This document shows, piece by piece, positions 1 through 64,000 of a stretch of 64,000 nt of DNA. The translations under genes and the position numbers were made by a program. Where the stretch lies: the NCBI GenBank assembly GCA_965637545.1, contig OZ281500.1, positions 18,662,001-18,726,000 of the forward strand, read 5' to 3'. Position 1 is the stretch's first letter. Every line of letters begins with the position of its first letter. This DNA is from Phallusia mammillata (Eukaryota). Under the pieces are notes generated by a model. That model did not search any database, was not told the DNA's origin, and was given only the letters and a program-made list of their open reading frames with translations.

Positions 1-638
1 TTTCAAACAAACCAAATACCATGTACTAAATCTCCGAGCTGTGGTACTAGGGATGTCGATGTTTTGATATAGAAAGATATTCGGTAAGGGCAAACGGTTG
101 TAACCCTACATTTTAAGTGAAAACGTATTCAGGTGTGCTAATGCCTTTGCAAGAGTGGTATGAAGTATGCACCTTGGAGTTATAAAACTTAGTGATTCCA
201 AATCAAGCCTTTAATACTGATCAACAATACTAAACGAAATCTAATGTCTTTACAAACTATTTCATACTGCCTAATGCACTTACCACAACAGCTATCTGAA
301 CTTTCCTCCATATTATTGTGGCAGAATCAGTCGCAGCAGTCACTTTCCAACTTACATATTGTCCCTATCACGTACCCTAACGCACAAAGTTTCGTGTAAC
401 AACTGTTGCGAAGGCTGAAAAACTCTTTCAAAACGTTTACTATTGTACCGAGTCGAGTCGATTCTATTATTTCGTCGCTCGACATTGTTCTCGACAAACC
501 ACATAAGATACGTCCCTTATATGGCGCATGTGATACAGTGGTGTACGATTGTTCGTAAATCGAAAGTTTGCAGCAATGTTCCATGTTTATTTTTAATATA
601 AGCTGTTGCTGCTACTGCTAGGCATAATGTCAACCTCA

Positions 639-781
639 CAGATCTCTTCTGGCAATCGTATTTTTGTACCGACGTTTCGACGTCCTATGTACAGGTCGCT
701 TCTTAGGGTAAATAACACTGATGAAGGTAACCTGTATAGGACGTCGGATCGTCGGTAAATACAATTGCCAGAAGAGCTGTA
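639..781. repeat. Imperfect inverted repeat / small foldback element
   Basis: CTCTTCTGGCAATCGTA...CGACGTCCTATGTACAGG (~644-695) is the imperfect reverse complement of CCTGTATAGGACGTCGG...CAATTGCCAGAAGAG (~731-776). Confidence 0.6.
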
Positions 782-806
782 TAAGGTTAAAATCTGCAGT
801 TACTTC

Positions 807-1656
807 CAGTGGCGTATCCAAGGGGGGGGTTTTGGGGGTCCGGACCCCCCCCTTTTCAAAAAGTTGTGCGTACATTAAATAGGCCAAAATCGTTCCGTTT
901 ACCACTGCGTGATAACAGGGAGTCGTTATCTCGAAGACGCTAGCCTTCAATCTCTTGTATTCGCTTGTTATCTAATCGCCAATTGTGACGTAACAAGGGT
1001 TTAATAAGGAGGTTTATGCGCTAACAATCGGAAAGTTACGTTCCCGCTAGTACGCTGGTAGCAGTTTTTTGCTTAGTGGTAACTGCACTAAGTGCAACAT
1101 ATCAAACTATTTTTGCATTTGAACAATGTAAAAGTGTTAAAAACGTGTAATGTTGTGTTGCTTTGATCCGCCAAACACGTAATAGTTTGTCAAAAACATT
1201 AGATCGATGTAAATCGAGTTATGTTATTAGGGTAATTTGTTACTTGCCAGGCACAATTTATGCCTTCTGCAGTTACCACCTTTAGTGCATTCGTGACTTT
1301 GCGCAACTTAACAGTAGGATTACCGCTTCAGCAAGAGATATAGTTCTTTAGAAATTGGACCCTGTTTTTTTAAGCAACGATTTTGATTACCTGACAGTCA
1401 CGCTTATTTTGCAGCTGCAGTGTGGCTGAGTAAGCTAGATAGCAGCGGCGAAATCAGAAAGCTACAAAGCTTTCGCTAAAATTGCCTGTTCTTCCTGTCA
1501 ATTAGATGGGTAGAGAAACCGCCAATTTTGGAAAAAGTGCTTTGCCGCATAACGCGTCGTTTTGAACGACGTGTGACGTCATAATGACGTCATTAGGGAT
1601 TTCCCCCAAAAAAATTGTTGGACCCCCCCCTTTAATAATTTCTGGATACGCCCCTG
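807..1656. mobile_element. Non-autonomous hAT-type DNA transposon (MITE)
   Basis: TIRs CAGTGGCGTATCCA...TGGATACGCCCCTG; perfect 8-bp TSD GTTACTTC (799-806 and 1657-1664). Confidence 0.9.
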
Positions 1657-2327
1657 GTTACTTCTATATAATGTCACTTACAAACACCTCCAAACTTGAT
1701 ATGGCTCTATTTCTTAAATTTAAAAGCTGTTACAAATCAAAAATAATGCTTTTTGATGTACAACCTTTACTTAGAAAATGAAATTAAGTAAACAAAGTGT
1801 AAAAATATGGCCAAATAATTTCTACATTACCATTGTTCGACATATTGGCTACAGCTTAGAAAATGTACAGCACGAAAAAAAACATAAACACACAATTCAC
1901 AGGTTGGAAAAGCAAAAAAAAATCACAGCCAATCAGACCGAATTTCGAGGGCAGTTTCAAGGGCAATTTCAAACACAACAAATTGCACCGACTTCCAACT
2001 TACATTTCCATGTAACCAACTTTAATTATACTACATCTCACACATAAAGTGTGTTTTATATTCGGCAGTTGGCTTTTCTGAAGTTTAACAATCTATATGG
2101 TGTAAATCGTGTTTTTTTGTTAAATTTTGGTACAAACAAAACCAAAAATAAGCGAATATTCCGGAGTGAAGTGCATATGGGCTGCATGTTACAAACCATT
2201 TTTATTAATGATAATAAATCCATTGCTTAACATCAACTTGTTATGTCGATGTAATCCATACTATAGGCGAGAACGTGTTGTAGTCATTTTAATAAGCCTA
2301 ATGGCCAGTAATATTGTTCACAACGTT

Positions 2328-3035
2328 TCATGTCCTTGGTGGCTCTGATTCTTCAGGAATGTTAGGAATGTCAAACGATTGGTCGTAACTTGGCGGTTCA
2401 ACGAGAATCTCATCGTATGCAGGCGGCGGAGGCATCTCAATTCCCGGCAATCCTTGCAGTCTTGCGACCGAGCCAATATTAAGGCTCTCATAAGGTGGTG
2501 CCTCGTCGTCGTAATAACTAATCCCATGAGCGGAGCCGATTGTGTCCGAAACACAGCAGCACCACCCTGGCCATTTGTGTTTCTTTCCACAGAATAGGAA
2601 AGCTACCAGTGTGAGAATAGTAATACATACAAAGGCCACTGCAAAGGTGATTACTAGGGTTCTGTTGTTGTTTGTGAGCGCGACTGTAAGAAAAACTGGC
2701 AGAGTCAAACCCAGCATATACAGCAGAAGGATCCGGAAATTCCGTAGCATTCTACGCCTGGCGTCTAAAAAATAATAAATAGTCTAAAATGTTTGAATGT
2801 GAAACTATAGCAAATAACGGTCCTTAACTTTTATTTACCTTGATATTTTTTTGTAAATTTACAAAAAATTTTCTTTTCAAATCATAGTTAAGGTATTTCA
2901 TTTTATGTGTAGGTTAACACAAACGTTTCTGACTACAGAAGGCCTGATATAAGATGTTATAACTTATCATTTGCTGATTAAAACAAAGAACTCACTTTGT
3001 CTTCGCCTGCGTTCCCGCCTTGTTTCGTTACTCAT
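2328..3035 (-). CDS. Array A gene A1: two-TM membrane protein with Cys cluster and PPxY tail
   Basis: Exons 3035-2996 (MSNETRRERRRRQ, donor GTGAGT, phase 1) and 2764-2328 (acceptor TTTTTAG). A possible further in-frame exon at 3499-3421 would splice into 3043. Two hydrophobic helices, then WCCC, APPY, PPAY, PPSY. Confidence 0.75.
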
Positions 3036-4861
3036 GATCAATGCTTTGTACAAATATGTTTGTGTATTCCTCAAAAAGCTACATTACGCACACACAAAAT
3101 GGATCATAACAAAGCACTGCAAAAATAAAATTCATTTCCAAGCTTTTTGCGTGGCGTATATAGCAATAACGCACTGTACTATTAAAAGTAATTTCATGTT
3201 TTAATAAAAATAAAATGATTTAACTGACAAACACTGCCTTTGCTAAATTAGTGTTCATTCTTTTAAATGTGTGTTTCAGAGATCTGTTGACAAATCTTTT
3301 CTATTGATACAGCACATCTCAAAATGAATTTACAAAGCATTTATTTAGCACAGTAAGTACTGTTTTTTGTACCATGTATCTAAGCGTTTAATCATCTACA
3401 CTAAGCAGAAAAGTACTTACATTCGTCAGCCAAAACAAATCCAGCACTAACGCCGCCAGCTAATATTGTGCCTGAGTGGATCAAATCAACATGAAACATG
3501 ATCTAGCATTCGCATTGTTACCGAACAATCCCTGTTTTGACTCTTTGTCCTGGATTCCAGATAAGAACTGTGCGATTGTTATCTTAGGCTAGACTCGTTG
3601 GCTGGTACTTTCTAGTTTCTAGCTATGCACTGAATTTCAGGTATGTTCTGCCTAACTTGGCCAAGACACGCGAAATTTACAGCTAATCATAAGTGCTTTA
3701 ATGCTAACAATTGGACCACACTGGGCTGACTAACTGACCTGTAGAAATGGATGTTTTGCATGTTCTTAACCTTTCCCCAATTTGTGAATTTGACAACTTT
3801 TTCGCATTTTTAACGCCAGAAGCAAAAGGTTACTTTTAATGTTAACATCCCTGTAACAAATTCTTATTTCAGAAAAGTGAACTTAAAGATAATATTAATA
3901 TTTATTTGTCACAACAGTAGACATATACGGAAGTCACAGGTCGTGGTTATATTGACTCCTGAAACATACATATACAGTAAGTGCAAGAAAAACATACAAT
4001 TGCTATTTGCATATATACGTTGCTGAAATCGATTTGCATAAAAAAGAATAATATAAACAAACACACAAAAACTTTGATGAAGTGTGTTCATCAAAATACT
4101 GGTTTGGCAACAAAACTACATTGGCTATTAAGATGTTTCGAGGTTGTTGTTACTTCTTGAAGCTCTGTTTATATTGAACTTAACCATTATATTAAAAAAA
4201 ATACAATGCATATTAGGGCCACAAAGCCAACTTTGCGAAACTTCAATGCAGATGTTTCAGTAACCGCGCAGCGGAAACACGTAGAAAAAAGTAGTTGCTG
4301 TGTACAGTATGTAAAAAATCATTAGACTTTGTTGTGCACAACTGCACATACAACCCGATTTTCATGACGCAGTTTAGAATCTGTCAATCAAACATTATTA
4401 ACCGGCTTCTTATATTTTAAAAGCAGTGGTGTCCAATGTGCGACGTACGCTTTATGGAACTTGGTTGAACAAAGGCTTTGGCGTATTAAGTTGCATTCGG
4501 TGAAACAATAACTTTTGAAAGTAAGAAGATATATATCGACGAATCTGATTAAACCAAACTTTTCTGTGCGATTGAGCGGACAATTTTTTAAGGCTACGGT
4601 TTTCAATTATACGAGTTTGTCGATTAATCAGTATGCAAGTAAGCGAATTCGTCTCTATGCCACCCCTACATGAGGGGCGTTTGGATTTAGTGGTTATTGC
4701 GTTGGGTATTGGCAAAATGGTCATCAACCACTGCTCTGCCTTTTCTGTATATTCAACACATCAATTTTATAAAGCAAAATTCCAAGGTCTTTTCCTGCAC
4801 CAAGACTCTTTAGTTTATATTTGCATACAAAAGATGCATTCCGCTTTGACTCCTTTGCTAG

Positions 4862-6181
4862 TTAAAGCACCTCTACTCGAAATTCCCCTCCGTCCCCAGC
4901 AGGCGGACTACTGCGTTGCATAGAAGGTGTATATCGTGGCGGTAGATCGTAATATCCCGGTAAACCTTGTTCTCGGGTCTGCCTTCGTACTTCGTCGTAG
5001 CTAGGCGGTGGTGCATTGTTCGCCCCAGACTCCTGCGAGCTTTTGCGACATTGTAAAACGTCCATGCACGACTCGACCAGGCACTTGCCGATTAGGTAAA
5101 TCACATACAGGGGCAGGATGGCGACAATTAAGACGACGATTAATAAATAACAAGGAATAAATAACAGCTGGAAGATTCCGCAGTCTTTTTCTGAAACTAA
5201 AAATAAAAAGGCATGAGCTTATAAGTTACCTAGCTCTTGAGAACGATTCGAGTTCGGACTCGAATTTGCGGCCCGTTACAACTCTGATTTTGCAAAAGCT
5301 TCTACCACCTACAGTGTTCAGTACAGTACGAACTTTCTGTACACACAACATTGCCTGGACAGCGCTTTAATACCTTTTGTCAACGGCATATTTTACCCTG
5401 AACTTAAAATTACGATTTTCTAAAAACCTGAACCGGAGTTGAACCCCATATTTTGTTTGGCGTCTGTTTTATAATTTGTGATTTTTTTTTCAAAACAGTG
5501 AAGAATACGCGAGATGTAGGGCGTGTCAAAAATAACAGTGCACCAGTAAAATTCTTTTGTAGTTTGATAAGGCCAGGTAGATAATGGGTAGAATTAAATT
5601 AAAATAAATAATAATTTGAACCGGTTTAAAAACCGCAAACCGGTTCGGACCGGATAATTTGCCCAAACCGGAACAAAACCCGAACCCGAAAATATACATT
5701 TTTAAAAACCTGAACCGAACCCGAACCCTTAAAAACAAAAACAAGTGAACCCGAACCGAGCCTGAACCCATATGACAAGCGGTTCGACTGCTTGGCTATA
5801 AGTTACCAAATTCAATTTATTGCCGAAAAACTGATGCATTTTGTTCTAGTTCGCAACCGTTGTTTTGCAGTACAGCTTGTTACCTTGTGTAAGGTCACAA
5901 TTAAACCATTGTGGTGAAATAATTACATACCGAATAGTTGCGACTAAAGCACGAGTTAATCAACCCATTTGTTATACGATACAGCCACATGGACGCCATT
6001 TTTGTGCCCCAAAAATTGCAGCGAATATATGAGGCCACGGTGTTAGAGCCCTTATTTTCAATACCAACGGTTTTTTTACGCAAATTAAAAATCAAAGAGG
6101 AAAGTAAACAATATGTGTACAATAGTACACTATTGTTTTACTACGTAAATACACACCATTGCTTTGTCCATCTTCTGCCAT
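4862..6181 (-). CDS. Array A gene A2: Cys-flanked membrane protein with PPxY tail
   Basis: Exon 6181-6157 (MAEDGQSN, 25 nt, phase 1, G|GTGTGT) plus exon 5190-4862 (TTTCAG acceptor): EKDCGIFQLLFIPCYLLIVVLIVAILPLYVIYLIGKC...PPPSYDE...QGLPGYYDLPPRY...RVEVL. The first exon is less certain than the second. Confidence 0.75.
5420..5790. repeat. CCGAACC/AACCG-rich degenerate repeat (probable MITE remnant) in the A2 intron
   Basis: Multiple AACCGAACCCGAACC/AACCGG units. Related CCCGA-rich tracts lie at ~37750-37915 and ~39040-39065. Confidence 0.5.
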
Positions 6182-6672
6182 CTTGCATTCCAACAACACT
6201 TCTTGAAGTTAAAAGCATATGTCTACTCGAACGCATCCCCGCCACCTCATATTACACATGTTAATTTCAAAACCGCTTGTGTGGCTTCTATACACTTTTG
6301 AACAAAAAATACATTAAAGAAGACAAGAAAAATACGTACATACTGTACTGTCGTTTTTGCCATTGTAACCTAGCATTCAAACTTCTCAGCCTCTCATACA
6401 TTCAACAGCTATGAATCTGGACCAGAAATCTATGCCCGATCTCAATCCACATTAAGTTAGAGATTGTTTGCTTAACACACCCCTCTATTTACACTAACAT
6501 AGTGAATAAGGTATATTGGATACCTATGAAGTGACGCACATTTCATATGACTTGCACATTTCATTCCGCGAACTAGTTTCGCTTGGTTCATTAAAATTTA
6601 TACCCTGAAATATTAGACAATTGAAACCGTAGAAGGAACTCTGATATTGAAACTATAAACTTTAATTTATAC

Positions 6673-6872
6673 CAGTGGTTCTCAAACTCGGTTTTCGGGG
6701 CCACATGCGGCTCCCAACTACTTATTTTGCGGCTCGCACCAGATCTCAGAAAACCACCAAAGATTGCTATTTTAGCTTTTAAAGTCATAATCTTTAGTGA
6801 TTTTCTCAAGGCTCCCTACACACTTAAAAAATACCATTTGGCCCCGACCATAAAAAAGTTTGAGAACCACTG
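6673..6872. mobile_element. hAT-type MITE
   Basis: TIRs CAGTGGTTCTCAAAC...GTTTGAGAACCACTG; TSD ATTTATAC on both sides. Confidence 0.9.
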
Positions 6873-8058
6873 ATTTATACCCTGCAATGAAACCATACAC
6901 GCAACACTGTATTTGAAACTAGTATAGACTTTAAAAATGAGATAAGATTTATGCTTTTATATTGACATAGTCGACCAAAAACCTTGTTTGCAAACATACT
7001 GTAACTGATACACGATTAAGGCTTTGGCCATGTTAATATTCCAGTGTGTCTGAGCGTTTAGCCTTGCTAAAACTGTAGAAATACTTTCATAAAACTATGC
7101 AATAATTGTTCGCACTTTATGCTACACTGAATTTAGTAGCTCATCGCTTTATATCGTACTGTTTCTTTGTTGCCGTAAACTGTACACCAGCTTAAACTTC
7201 TCTATCTGTTAAATCGTTGTTATGTTTAGCTACAATCGGTCTTTTGTTGGTCCCGGCTTCAAATCAACAATAAGAGCTTTACATAACGTCGAGTGTGGAT
7301 TCAAAGAACGTCGCCCTACAGGTACGATAGTGTTACAGGTTCTATGACAGGTTAAAGCTGGAATCTTATTGTTATGGACCCGGGTAACCAAACTATGGTA
7401 AATTTATCATACCTACTGCATGTTGTCCAGAATGTTCTGATGTACAGACATAATTAATATCAGTTGTTAAACGAAAAAACGCTAATTAGGATTAAGCCCA
7501 TTTAACTACATATGACAACAATTCTTAAATTTACTCGTAAACCTGAGTTATAAGCGGGACCAAAATTCCCGAAAGTATATAAGCCCTGTGCAAACACGAA
7601 TCGCTTTTGAGAAGCAAACACCCTTGATAAGCTTAAAAATGTTATACTAAATGTCAAAGACTCTGTTGCGGCAACAAGTGGTTGAAAAGTTTTTTTAACA
7701 TTACGTGAATTACAGAAAGTTCCGAATTATTTATATAAACTAGGCGAGTTATCTAGATTTTTTATGTTTGTAAGTTATGAGGTGTGTTTGAAAACATCTT
7801 ATATTAAACCCTTATCCTCTTCTAGATGAGCGGATGTAAATTAAAAAATCAAATAAATTCGGAAATAATTTCCTAGTCAATCGAAAGATTTATGACGCCA
7901 CACTAAGTCGTATCATACGCGTTTAACATGAAAGGTTTCATAAGTTTCTAAACATATTAGGCAAACAGGGGTGCTACACAGCAGAATAGTTGTGTTTAGT
8001 GTACAAGATAAATTGCTAATATCAACTTAGTCTTCTTCTGTTATGGATACATCTAGAG

Positions 8059-8257
8059 CAGTGGTTCTTAACCTTTTTTCCTTGCTGCACCCCTCTCAAA
8101 TCACCAACCAATTTTCGCACCCCCTTTCAAATCACCAACCAAATTTCGCTCCCTTTTCTGTAATTGCTTAAATAGAATAGACCTAACCAACCTTAATGAT
8201 TCAGTATCCCCCGCACCCCATAGGAACAGTTCTCGCACCCCTGGTTAAGAACCCCTG
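8059..8257. mobile_element. hAT-type MITE (same family as 20514-20707)
   Basis: TIRs CAGTGGTTCTTAACC...GGTTAAGAACCCCTG; TSD ATCTAGAG. Confidence 0.9.
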
Positions 8258-9166
8258 ATCTAGAGGTAGACCTGTTATTCTTGGCTAGGATAGCATACTT
8301 CTGAAACCAACAAGGTTAGCATTTTCATATAATGCGCCAGACACGAGTTTTGTCCAAAACCAGAGCAGAGTAGTTGGGTCAGTCAAGTTGCATTTCATGA
8401 TCTGGTTTGAATTAAGTATAACAGAAGGCTACTTTCTTAACACCTCAAAAGCTTCGGCGTACCGCAAGTTGTAAGCCACTGGTTTATGGGATCTACCTAA
8501 CGCTTTGAATAATTTCAATCTTTTCACACAATTTCGATGAGAATTTGCTTTTACTAACTTTAACCAAATTTTGTGTATTATCAACAAATTACAGTTTACT
8601 GTCGCTTTGGAATAGACTTTCGGCAAGCAAAATGTGATTGCTTCAAATTTTCTATGAAAATATAGAAATGTCCGTTTCCGTTAGCCTGTAGTATTTTCCA
8701 CTGCACAGGTTTTGTAATTAGTAAACATTAGCAAACTTGCTGTACCGTGATCTTCATAGTGTTTTTTTACCGGTTTATTTAACACTGAAGCATAATCCCT
8801 TACATTTTCTTCCACCACAACGATCAAACAATATACGAAAAGGGTATAACTACAAAACTTGTCAAAAACCAAACACATAAACAAGAAACAACGACATATC
8901 TTCAATTTACAATGAGTACAATTTGTGGACATTTAAAAAAATCAACTTGTTTGGGTTCTGGTGTACAATGCGGTATCAGTTGGAATTATAATCTGTGACA
9001 CAAAAACACTAACAGTGCGTTAGTCACTTGTCTATAAAGACAACGATCCAATAAAGACAACACAACCACACAAACTATGTAAAGTGTTTGATTTAGCCAA
9101 AAAAAATTACATAACAAAAGTGGAAAGATACAAAACACCATTCATATCCGCATACTTTCATGGGTC

Positions 9167-9998
9167 CTAAACATACTGTACTGTTTGCACAGTTGGCACT
9201 GGCTGAACATTTTGCATGGTTTGCATTGGATGAATGGTTTGCATTGGTTGAACAGTTTGCATGGTTTGCAATGGTTGCATGGTTTGCATTGGTTGAATGG
9301 TTTGCATTGGTTGCATGGTTTGTAATGGCTGAACGGTTTGTATGGTTTGTACAGTTTGAACCGGACCACCTCCTGGTTGCACATTAGTTACACCACCTGG
9401 CTCTCCCCTGAAGTACGACCACATTCTAGTGTGTGGAGCAACTGTAGCCTGCTGCTGTTCTTCGTTTTTCTTTTTATTATAGCAGTAGACGATCAACAGA
9501 TAGATGAGGTAGAATGGAATGATCACAAGCACGAGTGCGATTATAAGTAGATAGAACGAGAGTTTCAAAATAAGCCAGATGCACTCGCTGCAATCTGCAA
9601 AATTTATTTAAAAGAAAATTTATTTAAACTATTGTCATTCTAACGAAAGCTTGTTTCAAACCAGTCACCTCACAAGATTGATTACTCATTTTTATGTTGC
9701 TTGATCTATGCAGGATGCTTAGTGTTTCAAACCTGGCTGTTTTTACGAAAAATATTTACAAGTTTTATTTGACAAACCATTCCTGCAAACTTGTGCAAAA
9801 CGAGACAAAACTTTTTCTGATTGGAAAGAGTGTTTGACTTTCTTTAAACTTGTAAACTTACTTTAAAATTGCAGCACGTTTATATATCATTGTGAAAAAA
9901 ACAAAAACATTAATGCTATTGCGATGTAGTTTAATCTTACAAGCTTTGAACTTACCTACGCTATCATCTTCCACAACGTATACGTTGGTTCTGCCCAT
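9167..9998 (-). CDS. Array A gene A3: Cys-flanked membrane protein with xQx tripeptide-repeat tail
   Basis: Exon 9998-9956 (MGRTNVYVVEDDSV, G|GTAAG, phase 1) plus exon 9594-9167 (TTTTGCAG): DCSECIWLILKLSFYLLIIALVLVIIPFYLIYLLIVYC...APHTRMWSYFRG...(VQT/MQP)n VQYV. Confidence 0.85.
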
Positions 9999-10489
9999 TT
10001 TCCTCAGTGTAGTGAATTGCCGCTACTATATATCTACAACTGCAATCAAAAGTCCTTGCTATTTTGACTTCAGCTAGCTTCCCGGTGTCCCTAAGCGACT
10101 GGAATGTCCCATACACCCCATATCTGTTTCACGATTTCAGAGATACTGTTGGCTGTCAGTCTTTTTAAACAAAAGCTGCTTATCGTCCTTGTAACTGATC
10201 CAGCAGAAAGAATCGCTTCTATAACTCCCTATAGGTTTTACTGGTCTTGGGTTACTTCTTTGCCTTCATTTCACTATCTCACAAGTCTGTTTTGGTAAGC
10301 TTATGTTATAAAAACAACTGTTGTAAGATTAGGCTGTTGTACGTTTTTCGCATACTTGTTCTGTTGTTTACAGGGGTGCCAGTGCCTTTGGCACTCGGAA
10401 TTTGCTATACACATTTCAATCATGGTTCAAAAGGAATCGAGTTGATACTTAACTTGCGACAGGACTTATTCCGAATGTTGGTATAATGT

Positions 10490-10845
10490 GCGAAAACATG
10501 TGCAAGTGCCAAAATGTGCGGGTAAGAATGTTCAGACATTTCTCAAAAAAAGTACAAGTGTAAAAATGTGCAATTGCCAAAATGTGCAGTTTAAAATGTT
10601 CACACATTTCTAAAAAAAGCGCACGTTCAAAAATGTGCAAGTGCCAAAATGTGCAGGTCAAAATGGTCACACATTTCTAAAAAAAGTGCCCGTGCCAAAA
10701 TGTGCAATTGCCATAATGTGGAATTGCCAAATTGTGCAGGTCAAAATATTCACACATTCTAAAAAATGTGCACGTACAAAAATTTGCAAGTGTAAAAATG
10801 TACAGGTCAAAATGTTCACACATTTCTCGAAAATGTGCAGGTACA
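10490..10845. repeat. Degenerate tandem repeat (AAAATGTGCA-based units with higher-order ~50-bp structure)
   Basis: Repeated AAAATGTGCAAGTGCC / AAAATGTGCAGGTC / AAAATGTTCACACATTTCT units. Confidence 0.8.
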
Positions 10846-12265
10846 AAATTTTTATTGCTTCATTATTTCCCATTAAATCAAAATCACTGACCAGCTTGGT
10901 CATAATCATCTGATCACTTTGTTGCATTGATTTCAAGTTTACTACCACTTATAGATGCTAGGCACAAAGTGTTGGTACATTTTTTGTCCACATTAGCAGG
11001 CTACGGCTACATAGTATTTTGAAAACAATAATGATGATGGTGATAAATGTTTAGGACTACATATCTAGTTTAAAAACTATTTTCATATTTTAAATCCTGG
11101 ACAAGTTTATGCTTTGCCACATCTAACAAACAAATATGCATTTTCCAAGTTAACGAAATATTTCTTGCACAATTTATAACGACTAAACTAATAAAACATT
11201 TGACATAGCTTGACGTTTAATATCCATGTTTAGCATTTGTTTTTGATATTATGCTAAAAGAAAACAAACAGACATAAAGAGGAACAAATATAATTTATTT
11301 CAAAACCTAATACAATCCTAAAAATATCGCTAATTTTCGATTAAGGGCAAACAGAGCATATTTCAAAGCAAGTTGTGTAAAAATGCTGACGGTTAAGGTG
11401 ATTGGGGTTGAGGTGAGGTTTTATAATAATAATAACAATAAAACCAATGTATAAACTTAGTTCCTTACTTTGAATTTAGTTCGCAAACCCTCACCCAGTC
11501 TCAATGTTAATTTAAATAACTGTGCTCTGTACGCTCTCCATTGAAAATTAGGATTTTTTTTGTGATATGTGTTCTTACGTCCGTAGCTCTACCCAGTTTC
11601 CTCTCTGAACTGTAGGATCTCTTCTAATTTAAAAGGATTTGACTTACAATTAATTAGTTAAAATATGCTGCTCGTATTGAATTTAGTCGTCAATATAAAG
11701 TGGAAATAGAAGTACTGTAGTTTCCCAGAGCCGATGCACGAGCCGCCACCAATCTCGAGATCTGATTGCACCAATACCACTTTACTTAGTCTGCATTTTG
11801 CCACAAAGACATGTTTGTTGTACTTGCTTGCTTGGATTTCCTATTACGTTATCTTTCATACTTTATCTTCTGCTTTTAAAAAAATAAAAAATGCTTTACA
11901 ACATTACACCATTTATTTGTAAACGTGTCGATTATCAAGTTAAACTGTAGACTTCATGCTACCTTTGCATGTTGCACACAGTCGTTGGCAGGGATTAGTT
12001 TACTAACTAACATTGGTGGGTTAAACAAATAATAAAGTTAAACAAGCAATTGGGTATAAAAGTTAAGCAGGTATTGCGCACACATTTCTCAATAGACACA
12101 AATCTACAAATGCACAATTTTTTATGACCAGCCATGTTTCTCTAAATGTATATTAGCACATTTCCAAATCAGCGGAATTGCTCATTGCAATGTTTTTCAT
12201 TAGGATTTAGAAACAATTACTGCATGCAAATATGTACAGATATGTTACAGATATTTGTTTTGATT

Positions 12266-13209
12266 TTAGGACTGTACCCTCCCGACTTGCACCCTCTCAC
12301 TGACTGTCGCCACACCGTCCCGTATTTCAACTCGTTTCTGAACTCTAAAATATTGCACAACTCTTTGGGGCGCGTCCATAACTGACACAGCAGCGGGTGG
12401 TTCTTCTCTAACATTGTCGTCTTCATCGCTACAGCAACATCGCCAGCAGTATCCGAGGAGCTTGAACAGCAAGTACAGCAGGTAGAAGGGGAAAATGGCA
12501 ATAAGAAGGATGCAACATATGCAATCACAAAGGGTCAGTTCTGTACAAGAAAACATTTTAGCAGGCGAACCACAGCTGCAAGCAAGCCCGAAATTTAAAC
12601 CCGAACATAAAATTATGAGCCCAAACCAGTGCCGGGTTGTCAACTAAAAAATTACAACTATCAGTGTCTACTCATTTTAAAGTGGCCTGGATTTTTGACT
12701 GGCCTGTAGGCACGTGCTTACTTTGCCTAATGGTTAATCCAGCACTGGTCCGACCCTACCCGAATCGTTTTGGAAAAGTCCATTTAGGACCGAAAGTTTA
12801 ATTGACAGGCCTCTATAAGACATACACAATCGAAAATGGTGGACAATGGGTTAAACAAGACGTTTTAGGACTGTTGGACGTTATAAATTCAATCCAGCAA
12901 TATTTCCAGCAACTAGCTACGCATCTTGGTGATTTAGATTTGAAAAAATACGGACACAGAACGTCAGGCCCAGATTTAAGCCAGTTTGATACCAAAACGA
13001 AGCGGCACGAACTCGAGTCAATAAGCTCAGACCGACTTACAACTCTGAGGCAAACTATAACCGGAGAATGTAAATGCAACACGTTGTGGTGCAAAATTCA
13101 ACCAGTGTGTGCTGGTTTATAATTTATATGCAACTGTAACGGTTTGCAATTATTCAATCGTAAGTAGTTGTCAATTTTGTTTACCTCTATCTTCATTTCT
13201 GGTCGGCAT
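12266..13209 (-). CDS. Array A gene A4: Cys-rich membrane protein with beta-hairpin tail
   Basis: Exon 13209-13185 (MPTRNEDR, G|GTAAAC) plus exon 12540-12266 (TACAG acceptor): ELTLCDCICCILLIAIFPFYLLYLLFKLLGYCWRCCC...RVVQYFRVQKRVEIRDGVATVSERVQVGRVQS. Confidence 0.85.
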
Positions 13210-13525
13210 TGCGATCCCGGTTTATTCAGCTCTTGAGCTCTGGTATTAAGTAAGGTCTAAAAGGAGGGTAAAAAACATAAAAAACACAGTACATTACTAT
13301 CTTAAAATACAACACCTTAACATTATGCAATTACCTATAAAACCTCACTGTTTGCGAAAGTGGAGTTTTAAACATTGACAATATAAAGTAAAATATTTGT
13401 GATAAATGATAACGTTACCTCAAGACATTTTATGTATCGAAGATCAATGCAAACTAAATGTGAAGTATGCCAGTAAGGTTCCCTAACTAAACGTTACATC
13501 TCACTCAACTTGTGCACAAGAAAAT

Positions 13526-13625
13526 GCATAATGTAAACTGAGCAGTATAAACTCATATGCTTACGTATATGTAACGTTATATCTACGTAAGCATATGAGT
13601 TTATACTGCTCAGTTTACATTATGC
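13526..13625. repeat. 100-bp near-perfect palindrome
   Basis: Perfect 42-bp arms (13526-13567 and 13584-13625) around a 16-bp spacer that is itself 6/8 self-complementary, centred on AACGTT. Confidence 0.9.
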
Positions 13626-15388
13626 TCGGTCACCTGTACAGGTTATGTACCCTTCGTAATATATATATATATTTCTATATAGTAGCGGTTAGCTGTTGTC
13701 ACATGTAATTATTTCGTAATATAGTTTTATAATTTACTTTAAAAAATATTTTACGCAAAAAAAGTAATATTTTGCTAAGTCCGTACCTCTTGATTTTGTG
13801 GAACGTACTGCTCAATGTAGCTGTGTAAAAAAGTTGTTTACTGTGAACTAGTTCCTCATTTTAGTCCATGACAAAGAAAGTGAGACAAATCAAGCATAAA
13901 ATTCCCTCATTGCACGCTAAATGACTCTGTAAAACGCATGTTGTTTTGCTAGCCATGCCACGCCATGCAAATGAACAATCTTTATAAAATTACATACTTT
14001 GCTTAAGTTCTGGACACACTCCCTTTAATGTCAGACCATTTCCATCAACTTCAGGTTCGAATAATATGCACCACTACCTCCAAAGGCAGAAAAAGTATAG
14101 AAAAAAAACGGAATCCAAAGAAGCTAAACACAATTAAAAAATTAGGATAAAAAGAAATGCAACACATCTTTTTTAAATAAATTTCCTGCAAAACTAGATA
14201 TCTATTCAACAAAATGGTGATGATTTCCACAATACGTATTAGCTTTGTCCTTTAGGATCTTTGCAGAACAAGTTTACTAACTGTTCTAGATCCCTCGAAG
14301 TATATGACACCTTTTGAATTGCTTAATTCTTAGCTGACATGATATCATTACTTGTATTTTGTATAGACAACAGTCAGTAAATAAGTGTGCATTTTCTTTT
14401 AGGTTGATCGTGAAGGCGTTATACCGAATAAAGCTGGTATCCCAAGCATTCCCATGTGGTAAAGCACAGACCAAAATTCTAGCTTGCGGTGCGATTTGAA
14501 CTCAAAGCAGTAGTCACAAGACGGTGCTAGTGATTCGACTTTCGGCCGGTTCACCTTTCTAGTCTCAGCCTTGCCACATGTTAATGCTTGAGAGACCTGC
14601 TTGACTCGGTATAACACCGCTGGTCTGTATGGACGATCTAGGGGTGATCCCAGTGAATGTATTTATCATATTTTTTATGTTTTAAGTGTCGAATTTATAT
14701 TATTTTGTGCTTGCATATTTGAGCACTTTAAGGTTATATCAGAAGTTGACATAGGGGACCTTAACAATAAAAGCAGCCTCGCCAAAAAGCAGCGGTCAGA
14801 AAAACCTACCCACAGTATTTTTTAAGGCACGCCAAACGATTTGCTAGTCCCTGTTCATGTCCTACTACCTATTTGACATAACCTAAAGTCTCAAACCTCT
14901 CTTCTGCTTATTTTCATTTCGTTAGGATGAACTACAACCCATTTTGACACAATAAGTAAATTGGCACTCGGCGTTCAAAAGATTGCCCTCTCCTGCGATA
15001 AAGCAATAATCCTGAAACAGCATTGCTTTAAATTCAATTTAAAAGCCTGGTTTATATTTTAGCTTTCACCTGAAAGCTGAAAGCAAAACATTTTTTATTT
15101 TTCACACGATTACAAAAATGCATTAACGCCAGTGTTTTAATAGCAGCCAGAAAATAGTTTTGCTCCTGCGCCTAAATTATTTAGCATACAGTTAGGTTAG
15201 CATACAGTTAGGTTGCATGCAGACATATTTTAGTTTTTGGTCTAATAATTTAAGTTCACTGCTGTCATAGCTCACAGGAACTGAGGATGCCATAAACATT
15301 TGCAGGAATATATATTCTGTGGAAATACTTTATACAACGGGTAATTCTGTTTGGCCTAGGTTTATACACTGGGTTTTAGATTATAATG

Positions 15389-16811
15389 TTAGGTATGTAC
15401 CCTGATATCCACCCTTTCACTAATAGTCGTCACTCCATCCCTTGTTTTAATGTTTGTCTGTTTTTTGTAGTGGACGACTTGATTTGGTTCTCTTGCAACT
15501 GCGACCAACTTGTTTTCTATGTCTTCGTCATTTTCGTGATCGTCGTGATCTTTACGCAGATAATCCACGCAGAGTCCAAGAAGAATGATTGGCAAAACAA
15601 TGGGATGGAAGACGAAAATAAGTAGGCAAAAAAGCATTTTGTAACAGGTCTTTTCTGCGAAAAAACATGATATGGTAATGCTATTTTTTTCGGGGATAAT
15701 TATGAGGATGTAAATCCGTTTCATAGTTTATTTTGACAATAAATGATTAATAAATCATAAATATTATGCTCGGTCTCGTAAAAACCTTATCAAACGATTG
15801 CTCGTGAAAATAAGACCGCTCGTGCGTTTATCTCAACGCACAGTCCGCGTCGACCCGCCTAAGATGTGTTTTTCAGGTTTTAGCATAAAATTTTAAACCC
15901 GGATTGTCCCAGGGATTTCCGATTCTAGGATTTTTCAAATTAGTCAATCATTTGGTCCCGACGACAATACCCATTTGACCAGGGATCGCCAACCTATAAT
16001 TTATGAACTTTCAGGCATTTGTACAACTCTAAACACTAAATCAAACAACTTTTACAGAATTAGAAAATTAATTTTGGTGAACGTAAATGATCGTGCGTTG
16101 CGGCTCCGATAGAACCACAATTTTTATATTTCTTACAACAAATCCCCGGTCTTCAATTTAAACGGATGTCGACTTGGCATTAAACCAGGGTTACCAAACC
16201 GTTTTCACTCAAGTTCGACTTTTAAAGTAGTCGAACTTTTGAGTTCTACAATTCACACCATTTATTTATTACCAAAGGATAATTTGCATTTTTCGAGCCA
16301 TTTTTTTCGAGTACAAAATAACAATTAACACATTGTGATTCGTGGTGTGAACTTATCGACATATCCCTTCGAATAATTCCCACAATAAATCAATCTATGT
16401 ACAGCGACATTCCACAAAAACGTGTTATAAAAATGGATAAATAAGGTGTTGCCTCCCTTGCGATCGACTTAATATCAGTCCAAAAACGACCACTCTACCT
16501 TAAACAGTTTAAAGTTTTCAACAAAATTCAACCAAAATATTTGTTACTCACTTTTCTGAAAACAAGTTTAGCTGCTACCTTATAGAGTGAAAAAAAGTAG
16601 AAAATATGGGTACATGTTGACAAGTTTTATTTAAATTTTGATGACATTAGTCTTTTGGTTGGTTAGCCTTTACACTTCTCACTTTTATCCGACAAGCTTG
16701 AGCGAAACTTATGATTAGTTTCGGTTTGGTTATGATGTTTGTGAGATTGTACAAATATAGTCCGAGTGTGTTTTTTAACTTCTATTTACCTTCGTCGTCA
16801 ATTGATGACAT
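15389..16811 (-). CDS. Array A gene A5 (divergent beta-hairpin-tail member)
   Basis: Exon 16811-16790 (MSSIDDE, G|GTAAAT) plus exon 15654-15389 (TTTCGCAG): EKTCYKMLFCLLIFVFHPIVLPIILLGLC...QVVHYKKQTNIKTRDGVTTISERVDIRVHT. Confidence 0.8.
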
Positions 16812-18778
16812 CTTGCTATTTCTTTGTATTCAGTTGTAGCAATGATTTCACTTAACTTTTTTTGTACTTTGGTGACGAAAAAGCTGTACAAATCCCAACA
16901 GAATAATTGTGAGATAAAATTCGTCGCACTACTAACATATATCACCACATGCCAATTTAGCAAATTGGCCATAAAACCTTTAAAATTTTCATATTTTTTT
17001 CAAAACGGTCCCTTTGCCATTATTTCGGGGGTTCGAGGTCCTTAAGCCTAAATGTGTATTTCATAAAAACAAAAGTTGATTGCAGGATTTTAGCCAGTTA
17101 TGCAAATTGCGCATAACAATCATCCAAAAACAGCATGTGACATCACAAAACGGACAAAAAAAAACATTACGATTGTGCGCAAACAATTGCATTTTTGATA
17201 GTTATCATTCAATAAAGGCCATTGTTTAGCAATGGAGACAGTCGATTCTCAACTCCACTTTGATTTAAACCTATTTAGTGGCACGAACTGACGCTAAATA
17301 AGATTATAGATTTACTTCAAACGCTTCGCGGTCCCCCCAAAATTGCCTCACGGACCCCTATAAGGACCACGGACTCCAGTTTGGAAACCGCTGCACTAAA
17401 GGGACGTTACCTTTCAAAAAACCTATAGTCATAGGATTGACGCTTAAAAGATTTTTAGAATGGGTACGAGTTAAAGTGCTTACTCTCGCTGTAGATTAAA
17501 AACATGTTTAATTTACACCCCCTTTGTAAAAAATACGAAATTAAAAAAACGAGCCAAAAACGAAATTAAAAAAAATCAAATGAAATTAAACTCAGTGTGT
17601 TGGGTAAGTCTGTTTTTGCTAACAAATAAGATAAAAGTGCGGTTGGAAAGTGTTGGGTGCACATCCGTTTTTTGCCATCAAATTTTAAAAACATACTAGC
17701 TTCGGTCCTAAAACACTGAACTGGACAATAACCCACTCCAATCTATTTTACACAAAAATGCAAAATGCAGGAGTAGCATAAACTTATGTTTACGTTTTCA
17801 AAACAACCAAAAATATTCTGTCATTTATACTGTACTGATGTTACTTGCATCCAACGCTTACTACACAGTGCAGTTGTCACTGTTTAATTATGTCAAGCCA
17901 TTTGATTGGTGATTGCTCATTATGTCAATGTCAAGTGCAAGTACGTAAACAGAACTTGGTTAAAGTCCGCATAAGTTTGGTTTTCTTTCAGTTTTGCGTT
18001 TATAGTGAGCTATTAATTATCTTCAAGTCACACCAGAAAAAGTTTAGCGTACAAAGAGTGGATTTTTGAAATGTGCTCATCCGTTTTGCGTAATTTTACA
18101 GTCATTTTCTTGTAAAATGCAAAGTAATGCAACAACATTGAATGATATACACAGTTATACTTATTATACTGCCATAAATCTGCTATTCGTAACGGTTTTG
18201 ATCTGTCTATTTTTTATATTTTTGCCTTTGCATAACTTTTCTAGATTCATGAACTGTAAGGAAACAGTCTATGCATCACGTGAGGTGGTCGTGAAGTCAC
18301 GAAAACCTTACACGGAAGCATTTAAGCAAGTGGACCTACGGTTGAGAAACACTGCGGATGAAATATTGAGTTTTGAATACCAAGTTAGGTCATTGGAAAA
18401 TTGTCACTGATGATAACTAGCCTAAATATTAGGGAAGTCTATACTTCGTACACTTTACGGAAGAAACTAGTTAATTTTATTAACTGACATCGCCGAAGTT
18501 AAATAAAAATTAAAAAAAAAACACAAATTCAGTGACGCAAGAGTATACGTACATATTAAAATACCCACACAATTGCAAACAGCATATATTGTTGATCAAT
18601 GGTGCTATAACAGTAAATACCTAATGTGGTGAATACACGAAATTATAGGTTAAATTATGGTAAATGCCTAATGTTTCGAATACACGAAATACATTTTTAC
18701 GGTGCAGGATAAAATTAGGTTGTCACAATACCGCTATGGTCCTCATTGGGTTTTAGTCTTAATTCTTGGTGTTTGATT

Positions 18779-19661
18779 TCAGGTCTGCACGGTTACGACC
18801 TGTACTCTCTCACTGACCGTCGCCACGCCGTCCCGTATTTCAACTTCCTTTTGGACTCTGAAATAATGCACAACTCGCCGTGGGGCTTCCATAACATTGA
18901 CGACAACGGAAGGTTGTTCTACGTCATTATCTTCGTCATCATCACTATTCCTACAGCAACATCGCCAGCAGCATTGGAGAAGCTTGTATAACAAGTAGAA
19001 TGGAAGAAAAACGAGAAGTAGGGCTCCGATAATAATGCAACACACGCAACCGCACCAGGTCAGTTCTACTAAGAAAAACCAGGTCAGTTACGTTTGAATG
19101 CAGTAATTTGTTAGACTGTTAGGGGATTGTACGGTTGGTGTTCGGTACATTTTTTTACACAGAGATAGGATGTAAAGTGGTTTAGTCATTGCATTAACCC
19201 ATCTCAGTGGTGGATCACTGATGCAATGGCTTTAACATCATAACAGTAAGCGCAGTGCTGTTAATCATTTACCCATTTCGGCCGAATATGTTTCTTACCG
19301 AAGTTTCGGTTTTGGACGAATTTTTAAAAACTTATTTGATAATATGAAATCAATGTCTAAATATTCATAATCTGTCATTTAGTTACAGTAGCTAATTATT
19401 ACAAATTTGCGAACAAAAGTTTTCCGGACGCGTTGTTGGAGGTGTATGTTTTCGCAAGACTTCTTTATGTACAATTACTTGTGAATTTATTCCTAGGCAA
19501 GAAAAACACGTGAATTTCATTTCATTAACATATGCTTTGCGGTCGGCTTGCGTTTAAGCGGAACTTGAAATTTAGTTTCGGTTTTAGAAGATTGTGCAAA
19601 CATTGTCTGGGCGTGTGTTGCAACTTTAGTGTTTACCTTCATCTTCGTCTCTGGACGGCAT
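18779..19661 (-). CDS. Array A gene A6 (close paralog of A4)
   Basis: Exon 19661-19637 (MPSRDEDE) plus exon 19065-18779: ELTWCGCVCCIIIGALLLVFLPFYLLYKLLQCCWRCCC...RVVHYFRVQKEVEIRDGVATVSERVQVVTVQT. Confidence 0.85.
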
Positions 19662-20513
19662 TGCTTTCTGGAATGTTCTATTTTTCTGTCAAAGAGATCA
19701 TCAAAAACTAATTTGCTGTATAGCTAGACTTTTTGTGTTCTGGTGTAAGAGAGATAAAGAATGATAAACAATAAAATTCAATTAAAAAGTTAAAGACACG
19801 ATAAATCACAAACTTGAAATATCTAAAGGTCAAAATCAACTGACCAAAACTCTTCTTTGTCACAACACAATCTCTGGATAAGCTATAATCATTGGTTTAA
19901 AGCCTACTGGACGTTTGTACTTGTCGTATAAAAGTGTTGAATGCCTTCTCTAACTATGAAATACCTCTCTCTCTCTAGTCATAAGCACGTAATATGCAGG
20001 AATCGCTACTTTTCGTATTTTGGTAAACAAACTAATAATGTCTTTTGTTTATTCTTTATGAATGCTGGGATTGTAAGTATTTCTGCTTTCTACGTTAAAA
20101 GTTTTTATCCAGACCTTTACTCTTGACATCTTAGTCCTAAGTTCCTAACTACGCAGTTGGGCACTGGTCGGTTAAGTGGTTCCTCATTTTTGTCGCATCA
20201 ATAGCAAGTGTGCAAACAAATGAACTATTTAAACCAGTTTTATTCTCAGTTTGCTGGTATTGCGTTAATTATGGGCTTTAAATGCTGTTAAAGCTTTAAA
20301 CACGTAAGTTTAAATGCTATAAATGCTTTAACCACGTAAGTTTAACTGGCAATAGGTTGGTTTTAATATGAGTGCTTTGAAGGATTTCCGTTTATTTTCG
20401 GGCAGTTGTTGTATAAGGTAAAACTGAGGTTGTGGTGACAGATATATCGTAGTGAAAAGTGTCATAGTAAAGTGAGTTTTATGTTGTGTCAAATTTGATC
20501 GCAAGCTCTACAT

Positions 20514-20707
20514 CAGGGGTTCTTAACCATGGGTGCGAGAACTGTTCCTTGGGGGTGCGGGGAGGCTGAATCATTAAGGTTGGTTAGGTCTATTATATAT
20601 AAATACAAAAACCCAGCGGGGTCCGAAACCTGGTGGGTGATTGGAAAGGGGTGCGAAAATTGGTTGGTGATTGGAAAGGGGTGCAGCAAGGAAAAAAAGA
20701 ACCACTG
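20514..20707. mobile_element. hAT-type MITE, inverted copy of the 8059-8257 family
   Basis: TIRs CAGGGGTTCTTAACC...AAGAACCACTG; TSD CTCTACAT/CTCTACAC; internal sequence is the reverse complement of 8059-8257. Confidence 0.85.
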
Positions 20708-22407
20708 CTCTACACACTTGAGCACAGGGCTCAAACATGTTTGCTTAATTTTCATGAGGTAATGTTTTTTGCTCGATTACGTTGGTCATGTGTCCAAATT
20801 TTTGAAATGAAAAAACTATAGGCAGGTTCAGCATTTCACCGTCATGTTAATGATAGGTTACCTACAGATGCAACCATGACATCTCATTAACATGGACCCG
20901 AAACAAGTTTAGTTGTCTGGTATAGTTTTCTGCAGGGGAGATGCCTAATATGTTTCAAGTAGCCAAAAACTTTCCTTCAACAGAATAAACTGTTTCAAAA
21001 TGTTGCTGTTCTTTTGTCTTCCAGTGGTTGTTTTTCCCCTCGATTTCCCATTTGCAGATTTTGAAGACAATACAAGATTTAACTTACAAGATCTGCTTTT
21101 TCAAATCTAGAAAAATATCACCTTATTTGCAAGATCTACTCTTTCAAATTTACCCGCAAGTCTTTTTGTTAACATTTGTATGGCTGATCTTTACCTCTAT
21201 TGAAACAGTGAGCTTGCTAACTTATGTGACCAACCAAAGAGCAAATATTTAAAACGCCTGTAAGCCAGAAATTTACAATATACTCAAAGTTTATGAACAA
21301 TACCGTTTCAATATAAAGTGTTTATGATGCTGAAATCTTTAAAAAATTATCCAAAATCAAAAAAGCCCGAACATAGCAGTGGGCGATTTCGTCTACCGAG
21401 GGGGCGATGGTGACAATTTTCGAAATTGGGGAGCGATTTGACTTCAAAAGGGGGCGATTTTAACATTACTGATGGTATAAATATGTACAAGAACTGTGAG
21501 ACTCTGCTAACTTTAATTTACAAGCAGATATAATTCGTCTTGCAAACAAACACTGGGGACAAGGGACGCATCAGCATAAACATGCTGCTATTTGAATACA
21601 TTGTGTTTTCGGGCGTTTGTTTGTACTATTTGTGATCTCGAAAGCAAGGTTGTGCATTTAATTAGCCACAGGGGACAGGCTATGTATGGTGAAGGGCCAT
21701 ACTTTTTAAATACAACGGTTATAAGCTTTACCTCAAACTTGTTTCGCTTTCAATCTTCCTATAGGCCTACAATCACTTCCCAAATTGCGAAGTATTTGCA
21801 TCATTTAGGATTCTCCTCTACCGAGTAGTGCCCCTTGTCAATGGCAAATTTTTCTCAGATGCGTTAAAAGATGTGAAATGAACCTTGCGTGTTGTACTAG
21901 CAATTAAATTAGGTTTTAACTGCTAATTGAAGAATTCGTGTTTCTAGGTGAATATAACCGCCCACATCTGCTTAAAACCTTTTTATATAAATAACAGTCT
22001 CATAGGGGGGCGGTTTTGAGCCAGTGCCTTGGAAAGGGTCAAAGAATCTTGCAGCGACAAGTGGTCGAAAAGTTATTTAACATAACGGGAATGATAGTAA
22101 GTCCCTAATTTATAAGCTAGGCGAGCTGTAGTTTCCTTGGTTTGTAAGTTAGTTTTGCACACGATGTATTTTGCTTTTTATGTGGCGTTGAACTTTACTG
22201 GAAAATATTGAAATGTCCGTTTCCGTTGGCCTGCAATGCCCTGCACAACCTCAACAGATCTTCTGTATCGTGCTCCCAATAGTGTTTTTTTTTTCAACTA
22301 GTATATTTTACCCACGACAATCGTAACCACTAAAATTTACAGAAGCAAACACATAATAATAAAAAAACGGCATATCTTCAATTAAGCCAATGGATGAGAA
22401 TAAGTAC

Positions 22408-22652
22408 TGTTAACTTTATTTCCCAATTAAATTTATTTATTTGGTTTATTTATGCATGACTGATTTCAATGCTTGAGTGATTTTGTACATGTGGCAACTT
22501 GTTTGACCTCACCCTCAGCATGTTTAGTTTAGTAGTTCTTGTGTTGACTTGTGTGAGCAGCTTATGTGAAATACTTGTGTATGTTTCATATTTATGTTTT
22601 TTAATAACTTGTTTATGATTCTATTTGAATAAGATAATAAAATAACTTAGCA
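22408..22652 (+). repeat. 5' LTR
   Basis: TGTTAACTTTATT...AATAACTTAGCA, repeated at 26794-27038. Confidence 0.95.
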
Positions 22653-22653
22653 T

Positions 22654-22669
22654 TGGTAGCAAGAGGATG
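22654..22669 (+). promoter_or_regulatory. Primer-binding site (initiator tRNA-Met)
   Basis: TGGTAGCAAGAGGATG, 1 nt after the LTR. It matches the complement of the metazoan tRNA-iMet 3' end (TGGTAGCAGAGGATGG) with one extra A. Confidence 0.8.
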
Positions 22670-25600
22670 TCTAAAAAGGTGCCTCCCAAGTTTTGTGATG
22701 GCACTCCTTATTCATTTTGGAAGAATAAGGTGGAAATGTGGCAATTGGTCACGCCAGTTCCCAAAAAAGAACAGGCAATTGTTGTTGTACTAGAAGCATT
22801 TGAGGGTAATACGAAAGCAGAGAGAGCTGTTTCAGAATTAAGTACTGAACATTTGCACCATGACAATGGAATGCTGCGTTTGTTTGCCCATATGGATACT
22901 GCTTTTAAAACCGAAAAAGTTGATGAGGCATATACTGCCTATACAAACTTCACCCAATTTTCAAAACAAGAACTTATGTCAATGAATGACTACGTTTTGG
23001 AGTTCGAACATTTAAATCATAAGCTTGCACTTCATGATATGAAGTTGCCTAATACAATATTAGCTTTTAGGCTACTAGATGGGGCAAATCTTGGCCCAAA
23101 TGAGCGGCAGCTGGCCTTAACAGTTGCAAGCGACTTGAAATATGAGACAATGAAATCTGCTCTAAAAAGAATTTTTCAAAGTCCTAAGCCTTTGAACAAT
23201 GTTCAGGAAGAATCATATGTTGGAAGTTCTAGGTATGCGAAGAAAAGAATAAACAAGGGAAGCTTTAAACAAAACCCTCCAGATAAAACTGGTCGACCTA
23301 CAAGATGTAGGATTTGTGAATCTACCATGCATTGGGCACCTGAGTGTCCACACAGGAACAATGCACGTTGTGTAGGAGAAGTAGCAGAAGCTGTTACTGC
23401 AGATGTGGATCAATGTGAAGAGGTTGAATTAACCTTGGCTACTAACCTGTCTTCCAATGAAATTTTTGTAATTGAATCTTCACATTCTGCGATATTGGAC
23501 ACAGCTTGTACCAGAACTGTGTGTGGAGAAACATGGTTTAACTCCTACTGTAGCAATCTTGCAGCTAATTTGAAAGGAAAAGTGAAAGTTTGTAAAAAGC
23601 GATCAGTATTCAAGTTCGGAGATGGAGAAAAGGTGATTTCATCAAAAGAGGCTGTTATTCCTGCTTTCATTGCTGGTAAAAAGCTATCTATTAAAGTGTG
23701 TATTGTGGCATCACAGATTCCACTTTTGTTGAGCAAGGCATCATTAAAAAAGGCATCAACACAGCTTGACTTGTCACAGGACAAAGTTAAGATGTTTGGG
23801 AAGCCTGTCAAAGTTCATTTGACCAGTAGCGGTCAATATTGCATAGAAATATTACCACGGTGTAATAATGTCAATTTAAGTGATGATGTGCTATTGTCTG
23901 ACACTTTATCTCAAGATGAAGTTGTAAAAGCCTTGAAGAAATTACATGTGCAGTTTGGTCATGCTTCGGAGGAAAATTTGTTAAAGCTGTTAAAAAATGC
24001 TAATGCATGGAAAAAGGATTATGCCACTGTAATTAGTGATGTGGTCCAAAGTTGTGAAGTATGTGCCATACATAAACGTCCTGTTGCGAGACCTGTTGTT
24101 TCGCTTCCATGGGCAAGTGATGTGAATGAAACCGTGGCAATGGATTTACACGAAATTGAACCAGGCTTATGGTATTATCATATGATAGATTTGTTTTCAA
24201 GATTCAGTTGTGCTGTTATAATTAAAAGCAAGTCTTCTTCAGTGATTGTAAAAAACTTTTTAAAATACTGGATTAGCATTTTTGGTGCACCAAAGCATGT
24301 CTTAAGTGATAATGGAAGAGAATTTGATAATCAAGAATTTAGGGACATGTGTGCAAAATTTGGAATTTCAGTGAAAACTACTCCTGCCTACTCTCCATGG
24401 AGTAATGGTGTCTGTGAAAGACACAATATGATACTAACAAATATTCTGCAAAAAGTAAAAATGGAATCAGCATGTGATTGGGACACATGTTTGGCCTGGT
24501 CATTATCTGCTAAAAACTCCATGATTAACAATAATGGATTTAGTCCTAACCAAATTGTGTTTGGAAGAAATCCGCACCTTCCTTCCATTTTAACAGACAG
24601 TCTTTCAGCACTAGAGGATGGCTATGGAACAGTGGAATCACACATGGCGGCATTACATACAGCAAGAAAAGCATTTGTAACCTCTCAAACCTCAGAAAAA
24701 ATTAGACGTGCATTGCGTAAACAAACACGTCAAACGGGACAGATTTTCAACATTGGTGATCAAGTGTATTACAAACGTGACGATCAAGCAAAATGGAGGG
24801 GCCCGGGCAAAGTGTTGGGTCAAGATGGGGCTGTCGTGTTCATCAGGCATGGTGGGCAGTTTATTAAAGCTCATGTTTGTCGTGTGCAAGCAACACATAA
24901 CACGCCAGTGAATCATCAATCTGATATACAACATGAACCCACAATCTCCAGTCCGTCTTCTAATTGCATACATGGCGACAACGAAGATTCAAGTGATGAT
25001 GAAGTATCTAATCTACCACAGGCTCATACTTCAGAATCAACTGGATTGTTAGTTAAAGGAAAAAATGTTCTGCACAAAACAGTTCAGTTTTTAAATGATA
25101 AAGGCACATGTTGCACTGCCAAAGTGTTGAGTAGAGCTGGTAAGGCAACTGGAAAGTTTAAAAATTCATTTAACGTGGAATATGTCACTCCTGATGACCT
25201 TAAAGGCAAAATGGCATGGGTTAATTTTGATAATGTAGAGGACTTGTGTGTTTTGCCAGAAAATGTTGATATTATTGATGAAGTTTACCATACAGATGTT
25301 TCTTTTCAAGTTGCAAAGGAAGAAGAACTAAAAAGCTGGAAGAGAAATGGTGTGTATAAAACTGTACCTTACAAAAATCAAAAGTGTATCTCTGTACGCT
25401 GGGTTTGCACTACCAAAGAACATGAACAAGGAGTAAAAGCAAAGGCTAGACTTGTTGCCAGGGGATTCGAGGAGACTGATCGAGACACTTTAGATAGAGA
25501 ATCACCAACTTGTTCAAAAGATGGGCTAAGAGTTCTTCTGAGCATTGCCAAACAACAGAAATGGGAACTGAAGTCGATTGATATCAAAACAGCTTTTTTA

Positions 25601-26782
25601 CAAGGTGAAACTTTGGACAGAAATATTTATGTCAAGCCTCCAAGAGAAGCAAATTGTTCTAAGGATGTCATCTGGAAGCTTGAAAAGTGTGTTTATGGTT
25701 TAGTAGATGCATCAAAATCTTGGTACAGAAGAGTTAAACAATTTATGCTTGATCATGGTGCTAAAATCAGTATACTTGACAGAGCAATATTTTATTGGCA
25801 TGATGGTAATGTACTTCATGGATACATTTCTGTTTATGTGGATGATTTCTTATGGGCTGGTTCCAATGATTTTGAGCACACTATAGTCAAAGAAATAAGA
25901 AGAACATTTTGTGTTGGCAAAGAACAGCAAAAGTATTTCAAGTATATAGGTCTTGAAGTAGATCAGAGTCAAGACAGTGTTTCTGTAAGTCAATCCGGCT
26001 ATGTTAAAAATTTGCAGGAAATTGCAATCCCTCTGTTCCGTAAGAAACATCCTGATGATGAACTAACACCAGAGGAAAAAGAAACTTTGCGATCTAAGAT
26101 TGGACAACTACTTTGGATTGCAACTCAAACCAGACCAGATCTCAGTTTTGATGTTTGTGTTGCAGCAACTCATTACAAAAGTGCTGTTGTTGGAGATTTA
26201 ATTGCTTGCAATAAAATTATTCGAAAGGCTCAGTCGGATCATGTTACTTTAAAATATTCAAACCTTGGTGACAATTCTAAACTAAAAGTGGTTGTGTATA
26301 CTGATGCGGCCTTTGCAAATCTGTTAGATGGAGGTAGTCAAGGTGCCTATTTGGTGTTTCTTATGGGACAGAAAGGACAGTGCAATCTTTTAAGTTGGCA
26401 ATCAAAAAGAATTCGAAGAGTTGTAAGAAGCACTCTAGCTGCTGAAACATTAGCCATGTCTGATGGTCTTGAAACGGCTTTCTTTCTGACCACTTTATGG
26501 AATGAAGTCTTGTTTGGTAGTCACAAACTGCCAGGATTACCTATTGAAGCTTTTACAGATAGCTGTTCATTATGTGCTGCTTTGCACTCCTGCAAAAGTG
26601 TGTCAGATAAAAGGCTCCGGGTAGATATTGGATCTGTTAAGGAAATGATGGAACAACACAATGTTATCGTATCATGGGTGTCTTCAGAAAAACAACTGGC
26701 AGATTGCTTGACAAAGAAAACTGCATCTTCGTTAGCTTTGTCAGTAGTTTTGGATGATGGACAAATAAAAAAAGAAAAATAA
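22667..26782 (+). CDS. Gag-Pol polyprotein (Gag zinc knuckle, aspartic protease, integrase, reverse transcriptase, RNase H), 1371 aa
   Basis: Zinc knuckle CRICESTMHWAPEC (CX2CX4HX4C); protease ILDTAC; integrase HVQFGH..CEVC with MD/SDNG/CER (DDE); RT KARLVARGF, DIKTAFLQG, VYGL, YVDD; RNase H YTDAAFA, AAE, QLADCLTK. Integrase precedes RT, which is the copia order. Confidence 0.97.
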   Translation: MSKKVPPKFCDGTPYSFWKNKVEMWQLVTPVPKKEQAIVVVLEAFEGNTKAERAVSELSTEHLHHDNGMLRLFAHMDTAFKTEKVDEAYTAYTNFTQFSKQELMSMNDYVLEFEHLNHKLALHDMKLPNTILAFRLLDGANLGPNERQLALTVASDLKYETMKSALKRIFQSPKPLNNVQEESYVGSSRYAKKRINKGSFKQNPPDKTGRPTRCRICESTMHWAPECPHRNNARCVGEVAEAVTADVDQCEEVELTLATNLSSNEIFVIESSHSAILDTACTRTVCGETWFNSYCSNLAANLKGKVKVCKKRSVFKFGDGEKVISSKEAVIPAFIAGKKLSIKVCIVASQIPLLLSKASLKKASTQLDLSQDKVKMFGKPVKVHLTSSGQYCIEILPRCNNVNLSDDVLLSDTLSQDEVVKALKKLHVQFGHASEENLLKLLKNANAWKKDYATVISDVVQSCEVCAIHKRPVARPVVSLPWASDVNETVAMDLHEIEPGLWYYHMIDLFSRFSCAVIIKSKSSSVIVKNFLKYWISIFGAPKHVLSDNGREFDNQEFRDMCAKFGISVKTTPAYSPWSNGVCERHNMILTNILQKVKMESACDWDTCLAWSLSAKNSMINNNGFSPNQIVFGRNPHLPSILTDSLSALEDGYGTVESHMAALHTARKAFVTSQTSEKIRRALRKQTRQTGQIFNIGDQVYYKRDDQAKWRGPGKVLGQDGAVVFIRHGGQFIKAHVCRVQATHNTPVNHQSDIQHEPTISSPSSNCIHGDNEDSSDDEVSNLPQAHTSESTGLLVKGKNVLHKTVQFLNDKGTCCTAKVLSRAGKATGKFKNSFNVEYVTPDDLKGKMAWVNFDNVEDLCVLPENVDIIDEVYHTDVSFQVAKEEELKSWKRNGVYKTVPYKNQKCISVRWVCTTKEHEQGVKAKARLVARGFEETDRDTLDRESPTCSKDGLRVLLSIAKQQKWELKSIDIKTAFLQGETLDRNIYVKPPREANCSKDVIWKLEKCVYGLVDASKSWYRRVKQFMLDHGAKISILDRAIFYWHDGNVLHGYISVYVDDFLWAGSNDFEHTIVKEIRRTFCVGKEQQKYFKYIGLEVDQSQDSVSVSQSGYVKNLQEIAIPLFRKKHPDDELTPEEKETLRSKIGQLLWIATQTRPDLSFDVCVAATHYKSAVVGDLIACNKIIRKAQSDHVTLKYSNLGDNSKLKVVVYTDAAFANLLDGGSQGAYLVFLMGQKGQCNLLSWQSKRIRRVVRSTLAAETLAMSDGLETAFFLTTLWNEVLFGSHKLPGLPIEAFTDSCSLCAALHSCKSVSDKRLRVDIGSVKEMMEQHNVIVSWVSSEKQLADCLTKKTASSLALSVVLDDGQIKKEK

Positions 26783-26793
26783 CATAATGAGTT

Positions 26794-27038
26794 TGTTAAC
26801 TTTATTTCCCAATTAAATTTATTTATTTGGTTTATTTATGCATGACTGATTTCAATGCTTGAGTGATTTTGTACATGTGGCAACTTGTTTGACCTCACCC
26901 TCAGCATGTTTAGTTTAGTAGTTCTTGTGTTGACTTGTGTGAGCAGCTTATGTGAAATACTTGTGTATGTTTCATATTTATGTTTTTTAATAACTTGTTT
27001 ATGATTCTATTTGAATAAGATAATAAAATAACTTAGCA
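26794..27038 (+). repeat. 3' LTR
   Basis: Copy of 22408-22652 followed by TSD AGTAC (27039-27043); preceded by an A-rich purine tract. Confidence 0.95.
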
Positions 27039-27288
27039 AGTACAACAAGTGGACAGTTATACAAAAGCTTTGGATTTATAATTTGTTTGGATTCTGAAAC
27101 GTACAATACGGTGGCGGTTGAAGTCATGCATTTGATAAGTTTCAAAAACCGGAATGTATGTGCCACGAAAAGCGGCTATTAAAGACAAAACAACTGTCCG
27201 AACGACAAGCGTATCTAATACTAAAAAAACTGCATCAAACAATCGGAAAATGCAAACACTATTTATAGTTACATAATTTCTATGGGTC

Positions 27289-28661
27289 CTAAACATACTT
27301 AACTGTTTGCACAGTTTGCGTGGTTTGTACAGCTTGTACCTGACCACTAACTGTCTGCACATTTGTTACTCCAACTTTTTCTCCGCTAAAGTACGAGATT
27401 ACTCGAGTGTGTGGAGCAGCTGTAGTCTGCTTTTGTTCGTCGTTTTTAGTAGTGCAGTAGACGATCAACAGATAGATCAAGTAGAATGGAAGAATTACGA
27501 GCACGAGTGCGATTATAATCAGATAACCCGTAAGTTTCACAAGCAGGCAATGCAATCGCCACAATCTGCAAAAAAAACATGCACTTTAACAAAATTTAGG
27601 TAGACTGGACATTTGACAGAACTATATATTGTTATTGTCAGCGAAGTAATGCGTTAGAACGCTATGTTTGACTTGACATGACTTACATCACTGATAATTA
27701 TTAATCAGCATTTTTTTACTCCATTGCTTAAAATCTATAAACAATAGTCGTTTCGATAAAAACTGTTTGTACTGCTAAAAATCACGAATATAATCCAAAA
27801 TCATTTACAAAAATCACAAAAGTCCAAAGATAGTGTTGGGATTCAGCCAGTTCGCTCCGGTTCTATAGAAACGTCTCACAAAATTTTATGAGATCAGCGA
27901 ACCGGTTAGCATTACTGGTTACTGTCAATGGACTTTTTGTAATAGAACCGACTGAAAAATATGACTTTTGTAATAGAACCGGCTGACAAAAAATTTGAAC
28001 CCCACCACCGCCCTAAGATAGCCTACTATAGTTTTTACCCCGTATGTCTTATCGAAGTGGCGAGAATAGGCATTGGAATATAGCAACGTTGATTACTGGT
28101 TTTAAAGGACTTCAAGCCGAAACAGTGCAATACTTTTCAAACAATTTGTGGAAGTTCAGGTCGCGTTGGTCACGAATTTTTCGGTTAGAAAAGTCAAAAG
28201 ATTCTCTTGCCGCATCAAGTGATCGAAAAGTTATTTAACATAACGTGAATGATAGAAAGTGCCTAAAACTTTTTACATATAAGCTAGGCGAGCTGTAGCT
28301 TCCTTGGTTTGTCAGTATGTTGTGCACACGACGTTTTTTGCAACTTTTGTTGCGTTGAATTTTATTGGAAAACATTATAATGTCCGTCAAGCCAAAAAAT
28401 ACGAATTTAACGCCACACTAAAAAAAACTGTTTTCGAAATTACTTATTTACCAAGTGTGCACATGACGTGTAGTTATCGACTTACTCTTTTGGCAGATTT
28501 TACCGATTCAGTCTGTATTAGGTTTTAGTGGAATGTAATTTAATTTCGGTTTTATTCAAATTCCTGTGAGATTGTGCAAACATAGCCTTGGCGTTGCCAC
28601 TTTTGTGTTTACCTTCATCGTCGTCTTTGTAGTAGTATTTTGTAGTACTATAGTACGGCAT
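27289..28661 (-). pseudogene. Array A copy A7 (paralog of A3/A8), frameshifted
   Basis: Exon 28661-28613 (MPYYSTTKYYYKDDDE, phase 1) spliced to 27565 reads DCGDCIACL*. Exon 2 is 1 nt short relative to A3/A8 near 27550. The downstream frame (LVKLTGYLIIIALV...VKYV) is otherwise intact. Confidence 0.7.
27831..28010. mobile_element. Diverged hAT-type MITE in the A7 intron
   Basis: Ends TAGTGTTGGGATTCA...TGAACCCCACCACCG; degenerate TSD TCCAAAGA/CCCTAAGA. A related terminus begins at ~63973. Confidence 0.55.
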
Positions 28662-31587
28662 TGTAATCTTGCTATTTCGTATTCTTTTGTTGAAGAGTTG
28701 TTGCAAAATGTAAACTTGGCTGCACAGCTAGCCCTATTGTGATCTTCTCTAAGAGAGATTAGAGTTATGTTACAATAAATTGCAATTAATAATTTGTAAT
28801 GTTAAACCAAGACGAAAATAAATGTGAAACGTAAAATTATACAAACTGATTCGAAACCTGTACATTTGCCATTCTTTATTTATCTAGATATTACATCTCA
28901 TTGAAACATGATGTACATAAACCGCAGAATTTGTTGCTTTTCGTAATTCATGCAAACAACTGCCTACGTGATTATGAATGTCTGTTGTTTACATTGTATT
29001 AGCTGTTTATTGGATTGTATTTTATATATTTCTGCTTCCTATGATGTTGAAAAATGTACCTTGTATCGGCTAAAACTTGATTCTTGAATTGTTCAATCTG
29101 CACCTTCTGATCTAGACCTCTGCTCTTCTTAGCCCTTACTGCACACACACTAAGTGACTGGTTTAAGTGGTTCTTCATGTTTGTCGCATAAATTGCAAGT
29201 GTGCAAACAAATTAGCCATTCAACTTTTTCGTGTAAGCCACTTTCAGTTTACTGGTATTTGGTTTATTTGTTGGTTTAAGGTTAAAGGAACAAAAACTGA
29301 CACAAAGGTTTTGACTGTGTTGTGTGATTTGAAGGATTGTCGCTCGTTTTGCCAGAGTTCTTTTATGAGGTAAAGTTGCAAATTACCATGACGTAGGTTT
29401 TAGTTGTAATTTGTACCATAAGTAAATAACTCATTCTTGTCTCATTCAAGTTTAGGCCTAATTGCGCGCTCTTTGTTTTTGAGCAAAGGTCAAAAAGTTC
29501 TGCGTTAATTTTTAGGAGGTAAAGTCTACTGCGAACGTACTCGAAATATGTTGGTCAGGTGTTTAATTACATTGAAATACAAAAACCGAACGGTAGGTTC
29601 AGCATGGTACCGAAATGTTTGTGACAAAATCAACTGAATGAATGGGGTGGAAACAAAACTGTCACCACTGTAAACAAAACTATACCAAACATGTTACCTA
29701 CAGATGGAAACAAGACATCTGATTCAAATGGATCTAAAACTAGTTTAGTCTTTCTGGTATAGTTCTGGAATAAGTTGCAATATATTTCAAGTAGCCAAAA
29801 AACCTTAACAAAATAAAAATGTTTCAAAATGCTGGTTGTTTTGTCTTCCAGAGGTTTTTTCTGGGTTACCCCTTTGCAGATTTCAAAGATAATACAGAAT
29901 TTACAAGACCTGCTCTTTCAAACCTGGGATTTTTTTTGCGTATTTAGCAAGACCTGCTCTTTCAAATTTACATACAGATCTTCTCGTTATCATTTATAAA
30001 AGGCTCATCTTACTGAAAACAAGGAGCTCGGTAACTTTTGTGACCAAAGTGCAAATAAGCTTACATAAAACGCCTTTAGACTTTGCAAAGATTTGAGGCT
30101 ACTTTGGAATCAGACTGGATAAAACTTATTATTTTCGTTTCTCTGTAAGTACCTACAGGTTTGAGGCAGAAATTTACAATATATACAAAATCTACAAATA
30201 AAGTCGTTTCGATATAGAGTGTTTGTAATGCTAAAAATCAAGAATTTTTTAATCCAAAACCATAAAAAGATCAAGAAGCCTGAAGATTGTATAGTTTTAA
30301 ACCCTTGTCTTTTTAAAGTTGTGGAGAATGGGCAGTGAGTTGAAATTTTTTTTGCAGTCAGATATAACAAAGTTAATTACTTGTTGTATAAGAAGATACA
30401 CCGAAACTGGGCAATATTTGCCAACAATGTTGAAGTAAGCTAACTGTAAATCCGTTCAAGTTGCTAAAGGAGTTTGAGGTAAACAACTTGCATACCCCAG
30501 ACTATTTTAGTGATTTGAATTCCACTTTTCGGTACGACCCAAAATGTTAGATTAAAAGTCAATGACTCTTCTGCGGCAACAAGTGGTTGAAAAATTATTT
30601 AACAAGACGTGAACGACAGTAAGTGCCTGATTAATACATACAAGCAAGGCGAGCTATAGGTTCCTTGGTTTGTAAGTTAGTTTTGTACACGATGTTTTTT
30701 GCAATTTATGAGGCCAAACGAATTTATCTCATATTTAACACTTGTCCTCGCATTTTAACCCTTATTAACAGATGAGCAGTTATAATTTAAAATTACAGTT
30801 TTCATAAAACGGCGAAATTCCCTTACGAAACAGAAACAGTTTGAAGTGACAGGGGACCATAAAAAACAATAGAACTATACAAGTATTTAGCAAAAAGTTT
30901 TTACCAAAAAAATAGGACATTAAAGCTTGAATTAAAAGTCTTGACATGTCGATTACGCTTTGATTTGTTTCGTTTTTTTTTCACACAATAACACTTAGGT
31001 TGATGTAATTTGCTTCAAGGTTGAGATTTTACTTTCATTAACTTGGGGCAATTTTTGTGTCCTTTTTTCTGCTTTTCTCTTGGTCAGTAAATGACACTCG
31101 TAAATAAGATACTGTGTCATCGCTGCGGTTTTCTTTTGCTTTAGAATGGACTTTCGGTTAGCAAAGTATGATAGCGTTTAATTTCGTTAGCTTGCAATTC
31201 CTTTACTGCAAAGATTTTGTATTTAGTAAACTTGGACAGATTTGCTGTATCGTGCTCCTGACAGTGCTTTTTTCAACCGTTTTATTTAACACGCAAAAAG
31301 CGTAATTACTAAAATTGACAAAAGTCAAACACACAAAAAAAACGACAACATATCTTCAATTAAACCAATGGATGAGAATAAAAACAACAAGTGGACAGTT
31401 ACTTTTATAGCTTGAATTCTTGAACGTACAATATGGTAAATCATGCATCTGATAAGTATTGAAAACGGGATATTTTGTGTGCCACAAACAAACACGCATA
31501 ATCAGCATGTAATGTGTGCACGAATGATTTGACAAAAAAGGTCTTTTAAAGACATCACAACTGCACGAACAAGTGTATGTACAAGCG

Positions 31588-32018
31588 CAGGGGTCACCAA
31601 ACTTTTTTTCACTGCGGGCCGGATAAGTTTTACAATAATTCGCGCGGGCCGGATAGTTTACATGCCCTAGCGCCGTCTTTCCGAACTTAGCCTGCAAGGC
31701 GATTTTGATAGGGGCGCCAGGATATGGTCTTTCTATAATCCCATTAAAAATCTGGTGATGCGACTATTAAATTGTAAAGTTAGTCTCATCTTACAAGCAA
31801 TGCTTAGATATTACGTCACAAGTGACTAAAGAAAGCAATTGTTTGCGCACAATTAACACTTGTAGTCTTGTTTGTGACGTAACAAACTGGCTTTGGGTCA
31901 ATCCTGAGCGTTATAATCCCATAAAACAAGGTAAGTTATCAATGCGATTTGACAAACCAAAAAATGTGGTCGCGGGCCGGATGAAATGACCTCGCGGGCC
32001 GTAGTTTGGTGACCCCTG
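31588..32018. mobile_element. hAT-type MITE in the 3' flank/UTR of A8
   Basis: TIRs CAGGGGTCACCAAAC...GTTTGGTGACCCCTG with subterminal GCGGGCCG; absent from the paralogous A7 flank (~27205); TSD only partial (AAGCG). Confidence 0.85.
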
Positions 32019-32101
32019 AAAGCGTGACGAATCCAAAAAGTACTTCACACAAGTGAAAAAAATGCAAAACACGATTGGTATGTACATAATTTATTTAGGT
32101 C

Positions 32102-32943
32102 CTAAACATACTGTACTGTGTGCACGGTTTGTACAGTTTCTACCTGGCCACTGACCGTCTTCACATCTGTTGCTTGCTCTCCTCCCCTAAAGTACAAGAT
32201 AACTCTTGTATGGGGAGCAACTGTAGTCTGCTGTTGTTCGTCGTCCTTAGTGCAGCAGACGATCAACAGATATATCAGGTAGAATGGAAGTATAACAAGC
32301 CCGATTGCGATTATAAGTAGATAACCCGTGAGTTTCAGAAGCATGCACGTGCAATCGACGCAATCTGCGAAAATCATGCATTTTAACAATAATTAGCTAG
32401 GCTGGACATTTGGCAGAACTATATATTGTTATTGTCAGCGTAGTAATGGGTTTGAACGCTATGCTTGCCTTGCCATGCCTTACTTCACTGATGATCAACA
32501 CTCTTGATTTTTTTATTTCTCTTATTTTTAATGAAAGGTTGATTCAAACCGGTAGCCCCAAAAGTGTGCAAATGTTAAAAAATAACCTTGGCGCTTTAAT
32601 GAAGATACATGTAAAATATTACTTAGGTCACAATTCGAACATATCACAAAAACAATGCGAACACCATGAAAGCATCAAGCCAATGTAGGAATTTAACACC
32701 ACACTTGCCAAAGTACATTTTTCGTAATTACTTAATTACCCAAGTGTGGAAATTACGTGGTTTCTATTCATAACGATTTATTCTTTGGGCAGATTTCATC
32801 CATTTAGGCTATCTTAAGTTTAAGTGGAATGTAAATTTAGTTTCGGTTTTATTCAAATTTCAGTGAGATTGTGCAAACATGGTCTTGGTGTTGCTGCTAT
32901 TTTTGTGTTTACCGTCACTGTCGTCGCGGTAGTAGTACGGCAT
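32102..32943 (-). CDS. Array A gene A8 (paralog of A3/A7)
   Basis: Exon 32943-32913 (MPYYYRDDSD) plus exon 32364-32102 (TTTCGCAG): DCVDCTCMLLKLTGYLLIIAIGLVILPFYLIYLLIVCC...APHTRVILYFRG...TVSGQVETVQTVHTVQYV. Confidence 0.85.
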
Positions 32944-34767
32944 TGTAATCTTGTTATTTCGTATTCTTTTCTTGAAGAGAAGATCAAAAACGTATATTTT
33001 GCTGCACGGCTAATTCTTTTGTGATCTGGTGTAAAGAGAGATTAGAATCAAATAACAACAGATTTCAACTAAAAAATTGTGATGTAAAATAACGACGAAA
33101 CTCATCGTGAAACATCAAATTGTAAAAGTTTTACAAACTAACCCAAAACCTGTAAATCTCCCTTTAATCTTTATTTATATAAAGTGGCCATGTTGACAGA
33201 ACATAACCTTTCGAAACGTGAAAGTTTTGGTTACCTACACCAGTAATTCGGCCTTTTTTAACTAGACACTACGTCTCATTCAAACATGATGCAAAAGATT
33301 TGTAAGTGGGGTAAACAATTGTCTAAGTGATTAAATGTCTGTTGTTTACATTGTATTAGCTGTTGCTTATATTTCTGCATTCTTTGATGTTAAAAGTATA
33401 CCTTATATCGGCTAAAACTGTTTTCTTCAATTGTGTAATCTGCACCTCTTGATCTGGACTCCTGCTCTTTTTTGCCCTTACTGCACAGTTAAGCACTGTT
33501 TGGGAAAGCAATTCCTCATTTTTGTCGTATCAATGAGCTAATCAAAGTTAACGTGTAAACTCAGTTTTGCACTCAGTTTATTGGTATTGCATTTGTCGGT
33601 TGGGTTGATAGCAGTTAAAAGCACCAAAGTTTCACTGACACAAAGGGTGACTTTGTTATGTGGTTTGATGGATTGTCGCTCATTTTGCAGACAGTTGTAA
33701 ATTTGTTGTTAAAATCTGGTTGCGCGCTCTATGTACTTAAAGTCAAAAATTCTTCGTTAATGTTTATGGTGTAAAGTTTACTGCCAACTTGCTCTATCTA
33801 TGTTTGTCGAGTGTTTTATTACATTGACACAAAAAACCCGAAAGGTAGGTTCGGCATGGCACCAAAATGTTTGTGAAACAACCAAAAAAAACATACTAAA
33901 TGAAGCAATGGAGAAAATTTTACCGACTTTTACCAACGTGAACAAAACTACCAAATTCTGCACTAAAATTAATCAGGACCCCTTCTTTTAGTATTCTTAG
34001 CCCCTACTACACAGTTAGGCACTGGTCGGTTTGGCTTCCCATTTTTGTCGCATTAGTAGTAAGTGTGCAAACAAAAGTGGCGTTTTAAAGTCTATCTGTA
34101 AACCCAGTTTGACTTTCAGTTTACTTGTATTGCATTCATTAAATTCTGTTAAGAACACAGAAGTTTTACTGACACAAGGGGTTGAACTTTGTGTCGCTCG
34201 TAGGATTGTCGCTCGTTTATTGGCATTGGTTGTATAAGGTAAAATCATAAATAACGTCTGGTAGGTTGGCCTGACTTGTGGCATAAGGAAATGAAATGTT
34301 TCTTGTGTCAAAATTGATTTGATACATATTTAAGCACAAGAGTCATCTATGTGGGTGAATTATCTAGATATTTTAAAGTGGAAATCTTCAAGGCAAGTTT
34401 AGCATTGCACCGAATCACTCATGACAAAAGAATAAATGATGAAACACAATATTTTTTAAGATAAGATGAACATAAATTCATTACTGGGATCAGCCCTGAA
34501 GCGTCTATGCAGACCAGCGATCACGGCACACTCATATATAGAAATCACAGTACGCCAGGCCCATTGACAATATTTTTTATTTACAATAAACTAAACGCAC
34601 GATTTTCTGAGCTGTAAGATCACACAAGTTTGACACGGAAATTCACAATATATTTAAACATAAAGTCATTTTAACATAGAATGTACATAGTGCTTTAAAA
34701 CAAACACAAATTAATCCAAATCTAACAAAAAACACTAAAAAAGCCACAGGATAGTAAGTTCTCTGCT

Positions 34768-35341
34768 CTAACGTTCCACTCGCGTCATTCGGACTCTCTG
34801 GCTCACTGTGGCCACTCCGTTATGTACTTCAACTTCTCGTGATACTGAGAAGAGATGAAGTACCTGGCTTGGAGCGCTAACCACGGATTGAACAGCTGAC
34901 GGTTGCTCAACGTCATCGTCGTCATCATCGTCTCCACACATACAGCGCCAACAACCTTTGAGGATCTGATAGATGAGATAGAATGGACAAAGGACTATGC
35001 CCAATGGGATGCCGATAAAGATACACAAAATCCAGCCGCAACAAGATATCTCTGGTGAAAAATATAACTTAGTATTGTTAATTAGAAACCTTTTATTTAT
35101 CTTTTCGTCTGTGGAGGTAACTGTGATCTTAATTTTTGGTTGTTGCTAGTTTTGTTACGTCTATATTACTGCAAAATGCCAAGCTGATGTATTTAGTGCT
35201 CAACCTCTACAAGCATAATATGGATCTGTTTTTAACAACAATAGCAATAACACAATACATTTGATAGCACTGAAATGGCAATAATCAAAACTCTTCTGTT
35301 ACCAGTGAGCATTTACCTGTATCTTCGTCGGAAGACGGCAT
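34768..35341 (-). CDS. Array A gene A9 (beta-hairpin-tail member)
   Basis: Exon 35341-35317 (MPSSDEDT) plus exon 35051-34768 (TTTCACCAG): EISCCGWILCIFIGIPLGIVLCPFYLIYQILKGCWRCMC...QVLHLFSVSREVEVHNGVATVSQRVRMTRVER. Confidence 0.85.
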
Positions 35342-38035
35342 TTTGCTTTTTAGCTTTTAGGAGTTAGCCAAACCTTGCTTTTAACAAATAAGTTAAACTC
35401 TGCAACTGCAAGTATTGACAATAATTACAATTGCTGCACTGCATAGGCATATTTTATATCAAGGAATTTCGCTGTTGGTTCTTACGTAAAGTAATTTCGT
35501 AATTTCGCTAAAGTCAGTTGCAAACGGTCATTTATGTTCTATGAAGTTTTTACGCTTATTGTCCTCTAAGCCCGTGGCAACGTCCATATCATTTTACTTC
35601 TAGCTTCCAGTGTGTCCATTCCAGGCGACGCTTGAAAGACCTGTTTTACATACAATTTTGAATGGAATTCCATCGCGGCTGCCATGTATTGTTCTAGTTG
35701 TTTACTTTTGTGTTCTTTTCAGGTGATTGAAAGCTCCCCTTGTTGCTATATGGTATCTTTTTGGATTTCATCTAAGCTATAGAACTCATATATACGTTCT
35801 CAGTGCTTTGCATTCATACATATATCGCCTAGGATTACCTCTTATATTTACGAATTTATTTTGATAATCTGTTGCGTGGTAATTAATGGGGTCGCTAGAA
35901 TTTTTTTCGGTGATCGTGGGTGCTGAAAAAACTGACCACATTCGACGACAGTTTTTTTCATATATATTGCTAACAAGCAATGCAAGTAATTTGTTCACCT
36001 TATACTGTCCAAATTACAAATTTGTCTACTAATTACAATTTGGCCTTTCCCAATCGCACAAGCACAAAGAAAAGACCCTCTGACATGGGCAGTGTAGTTA
36101 TTTGTGACACGATCAACCGCTGTAAGGCAAGTTAAGTCAGATACGTACATCCACTTTACTTTTCATTACAAGAAATTCCTGAACTCAAATTACCATGTAA
36201 AACAATTCCACCAGGGGTCGCCAGCTAGTTACCCCCAATGGTTATCATATTTTGTCTTTCGGTATTTCTTTCCATTAACATTTTATCATGACGTCCATTT
36301 AAACTTCCTTTGGATCAACCTACTTTTTTATTCCGTTATACTTTTGTCTCAATGTTTGTCTGCATGAACCAAAGAAGGTTAATGCGACGTTGCATAAAAC
36401 AGGTCTCATGTGTTCCATAGCAGTAAACTAAACGTTGTGTAATCTATACCTCGTTTATCAGTATGTGAGGTTTATTTGGGCAAGTGCATCTTGGTTCAAT
36501 GTTACACCGTACAGACGTGGTAAAATTTTTGGGATTTTGAAGTTTTGCGATAGATATTTGGATTGTGACGTTCCTTTTTCTACATTCGTTTTTTGTTAGC
36601 TTTTCTTCAATTTATATTTCTTGTTCATCACACGTGACAAAAGTTTTACTCTCCAGTTAAGCGAAATAAACTATAACCAAGGGAGATTATTTTCTGATGT
36701 ACTTATTGCTGCGTCCGGAAGCACTGGCGCTCGACAAACGATTTCAATTGCATATACTGACGTATCATACCTGAAACTTTCAGCACACTTTCATTACATC
36801 CACAAAAACTTGCATTATAATACACAGAGTGATTCAAATGTGCTCAAGTTTCCAGGTTTGATGTTTCCATGTTCTTCCCCAAACGTTATGTGTGTATTGG
36901 GTAGAAGTACAAAAGTAAAAAAAAGGTTCCATTCTATTTGGTTGTCAGTTTTATAAATCGTCCTATTGAAAAGCTTGACATATGAGTGTAGTGTTACGGA
37001 GGAACCCTTTGATCGTCTAATGAGGCAGTGAACCTGTTTAAGAGTTCAGATAGATCACGAGGAAATCCCCGCCGGGATAATGTTAAAAGTTTCTGCTCGG
37101 CCGCAACTTCAACAACGCAACCGAAACTAGCATGCTCTTGATTATGTCACAGACTGTTGGCGGTTTTGCGGCAAATGGTTGCCTTCAGACGCGTTCTGCT
37201 ATGCAAGCTGCGTGAAACCATGTTTGCAAAATGTTATGTATGGGTGTTTTTGCGGTGACTGAAGGTATTTTTCTACAAAATTGTTTTTTGGCCCGCTAGT
37301 TCTGTGGCTTCAGCATTGTTGGGGATTTTATTGCTCCTTTCTTTTAACCACGGCTATATTTCATGACAAAAATACTTTTCGAGATACACAACTATTTAAT
37401 AAACGAGTGCAATGAAAGACAATAGTTCTATTTGAAGTGCGTTTTTATTTGTTGTGTTTAGTGCGCAGTTTATAGTAAGTGATGTATAGACAGTTCGTGC
37501 TTGGGCAAAATCAGTTGGTTATAAAGCAAACAAAAAATTAATCTTCTTTTCAACCCTTTTTACAGCGCATAGGGCAAAAATCACCGGTCCATATTTACAT
37601 AAGCCGGGGAAATATATTTGTAAGGGTAAAGGGCATACAAAGATTCACGCTTGGTATATTTAACGAAATGCAATTAATATTTGATAGTGCGGAGTAGTTA
37701 TTTTAAATGTTACTTTTTAACACATAGTTGTCAGTGGGCTTAAAATTGGGGCCTAAACCCGGCCTGAACCAGATTTGTTTGAATCAAAGTTGGTGAAAAT
37801 ACTTCAAAAATGATCCCGGGTGCAAAGTCAGGCCCGAGTTAATGCCATTTCATTGAACTCAGCCTGAACCTGGCAGGAACCCGACCAAAAAAGCCCGGCC
37901 CGACTTACAACTCTGTTGCAGCAGTAATTTGACGCGTAAGTTCAAGCTTGGGTAGTTTTTTGTCTCGTTCGACCAGGCGTGAAGTTGACCTAGTTTCTCA
38001 TGTACGTTCATGTGCCACCTAAGTGTCTGCACGTG

Positions 38036-39548
38036 TCACTTTTCAACCGCTTTAAATTGAATCCGTTCACTGACAGTTGCAACCCTTGAACGAGAATTTT
38101 TTTCCTTTTGCGCATTTCCTGTTGCATTCTTTTTCGGTGATTCAGGTGTTGATGGCCGTGATGATAAAGGTTGCTGGTTTGCGTATAGTTCTTCGGTTGG
38201 CTCCGCTGGAATTTTCGTCGGTGCTGTTGACGAAGATGACCCGACAATTGGTGAACTTTGTTCTGGTAGTGGCGTGGTTTGATTTTGGCGATTGTCTGGC
38301 TTTGCTTTCGATGATTTAGATGGCTCTTCTAATTGTAATGACAAAGTCTTTGGTTCTATAGGTGGTGATTCTGGTTCTGATAGTTGGTCGGATGCCTCTG
38401 GCGATGAAATGCCTGCTTCTTGTTGTGGGGTCGATGTTTCGGGTGGTGGTATATCGTAGTGATGTTCTCCCGTTGATGCTTCTTTAGATGGTGATTCTGG
38501 TTCTGATGGTGACACGCCTGCCTCTGATGTTGGAATCTCAGGCTCCTCTTGTAGAGATGAAGTATCTGATGGTGGTGTTGGTGGTGGTAAATCGTATGGT
38601 TGCTCTGGCGTTGATGGTTCGTTGGATCGTTTTGATAGTTTAGCCACCAAACGTGGTGTTCTTGTTGTTGATAGCTGTGGCGATGGCGTTGGTAGAAAAC
38701 CTGGTGTATGGCGTCTTAGTGATGATGTCGATGGTGCACTGGACGTTTGCTGACGGGTCGCAGGTGTGTTTCTTGTTCCATCTACAACGACGCTGTCCAA
38801 AGGTGGTTGTTGTGTTCTTGGAGGTTCAATCTCCTCTTCTGCTTCGCAGCAGCATTGGGCGATCTTGTACAATATCACAAGGGGTAATGCAACCAAACAG
38901 CAAAGTGTCATGCAGATGCATTTCAGCGTTTCTCGGTCGCCTTTAAAATAAAACAACAATTTAGTTGTCACGAAAAGAACTAAATAACTAGGCATTATCT
39001 TATTTTTGAACATAATTGTCAGCGCGTTAATATTACTAGCCCGAAACCCGGCCCGAACCCGACCGTTTAGTCCGTTTGCTAAGAAAGTTTTCCGAAAAAA
39101 ATGTAATTCAAAATGAATGTTTTTTTTTCTTTATAAAATCGTCGCTGGAACCAGACCTAAACAGCTGGGCCTGACTCACTATATCTATACTTTACATAGA
39201 AAATATTAAAATTTGACATTCCAATGCTCGGATTTAACTTGACATTAGCTGTGTTAAGCAAGACCATTAAACATCGTTCTGACCCTATGCACTACTGCGG
39301 TTGCGAACAAATTTACCCACCCTCTTAAATGTGAAATTTCAATGAAACGTTCCGCCTAAATTGCTTTTGAGCAAAAAGGTCTACTGTGAGCGTAAACCGT
39401 GTAGTCATGCCCATAGAGAACGGTAGCGAAACAAACAACTACAATGTTTACGAGCAGATATCTCGCTTTAATTAAAATTTAAAGTGTCGGTCTTGCTTTC
39501 TTGAACACAATAAAATCAATAAACTTTACCTCGTCCACGAGCGCACAT
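38036..39548 (-). CDS. Array A gene A10: membrane protein with a long Pro/Glu/Ser/Thr-rich tail and Tyr motifs
   Basis: Exon 39548-39530 (MCARGR, G|GTAAAG) plus exon 38940-38036: GDRETLKCICMTLCCLVALPLVILYKIAQCCC...YDLPPP...YDIPPP...EELYAN...RVATVSERIQFKAVEK. Confidence 0.8.
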
Positions 39549-39622
39549 CGTTGAATTCTATTTTAGAAGAAATTACACCAGAATCAAAGCTAAATTTCTG
39601 AAATTTAATAGAAGGTTTAAGA

Positions 39623-40089
39623 CAGGGGTGCACAAACTTTTTGCCAAGACGGCCGCATCGCAGATCCTTATTTCACCAACGGCCGCCAATTACCTGCTTG
39701 TTTTTGTTTTAAATTTTATTGTGTGAAAATAGGGCTTGTCCCACTTATATAAACCATCTAATGGCGTACAAAAAGCCCGGATACGACCAGTCTGAGCTAT
39801 TTATGACGTCATAATCTATATTGTGACGCAAGAGGTGACTGTTTATTTGCATTGTTTGCATACAATAGGCGTATATAAAGTATGGTGCACAGGGGGTTAC
39901 TAGGCTGTTAATATTCTTTACAGTCTTACAAAATCTATTTAATACAGTTTGAAAGTCAAAATATTTAGCAAAAGAGTTTTTTTTACGTCACGGCCGCCAG
40001 TGCATATATTTTAATAAACATGTTCACGGCCGCACAAAATCGTCTATTCGGCCACATGCGGCCGTACGGCCGCAGGTTGTGCACCCCTG
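39623..40089. mobile_element. hAT-type MITE
   Basis: TIRs CAGGGGTGCACAA...TTGTGCACCCCTG; TSD GTTTAAGA/GTTTGAGA; subterminal CGGCCGC. Confidence 0.85.
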
Positions 40090-41305
40090 GTTTGAGATAA
40101 GATGGTGAATTGGTAAAAATCAACATAATGGTAAATGTTTTTCGAATAAATTTGCAAATAAAGAAACAAAACTAAACTTTTTTTGAAGACAAAACTCCTA
40201 CTGACCATATCAAAACCACGTACGTTAATAATAAACGTAATTTATATTACACAAACAATACACTAGCATATACAACTTAATTGTTTACAAAGATAATATG
40301 TTACTAATTCAAATAAATAGTTTTCAAAAAAAATAACTATTACAAATAACATGTAGTATTTTCAAACATTTTACATCTTCAAAGCCAAACAAAGTGAACC
40401 AAAACTTCTGTCAAACCTAGCAACTGCAAAATTTATTTATTCTGTCTGTTCTGCAAAGACTCAAACGCAAACACCAAATAGCGAGCATCCGATCAGCCGG
40501 ATGATTAAATACCTCTTCGGTGCTTTAGATTTTTTTGCCCCATTTAGATTTTTTCAGAGCGTTTATAACCTGAATGAAATCTCTTTTGTTTTATTAAAAC
40601 CACCAAAAAGTCCTTTTTTGTCCTGTTGAAACCTCGGACACAACATGTCTGAAACAGGTTCCCTTTGAAAATGCGCCGACGGACGCCCGAAAAACGTGTC
40701 TGGCACCTCGGAACGCTTTTAGGGTTTATTTGAACTGTGGAAGAAGCGGGATTTCCTATATTCTAGTGGCTTGTAAAAAAGGTAATAGCGAATATTGGAA
40801 ATGCCCAAGTCTATAGAGAGAGAAAAAAATTCCAGTCACCTAAGCCTCGTCAACCATGCATGAGCAACTATTTCACCATTCAACTTTACGATATGTTTTG
40901 TTAAAATTGCCCACAAAAGTTCGAAAAATTGTAGCCCGGCTGACTTAAGTAATTATACCGAATGGATGTTTATGGGCTTAGAATCGAATTTATCGTGATA
41001 CCATGTGTTATTTTGCGACGCTTGGTGTGGCCTATCATTTAGCTGTTATCGTCAAGTACCGCAAAATTCCCCTGAATCACTAGTGTTTGCACACCACCCA
41101 CACGTAATCTCTAGTTTCTAATGTCTGCAAACATGTTTACAGTAACTTTAACCGAAAATGAAACACAGCTGATATTAAACCGTCCGGACTGAAGATGAGT
41201 TTTAGCACGTTTCTACCAAATTTCACTGATAGCTTTTATTTTGTTTGCTTTTAATCGAATGATCTCAATGCATTTTTAAGATTTTCGTGTTTATTTGATT
41301 TAGTC

Positions 41306-41517
41306 CAGGGGTGCACAACCTTTTCGCTATGACGGCGCGCGGGCAATATATGTTTCCATCCTAGCAACATCCATTCAAACCATTTTAAAAGCTAAATGTC
41401 TAGCAAAATAGTTTTAATCAATTCACGGCGGCCGGCAGTACGTGTATTTTAATACACGTGTTCACGGCTGCATAAGTTTATCTTCGTGGCCGTATGACCG
41501 CAGGTTGTGCACCCCTG
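41306..41517. mobile_element. Shorter member of the 39623-40089 MITE family
   Basis: Same TIRs and shared right-end sequence (TGTTCACGGC.GCA...CCGCAGGTTGTGCACCCCTG); TSD degenerate. Confidence 0.75.
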
Positions 41518-43939
41518 ATCTGATGTATTCCCACCGGTTGTATGCCAGAGCACGAAAGCATAGAACCGATCTTTTTTGTTAAACTTCAATGCTTGTTAGG
41601 TGACATAGTATGATAACTCACATAAATGGCGTAATTTAACGTATAACTTATGACATATTTAAACTTATTTTCACACAATGGTACTTAGACTGGATAGTGA
41701 CTCTGCAAAGGCTCAATTAACTAACCACCAAGACTCCAAACAAACTAAGTAAGGTACTCGTTATGACTTGTAAATCGCGTACAAAAAGGAACTGCTTAAC
41801 AGTGACATTTTTCATATACTCACGTTATTCAACTGTTTTAAATCAGGAAAAGTTAAACACTTCAACTGCTTACTGTTTTTTGCGTTTTATTGAGGCACAA
41901 ACCCAGCTTTCTTTTCTTAAATGCATTTCTGTAGCTTTCTTGCTGTAACTTCGCCCCATGCTCAACACTCTATTCAAGTCGAATCAATTCAATATTCAAA
42001 TCTTTTACAATGGTTGTATAAAACATGCGGTGCAAAACTAAATTTCCACCAAACGTGAATCAGACAAAGTTCCACCATCCACCTGGATTGGTTGGTTTTA
42101 AATTACGACCCAGTAACGAGTTTCCTAATTTCGAATGCGAACGTACATTTCAAATGGAACAAAAGAGAATTGAAACCTTGCTCCCAGACATGTTGTAACA
42201 GATAGGTCACGCGAGGGTTGGGAAAGTCCTTAATGCGCGCGGTATTTTGGGAAAACACGCCATGGGGGCTTGACTATACAACCACAGTTGCCAAGTATAC
42301 TTGAATATGTGTTTACCTAAACACGTGATATGAAGTAGGGATTTTTTGTTGCGTTGAATTTCAGCATAGCAGATTATTACATCTACACCAGGGGCGACTT
42401 TGATGGCAGCACTGCGAGGTCCCGTTCCTCTTTGCGAGGAATTTGCTCCCGGGTCACGCAGAAATCAGTGCAACGTTTAAGCATGACTTTGGTTGATATG
42501 ACCCATAGGTGGCAAAACCGCTAATATCCTACTAAATCTGCTTCATGATGACTGATGAGACCTGTCTGTTAAAAAATGCCTAACCTAAATGGAAAGTTAG
42601 CCGACCCCTTGTAGGGTTTAGACCAGCACATTTCAACATGGGTATACGGTGGACCCCAGGGTGCACCATAACTGTCAGAGGGGTGCATTGGTACTTGGTG
42701 GTACATAGAGTTTTATCGCAAAAATGCTTTAATGTAAGTAATATGCAATCCTGTAGGCCTACATGCAAAAGTTTTTTGAATATACCGCACTTTAAAACAG
42801 CTTCCTTCTGAAAAGTATCAGGTCTATTCCTTGCGTAACTAATCATTTTATGTCTGTAAACTGGCTAAAAGCTATAATTATTACATCAATCTCAAGAGTG
42901 CATATGATTGCAGCATTGGTTCTGAAAGGTACACGAGGGAAAAAGGGGGGAAAGCGCACTCTGGTCTAGACAACTGCATATATATGCATGCAGTTTTGTC
43001 TTTAGTGATCAAGCGTTGTGGGCATGGTACATAAATTATGCTTCTTGCTATGGAGAGAAGCACACCATCCCACAAACCACAGCGAGCTACTAATGACTGA
43101 TGAATCTTACAAAACATTGAACGAAAATGGGCTTTTAAATATCCGCGAACGATAGGTCTACACCGGGCCTTACCCATCAACCTCTGTCGGTTGCTTTTCT
43201 CCTGCTATAGTTTCGGCATTTGCTTTGTCTTTGCACCCGGCGCCGTAATTTAATCCTAATCAGCTTGGGTAACGAAGCAAAACCGAAACAAACTGTTTTT
43301 TGCGTTTAACGTCAATGCAAATAACTTTGCATATAAAACAATTTTTTTATCGAATTCCAAATTTTTAGATTTTAGGTTGCCTAAATACGGTTTGAGATTT
43401 ATGGTTGGTAATCTATTAGTGTTAAGTTAAACAAAATCGCCTATTATAGTAAATGACGCCTACTCAATGGTAGAGCTCCCAACACCATAACTCACGTCGA
43501 CCCACATTTGGCCAAATTTCAATAGTTAGCGTAAAGAGCTAAATTAATAACTAGAAGGGGGTAGGTTTAGAAAGTATAAGTTTTATTTATGTTTTAATGA
43601 TAATACCTAACCCCAACCTAATGGCCCTAACTGTAGGCATATTTGGAGACATACCGTTTTCAATAGGATTTGTGCTTTTTGCGCCACCTATCGAAATTTA
43701 GCTAAATGTGCGGCTGACTTGAGTTTTGGTGTAGATTTTTCCTACCCAATGTTTACGGTTGGATGCGAATTTATGCGGAGCCGGGTCTTTTTGTTTTTAC
43801 CTCCGTGCTATACAAAATGCTTTAGTAATCCATCCAAATTACCTTCCAGCGACTTGCCGTTACGTTTTACAAACAGTTTTTCATTAAGTCGTGAGGGTCT
43901 TAGCGGTAGTCATTCAAATCGTTTTGACACAGTCTAGAC

Positions 43940-44250
43940 CAGGGGTCTGTAACTCCTGGCACGAGTGCCAAGGTTGGCACGTGAGGGGATTTTTCATGGC
44001 ACGCAAACCGATTTGCGTGTTTATATTGAAGTACGAATTTAACATGTTACGCTGTTTGTTTTCAGTTGTTTGTCATGTTATTGTCTCAAAATCCAGCTTA
44101 CATGCACAAAACACTCTGCTTTCTGTTTACTATTGATATCAGTTGGCACAAATCACTATTACGCACAAAAATGTTGGCACGCCAAGTCATTACCACATGG
44201 AAATAACAAGTAAATCGGCACGCGCCGCTTTAAAGGTTTGTCGACCCCTG
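43940..44250. mobile_element. hAT-type MITE (TGGCACG-rich family)
   Basis: CAGGGGTC...GACCCCTG; TSD GTCTAGAC/GTTTAGAT; colinear with 47649-47963. Confidence 0.85.
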
Positions 44251-46908
44251 GTTTAGATACATCATAACTTCCATAACTGTACGGTAACATTCCACTTAAT
44301 ATATCTATAGCAGCGTTCAGTGTTCAACTTGTGCGGTCTGTTATTATTCACAACTCACCACAAAACAACAAACAAATCATTTACTGTCCTATATTGTAAA
44401 AATTATACTACTAAAATATGTCTTCTCAAAGTCTTCTTTGTTGCCTGATGCGACGAGTTCGTTGCAAGTTTTAAATTTCGTAGCCACCGTTTCGTGCCAA
44501 CAAACTCTTCTATTTCCCGTTGTAACCTGTTCGGCATAGCTGAAAGTTGGTAAGGCGTACTGGCGCAATTTGGTACTATAGGCAATTAGGTTAGGTGCTG
44601 ACCAAATTCCTACGTACAGGGCTTTTAACGGCCAGCCACAAAAAGTTGTCCTAATTTTTTGAATTTACGAGATAAAAAGATGCGTTTGTTGAAAAAATCG
44701 TGTAACAAATCATTAAACGGTAACTTTTTTTGTTTTATTTTGGTGATTTTTGGCCCGTTTGCGAATTTTCTTTTCACATTTATTGCTTGCGGTCAAAAAT
44801 GTTTTGTTTTGTTTTGATATAACTGCCTGATTTAATTTATCTTTCATACTTTTGCTTTTATTCCGGTTTTCCATAATGCCCCCTTTTTTCACCCTTTTTC
44901 ATAACCTCTAGGCTTCAGGCATATCGTCTCCAATCAACTTTAAAGTACTTTACTTTGGGTACAAGCAAAGTCTGCCCCTGCTGCTGTATCATATACTCGT
45001 ATTTTTGACACTGTTTTTACGTCGAAATGCAATTTAAGCTTTTTATCTCGAGTTTTTGAAAAAGGCTACCCGTTCTCGAGGTCAACTAAAATCAGACTCT
45101 CGTGCCTATTAATTAGCTATTAATTATCGCATGCAATAATTTTTGGCGGTCATGTAGTTGGGCGTCACACATCGTTTCACTTGAACTGCAAAACAACTTG
45201 CTACAAAGGCTGCTGAGTATCAATGGTTGTCTGACACGGATGTCACTCCAACTAAATGCCATCTTTGTCCCAAGACAACTAAAGGTTTTTTTAATAAGTT
45301 TTTTTTTCTGTGGCCAAGTCGGGGGAAAAACGTTGGCGGATCTCTGTAGGATTATGCTCTGTTTATTTTGTTTTTGTTTTGACTGCCATCGCGTCTTTGT
45401 TGTGAAAGTCACGAAAACGTTTTAAATATTAGTTGTGTTGTTTTAGCACTGTTATGTGGTTCATATTGTCACATGGAGGCCAAACCTATAAAATTATTGT
45501 TCACCCTTTTAGTTGCGTAGGCATGATTTGCATTCAATGTGTTTCTAAAAAGTCGGCCGATGTTGTTTTTGGTGTGGTGTCAAGTGACCGTGTGGTTTTG
45601 CGGTTTCGTAACTCACATTGTCGAAACGAGACTTTTATGTAACAAGGAGAAATTCACAGTTTTGAAATGTAATGAGGCAAAGTTTTTGTGCGTTTTTGAC
45701 TTTTCACAAGGTTGCCACGCTGGTTAGAAGTACTTTATAGGTAAGCTTCGACCTATATGTTGCCATCAGTGTAGTTGGTAAAATGACTTTGACCGAGTTG
45801 GTAAGAGTAACCACATTAAGACGCTCCCGTGTTTCAGTAGAAACAGTATATCGAAACAGTGTTCACTATTTGCAACTTGCTTATCATGTAATGGCTTTAT
45901 GCTTTTACGTATTTCATCATTATTGAAAACAGTGCACGCACATTTGTTGGACACTTTTAAAGCAACTTACTTCAATCAACTGAACAGACAGCGTTTTAAC
46001 ATATGCCTAACAAGCTGACGCGTATATGTCATTGTAACCTTATTGATCAAAACAAGTCCACCTACTCTTTGCTATTGCTACATGCTTTTTGTTGACTATC
46101 TATCGATTTCAAGCGAACTGACTTGATGTGTATGTTTTCTGTAAACTCGAACCATATTGCATGTTTGTTGTTTACTGTATTTTGCGAATCGAAAGCTAAA
46201 CAACACACAGTTGCAGTGGTAGGTTATATTTGTGTAATGTGAGGTTTGGAAATAAATAGTGCGGGTAAAGAATACAAACAATAAATACCTTAAAAACTAC
46301 CAAAAACACGTTGATAAAATTGTCAAACAAACTGAGCTGTTGGCCTTGTATTGGTTTTGTCTTGATTCAAGATGATTTATGAACGATTGTAATGCATTTA
46401 CTACATTTTGTGAACAGTTTTTGCACAACTTTTGAAAAAGCATGACTTAGCTACGTTTCCGTAACGTTTGCTCTTTATCATGTAAGTTAAAAGCAAAATT
46501 GGAAGTTTTTTCAGCTTTCCCAAACAAAATAGCAATGACTTAATTATCAAAAACAGGTAAATCTTCTAAACACAAAACTAGATTACATCTTAAAGCAATA
46601 CATCTTAGTTATGTATACATGACCAAAAGTTAACTACACACCTTTGTACAATAGAAAGTTGTTAATAGACGATACATTACGGTTGTCAGCAGAGCTACAC
46701 ATATTACATTTTTTTTCATGCAGTATGCAAATCAAGTTAAAAAAATCACATCAAATAGTATTTGTTTTTAAAAGGTAAAAGGAAAAACGTTATCATAGAT
46801 AACTGGGTCTAAATTTATTTAATTTAGTACAATGATTTCGAAAATATAATTTGATTGCTGAGCACTGTAAGGCAATAGATACGGTAATGACATGCCTGGA
46901 TTGTTCGA

Positions 46909-47402
46909 CTAGTATGCGGGTATCGCCATGCCACTTCTTACGTTCCGGCGAGCCACACAAAGTTTAGTTATTCCGCCCACTAACAAAATCAGACCGCTGC
47001 CTGATAGAGATGCCCCAATGATGATGGAAATAAACAACAACACTAATATTCCGACCACCAAGCAAATGCCACCAATGACAGTGAGAGCAATTATTTTTTT
47101 TCGGTGTTGTTGCGCTGCAACAGAAAAACTCTTGTAAGGTTTCTACATTTATCAGTAAAAAAAGTTATGTGAATGGCATTTCACTGATGTTTTTTAAACT
47201 AATGATTCCGTTACCGTTTTTTGTTAGTCCGCGAACTAAACTTATAACAAGGTTATAACTTATAACAAGGCAAAAATAAAGAGTTTCGAATACACTAAAA
47301 ATGATTTTCTTACAAAGATAGCCTATGTAACTTACTATAAAATGGAACGATAGGTACTGGGTTGCTTGGTTCCACAACGACCGGTGGGGTTTGTTGAGCC
47401 AT
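46909..47402 (-). CDS. Array B gene B1: small Gly-rich two-TM protein (coding frame missed by the ORF track)
   Basis: Exon 47402-47336 (MAQQTPPVVVEPSNPVPIVPFY, A|GTAAG, phase 1) plus exon 47114-46909 (TTTTCTGTTGCAG): TQQHRKKIIALTVIGGICLVVGILVLLFISIIIGASLSGSGLILLVGGITKLCVARRNVRSGMAIPAY. Confidence 0.85.
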
Positions 47403-47648
47403 CGTATTTGTTGAAGAAGGTACAAAATTTTCCTTCAAAAATTACTCAAAGTCTGTTATTTCGCAAAAAAGGCTTCGGCAGCAAAAAAATAAATAAATAA
47501 AAAGTAGACCCCTATTCTATGACTGTAAAAGTAATCATTTCTGTACATTATAGTTTTTTTTAAAACTATTTATTACTAATTCGTGAGGGTCTTAGCCATA
47601 CTCATTTAAAATTGTTTCATCTAAATCATACCCTCTATTACTGTACTG

Positions 47649-47963
47649 CAGGGGTCGGCAACCCCTGGCACGCGTGCCAAGGTCGGCACGCTAGGTGGTT
47701 TTTCATGGCACGCCAAATTTGCGTGTTTATATTAAAGTTACAATTTAACCTGTTGCAGTGGTTGTTTATAGTTTTTATCATGCCACTGTCCTAAAATTCA
47801 GCCTTACATGCACAAAACACTCTGCTTGCTCTTTATTATTGACATCTGCTGCCACGAACCACTATTATTTTGAAAAAAAAAACGTTGGCACACGAGGTCA
47901 ATAATAACAAACGAAAACCACAAGTAAATTGGCACGAGTCGCTTTAAAGGTTGCCGACCTCTG
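47649..47963. mobile_element. hAT-type MITE (same family as 43940-44250)
   Basis: TIRs CAGGGGTCGGCAACC...GGTTGCCGACCTCTG; TSD CTGTACTG/CTGTACGG. Confidence 0.85.
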
Positions 47964-48750
47964 CTGTACGGTAACATTTTCCTATTGTATCTATATATCA
48001 GCGTTCAGTGTTTTTGTTTGTCTGTTCTTTTTACAACTCACCAATAAGCAACAAACAAAGTATTTATTGTCGTGGTTTCATATCACTAAAACATGACTTC
48101 TCAAACTCTTCTTTATGGTCTGATTGCGCTGAGTTCGTTGCCAGTTTCAAGTTTTGCAGAGTCAGTTTCGTGGCAACTAACTTGTACTTTTCCGTTCTAA
48201 CGTGTTCGACATAGCTGAATGTTGGTGAAGCGTACTGGTCCACTTTTGTCATGTAGGCAATCCATTGTTTATAAAATTTCTAAACTTGTATAACGAATGA
48301 ATTCTTTATAGTTAAACGACAACTCTTCTTTTTCTGTCGAATTTTGTAAATTTTAGTCTTTTTGCGATTTTTCTTTTTTGCATTTTTTACCTGCGGTCAG
48401 AAGTATTTTTATTGTTTCGATATAATTGTCTGATTTAATTTGTGTTTTAGGCTTTCACTATTGCCTTATTTCGGTTTCCAGTGTAAACAAAGATCGCTGC
48501 AAAACGTTTGCGCAGCCCTGAAATAGACTCCAAACAGCTGTTTGCAAATTAACCAAGCGTAAAAAACATTTTACCAAAACTAGAAAAAAAATCGTTTTGT
48601 TCTAAATTTTTACTTTCTGCTAATTATAGTTAATTTTTTTCAAATACTAAACTGTTATTTTTTGTCGAATAAAGTCACTAAGCATAAGCTATTTACCGCA
48701 CCTCAGAAAAAAAACGCACTAATATGATTTCTGTGGCTGTTTTATACAGA

Positions 48751-48948
48751 CGGGGGTCGGCAACCTTTTTTGTATTGCAGACCGTTTTTGAAACTGAAAA
48801 TTTATCGCGGACCGGCGTTCAAAACCCTACAAATATTCTGCTATAACAACGACTAAATTAGTTTATTATCTCCGGGATACATGGACGATGCTTCAAAGCA
48901 TTTGATATGACAAAAATATACGTCGCGGACCGGGGTTGCCGACCACTG
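48751..48948. mobile_element. hAT-type MITE
   Basis: CGGGGGTCGGCAACC...GGTTGCCGACCACTG; empty paralogous site at ~50824 (TTTATACATTAAGGCGTGTCAC). Confidence 0.8.
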
Positions 48949-50451
48949 CATTAGGGCATGTCACGATGCGCATTTATGCGCCCCCGCAGAATGTATTTGG
49001 TGTTTTAACCTGTATTGCCACATAAGAGTGAATTTTAACAAATGAATTTTTGCAAATTTTGTTTAACAAAGTTGTTTACATCTGGAAGGCCCGACTTTAC
49101 CCAGTACAAGACAGATGGGGAAACACTTGTGAAACAATACAAGCCATTGCAGTTTATTGTTGGCGAATGAAGACGTTGTTATTAACAAGGGGCGCTAGAA
49201 TTTTCATGGCTTGTAAGATGCTGAAATGACCAGATAGAACCACAGTTTTTTATGTAGTTTGTCAAACGACCCTGATACAAAAAATTGTGTACAAAAGTTG
49301 TCGTCTCCCAATCACTCGTTTGACTAGAAAAACAAGGGTTGTGAAGCACTGACATAGGCATTGCAGGTATTTTTCACACGATCAACCACTATAAGGCAGT
49401 TAAGTCAGATGCATCCACTTCACACGAAAAACTCAAATTCCAATAAAAACCATTCCACTAGGGGGCGCCAACTTGTTGCCCTTATTTATAGGTTATGGGC
49501 GACTCTCCGCTTTAAGTTTTCGAAGTAACTTTTTGGTTCACATCTTTTTTGTTCTAATTTGCAATTGTCATAAACGCATCGCCAAATGAGGTCAATGTCA
49601 TGTTATATGAAACAGGTCTCGCATGTTTCTGACTTGATGGTCTGTGTTTTCTTTGTAAACTCGAGTCATATTGCATGTTTGTTGTTTATTGTATTTTGCG
49701 AATCGAAAGCTCAACAACCCACAGTTGCAATGGTAGGTTATATTTATATAATGCGAGATACAGTTTGGAGATAAAATACTACAGGTAAAGAATACAAACA
49801 ATAAATGCCTCAAAAACTAGCCAAAACACGCTGAATAAAATGCTAAACAAACTAAGCTGATGACCTTGTCTTTAAGATTGGTGACACAAGCGCTTGGTGA
49901 TATGAACGATTGTAATGCATTTAGCGCATAAAAGCTTTTTGTGAACTGTTTTTTTGCATACATTTTGAAAAAGCATAAACTTAATTACGTCATCCGTAAT
50001 GTTTGCTCTTTAACATGTAAGTGGAAAGCAAAATTGGGCAAGTTTTTTTTAGCATTTTTAAACAGATCAAAATAGCAATGACTTAATTAGCAAAAACAGG
50101 GAAATCTTCTAAACACACAACTAGATTACATCTTTCTTGAGCTTAAAGCAATACATCTTAGTTATATATTCACGGCAAAAAGTTGGCTATACACCTTGTA
50201 CAATAGTAAGTTGTTAATACACATTACATTACAATTGTCATCAGAGCTACACATATTAGGTATTATCTTCCAGTTTGCAAATCAAGTTCATAAAAATCAC
50301 ATCAAAAAGCATTTGTTTTTAAAAGGTAAATGGCAAAACGTTATCATAGATAACTGGGTCTAAATCTATTAAAATTAGTACAATGATTTTAAAATAATAT
50401 TTTGTTTACTGTAGGGCAATGATACGGTAATGACATGCCTTGATTTTTCGA

Positions 50452-50483
50452 CTAGTATGTTGGTATCGCGATGGTTGTTCCAC
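50452..50483 (-). pseudogene. Family B remnant (only the last codons, stop and 3' flank retained)
   Basis: 3' flank and ...CGATACCAACATACTAG match the B1 end. The sequence then switches at TCCAC to DNA homologous to 48239 onward, so most of the gene is deleted. Confidence 0.7.
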
Positions 50484-52411
50484 TTTTGTCATGTAGGCAA
50501 TCCATTGTTTATAAAATTTTACAGCAAATAAGTTTTTGAAAGGTCAACGGCAACTCTTCCTTTGTCCAATTTTGTAAAGTTTGGTCTCTTAGCGAATTTT
50601 CTTTTTTGCATTAATTACCTGCGGTCAAAAGTTTTTTTACTGTTTCGATATAACAGTCTGATTTATTTTGTGTTTTAAACTTTCACGATTGCGTTTATTT
50701 TGGTTTCCAGTGTAAACAAAGATAGCTACATGTCATTTTTCTCGATTAAAGTCGCATAAGCTTTCCAACGCACCCCAGTAGAAAAAAAATATTCGCACTA
50801 ATATAATTTTTGTCGCTGTTTATACATTAAGGCGTGTCACGATGCGCATTTATGCGCCCCCGCATTAAGTATTTTGGTGCTTTAACCTGTATTGCCACAT
50901 GTCAGCGAATTTTGACAGTCATTGCAGCAAACTAAACGTTTACAATCTATTTGTCGTTTATAAGTAATTGTATCAGTCATTGTTTGTCTTGGGTTTAGTA
51001 TCAGATTGTGCAGACGTGTCAATTTTTTGGGGATGTTAACGTGATGAGGGAAATAATTACATTATAACGTTACTTCTTCAAAACGCCATGTGTTGTTTGT
51101 TATTTAATATCTTAAATTTATACTTTATCACCATACACATAACGAATTTTTTACCCTCGCATTGAGCAAGTAAACTAAGGTTGCGAGATAAAGGGACGTT
51201 ATTTTCTGGACATTCCAGTTTTTTCTGCAGTGACAGGCGGAAAATTCATTAAACATCGAAGTGTTCACATGCCTGCAACTTACTTATTTGTAATGGCTTT
51301 ATACTTTAGCTCCAAGTATTTCATCATTTTTGAAAGTGGCTCTAAGTGCTTTATAATTTATGAAAATGGCTCTAAGTATTTAATCTTTTTTGAAAACAGT
51401 GCTTACACATTTATTCGAACCTTTTGAAACAACTTACTTCAATCAATTGAACAAGAAACGTTTTAACAAATGCCAAACAAGTAGACACGTATGTGTCATT
51501 GTAAGCGTATTTCCCCAAACAAGTCCACCTACTCTTTGGTACATGCTTTTTGTTGACTTTCTATTGATCCCAATGGATTTACTAGAGGTGTTTGTTTTCT
51601 TTGTAACTCGAGTCATTTTGTATGTTTGTTGTTTGTGTGACTAACTGTATTCAAAGCAAAACAACCAACATTTGCCAGTGGTATATTGTTGACTTTAATG
51701 GAATCGGGCTCAATGCGCGGTGTAGTTTGGCTATAAAAAGTTGGGTAAATAGAACATGCACAAATAAATAATAAAAAAACTGAGCTAATGGCTTTGTCCT
51801 GATGATGGCCTCAGCGATTGTTAAAATGAATGCATTGGAATGTATATTTTTCACGCCTCTTGTAAGCTTTGTTTTTGCACAACTTTTGAAAAAGAATGAA
51901 CTTAACTACGTTTTCCGTAAAGTCTGCTTTGTTACGTGTTAATTACAAGCAAAATTGGACAATTTTTTAAGCTAAACAGATCAAAATAGCAATTACCTAT
52001 TTAGCAAAAACAGAAAAATCAACTAAACACACTAGTAGATAACATTGTTTTGTGGAGCTTAAAGCAATTCATCTTAGCTACAAATACATTGCCAAAACTG
52101 TTTACTTACAAACTAAAACGTCTGTATGGAACCGAAGTTGGCTAAAATACTTTGTAGATAGTAAGTTGTCAATACACAATACATTACGGTTCTCAGTGCA
52201 GCTATACATATAAAGTTTATTATATTATGCAGTATTCAATTAAAGTTCAGTAAAAAATCATATCAAATCGTATTTGTTTTTAAAAGGTAACTGGCAAAAC
52301 GTTGTCATAGATAACTGTGTTCATATTTAATTATTCTAATACAAAGATTTTGATATGATTTTTTTACTGGATATGCATACGGTAATGATAAGCCTTGGTT
52401 GTTAGGTAATT

Positions 52412-53138
52412 TTAGTATGCTGGTGTCGCGGTATTTGTTCCAGCGTTATGGCGAATCACGCAGATTCTAATGGCGCCGCCCACTATTGAACCGAGACCGA
52501 TGGCCATAAGAGTTGCTCCAAAGATGATGGAAACATACCACAACACTAAAAATCCGGCCACCATGCAAATTCCACCAGAAGTAAAGAGACCAATTAGTTG
52601 GTTTCGGTGTTGTTGCACTGCAACAGAAAAAAAATGGTCAGGTTTTTATACTTATTTATCAGTAAAACATAGCTAGATAGAAAAAAAGTATGTAAAAACA
52701 AGTAATGTAAATGACATTTCACTGATGTTTTTTTATACCAATGATTTCGTTACCGGTGTTGGCATTTCGCGACAGAAAACGCTTTTTGTTTTCTTACGTT
52801 TTTAATTCAAATTAATTTTACCCACTTGAGGTTCACTTGAGGGAGTGGTTATTACTTATAACCAGGTAGATTCTGAAACACTAAAAGTTATTTGCTTGAA
52901 AATGCTAAAAACAAGTCATATGAATAGACTTTTTACATATAGTTTTTGTACTAATGATTCCGCGGGTGTTTGTTAGTCCGCGACCAAAATTGCTTTTTAA
53001 TTCCATACGATTAAAAATTTCTTCAATCCCACGTAAAATTCGCGAGTGGTTATACCTTATAACGAGGCAAAAATAGAAAAGTTTTTAAAACACAAAAAAT
53101 GTTATGCTTGCAATAATATGTAACTTACCGTCATTCAT
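52412..53138 (-). CDS. Array B gene B2
   Basis: Micro-exon 53138-53129 (MND, G|GTAAG) plus exon 52617-52412: VQQHRNQLIGLFTSGGICMVAGFLVLWYVSIIFGATLMAIGLGSIVGGAIRICVIRHNAGTNTATPAY. Confidence 0.8.
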
Positions 53139-53613
53139 CTTATTTGTTGAAAAAGGTATAAATTTTTTAGCAAAAAATATAAAAAATTTTAGCTTCTGTA
53201 GCAAAAAATAAAAAAGGCATAAAACTGCAACATTTAAGAATGTCACAAGCTAAATGTTAAACAGCAAAATCGACAACTATTCCATCACTGTGAGGTAATC
53301 ATTTTTGCACAATTTACTGTGTAATCAACCAACATTTTCGGTAGCAGAGCTCATTTTTATTTTCCGTTTCACGGAAATTACAGCTGTTTTATAAGTTGAC
53401 CTACGTTTGCTCACGAAGATAACAAATGTTTACCAAGTAGACCTCAGTTTCGCCTTATATTGTAGGTAAATCAAAACACACAAGTGGAATGTTTTGGTAG
53501 TCATGTGTTTGTTTTGAAAACTCCTCGGTTAATAATCGGAAAACGCCTTTCCTGTGATATCCATGGTTACTCATCCGCATTTTTGATCAAAAACTTTTGA
53601 GGTAGATATAGGT

Positions 53614-54199
53614 CAGGTGTGGCCAACACGTCGATCGCGATCGACTGGTCGATCGCCTGCTTTTGACTGGTCGATCGCCTGCTTTTGACTGGTCGATCGC
53701 CACTAAATTCTCCACAACTAATCAAACGCTTATTAATTGAAAAACAAATTAAATATTATAAAACAGCACTTCTGTCATTTTGAAACAACGCACACATGTG
53801 TAATAAGACAATACCTAAGTAATTGTCACTTTCTTTGTTGCGTAACAATTGTTATTTTGGCACCAAATTATGTCGTAACAACTACAATGTTTGTCGTCAC
53901 AACTTGAGTGTTTGCTTTAACGAAGCTGTTGCTATTGATTGGGGAGATTTAAAAGTTCCCACTGACTACTTTGATAAAAATTGTGTGCATATGCGACGTT
54001 TTATTGTTGTAATAACTAGGTGATGCTTGCCAACAAAACTCATGACCATAAATATGTGGCAATTGTCAAGCAAATCGCATGAAAAAATTTGCGTTATTGC
54101 TTTGTGTTAGTGTCAGCCTAAATTACGACTGATCAGTCGATCGCGTACAATTAAGAAAATTTTCGTCGATCTTAACGACTGGCAAGTTGGCCACCCCTG
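53614..54199. mobile_element. hAT-type MITE with internal 22-bp tandem repeat
   Basis: TIRs CAGGTGTGGCCAAC...GTTGGCCACCCCTG; perfect TSD ATATAGGT; GACTGGTCGATCGCCTGCTTTT repeats near the left end. Confidence 0.9.
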
Positions 54200-55933
54200 A
54201 TATAGGTCAACCGCACTGAAACCTCATTTTTATAAAATAAACTGAGTTCAGCCACGAAACGGAAATATTCTGCGACGCCTTTGGAAAATTGAAACGACGC
54301 ACAGTTTGAGAACCACACTATGTTATTAAAAGTCTAGTCAAGTCATATACATCCACTTTACAAGAATAACTCAAATTCCAATATAAACCCATTCCGCGCC
54401 AATTTGTTGCCCTTGTTAGATGCCATAATTTTTTGTTCAGCCACTCTTTGCTTTTACTTTTCGACGTCTACTTAAAGTTACTTTCCCTTTGTTCCAGTAT
54501 GCAAATGTCGCAACGGCATCGGCCAAATGAGCTTATTGCTACCGACAGGTCTCACATGTTTCATACCAGCCATTTCACAAAACTAAACGTTTGTAATCTA
54601 TTCCGTGTTTATCAGTACGTGATGTTCGTTTGAGGCAAGTGCATCTCAAACCAATACCAAATCGTGCAGGCTTGTCATGTTTGTTGAATTTTAAAGTGTT
54701 GAGACAAATACTAGCATTGTGACGCTCCTTTTTCCAAACGCCATGTGGTTTACCAGTTTTTCTTAACTCCATACTTTATCACCCAACGTGACAAAAGTTT
54801 TGCACTCCGCTAAAGTAAACTGAACTAAGTCTTTCAGACAAAGGGACGTTTTTTTCTGACCAAGTCACAAAAATAGTATTGCTTCCTGTGAGTTGTCCAT
54901 CAAAAGTTATATTTTCAATTGTTTGGAAGTATTTTATTGTAGGTAAGCTGCAGACGTTGCACACTGTTTTGACCTATGTGGTTTCATAATTGCAGCTAGA
55001 AACAAGCCGTTGATCATTAGGCCAGTGGTACACACTTTTTTTAGCAGTAACAGCCTTAAACGTCATTGTAGATCGAAACAGTGTTCGCTTTTTGCAACGT
55101 AGACATGTATGTGCTATTGTAAGTCCTAAAACAAGTCCACCTACTCTTTGGTTCATGCTGTTTGTTGACTTTCTATTAATTCCAAGCGGATTGACTTGAT
55201 GTGTATATTTTCTTTGTAAAGTCGAGTCATGCTCCATGTTTATTGTTTGTGTGACTAACTGTATTCAAATCAAATCTAAAGCAAAACAACCCACAGTTGC
55301 CAGTGGTATAGTGCTTTTATATAGTTGGGGGATAAAAAGTGCGCCAAAAAGAACATGGTTTGTCAAACGAAAGGTTTCAAAAAATTAAATAATGAAAACA
55401 AACTGAACTGATGGCCCACCTACATACACGCCTCTTGTAAGCTTTATGTTTTCACAACTTTTAAAAAGCATAAATATAACTACATTTTATGTTTGCTCTT
55501 TTTCATGTGAGTTACAAGCAAATTGAAACAAAAAATTAGCTTTCCCCAAATATATTAAAATTGCAATTACCTACTAAGCGAAAACAGGATAATCAACTTA
55601 ACACAGCTAGATTAAAATTTATCAGGAGCAACTAGATTACACTTTATATGGAGCTCAATACATCTTAGTTACATATACCTTACAAAAACTGTTTACGTAT
55701 CAATTAAAAATGTTTATATGACTCCAAAGTTGGCTACTCTATTTGTAAGATAGTATGCTGTCAATATAGGCTACACTGTATATACTTTACGATTGTCAGT
55801 AGAGCTATACACATAAAGTTAATTATACGATAAAGTTGTCAATCCAAATGATAATTTGTTTCTTGGATTTTGGATACGTTCATGACTAGCCTTGATTATT
55901 CGACTGGTAGTCCATGTCTGGCGTTGAGTAATT

Positions 55934-56640
55934 CTAGTTCGCTGGTCCAGTTTGTTGAAGCGGGACTGCTGGTTGGTGGTAATTTGTGGTCATTGGTGGC
56001 TGTGTACCTTGTACAACAGTAGTCTGCGGGTAGGTGGTGGTTACCATGCTTGTTCCTGTGCTGTATGGTTGCTGACCAATTGCGATGGTTGTTTCTGCGT
56101 TCTGGCAAACCTGGCAACTTCTAATTGCGCCGCCCAATATGAAACCTAGTCCAATGGCTAAAAGTACTGCCCCAAAGACGATGGAAGCAAACAACAACAC
56201 TAATATTCCGGAAAGCAAGCAAATGCCACCAGAAGTAAAGAGACCGACTAGTTGGTTTCGCTGTTGTTGCGCTGCAACAGAAACAAAACAACTTTTGTCA
56301 GGCTTTGATATTTATCAGTAAAACATAGTTAGATAGGAAAGATGGTAACAGCAAGTCCTGTGAATACTATTTTAGTGATGGTTTTTATACTAATGATTTT
56401 ACCAGTTTTTGTGAGTTGGCCATCAAAATTGCTTTTTAACTCTTTATGTTTACAAACATTAGCCTATACCCACGAAGGGTTTGCGAGTGGTTATAACTTA
56501 TAACGAGACAAATATTAAAACTATTCTGAAACATTAAAAAAATTTCTGCTTGCAAATATATGTAACTTACCGTTATTTTGGACGATGGTTCCTCGGTTGC
56601 TTTGTGCCATAACGATCGTTGGGGTTTGTTGAGAATTCAT
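55934..56640 (-). CDS. Array B gene B3 (long Pro/Gln/Thr tail)
   Basis: Exon 56640-56571 (MNSQQTPTIVMAQSNRGTIVQNN) plus exon 56271-55934: AQQQRNQLVGLFTSGGICLLSGILVLLFASIVFGAVLLAIGLGFILGGAIRSC...QQPYS...YPQTTVVQ...GPAN. Confidence 0.85.
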
Positions 56641-58078
56641 CGTTTTTGTTGAAGAAGGTATAAAAATTGCACCTTAATAATTACCCAAAGTTTGTGAAGA
56701 CTTCTGTAGCAAAAAGTTGTTAAGGCGTAAAACTATAAAATTTAAGAATGGCTCAAGATAAAATACCTATCTATTACTGCAAAGGCAATCTTTTCTGTAC
56801 AATTTACTCTGTAATCAACTAAAACATTTTTTGGTTTACTCACGAAAATTAAGTTACAAATGTTTTATATAAGGCTCGCGAAAATTACAATTAACTCGTA
56901 TATATAGCTCATTTTTAGTTCACGTTTTACAAAAAATACAGCTGCTTTATATGTAAACCTCAGTTCTTGTTTACGTTTTCTGACGAAAGTTACCAAACTA
57001 AACCTCATTTTTAGTTTACGTTTGCTCACGAAAGTAACAAATGCTTCATAAGTAAATCTCAGTTTCAACTTATATTGTAGGTAAATCAAAACACGAAAGT
57101 GGAATGATTGGGTTTCCTGTGCACACACTCGTGTGTTTGTTTTTGTGACTCCTCGGTAAAAAGGACACGCGGAATACAAAGTGTTATGGTTTTGTTCTGT
57201 AGTCCTCCTTGGTGAGAACTGTATCCAAACCAAGTTCAAAGCAAAACGTTTTAACAATGCCAGCCAAGTAGACACGTATGTGTCATTGTAAGCTTATTTC
57301 CCAAAATAAGTTCGCCTACTTTCTGATACATAAAAAGTGCGGTGAAGAGAACATGGGTTGTCAAACAAAAATTGCTTATATCAAAAAAAATAATATCAAA
57401 AAAGTGAACCAATAGAAATAAACTAAACTTTTGCTAATGATTATTTTTTTGAAACGAATGGATTGTAATGTATTTGTATATAAGCCTATCTTGAGCTTTG
57501 TATTTTGCACAGTTTTTGAAAAAGCATGAAGATAACTACGTTTTCCGTAATGTTTGCTTTTTTACATGTTAGTTACAAGCGAAATTGGAAAAGTTTTTTC
57601 CTAGCTTTTCCCAAACATGTCAAAATTGCAATTGCCTATTAAGCAAAAACAGGAAAATCAAATAAACACACAACTAAACTACATTTTACCTGGAGCTTAA
57701 AGCAATACATTGTAGTTATATATACCTGACAAAAACTGTTAACGTATCGATTGACAATTGACCCGAAGTTGGCTATTCTACTTTGTTAGATAGAAGTTGT
57801 CAATAGGCTACACAGTATATACTTTGCAATTGTCGGTAGAGCTAAGCAGTAAGTTAATTATATTGTGCAGTTATCAAATCAAGTTCAGAAAAACAATCAG
57901 ATCAAATCGTATTTGTTTTATAAAAGTTAATGACAAAAAGATGTCATAAATAACTGCGTCCAAATTTATTTAGTTTACTACAAGGATTTCAAAATTATGA
58001 TTTGTTTACTGGATATGGATACGATCATGACAAGCCTTGATTTTTCGACTGGCAGTGCATGCCTGGCCGTGGGTAATT

Positions 58079-58100
58079 CTAGTTTGCTGGTATCGGGATG
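58079..58100 (-). pseudogene. Family B remnant
   Basis: The 3' flank (~57300-58078) and GTAATTCTAGTTTGCTGG match the B3 stop region; the rest of the gene is absent. Confidence 0.6.
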
Positions 58101-59047
58101 TGTGTACTTGCGTACTGACGGGCCGCACAAATTCAGTTTTGCAGGAACAGGCTGAAGATTTATTATAGATCGAAACAGTGTTCACGGTCTGCAACTTACT
58201 TATTATGTAATAGCTGTATGCTTTATTTTATCATTATTGAAAACCGTGCGCACACATTTGTTCGTACCTCTTAAAACTACTTACTTCAACCATGAAACGT
58301 TTTAACAAATGCCAACCAAGTAGCCTATAGACACGCATGTGTCACTGTAAGCTTTTTTTCCTGAACTAGTCCGCCTACTCTCCAATACATGCTTTTTTGT
58401 TGACTACTATTGATTTCAAGCAGATTGACTTAGATGTGTATGTTTTCTTTGTAACTCGAGTCATACTCCATGTTTGTTGTTTGTGTGACTTAACTGTATC
58501 CAAAGCAAATCCAAAGCAAAACAACCCACAGTTGTCAGTTGTATTGTGCATACATTCATTCAGTCGGGCTCAATATGCGCGGTATACAAAAGGTACGGTA
58601 AAGAGAACATGGTTTGTCAAACAAAAAATGCCTTTAAGTTATGAAAACAAAAAACATTGATAAAAACAAACTGAGCTTGATGGCCTTTGATTATGACGTC
58701 AGCGATTTTTAAAATGAATAATCATATACAAGCCTCTTATGAGCTTTGTTTTTTGCACAATGTTTATAGACATGACTACATTTTTCGTAGTATTTGCTCT
58801 GTTACATGTTAGTTACAAAGTTGCACATTTTTTTCAGCCTTTCCCGAACATTTAAGTGTAACATCAAGAATCTGCGCGCCTGGCACGGAGCTGGTCTGAC
58901 ACTAGAATTCAATTTCTAAAAACACGCGGACGTTTATTCAGCATACGTATAGGGCACGTTTCAATTACGACCAAACAAAAATATACACGTTCAGTCACGC
59001 ATTTTTCTGCAAAAGAAAACATACTCTCAGAAAAATGGTAAATAGAA

Positions 59048-59615
59048 TTAATTGTATCCAAGCGGGACTGCTGGTTGGTGGTAGGTTGTGGTCATTGGTG
59101 GTTGTGTAGCTTGTACAACAGTAGTCTGTGGGTAGGTGGTGGTTACCATGCCAGTTCCTGTGCTGTACGGTGGCTGGCCATTGGTTGTTTTTGCGTTCTG
59201 TTGAGCCACACAGATTCTAATTGCGCCCCCCAATAATAAGCCCAGACCTATGGCTAAAATAACTGCCCCAATAATGATGGAAACAAACAACAACACTAAT
59301 ATTCCGGCTAACAAGAAAATGCCACCAGAAGTAAAGAGACCAATTAGTTGGTTTCGGTGTTGTTGAGCTGCAACAGAAAAGCAAATTGTCAGGTTTTAAT
59401 ATTCATTAATAAAACAAATTCAGAAAAAACAGTTGGCAAAATAAGTCACGTAAATGGCATTTCATCTATGTTTTTTATATAATGATTCCGTTACCGGTTT
59501 TCTGAAACACAAAAAGTGTTGTGCTTGCAAGGATATGTAACTTACCACTATTTTGCACGATGGTTTCTCGGTTGCTTTGTTCCAGAACGACCGTTTGGGT
59601 TGGTTGAATATTCAT
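59048..59615 (-). CDS. Array B gene B4 (long tail, altered C-terminus)
   Basis: Exon 59615-59546 (MNIQPTQTVVLEQSNRETIVQNS) plus exon 59367-59048: AQQHRNQLIGLFTSGGIFLLAGILVLLFVSIIIGAVILAIGLGLLLGGAIRIC...QPPYS...PAVPLGYN. Confidence 0.85.
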
Positions 59616-60519
59616 CGTTGTTGAAAAAATTTGTAAAAATTTTGCCTTAATAATTACCCACAAATGTTTTTTTGTACTTTTGTAGCAAAAAATTGAAAAA
59701 AGTTGTTAAGGCGTAAACCATAAAATTTAGGAATGGCAAAATTTAAAATATTAAACAGCAAAGTAGACACCTATTCTATTAGAGTAAAGGCAATCACTTC
59801 TGTACACATTCTATTTGGAAAGGAGACCTCAGTTTTCGTTTACATTCGTTCACGAAAATTTCAGTTGTTTCATAAGTAGTCTTCAGTTTCAGTTTACGTT
59901 TCACGAAAATTAGAAATGTTTTATAAGTAAACCTTAGTTTCCACTTGCACTGTGCGTAAATTAAAACATTCAAGTGAAATGATTGATTTTCCCGTGCACG
60001 CACACATATGCTTGTTTTTGTTACTCCACGATAATAAGGACACACGTTATGGAATACAAGCTTATATTTTGACTTTCATATTTTAATTACCCCATTCTGG
60101 TCATGCAGTTCAACTTACGGCATCATTTTTTTTATAGCTTCCCATAGCACAAAATAGGAAAAATGGCAATCCAATTTTCAACGTATATTAAACTAGTGTA
60201 TAACAGGGGTCACCAAATTTTTTTCACAGCGGCCCGGATATTTTTATAAAAATGACGCGCGAGGGCTGTGTGGCTTAATTCCAAGCTCTGGCGCAGCCTT
60301 TCCCAAACTGGAACTCGCGAGGCAGTTTTGACGGGAATGTATTTTTTCGATCACAAGTAACAAAAGAATTGTTCGCACACAATTTTTCCTATGCGTTGTA
60401 ATCCTGATAGACTAGGTAAAATTATTACTAGAATCCGCGATAAAATGAACTTCAAACACACAACAAAACTTAACTTAATGCAATGTATTAAGCAAACCGT
60501 TTGCAATAAAACATCTTTA

Positions 60520-61880
60520 ATTTTATAATCAGTTACCAGCATTAGGCTGAATTTTCGGAAAACCGCATTTTGCTGTTTAGCTTTTAACTAATTACAAAGC
60601 CTTGCTTATAACAAATAAGTTAAACTTCGCAAGTATTTACAATAGTTACAACGGCTGCGCTGCAAGTGCCTCTTTAATTCAACAAATTTCGCTGTTAATC
60701 CCCATAATAAGCTAGTCACTGTCTGTTACAAGGGGCTGTTACTTCCTGTGCTAAACGAAATCTATTCAACGCTTTACATTGATCAGTTAGCAGAGCCATT
60801 GACAACGTTGCCAATCAATTCAATTCTAGCTTCCATTGTGTTTACCCCAAGCGACACTTGAATGGTCTGAATTACACACAAATGGATGGAATTTCATCGC
60901 GTCGTTTACCTGTTTTTCTAGTTTATTTCTTTTGTGTTCTGGATTACTCCTCTTGTCGTTTACAGTATCTGTTTAAATTCCACCCAATCTATTAAACAAA
61001 TACGTAGGGCGTTGGTGGCGTTTTCGCACTCCTAAACGTAGTAGATTGCTACAGTATCTGGATTTGCCATGTTTTTGTTAGTATGGTTTGCCAATGAAAA
61101 GCCTGGGAACGTTGTAATTAACAAGAGTCGCTTGTCAAAAGACAAAACAAAACGGATTCACGGATTGTGAGGTGCTAAAAAAAGCTACCAGATAGAACGA
61201 AAGTTCTGTTATATAGAATGTCAAATGACTCTTCGCAAGAAATTTGTCTACTAAAGTTGCCGTTACCCAATGACTCAATTGAAAAGAAAAAATGGATTGT
61301 AAAACACTGGCATAGGTCATATAGATATTTCTAACATAAGCAACCGCTACAAGTCTAGTTGAGTCAGATAGATCCACTTTACAAGCAAAACTCAAATTCC
61401 AATGTAAAGCCATTCCATCAAGGGGCGCCAACTTGTTTCCCTTAATAGATGTTATATTTTGTTATTTGCCCACTCTTTTTTTCGACGTCTACTTGAAGTT
61501 ATTTTTCGATTAACACCCTTTTTAGTCCGGTATGGAATTGTCGCAAAAGCATCGGTCGAATGTGGTTATTGTGTGTATAAATGTTTGGCCGCGAATGTTT
61601 CATAACGTTTGTAATATAATTCGTTTATCAGTAAGTGAGGTTTGTTTGGGAGCAAGTGCATCTAAAACCAATATTACATCGTGCAGATGGGTCGAACTTT
61701 TTGAGATTTGAAGTGTTGAATTAAATCATTGCATTGCAACGTTTCTTTTTCTAAACGTTGTGCGTCTTGTATTAGTTTTTGTTCAATTTATACATCAGCC
61801 TACATGACAAAAGTTTTACACCTCAATTAAGTAAAAAAAACTAAGAATTGTCAGAGAAAGGGATCTTATTTTCTGGTATG
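60520..61880 (-). pseudogene. Degenerate copy of A9 exon 1 and its upstream region
   Basis: Colinear with ~35280-36700 (GCATTTTGC..TTTAGCTTTTA..CCTTGCTT.TAACAAATAAGTTAAACT...). The ATG is retained (~60568), but the splice donor is lost and no exon 2 is seen. Confidence 0.6.
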
Positions 61881-62621
61881 CTTAGCAATTAAAGATGTGC
61901 TAATACAGAAATCGTCCTGAACCACGATACTCAACAGACAATTCCAACACAGGTAAAACTTTGAGCACTGTTGAATCAGTCTTGTCTGTGTACTGTATAT
62001 CATATAATGCAAATTCCTATTGATATCGATTTCACCATAAACAACATGCCATCATGTTTTCGGTTTTTGACTTTTTACAAAGTTGTCACAGAAATAGTAC
62101 TTTATTGCCTGCTGTGAGTTCTCCATCAAAAATAAGTTTTCAGTTGTTTGAAAGTATTTGATTATAGGTAAGCTGCAGGTTTCATAAGTGCAGCTGGTGA
62201 CAAGCCATTGATCGTATAGGCCAGGGGTCCGCAAATAGTGGGTCGCGACCCAAATCTGGGTCGCGAGACCTTACAGTCTGGGTCGCGAAATATTTCAATA
62301 TTTCCCATGAATATAAACATCGCATCTACAGTATTAATGAACTTCGTTTTTTTTTCAAACTTTCAATTATTATTGCATTGTTACATATAACTACGTAACT
62401 GTTACATACAGTCTATGTAACAATGCAATAAGTTAAGTGCACCTATGCAAGGAGCCATGCGTTTTCTGCACTACCTTGTAATAAAAGCAAATACAGATCA
62501 AGACTCGAAGTAGACAACGATCTTTTGCTTGCCGTCTCTCAAAATAAACTTTGAATTGATTTGTTTTGTTCTTAACACAGAACCCACCGTTCTCATTTGT
62601 TACAATAAATACGTTCGTTTA

Positions 62622-63581
62622 CCGTATTTACTCTATTGCAGTGGTTCTTAACCTTATTATCACGGCCGAACCCCTACGATATTCTTCAGCCTTTGGTCGA
62701 ACCCTAATAAGTTACACACTGGATTTTTAAACCATTTTGTTTTGTGTGTAACATTTAGCTTTTGACCCAACATAGTGGCAACAGTTACTGTTTGTCATTT
62801 TGTTAAATTCTGACATAATAATACAAGCAACTTGTTTCAGGATTGCGGTAATTCCGGCAATTTTTAGTTTTTATCAAAATGAAGCATTGTATTTTAGCAA
62901 CTGCACACAAACATGAAAAAATGAAGTAATAAGTTTTGCTGTCAACAAAGTTTCGTTGTTTTGCTGCGTACAAACAACGCGCACAATGCTCTTTGATACG
63001 TCACAAAAAATAGAAAACAAAACCTCAGTGAAATCTTCAAATGTTTGATATTTAGCAAATATTTTTTTAGCGACCACAGAACCTTAAAGTTTGACTGAAA
63101 CGAGTAGTTATACTCCAAAAGACCTTCGTCGAACCCCTGGATCAGCGTTGCCGAACCCCGGTTAAGAACCACTGCTCTATTGCAAGCCGTCCTCGTTTAT
63201 AAGCCGTCCTCGATTATAAGCCGCATGTTGAGGTATCAAAAAAGTAATGTAAGACGCCCTCGATTGTAAGCCGCACGCTGGGATGTTAGATAGTATTGCT
63301 TCATCATAAATCATGTTGCTACGTAGTACAACTTTTTGCCCATGTTTGTTAGTCACGTTAACAATTGTACCCAACGAAACGTATATCGACGTATAATTAA
63401 TCTGTACATACATATAAGTTTTGAATCCCAAATAAATTAAAAAGTTAAAGTGTGGAAACAATACCGGTATAAAATAAAAATTTAAGCCGCCCTTGATCGT
63501 AAACCGCCTCCGATTACAAAGCCGCACAAACTGCAGGTAGAAAAACAATATAAGCCGCGGGTTACAATCGAGTAAATACGG
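62622..63581. mobile_element. Tc1/mariner (pogo/Tigger-like) MITE, nested
   Basis: TA|CCGTATTTACTC...GAGTAAATACGG|TA; internal TAAGCCGC repeats. Confidence 0.8.
62639..63174. mobile_element. hAT-type MITE, innermost nested element
   Basis: TIRs CAGTGGTTCTTAACC...GGTTAAGAACCACTG; perfect TSD CTCTATTG. Confidence 0.9.
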
Positions 63582-64000
63582 TACCTACTGTTTTATGTGA
63601 AAAAAGCAACTGACAATAGCATATAACAGTCCTAGTATTGATATTTAGTTGCTTAGTATTTTCCACAAACTTACATGCTAACAAAATGGTTGGGTCGCGA
63701 GAATTTAGAGGAATTTTTGTAGGGTCGCGCCAAAAAGTATTTGCGGACCCCTGGTATAGGCCAGTGTATATAGCTACATCACGACACACTTATAGCAGTA
63801 ACAGCCTAAAAAGTCATTGTAGATCGAAACAGTGATCGTTGTTTGCAACTTGTAGACATATGCTCCTTTGTATTTCCTAAAACTAGTCCGCCTACTCTCT
63901 GGTACATGCTTTTTGGTGACTTGTCTTGATGATTGATGACACAAGCGATTGTTGAAACGAATGCATTGTGATCAGTGGTGGAATTCAAATTTTTTGTCAG

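What the first reader, a model, noticed from the sequence alone, without database searches (positions are those of the whole stretch)
2328..39548. Unrecognised 10-copy tandem array of small Cys-flanked membrane proteins with interchangeable cytoplasmic tails
Seen: ten co-oriented minus-strand loci, every few kb, each with a tiny first exon, a phase-1 intron and one exon carrying the membrane segment and tail. A2-A10 share a ~25-35 aa hydrophobic segment with a Pro-centred core (LPLYVIY, IPFYLIY, FPFYLLY, LPFYLLY, CPFYLIY, LPLVILY; divergent in A5) flanked by Cys residues. A1 is linked through its tail. The tails fall into four classes: PPxY (A1, A2), beta-hairpin (A4, A5, A6, A9), xQx repeat (A3, A7, A8) and PEST/Tyr (A10). 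I recognise no named family. Inference: a birth-and-death family of lipid-anchored membrane adaptors with a shared anchor and diversified signalling or assembly tails. Such patterns are common in immune, recognition or tissue-specific effector loci. This is the best candidate for an undescribed system in the window.
Basis: partly seen in the sequence, partly recalled or inferred. Interest (0 to 1): 0.85.

Follow-up and report, generated by a model that had tools for sequence, protein, structure and literature searches.

The report
Sea-squirt-only family of tiny membrane proteins
A row of nine related two-exon genes (plus one loosely linked neighbour) in a sea-squirt genome encodes small single-pass membrane proteins that match no named family; the genes are real, but their function is still a guess.

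Summary

**What holds up**
- A3 to A9 are clearly one family (profile E 1e-25 to 1e-48). A2 and A10 join it at modest significance. A1 is tied in only by a weak PPxY-tail resemblance to A2.
- The model of a tiny first exon, a phase-1 intron and a second exon is proven by spliced RNA contigs for A10.
- For A3 to A9 the model is supported by conserved first exons and donor sites. One homologue from another organism has the same structure.
- Selection is purifying (dN/dS 0.17 to 0.44).

- A7 carries a 1-base deletion that breaks the frame, so it is probably a pseudogene.
- The tails are not four unrelated interchangeable classes. The hairpin, xQx and A10 tails share one C-terminal module.
- Membrane orientation is unresolved, because flanking charges conflict between copies. 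"Cytoplasmic tail" is therefore an inference.
- RNA evidence exists only for A10. A9 had no RNA cover in the same runs.

**Family and function**
No named family fits. Pfam, the PDB and the ESM Atlas gave nothing, and 1.84 billion representative proteins gave one unnamed hit. The best reading is a lineage-restricted family of Cys-flanked, probably S-acylated, membrane-anchored scaffold proteins. No immune or recognition role is shown. Interest is moderate.

The parts
2328..2764 (-). A1: main exon, ORF 2328-2750 with a possible acceptor at 2764. It has two hydrophobic segments, a CCC cluster and a tail with two PPxY motifs. It is only weakly linked to the family.
   Evidence: No hit to the family profile. 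Tail similarity to A2: E 0.004, shuffle p 0.007. The first exon, or a start at the internal ATG at 2750, is unresolved.
4862..5190 (-). A2: main exon. TM core LPLYVIY, flanking Cys, and PPSY and PPRY motifs. It ends ...EFRVEVL, possibly a truncated start of the family's C-terminal module.
   Evidence: Family profile E 1.3e-6 and 6.7e-4. The first exon is not established; the best candidate is 6142-6181.
9167..9594 (-). A3 exon 2: TM core IPFYLIY and a tail with an expanded (T/P)(V/M)Q repeat. The predicted protein is 156 aa.
9956..9998 (-). A3 exon 1 (14 codons ending ...EDDSV, plus 1 base), with donor G|GTAAGT, phase 1.
   Evidence: Total CDS is 471 nt, a multiple of 3.
12266..12540 (-). A4 exon 2: TM core FPFYLLY, a CWRCCC cluster, an acidic run and the C-terminal hairpin module. 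Predicted protein 99 aa.
   Evidence: dN/dS against A6 is 0.17.
13185..13209 (-). A4 exon 1 (MPTRNEDR plus 1 base), phase-1 donor.
15389..15654 (-). A5 exon 2: divergent TM core (HPIVLPI), an acidic/His run and the hairpin module. Predicted protein 95 aa.
16790..16811 (-). A5 exon 1 (MSSIDDE plus 1 base), phase-1 donor G|GTAAAT.
18779..19065 (-). A6 exon 2: TM core LPFYLLY, a CCWRCCC cluster, an acidic run and the hairpin module. Predicted protein 103 aa.
   Evidence: AlphaFold2: helix at residues 2-38, disordered 42-67, low-confidence beta hairpin at 64-93.
19637..19661 (-). A6 exon 1 (MPSRDEDE plus 1 base), phase-1 donor.
   Evidence: The region around it is 70% identical over 264 nt to the A8 exon-1 region.
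27289..27565 (-). A7 exon 2: an A8-like copy with a 1-nt deletion just after the acceptor. The in-phase reading stops after 9 codons, so it is a probable pseudogene.
   Evidence: CDS 326 nt, remainder 2 on division by 3. dN/dS against A8 is 0.44.
28613..28661 (-). A7 exon 1 (16 codons, Tyr-rich then KDDDE, plus 1 base), with an intact phase-1 donor.
32102..32364 (-). A8 exon 2: TM core LPFYLIY and a TVQ-type tail. Predicted protein 97 aa.
32913..32943 (-). A8 exon 1 (MPYYYRDDSD plus 1 base), phase-1 donor.
34768..35051 (-). A9 exon 2: TM core CPFYLIY, a CWRCMC cluster, a poly-Asp run and the hairpin module. Predicted protein 102 aa. No RNA contig covered it in the four runs laid.
   Evidence: Contig depth was zero over 34694-36269 in all four runs, so over all of A9.
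35317..35341 (-). A9 exon 1 (MPSSDEDT plus 1 base), phase-1 donor.
37425..38940 (-). A10 exon 2: CDS 38036-38940 plus about 0.6 kb of 3' UTR. It has TM core LPLVILY, a CCC cluster and a roughly 270-aa Pro/Ser/Thr/Glu-rich tail. The tail carries two YDxP motifs and one YxN motif and ends with the family's ...VATVSERIQ... motif.
   Evidence: RNA contigs of 1.5-1.65 kb in runs X1-X3 with no mismatches. Family profile E 8e-5 and 5.5e-6. Tail-only profile hits the extreme C-terminus at E 0.008.
39530..39691 (-). A10 exon 1: 5' UTR plus ATG at 39548, coding MCARGR plus 1 base. The intron 38941-39529 is GT..AG on the minus strand, phase 1. Predicted protein 307 aa.
   Evidence: Joint seen in 3 runs. 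Sequence read directly..

Best explanation
This is a genuine, lineage-restricted (ascidian) family of two-exon genes that grew by tandem duplication.

Each intact copy encodes a 95-156-aa protein (307 aa for A10) with these parts, in order:
- A tiny, mostly acidic N-terminus. It is coded by exon 1, which ends in phase 1.
- One very hydrophobic signal-anchor helix, with Cys residues at both borders and a conserved Pro-aromatic core (L-P-F-Y-L-I-Y) near one end.
- A Cys cluster right after the helix, such as CCWRCCC.
- An acidic linker.
- A C-terminal amphipathic module of about 35 aa, predicted at low confidence to be a beta hairpin.

Shown: the genes exist, they are related to each other, at least A10 is transcribed and spliced as modelled, and the coding sequence is under purifying selection.

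Inferred (about 55-60% for orientation, about 30% for the full mechanism):
- The N-terminus faces outside and the tail faces the cytosol.
- The juxtamembrane Cys residues are S-acylated.
- The proteins act as small membrane-anchored scaffolds whose tails present short docking elements. These would be PPxY for NEDD4-type WW-domain ligases in A2 (and A1), YDxP/YxN phosphotyrosine and proline sites in A10, and the shared hairpin for self- or partner-association in A4, A5, A6, A9 and A10.
- The xQx tails of A3, A7 and A8 are a degenerate, repeat-expanded form of the same module.
For: Family and gene model:
- Profile scores and alignment.
- Conserved exon 1 ends ...(D/E)(D/E)x, with G|GTAAA donors in phase 1, in A3-A10. 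CDS lengths are multiples of 3 in 7 of the 8 copies with a known exon 1.
- The A10 splice is seen in three RNA runs, plus exon-2 contigs in a fourth run from another study.
- P0001/L001 is the single homologue among 1.84 billion representative proteins (E 1e-17). It comes from a contig with no DNA match in this genome. It has the same MPxxxxDx exon 1, a phase-1 intron and the same exon-2 layout. It is 53% identical to A9 and A6, with saturated dS.

Selection:
- dN/dS is 0.17 for A4-A6 and 0.37-0.44 within A3/A7/A8.
- Only the exons of A4 and A6 remain alignable; their flanks have diverged beyond detection.

Architecture:
- AlphaFold2 gives a helix at 2-38 (pLDDT 81-87), a disordered linker and a hairpin at 64-93.
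- Motif and Cys counts.

Tail homology:
- Shuffle tests and the tail-only profile.

Comparison class:
- The short ectodomain, single TM, juxtamembrane Cys and motif-bearing tail match the published definition of transmembrane adaptor proteins (PMC3342071, read).
Against: - Orientation is not settled. The charge difference across the helix favours N-out for A6 (+5), A3 (+3) and A9 (+2). It is neutral for A4 and A8. It favours the opposite for A5 (-5) and A10 (-7).
- No acylation, localisation or binding data exist.
- RNA support exists for A10 only. A9 had no contig cover in the same runs, and the word share of about 0.20 of the 7.7-kb query is explained by A10 alone, so A8 is probably absent from those runs too.
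- The hairpin has pLDDT of only about 50-57.
- A3-A9 carry hardly any Tyr or Pro docking motifs, so the 'adaptor' reading rests mainly on A1, A2 and A10, which are the most weakly linked members.
Confidence: 0.5

Rival explanations
1. Same family, opposite orientation (type II). The short N-terminus is cytosolic. The acidic linker, the hairpin and the Pro/Ser/Thr-rich A10 tail (read as mucin-like) face the lumen or the cell surface. The proteins would then be surface or granule-membrane components rather than cytosolic adaptors.
For: - Flank charges of A10 (N +3, C -4) and A5 (N -1, C -6) fit N-in, C-out.
- Every copy has a strongly acidic run soon after the helix.
- The A10 tail is rich in Ser, Thr and Pro and has two N-x-T sequons (read).
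Against: - A6, A3, A9 and the foreign homologue have acidic N-flanks and basic residues right after the helix.
- Very long hydrophobic helices behind a short acidic N-terminus usually translocate the N-terminus (general knowledge of signal-anchor topology).
- Vicinal Cys clusters such as CCWRCCC are typical of cytosolic S-acylation sites.
- PPxY motifs in A1 and A2 only make sense in the cytosol.
Confidence: 0.22
2. The functional part is the conserved transmembrane helix. The proteins would be small regulatory subunits that dock in the membrane onto a pump, channel or receptor, working like FXYD proteins or the phospholamban-type 'regulins'. The tails would only tune this.
For: The helix is the best-conserved region between the two subfamilies: 47% identity, against 16% for the linker and 31% for the hairpin. 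Its Pro-aromatic core is the only feature shared by A2 through A10.
Against: - No Pfam match to FXYD or any regulin family.
- The P-F-Y lies inside the hydrophobic segment, not outside it as in the FXYD signature.
- The C-terminal module is also conserved across species, which argues that the tail matters.
Confidence: 0.15
3. Highly diverged members of a named small-membrane-protein family (TMEM52, Shisa/WBP1/VOPP1-like, CYSTM).
For: - The Pfam TMEM52 model matches the TM plus Cys cluster of 3 of 8 members below threshold. The best E is 0.012 for the longer A6 ORF and 0.067 for exon 2 alone.
- A neighbouring PPxY ORF in the left flank touches WBP-1 at E 0.081.
Against: - All these scores are far under the gathering cut-offs (13.6-16 bits against 26.4).
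- The genome's best TMEM52-like stretches lie elsewhere and are themselves weak.
- No Shisa, CYSTM, caveolin or WBP-1 hit for any of the ten at E <= 1.
- The exhaustive profile search found no named protein.
Confidence: 0.05
4. Non-functional sequence: chance ORFs, a decayed pseudogene array or transposon-derived fragments.
For: - A7 is frameshifted.
- No RNA cover for A9 in four runs.
- The A7/A8 exons are hardly better conserved than their flanks: 79% against 72-80%.
Against: - A10 is transcribed and spliced.
- Eight of nine family exon-2 frames are open.
- dN/dS is 0.17 for A4-A6, with flanks diverged beyond alignment.
- The exon-intron structure is conserved in a different organism.
- The family occurs only at this locus, not dispersed like a repeat.
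Confidence: 0.03

Closest known systems
Transmembrane adaptor proteins (LAT, NTAL, PAG/Cbp, LIME), a functional class of vertebrate leukocyte scaffolds
   Same: An ectodomain of only a few residues, one TM helix, Cys residues directly after the helix, and a long enzyme-free tail carrying docking motifs. A10 has two YDxP motifs, one YxN motif and many proline sites (class definition from PMC3342071).
   Different: - No sequence relationship.
- A3-A9 have almost no Tyr motifs and instead carry an acidic run plus a beta-hairpin-like module.
- Cys clusters sit on both sides of the helix and are much denser than CxxC.
- Orientation is unproven, and the charge rule disfavours it for A10.
PPxY-bearing membrane adaptors of NEDD4-family ubiquitin ligases (NDFIP1/2, PMEPA1, WBP1/VOPP1, Shisa tails)
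   Same: A1 and A2 are small membrane proteins with two PPxY motifs each, spaced about 10-20 residues apart, in the presumed cytosolic tail. A further such ORF lies just left of the window.
   Different: - No Pfam hit to WBP-1, Shisa or NDFIP models at E <= 1.
- No Cys-rich ectodomain.
- NDFIPs have three helices with the motifs at the N-terminus.
- Most members of this family (A3-A10) have no PPxY at all.
TMEM52 (Pfam PF14979), an uncharacterised vertebrate single-pass protein family
   Same: A TM helix followed by a ...C(W/F)RCCC-type cluster gives weak Pfam alignments for 3 of 8 members.
   Different: Scores of 13.6-16 bits against a cut-off of 26.4. Only about 40 residues of helix and Cys cluster align. 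Nothing in the tail matches.
FXYD / phospholemman family of Na,K-ATPase regulators
   Same: Small single-pass proteins with a P-F-x-Y-type signature, juxtamembrane Cys (acylated in phospholemman, from general knowledge) and tandemly arranged paralogues.
   Different: Here the P-F-Y sits inside the hydrophobic helix, not in the ectodomain. There is no signal peptide and no Pfam match.

Membership tests
Transmembrane adaptor proteins (functional class, not a homology family) | Very short extracellular part and a single TM helix | tested here: met
   About 10-25 residues come before one hydrophobic segment of 18-29 aa in A3-A10. AlphaFold2 gives a helix at 2-38 in A6.
Transmembrane adaptor proteins (functional class, not a homology family) | Juxtamembrane Cys motif (CxxC) on the cytosolic side that is palmitoylated | tested here: inconclusive
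   Cys clusters follow the helix in all copies. Neither the side of the membrane nor acylation could be tested.
Transmembrane adaptor proteins (functional class, not a homology family) | Several Tyr-based SH2-docking motifs in the tail, phosphorylated by Src/Syk kinases | tested here: inconclusive
   A10 has two YDxP and one YxN. A3-A9 have none of these motifs. Phosphorylation is not testable here.
NEDD4-ligase membrane adaptors (PPxY class) | PPxY motifs in a cytosolic segment that bind WW domains | tested here: inconclusive
   Two PPxY each in A1 and A2, and none in A3-A10. Binding and topology are not testable with these tools.
TMEM52 (PF14979) | Score above Pfam's gathering cut-off (26.4 bits) | tested here: not met
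   Best score 16.1 bits at E 0.012. In one search, 3 of 8 members matched with best E 0.067. The own-genome scan puts no hit in the window.
   None listed for any of the ten ORFs, nor for 8 members at E <= 10.
FXYD (PF02038) | Pfam match, with the P-F-x-Y-D signature lying outside the membrane before the helix | tested here: not met
   No Pfam match. The P-F-Y lies within the hydrophobic segment, near its C-terminal end.
RHIM / amyloid signalling motifs | Pfam RHIM match, or a conserved (I/V)-Q-(I/V)-G core tetrad | tested here: not met
   No RHIM hit among the families listed at E <= 10. VQVG occurs only in A4; the other copies have VQVV, VRMT, VDI and IQFK.

The most novel reading that the evidence does not exclude
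The conserved C-terminal module could be a membrane-tethered self-templating assembly motif. The module consists of two amphipathic strands that both carry an R-V-Q core, and it has expanded into long V/T/M-Q-x repeats in A3, A7 and A8. On this reading the family would be a chordate analogue of the amyloid-like signalling adaptors: RHIM proteins, and fungal HET-s-type motifs linked to membrane-targeting domains. Such an adaptor would switch a membrane protein on by higher-order polymerisation. Nothing here excludes this reading, but nothing tests it either.
Probability: 0.05. Interest if true: 0.8.

Novelty: new variant of a known kind. Interest (0 to 1): 0.36.

Why it matters
If the reading holds, ascidians carry a private, locally expanding family of Cys-anchored membrane scaffolds that gene catalogues miss. 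The exons are tiny, and 15 billion catalogued proteins contain only one unnamed relative.

The family is a compact natural series. One anchor is combined with tails that range from a 35-residue hairpin to PPxY tags, Q-rich repeats and a 270-residue phospho-site-rich arm. That makes it useful for asking how new membrane adaptors arise and diversify in the sister group of vertebrates.

On its own it is an orphan family of unknown function, which is of moderate rather than high interest.

Tried and rejected
**Homology searches**
- Word-based homologue searches with A6 exon 2 and with A1 found nothing. A search with the 8-row family alignment returned only P0001.
- The exhaustive profile search returned one hit, P0001.
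- ESM Atlas by features gave no usable hit.
- Pfam on all ten ORFs, on 8 aligned members and on flank ORFs gave only sub-threshold noise.
- A PDB profile search gave nothing below E 0.35.

**Searches of this genome**
- Searches with A1, A2 and A10 hit only themselves.
- The family profile hits only the seven window loci.
- A TMEM52 family scan of the genome gave weak hits elsewhere and none in the window.

**Structure and binding**
- Complex prediction on an A6 homodimer returned 'no answer' (score 0.02). This is not evidence for or against self-association.

**Other look-ups**
- An exact-sequence look-up of the A1 ORF in public assemblies found no record.
- Searching papers for the run accession DRR090687 gave 0 papers. 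A search for ascidian transmembrane adaptors listed 12 of 111 papers holding at least two of the three terms. No listed title concerned such a family, and I used one review only for the class definition.
- A shared upstream motif (ACCAGANCNCAA) has four exact matches, three of them upstream of A4, A6 and A8. I derived the pattern from those same sequences, so I do not count it as evidence.

**Limits on the RNA and spliced-protein work**
- The tail-only profile does not reach A3, A7, A8 or A2 on its own. Their tail homology rests on the collinear alignment and the shuffle tests.
- RNA evidence for A1-A9 could not be obtained, because the single run search and the single read-laying run went on the A8-A10 and A9-A10 stretches.
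All searches used exon 2 by reference, and exon 1 peptides were only read and counted.


Full report
**Setting.** The window is animal DNA: G000 contig 7, from a 240-Mb assembly. Earlier notes of this scan call the animal a sea squirt, and one names Phallusia mammillata. I did not verify the species. GC content is 33-41% throughout.

**The observation.**
- The quoted hydrophobic cores are exact, and Cys residues flank the hydrophobic segment on both sides.
- A profile built from A3-A9 (alignment A3) scores those seven at E 1e-25 to 1e-48 among the 707 open frames of the window. It scores A2 at 1.3e-6 and A10 at 8e-5, and the next best frame at 0.26.
- After adding the foreign homologue, A10 improves to 5.5e-6 and A2 is 6.7e-4 among 2,876 frames.
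- A1 never hits. Its only tie is a PPxY-tail resemblance to A2 (BLASTP E 0.004-0.006; shuffle p 0.007).
- The family profile finds no copy elsewhere in the 240-Mb genome. No relics were found between the loci.

**Gene structure.**
- Their first exons code MPTRNEDR, MPSRDEDE and MPSSDEDT, which are clearly one conserved exon.
- I found matching first exons for A3, A5 and A8 and for A7.
- Seven of the eight copies with a known exon 1 have a CDS length that is a multiple of three. They give proteins of 95-156 aa, and 307 aa for A10.
- A7 is the exception. Compared with A3 and A8 it lacks one base just after the acceptor. The in-phase reading is CGDCIACL followed by a stop. It is probably a recent pseudogene, unless the base is an assembly error.
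- First exons of A1 and A2 remain unresolved. A1 may simply start at its internal ATG.

- Laid on 34300-40200, three runs each have one contig of 1.5-1.65 kb that covers 37425-38940. It then skips 589 bases with GT..AG ends on the minus strand and continues at 39530-39691, with zero mismatches.
- A fourth run, from another study, covers parts of exon 2.
- Read directly, exon 1 codes MCARGR plus one base.
- In the same runs A9 has zero cover. The word share is explained by A10 alone, so A8 and A9 are not visibly expressed in those samples. That does not show they are silent.

**Conservation.**
- dN/dS (NG86) is 0.17 for A4-A6 (dS 1.1) and 0.37-0.44 within A3/A7/A8 (dS 0.5-0.65). Older pairs are saturated.
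- Self-comparison shows that only the exon of A4 and A6 is still alignable. A7 and A8 share a 2.4-kb unit at 71-80% identity.
- The exhaustive profile search of 1.84 billion representative proteins gave a single hit, P0001 (E 1e-17). It is an unnamed singleton from a 1.6-kb Logan contig of run DRR090687.
- That contig has no DNA match in this genome, so it comes from another organism.
- It carries ATG-coded MPASENDS plus G|GTAAAA, an intron of about 240 bases, an AG acceptor and an exon 2 with the same layout. It is 53% identical to A9 and A6, with saturated dS.
- The family and its exon structure are therefore older than this species and under constraint.

**The tails.** The alignment shows a collinear frame across the hairpin and xQx classes: AP..RV..YF(R)...V.TVS..V.
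- Shuffle tests on tails alone give p 0.003 (A6-A7), 0.005 (A6-A8) and <= 0.0003 (A6-A10).
- A profile of the hairpin alone picks the extreme C-terminus of A10 as the best non-member hit (...VATVSERIQ..., E 0.008).
- So three classes are one diverging module. It was repeat-expanded in A3 and pushed apart by about 270 inserted residues in A10. Only the PPxY tails of A1 and A2 stand apart, and A2 ends in ...EFRVEVL, possibly the truncated start of the module.

**Architecture and orientation.**
- AlphaFold2 on A6 exon 2 with 8 sequences gives a helix at 2-38 (pLDDT 81-87), a disordered acidic linker and a two-stranded hairpin at 64-93 at low confidence (pLDDT about 50-57).
- The charge difference across the helix, including the exon 1 residues, is inconsistent. 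It favours N-out, C-in for A6 (+5), A3 (+3) and A9 (+2). It is neutral for A4 and A8. It favours the opposite for A5 (-5) and A10 (-7).
- I lean to cytosolic tails, at about 55-60%. The reasons are the dense vicinal Cys clusters, the PPxY motifs and the long hydrophobic helices behind short acidic N-termini. This remains an inference.

**What it is.** No named family fits.
- Pfam gives nothing over threshold. TMEM52 touches the helix plus Cys cluster of three members at 13.6-16 bits against a cut-off of 26.4, and the genome's own TMEM52-like stretches lie elsewhere.
- Shisa, WBP-1, CYSTM, caveolin, FXYD and RHIM do not appear.
- The PDB and the ESM Atlas give nothing.
- By layout, the closest known things are the transmembrane adaptor proteins: short ectodomain, one helix, juxtamembrane Cys and a motif-bearing tail (PMC3342071). 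For A1 and A2, the closest are the PPxY membrane adaptors of NEDD4-type ligases. These are resemblances of design, not membership.

**Mechanism, committed.** The most likely reading is Cys-anchored, probably S-acylated, bitopic scaffolds whose tails dock cytosolic partners, with the shared hairpin acting as an association module.
- About 0.85 that it is a real, constrained and unnamed gene family.
- About 0.3 for the adaptor mechanism as stated.
- The rivals are a type II orientation with exposed tails, a helix-centred regulatory subunit of a membrane transporter, a very distant member of a named family, and non-function.
- A homodimer prediction returned no verdict and is not used.

All searches used exon 2 by reference.

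**Verdict.** The tail-swapping, lipid-anchor and immune ideas are unproven or corrected. Interest is moderate.

Noticed in passing
window 22408-27038 (+): An intact Ty1/copia-type LTR retrotransposon sits between A6 and A7. It has a 1,371-aa open frame with integrase placed before an RVT_2 reverse transcriptase, flanked by 245-bp LTRs that are 100% identical. That points to a very recent insertion. I describe it only.
   Followed up: partly
L003:9220-9645 (-), about 0.4-0.8 kb left of the window start: Another minus-strand open frame codes a small membrane protein with two hydrophobic segments and two PPSY motifs. It resembles the A1 tail weakly (BLASTP E 0.002). The PPxY sub-cluster may therefore extend beyond the window.
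   Followed up: partly
L003:4101-4439 (-), about 5.6 kb left of the window start: A minus-strand open frame with two hydrophobic segments, a CWRSC cluster and a C-terminal ...ELTTV (a PDZ-ligand-like end). It hits the family profile only weakly (E 0.0055) and has no Pfam family over its cut-off.
   Followed up: partly
window 34300-34700 and 39620-40200: Many short RNA contigs pile up here at high depth, with mismatches and loose ends. This looks like a dispersed repeat transcribed from elsewhere. The 5' UTR of A10 runs into one of these stretches.
   Followed up: no
window 10449-10948: An internally repeated stretch: self-matches offset by about 68 and 135 bases at 77-79% identity. It gives His/Phe/Cys-rich open frames on both strands between A3 and A4.
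   Followed up: no
window 46909-59615: The scan's own notes list a second tandem array here, of Gly-rich two-TM microproteins. Together with the ORFs in the left flank, this chromosome region seems generally rich in genes for very small membrane proteins.
   Followed up: no
window 19552-19791 vs 32818-33078: The promoter and exon 1 regions of A6 and A8, which belong to different subfamilies, are still 70% identical over 264 bases although exon 1 is only 25-31 bases long. The motif ACCAGANCNCAA lies 24-87 bases upstream of the ATG of A4, A6 and A8. This may be shared regulation, but I derived the motif from these same sequences.
   Followed up: partly

Follow-up and report, generated by a model that had tools for sequence, protein, structure and literature searches.

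The array of interest lies in a 64,000-nucleotide stretch of the Phallusia mammillata genome (the window), and consists of a tandem cluster of two-exon genes on the minus strand, A3–A10. Their products are Cys-rich membrane proteins without a signal peptide; most are ~100 aa long, with A3 at 156 aa and A10 at 307 aa. The gene models are predictions based on splice signals, with no read seen across a junction, and in each the first exon codes for 6–16 residues. Five members carry all or (A10) only the last strand of the C-terminal motif described here: (i) A4 (12266–13209; 99 aa), with exon 1 at 13209–13185, a phase-1 GT-AG intron of 644 nt and exon 2 at 12540–12266, (ii) A5 (15389–16811; 95 aa), with exon 1 at 16811–16790, an intron of 1135 nt and exon 2 at 15654–15389, (iii) A6 (18779–19661; 103–104 aa), with exon 1 at 19661–19637 and an intron of 568 or 571 nt whose tandem acceptor starts exon 2 at 19068 or 19065, the exon ending at 18779, (iv) A9 (34768–35341; 102 aa), with exon 1 at 35341–35317, an intron of 265 nt and exon 2 at 35051–34768, and (v) A10 (38036–39548; 307 aa), with exon 1 at 39548–39530, an intron of 589 nt and exon 2 at 38940–38036. 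A sister subfamily comprises A3 (9167–9998), A7 (27289–28661) and A8 (32102–32943; exon 1 32943–32913, intron 548 nt, exon 2 32364–32102). The first-pass annotation placed its motif at 12266–35051; these positions are indeed the A4 stop and the start of A9 exon 2, while A3 and A10 lie outside them. The last exon of a neighbouring minus-strand gene, A2 (4865–5194; exon 1 not located), encodes the same Cys/Pro membrane segment as the A family.

Among the matches listed when three putative RNA contig sets were compared with positions 1900–21000, only one fell on a gene, an unspliced contig of 166 nt over the acceptor of A6, and none spanned an intron joint. In the predicted models, an in-frame stop lies 3–22 codons 5' of the ATG in 8/8 genes. 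Stops so close upstream argue that the proteins have no ectodomain.

The family shares a layout: an acidic N-terminus of ~8 residues, a hydrophobic segment that is flanked by Cys and has a Pro at its centre, and an acidic linker. The segment is a single uncharged stretch of 18–32 residues, which may cross the membrane or be re-entrant and is modelled by AlphaFold2 as one long unbroken helix (A5 and A6 models). All eight window sequences examined have the invariant Pro with Cys on either side, 5–25 residues before it and 10–19 after. The Cys residues following the segment form a CxxC (CWRC) in A4, A6 and A9 and a CCC in A10; A5 and A3 have just one Cys at this place. The proteins may be palmitoylated, with the tail in the cytosol; in the short paralogs the anchor and the hairpin are only ~20 residues apart. 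We propose that the A family is a lineage-restricted group of small, S-acylated membrane proteins.

The two Val/Thr/Ile-rich arms around a DG or NG dipeptide reported in the first pass are present in A4, A5, A6 and A9. In A4, the minus-strand tail (12269–12367) consists of strand 1 (12320–12367, 16 aa), a DG turn (12314–12319) and strand 2 (12269–12313, 15 aa), followed by the stop. The tails of A6 (18782–18880, DG turn 18827–18832) and A9 (34771–34869, NG turn 34816–34821), on the same strand, have arms of identical length. Indeed, A4, A6, A9 and an outside homolog, P0001, all end in 16 residues, a DG, NG or DN, 15 residues and the stop. A5 (15392–15484, minus strand, DG turn 15434–15439) has one residue fewer in each arm (15 and 14 aa), with the register kept. 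These paired deletions point to a constraint on the hairpin itself.

Strand 2 is also retained, alone, at the end of A10 (38039–38083, minus strand; 15 aa, then the stop), as first claimed. Scored against an A4/A6/A9 profile, the last 15 residues of A10 reach 41.0, a value attained by 0/2,000 A10 shuffles anywhere and by 0/20,000 at the C-terminus. The window contains 54,205 six-frame 15-mers, of which the best after the four tails scores 22.0, the top rank of A4, A6 and A9 being given by construction because the profile was built from them. A10 shares 8–9 of these 15 residues with A4, A6 and A9 (pS 0.91–1.12, pN 0.22–0.31). Across the tails as a whole, pS is 0.55–1.12, at or near saturation, while pN is 0.11–0.32. 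By these measures of the sequence, the tail motif is real and under selection. That the tails resemble one another simply because tandem duplication or gene conversion happened recently, without selection, is hardly credible: internal duplications are numerous in the array, and the starts of some introns can still be aligned (A6 with A7 and A8), but the pS and pN values largely refute this explanation, and no pair aligns when the introns of A4, A5, A6, A9 and A10 are compared. A tree drawn from a 42-column anchor region leaves 7 of its 7 inner branches open. The further claim that linkers diverge around a conserved tail applies to A4 and A6 (tail 29/35 identical, pN 0.10; linker 7/16, pN 0.30); it fails for both pairs with A9 (tail 17–18/35, pN 0.31–0.35; linker 7–9/16, pN 0.31–0.34).

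Several observations bear on whether the motif forms a hairpin. Both arms carry Val at every fourth residue, such that V:V pairs fall four and eight positions from the turn in all four sequences of equal length (A5 has I:I at position four). A cross-strand score—a crude one, defined on related sequences after the V:V pairs had been seen—peaks at the DG/NG register among nine compared (sum 26, next 17); this register is the best in four of five sequences and tied in A9, and 132 of 20,000 column shuffles reach the score. AlphaFold2 places strands at residues 64–77 and 80–93 of A6 (block pLDDT 56–70) and, from a single sequence, at 59–70 and 73–84 of A5 (block pLDDT 79–80), the pTM being 0.27–0.33. 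Such a fold may be predicted for a stretch rich in Val and Thr around DG regardless of its real stability. Taken together, the models, the turn register and the paired shortening of A5 support the predicted hairpin in the short paralogs, as the first-pass annotation had proposed. Its description of the strands as mostly alternating fares less well: in strand 1 of A4 and A6 the beta hydrophobic moment reaches marginal significance (p about 0.047), and for strand 2 it is non-significant in five of six sequences, the exception being A5 (p 0.019). A transmembrane beta-barrel pore is rejected, since strand 2 is not amphipathic and the arms are charged. A four-copy complex prediction of the A6 tail (39 aa), run without an alignment and with controls not folded, scored 0.01, a value that does not bear on binding either way.

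The charge of the tails suggests one role that needs no oligomer. The last 35 residues of A4, A5, A6, A9, A10 and P0001 carry a net charge of +2 to +5, and a basic, Val-rich hairpin might lie on the anionic inner leaflet or serve as a sorting or retention signal, as in coronavirus E, where a cytoplasmic beta-coil-beta motif is described as a Golgi-targeting signal (PMC6537279). We consider this unlikely, because it leaves the residue-by-residue retention of the lone A10 strand unexplained and, according to the same review, disruption of the E strands alone did not abolish Golgi targeting.

The high beta propensity of strand 2 (mean Chou-Fasman 1.06–1.26) raises the thought that the tails nucleate cross-beta (amyloid) signalling filaments, in the manner of RHIM or cRHIM. 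Like RHIM and HET-s motifs, the A tails are short and beta-prone and sit beside a low-confidence linker. A4 contains a VQVG that fits the RHIM tetrad, (V/I)Q(V/I/L/C)G (PMC9444067), A3 carries a long Gln-rich triplet repeat, and RHIM-like motifs are described in the cytoplasmic part of insect PGRP receptors (PMC4262963). However, the tetrad occurs in only one of ten sequences, the five tails and P0001 give no Pfam RHIM match, and what is conserved instead is an antiparallel hairpin register; moreover, in a fibril with parallel, in-register strands, net-positive arms would be expected to bring like charges together. We therefore reject a conserved RHIM and regard the cross-beta assembly suggested in the first pass as disfavoured and filament formation as quite improbable.

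Tyrosine-based signalling can be weighed in the same way. The ITIM consensus is [ILVS]xYxx[ILV]; VQYFRV in A4 and VHYFRV in A6 fit it, and a YF dipeptide also occurs in A3, A7 and A8. Strand 1 (VxYFRV) might then recruit SH2 phosphatases, the beta pattern being incidental. Yet the motif is present in just two of the five hairpin-bearing sequences and absent from the A5, A9 and P0001 tails (A4, A5 and A6 have one tail Tyr; P0001 and A9, its 16-aa strand 1 included, have none), and strand 2 is left unexplained. A conserved ITIM is rejected, and the explanation as a whole is very doubtful.

A10 departs from its neighbours. Its homologous Cys/Pro membrane segment is followed by a linker of ~250 aa, rich in Pro, Ser, Thr and Glu, which contains the motifs YDLP, YDIP and YAN and an internal duplication (38351–38630). 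Neither strand 1 nor a turn is detectable in A10, 205/400 and 121/400 shuffles matching as well. Firstly, strand 2 alone, not the hairpin, is therefore the family-wide unit; it is the only element common to A4, A5, A6, A9, A10 and P0001 (and, weakly, A7 and A8), and its distance from the free C-terminus is constant, also in A10. Secondly, the lone strand must pair in trans. We conclude that the tail probably mediates interaction by strand pairing, as a so far undescribed type of module with a putative partner.

That partner may be a foreign protein. Known strand-addition partners are of the PDZ, FERM, filamin and LC8 types, and strand 2 could be a linear docking motif that adds a strand to the sheet edge of an unrelated cytosolic domain, with strand 1 extending or masking it and the proteins acting as transmembrane adaptors on a shared scaffold. 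The constancy and fixed position of strand 2 favour this possibility, as do the adaptor motifs (YDxP, YxN, PPxY) of A10 and A2 and their resemblance to the layout of transmembrane adaptor proteins (TRAPs; PMC3342071). A shared PDZ ligand is rejected, because no two hairpin paralogs have their last four residues in common (RVQS, RVHT, TVQT, RVER, AVEK and TVAE among the strand-2 bearers). LC8 clients have a Gln anchor with flanking Thr/Val in 8–10 residues (PMC12057147); the candidate Gln is present in A4, A6 and A10, and replaced by R or D in A9, P0001 and A5. The constraint on the hairpin in A5 likewise argues against docking. Overall, docking on an unrelated domain remains tentative but nearly as likely as co-assembly of the paralogs, and the lone A10 strand is explained equally well by either partner.

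Our preferred reading, to which we give a probability of about 0.35, is that the hairpins pair edge to edge and co-assemble different paralogs under the membrane, with A10 as a signalling subunit bearing tyrosine motifs. A cytosolic hairpin of 33 residues (16 + 2 + 15) at the C-terminus of an S-acylated membrane protein would have one face rich in Val and leave two edges free; on its own it is unlikely to be stable. Strand 2 of one molecule could pair with strand 1 of the next, yielding a small sheet or ring. A4, A5, A6 and A9 would be the structural subunits; A10 would join through its strand 2 on a free strand-1 edge, bringing its long linker, and the outcome would be a platform of clustered adaptors within an ordered-lipid microdomain. 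We infer both the oligomerisation and the mixing of paralogs, as the first pass did (barrel or cross-beta); this is a reasonable inference, made more attractive by the lone strand of A10, which would have a putative signalling role. Two observations speak against co-assembly: a non-amphipathic strand 2 (5/6) is unlike a classic barrel strand, and in the pairs with A9 conservation is no lower in the linker than in the tail.

If the tails do co-assemble, they would offer a simple host/guest scheme in which signalling subunits are attached strand by strand, and the platform would be, to our knowledge, the smallest membrane-microdomain scaffold known. Alongside caveolin and SPFH proteins, it would also be a third, independently evolved case of a palmitoylated anchor bearing a ring closed by beta strands. 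Should strand 2 dock on a foreign domain instead, it would be a new linear motif.

Known systems offer partial parallels. TRAPs (LAT, NTAL, PAG, LIME), like the A proteins, have a very short N-terminus, one hydrophobic segment and a non-enzymatic tail; their juxtamembrane CxxC-type Cys cluster is matched by the CWRC of A4, A6 and A9, where palmitoylation may be a parallel. Several tail Tyr docking motifs in a long, Pro-rich linker are found only in A10. There is no sequence match to TRAPs, however, and the paralogs of ~100 aa never carry more than one Tyr in the tail; they have a conserved beta-hairpin instead, and Cys before the hydrophobic segment too.

Caveolin-1 is the model for the proposed mechanism: it is a small palmitoylated protein whose C-terminal strand builds an oligomeric barrel facing the cytoplasm (PMC9094659). 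Stomatin has an anchor in which Cys lie on both sides of a central Pro (C30, P47, C53), and it too has a C-terminal barrel (PMC12344292); paralog hetero-oligomers are common among SPFH proteins; in both scaffolds, the C-terminal barrel closes the ring. The A proteins share the Cys on both sides of the Pro, with different spacing. Both scaffolds contribute one strand per subunit rather than a hairpin: that of caveolin-1 is parallel and ends a helical spoke, while the A hairpin is antiparallel and follows an acidic, low-confidence linker. Neither an SPFH domain nor a coiled coil is listed by Pfam for the A proteins; no caveolin family is found in Pfam for 14 exon products and P0001, no PDB caveolin chain at E<=10, and no stomatin match for the A9 anchor among PDB chains. 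We think it improbable that the array encodes an independently evolved, ~100-residue caveolin/stomatin-like scaffold, a mix-and-match signalling ring in which re-entrant palmitoylated anchors and a cytosolic hairpin barrel would accept single-strand "guests" (the last 15 residues of A10) displaying phosphotyrosine linkers.

An HMMER scan of 1.84 billion representatives returned two matches: P0001 (E 4e-18) and P0002 (E 7e-8). P0002 is a Cys/Val-rich repeat of 772 aa and was dropped as compositional, leaving P0001 as the sole outside homolog in the libraries searched; retention of the motif in related sequences thus holds for one sequence. P0001 keeps the Val pattern while the Tyr and S-E-R residues have changed, as expected of a structural pattern. 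Homolog searches with alignment A1 (0/1,597 candidates), alignment A2 (of 3,863, only P0001 itself) and A10 exon 2 (0/1,792) added none. Pfam gave no family at cut-off for 14 exon products and none at all for the five tails and P0001. PDB sequences gave no match for the A9 anchor or A6 tail and two chance-level rows for A1; the ESM Atlas gave no usable match for A6 (recognition score 1728, below 2300) or P0001. Foldseek found nothing at E<=0.001 for the A6 and A5 models (top A5 rows: cyanases, E>1), and the best VIA-align Z was 4.5, in rows dominated by the long helix, such that the hairpin was barely tested. In JGI metagenomes, 0 of 168 and 267 pattern matches were confirmed. The tail motif string had no occurrence in the literature searched, and nothing relevant was found on ascidian palmitoylated adaptor clusters. 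With the family so far seen only at this locus and in P0001, its reach may be narrow.

The sister and neighbouring genes carry other tails. A motif AP..R...YF, first described for A3, A7 and A8, does not stand up in an ungapped test (reached by 79, 37 and 58 of 400 shuffles, respectively). The TVSGQV stretches of A7 (27337–27360) and A8 (32141–32164), both on the minus strand, do resemble the first eight residues of strand 2, if weakly (5/400 and 2/400 shuffles). Early in exon 2, A7 is one base shorter than A8, and in this assembly it stops after 25 aa, which reflects either a pseudogene or an assembly error. A2 has PPxY and YDLP motifs in place of the hairpin. PPxY also occurs in A1, as in the Shisa-like/PY-motif adaptors PRRG4 and CYYR1, and A2 has the Cys/Pro segment; the hairpin paralogs differ from these adaptors in lacking a signal peptide, an extracellular Cys-rich domain and PPxY. 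A3 and A8 both contain a C-terminal VQYV, and the Gln-rich tail of A3 is built of xQT/xQP triplets; by sequence, LC8-motif-like Gln triplets number nine in A3 and four in A7.

An intact LTR retrotransposon, introns of the GT-AG type and about 36% GC mark the window as eukaryotic, probably from an invertebrate animal. Its minus strand carries small membrane-protein genes arrayed in tandem. Models of A3-A10, predicted from splice signals only, share one layout: a first coding exon 6-16 codons long is separated from a single large exon 2 by a phase-1 intron (265-1135 nt). An in-frame stop lies 3-22 codons 5' of the ATG in all eight genes, indicating that a signal peptide and ectodomain are absent. 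In a DNA run (possibly of the source sample), long contigs cover most of 1900-21000 with 0-7 letters different; assembly over this stretch is therefore considered sound. Pyrimidine-rich, acceptor-like sites occur 47-87 nt 5' of the ATG at 13256 (A4), 19739 (A6), 28748 (A7), 33025 (A8) and 39597 (A10), all on the minus strand; these are candidate 5'-UTR introns or spliced-leader trans-splice sites. A tandem TAGTAG acceptor in A6 (19066-19068, minus strand) may give isoforms one residue apart. Exon 1 of A6, with upstream DNA and the intron start, aligns with its A7 and A8 counterparts (19552-19791, 28522-28795, 32818-33078), while exon 2 belongs to a different subfamily, suggesting chimeric genes formed by unequal crossing-over.

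The first-pass annotation described the tails of A4, A5, A6 and A9 as two Val/Thr/Ile-rich arms flanking DG or NG, with the second strand kept in the long member A10. Both descriptions are confirmed. The C-terminal 15-mer of A10 scores 41.0 against an A4/A6/A9 profile, a score reached by 0/2,000 A10 shuffles (anywhere) and 0/20,000 (C-terminus); the runner-up among 54,205 six-frame 15-mers scores 22.0. Across the last 15 codons, the six pairs among A4, A6, A9 and A10 show 0.11-0.32 differences per nonsynonymous site (pN) versus 0.55-1.12 per synonymous site (pS), and no introns align among these genes and A5. Low pN against high pS, together with non-aligning introns, places tail conservation at the protein level; that neutral duplication is the source of the similarity is hardly credible. 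We conclude that the C-terminal beta module is real and selected. Divergence of the linkers between anchor and tail holds for A4/A6 (linker 7/16, tail 29/35) but not for A4/A9 or A6/A9, where linker (7-9/16) and tail (17-18/35) are equally conserved. Similarly, the proposed residue alternation is weakly present in the first strand of A4 and A6 (p ~0.047), and non-significant for strand 2 in five of six sequences. In the sister subfamily, TVSGQV of A7 and A8 is a weak yet real echo of strand 2 (reached by 5/400 and 2/400 shuffles), whereas AP..R...YF in A3, A7 and A8 does not stand out from shuffled sequences when matched without gaps (79, 37 and 58 of 400). All three end in YV, which resembles a class II PDZ ligand.

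When 1.84 billion representatives were scanned in full with HMMER, a single credible match came up outside the window: the singleton P0001 (E 4e-18; 51% identity to A9, 49% to A6). A second match, a Cys/Val-rich repeat, was dropped. P0001 keeps the layout exactly (16 residues, DN, 15 residues, stop) and retains the Val pattern, with the strand-1 Tyr lost and strand-2 S-E-R changed. Indexed homolog searches, Atlas, Pfam, PDB sequences, Foldseek, VIA-align and metagenome scans returned no further relatives; the family is lineage-restricted. The motif string is absent from the open-access literature searched, where broader searches named nothing similar; the module is apparently undescribed so far.

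AlphaFold2 places strands at 64-77/80-93 in A6 (four-sequence alignment; block pLDDT 56-70, linker below 50) and at 59-70/73-84 in A5 (single sequence; block pLDDT 79-80). If the turn takes two residues, Val faces Val at positions 4 and 8 of A4, A6, A9 and P0001, and K/R lies across from E/Q in between. In A5, I:I occupies position 4 and each arm is one residue shorter (15/14 versus 16/15), such that the H:R and V:V pairs at the foot of the hairpin are preserved. A simple pair score peaks at the turn register (26, next 17; nine registers), which is best in four of five sequences and tied in A9; when columns were shuffled jointly, 132 of 20,000 trials scored as high. This is support rather than proof, since a crude score was devised once the pairs were already known, and the sequences are related. 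On these models, the tail probably forms a beta-hairpin.

The conserved unit is strand 2. In A10 it lies flush with the C-terminus, while strand 1 and the turn are undetectable (205/400 and 121/400 shuffles); the membrane segment is homologous to that of the paralogs (hhalign E 7e-5). A selected lone strand would need a partner in trans. We rank first, at a probability of roughly 0.35, edge-to-edge co-assembly of the tails, in which the lone A10 strand would pair with strand 1 of a sibling hairpin along its free edge: this accounts at once for why the register is constrained, why one face is rich in Val and why A10 keeps a lone strand, and it has precedents. Caveolin-1 builds an 11-stranded barrel from C-terminal strands (PMC9094659), stomatin a 16-stranded one (PMC12344292), and flotillin paralogs are described as hetero-oligomerizing (PMC13000311). 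However, caveolin-1 and stomatin contribute one strand per protein, and strand 2 of the module is not amphipathic. The boldest version, a miniature barrel scaffold with host and guest strands, is unlikely. Nearly as likely as co-assembly, though itself tentative, is docking of strand 2 of all paralogs on a foreign domain; against this, neither a shared PDZ end nor an LC8 anchor (as defined in PMC12057147) is conserved.

An invariant Pro sits inside an uncharged span of 18-32 residues in all eight sequences examined from the window; Cys occur 5-25 residues ahead of this Pro and 10-19 beyond it. By analogy, the anchor is consistent either with a type III helix bearing a palmitoylation cluster next to the membrane, as described for LAT/PAG (PMC3342071), or with the re-entrant helix-Pro-helix arrangement of stomatin (C30, P47, C53; PMC12344292); either topology would leave the tail cytosolic. 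In working, the proteins would be most like palmitoylated adaptors or microdomain scaffolds. They fall outside the caveolin, SPFH and RHIM classes and, A10 excepted, outside the Tyr-rich TRAP class. Membrane binding or sorting by the tail, compare coronavirus E (PMC6537279), is unlikely. Slightly more so is a RHIM-like amyloid (PMC9444067, PMC4262963), the tetrad occurring in one of ten sequences. ITIM signalling is very improbable, an ITIM-like motif being present in two of five hairpin-bearing sequences.

The A10 linker (~250 residues) contains YDLP, YDIP and YAN, and an internal duplication (38351-38630, minus strand) doubles a YDxP-containing unit. YDxP is a Crk/Nck motif. YXN is described as a Grb2-binding motif in transmembrane adaptors, which bind SH2 proteins (PMC3342071). 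By sequence, the A10 motifs would be of the kind through which such adaptors do so.

An intact LTR retrotransposon of Copia order (22408-27038, plus strand; 1371-aa ORF at 22667-26782, integrase preceding RVT_2) has inserted downstream of A7, some 250 bp past its stop. Its 245-bp LTRs are 100% identical and flanked by a 5-bp target duplication, AGTAC; the insertion is, judging from these repeats, very recent. A7 itself (27289-28661, minus strand) has a longer, Tyr-rich exon 1 and, relative to A8, lacks 1 nt near the start of exon 2, which brings a stop after 25 aa, reflecting a pseudogene or an assembly error. The A3 tail (9170-9390, minus strand) consists of consecutive (V/I/M/L)Q(T/P) triplets, nine of them matching [TVIM]Q[TV], and may be prion-like or bind LC8 multivalently. 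Two-TM exons with Gln/Thr/Pro/Tyr-rich tails make up another tandem family (46912-47142, 52415-52645, 55937-56311 and 59051-59395, minus strand), whose top row in Pfam, TMEM174, falls short of the cut-off at E 0.0023. A2 (4865-5194) and A1 (2328-2750), both on the minus strand and the latter with two hydrophobic segments, carry several copies of PPxY, a motif typical of adaptors of the Nedd4/WW-domain kind.
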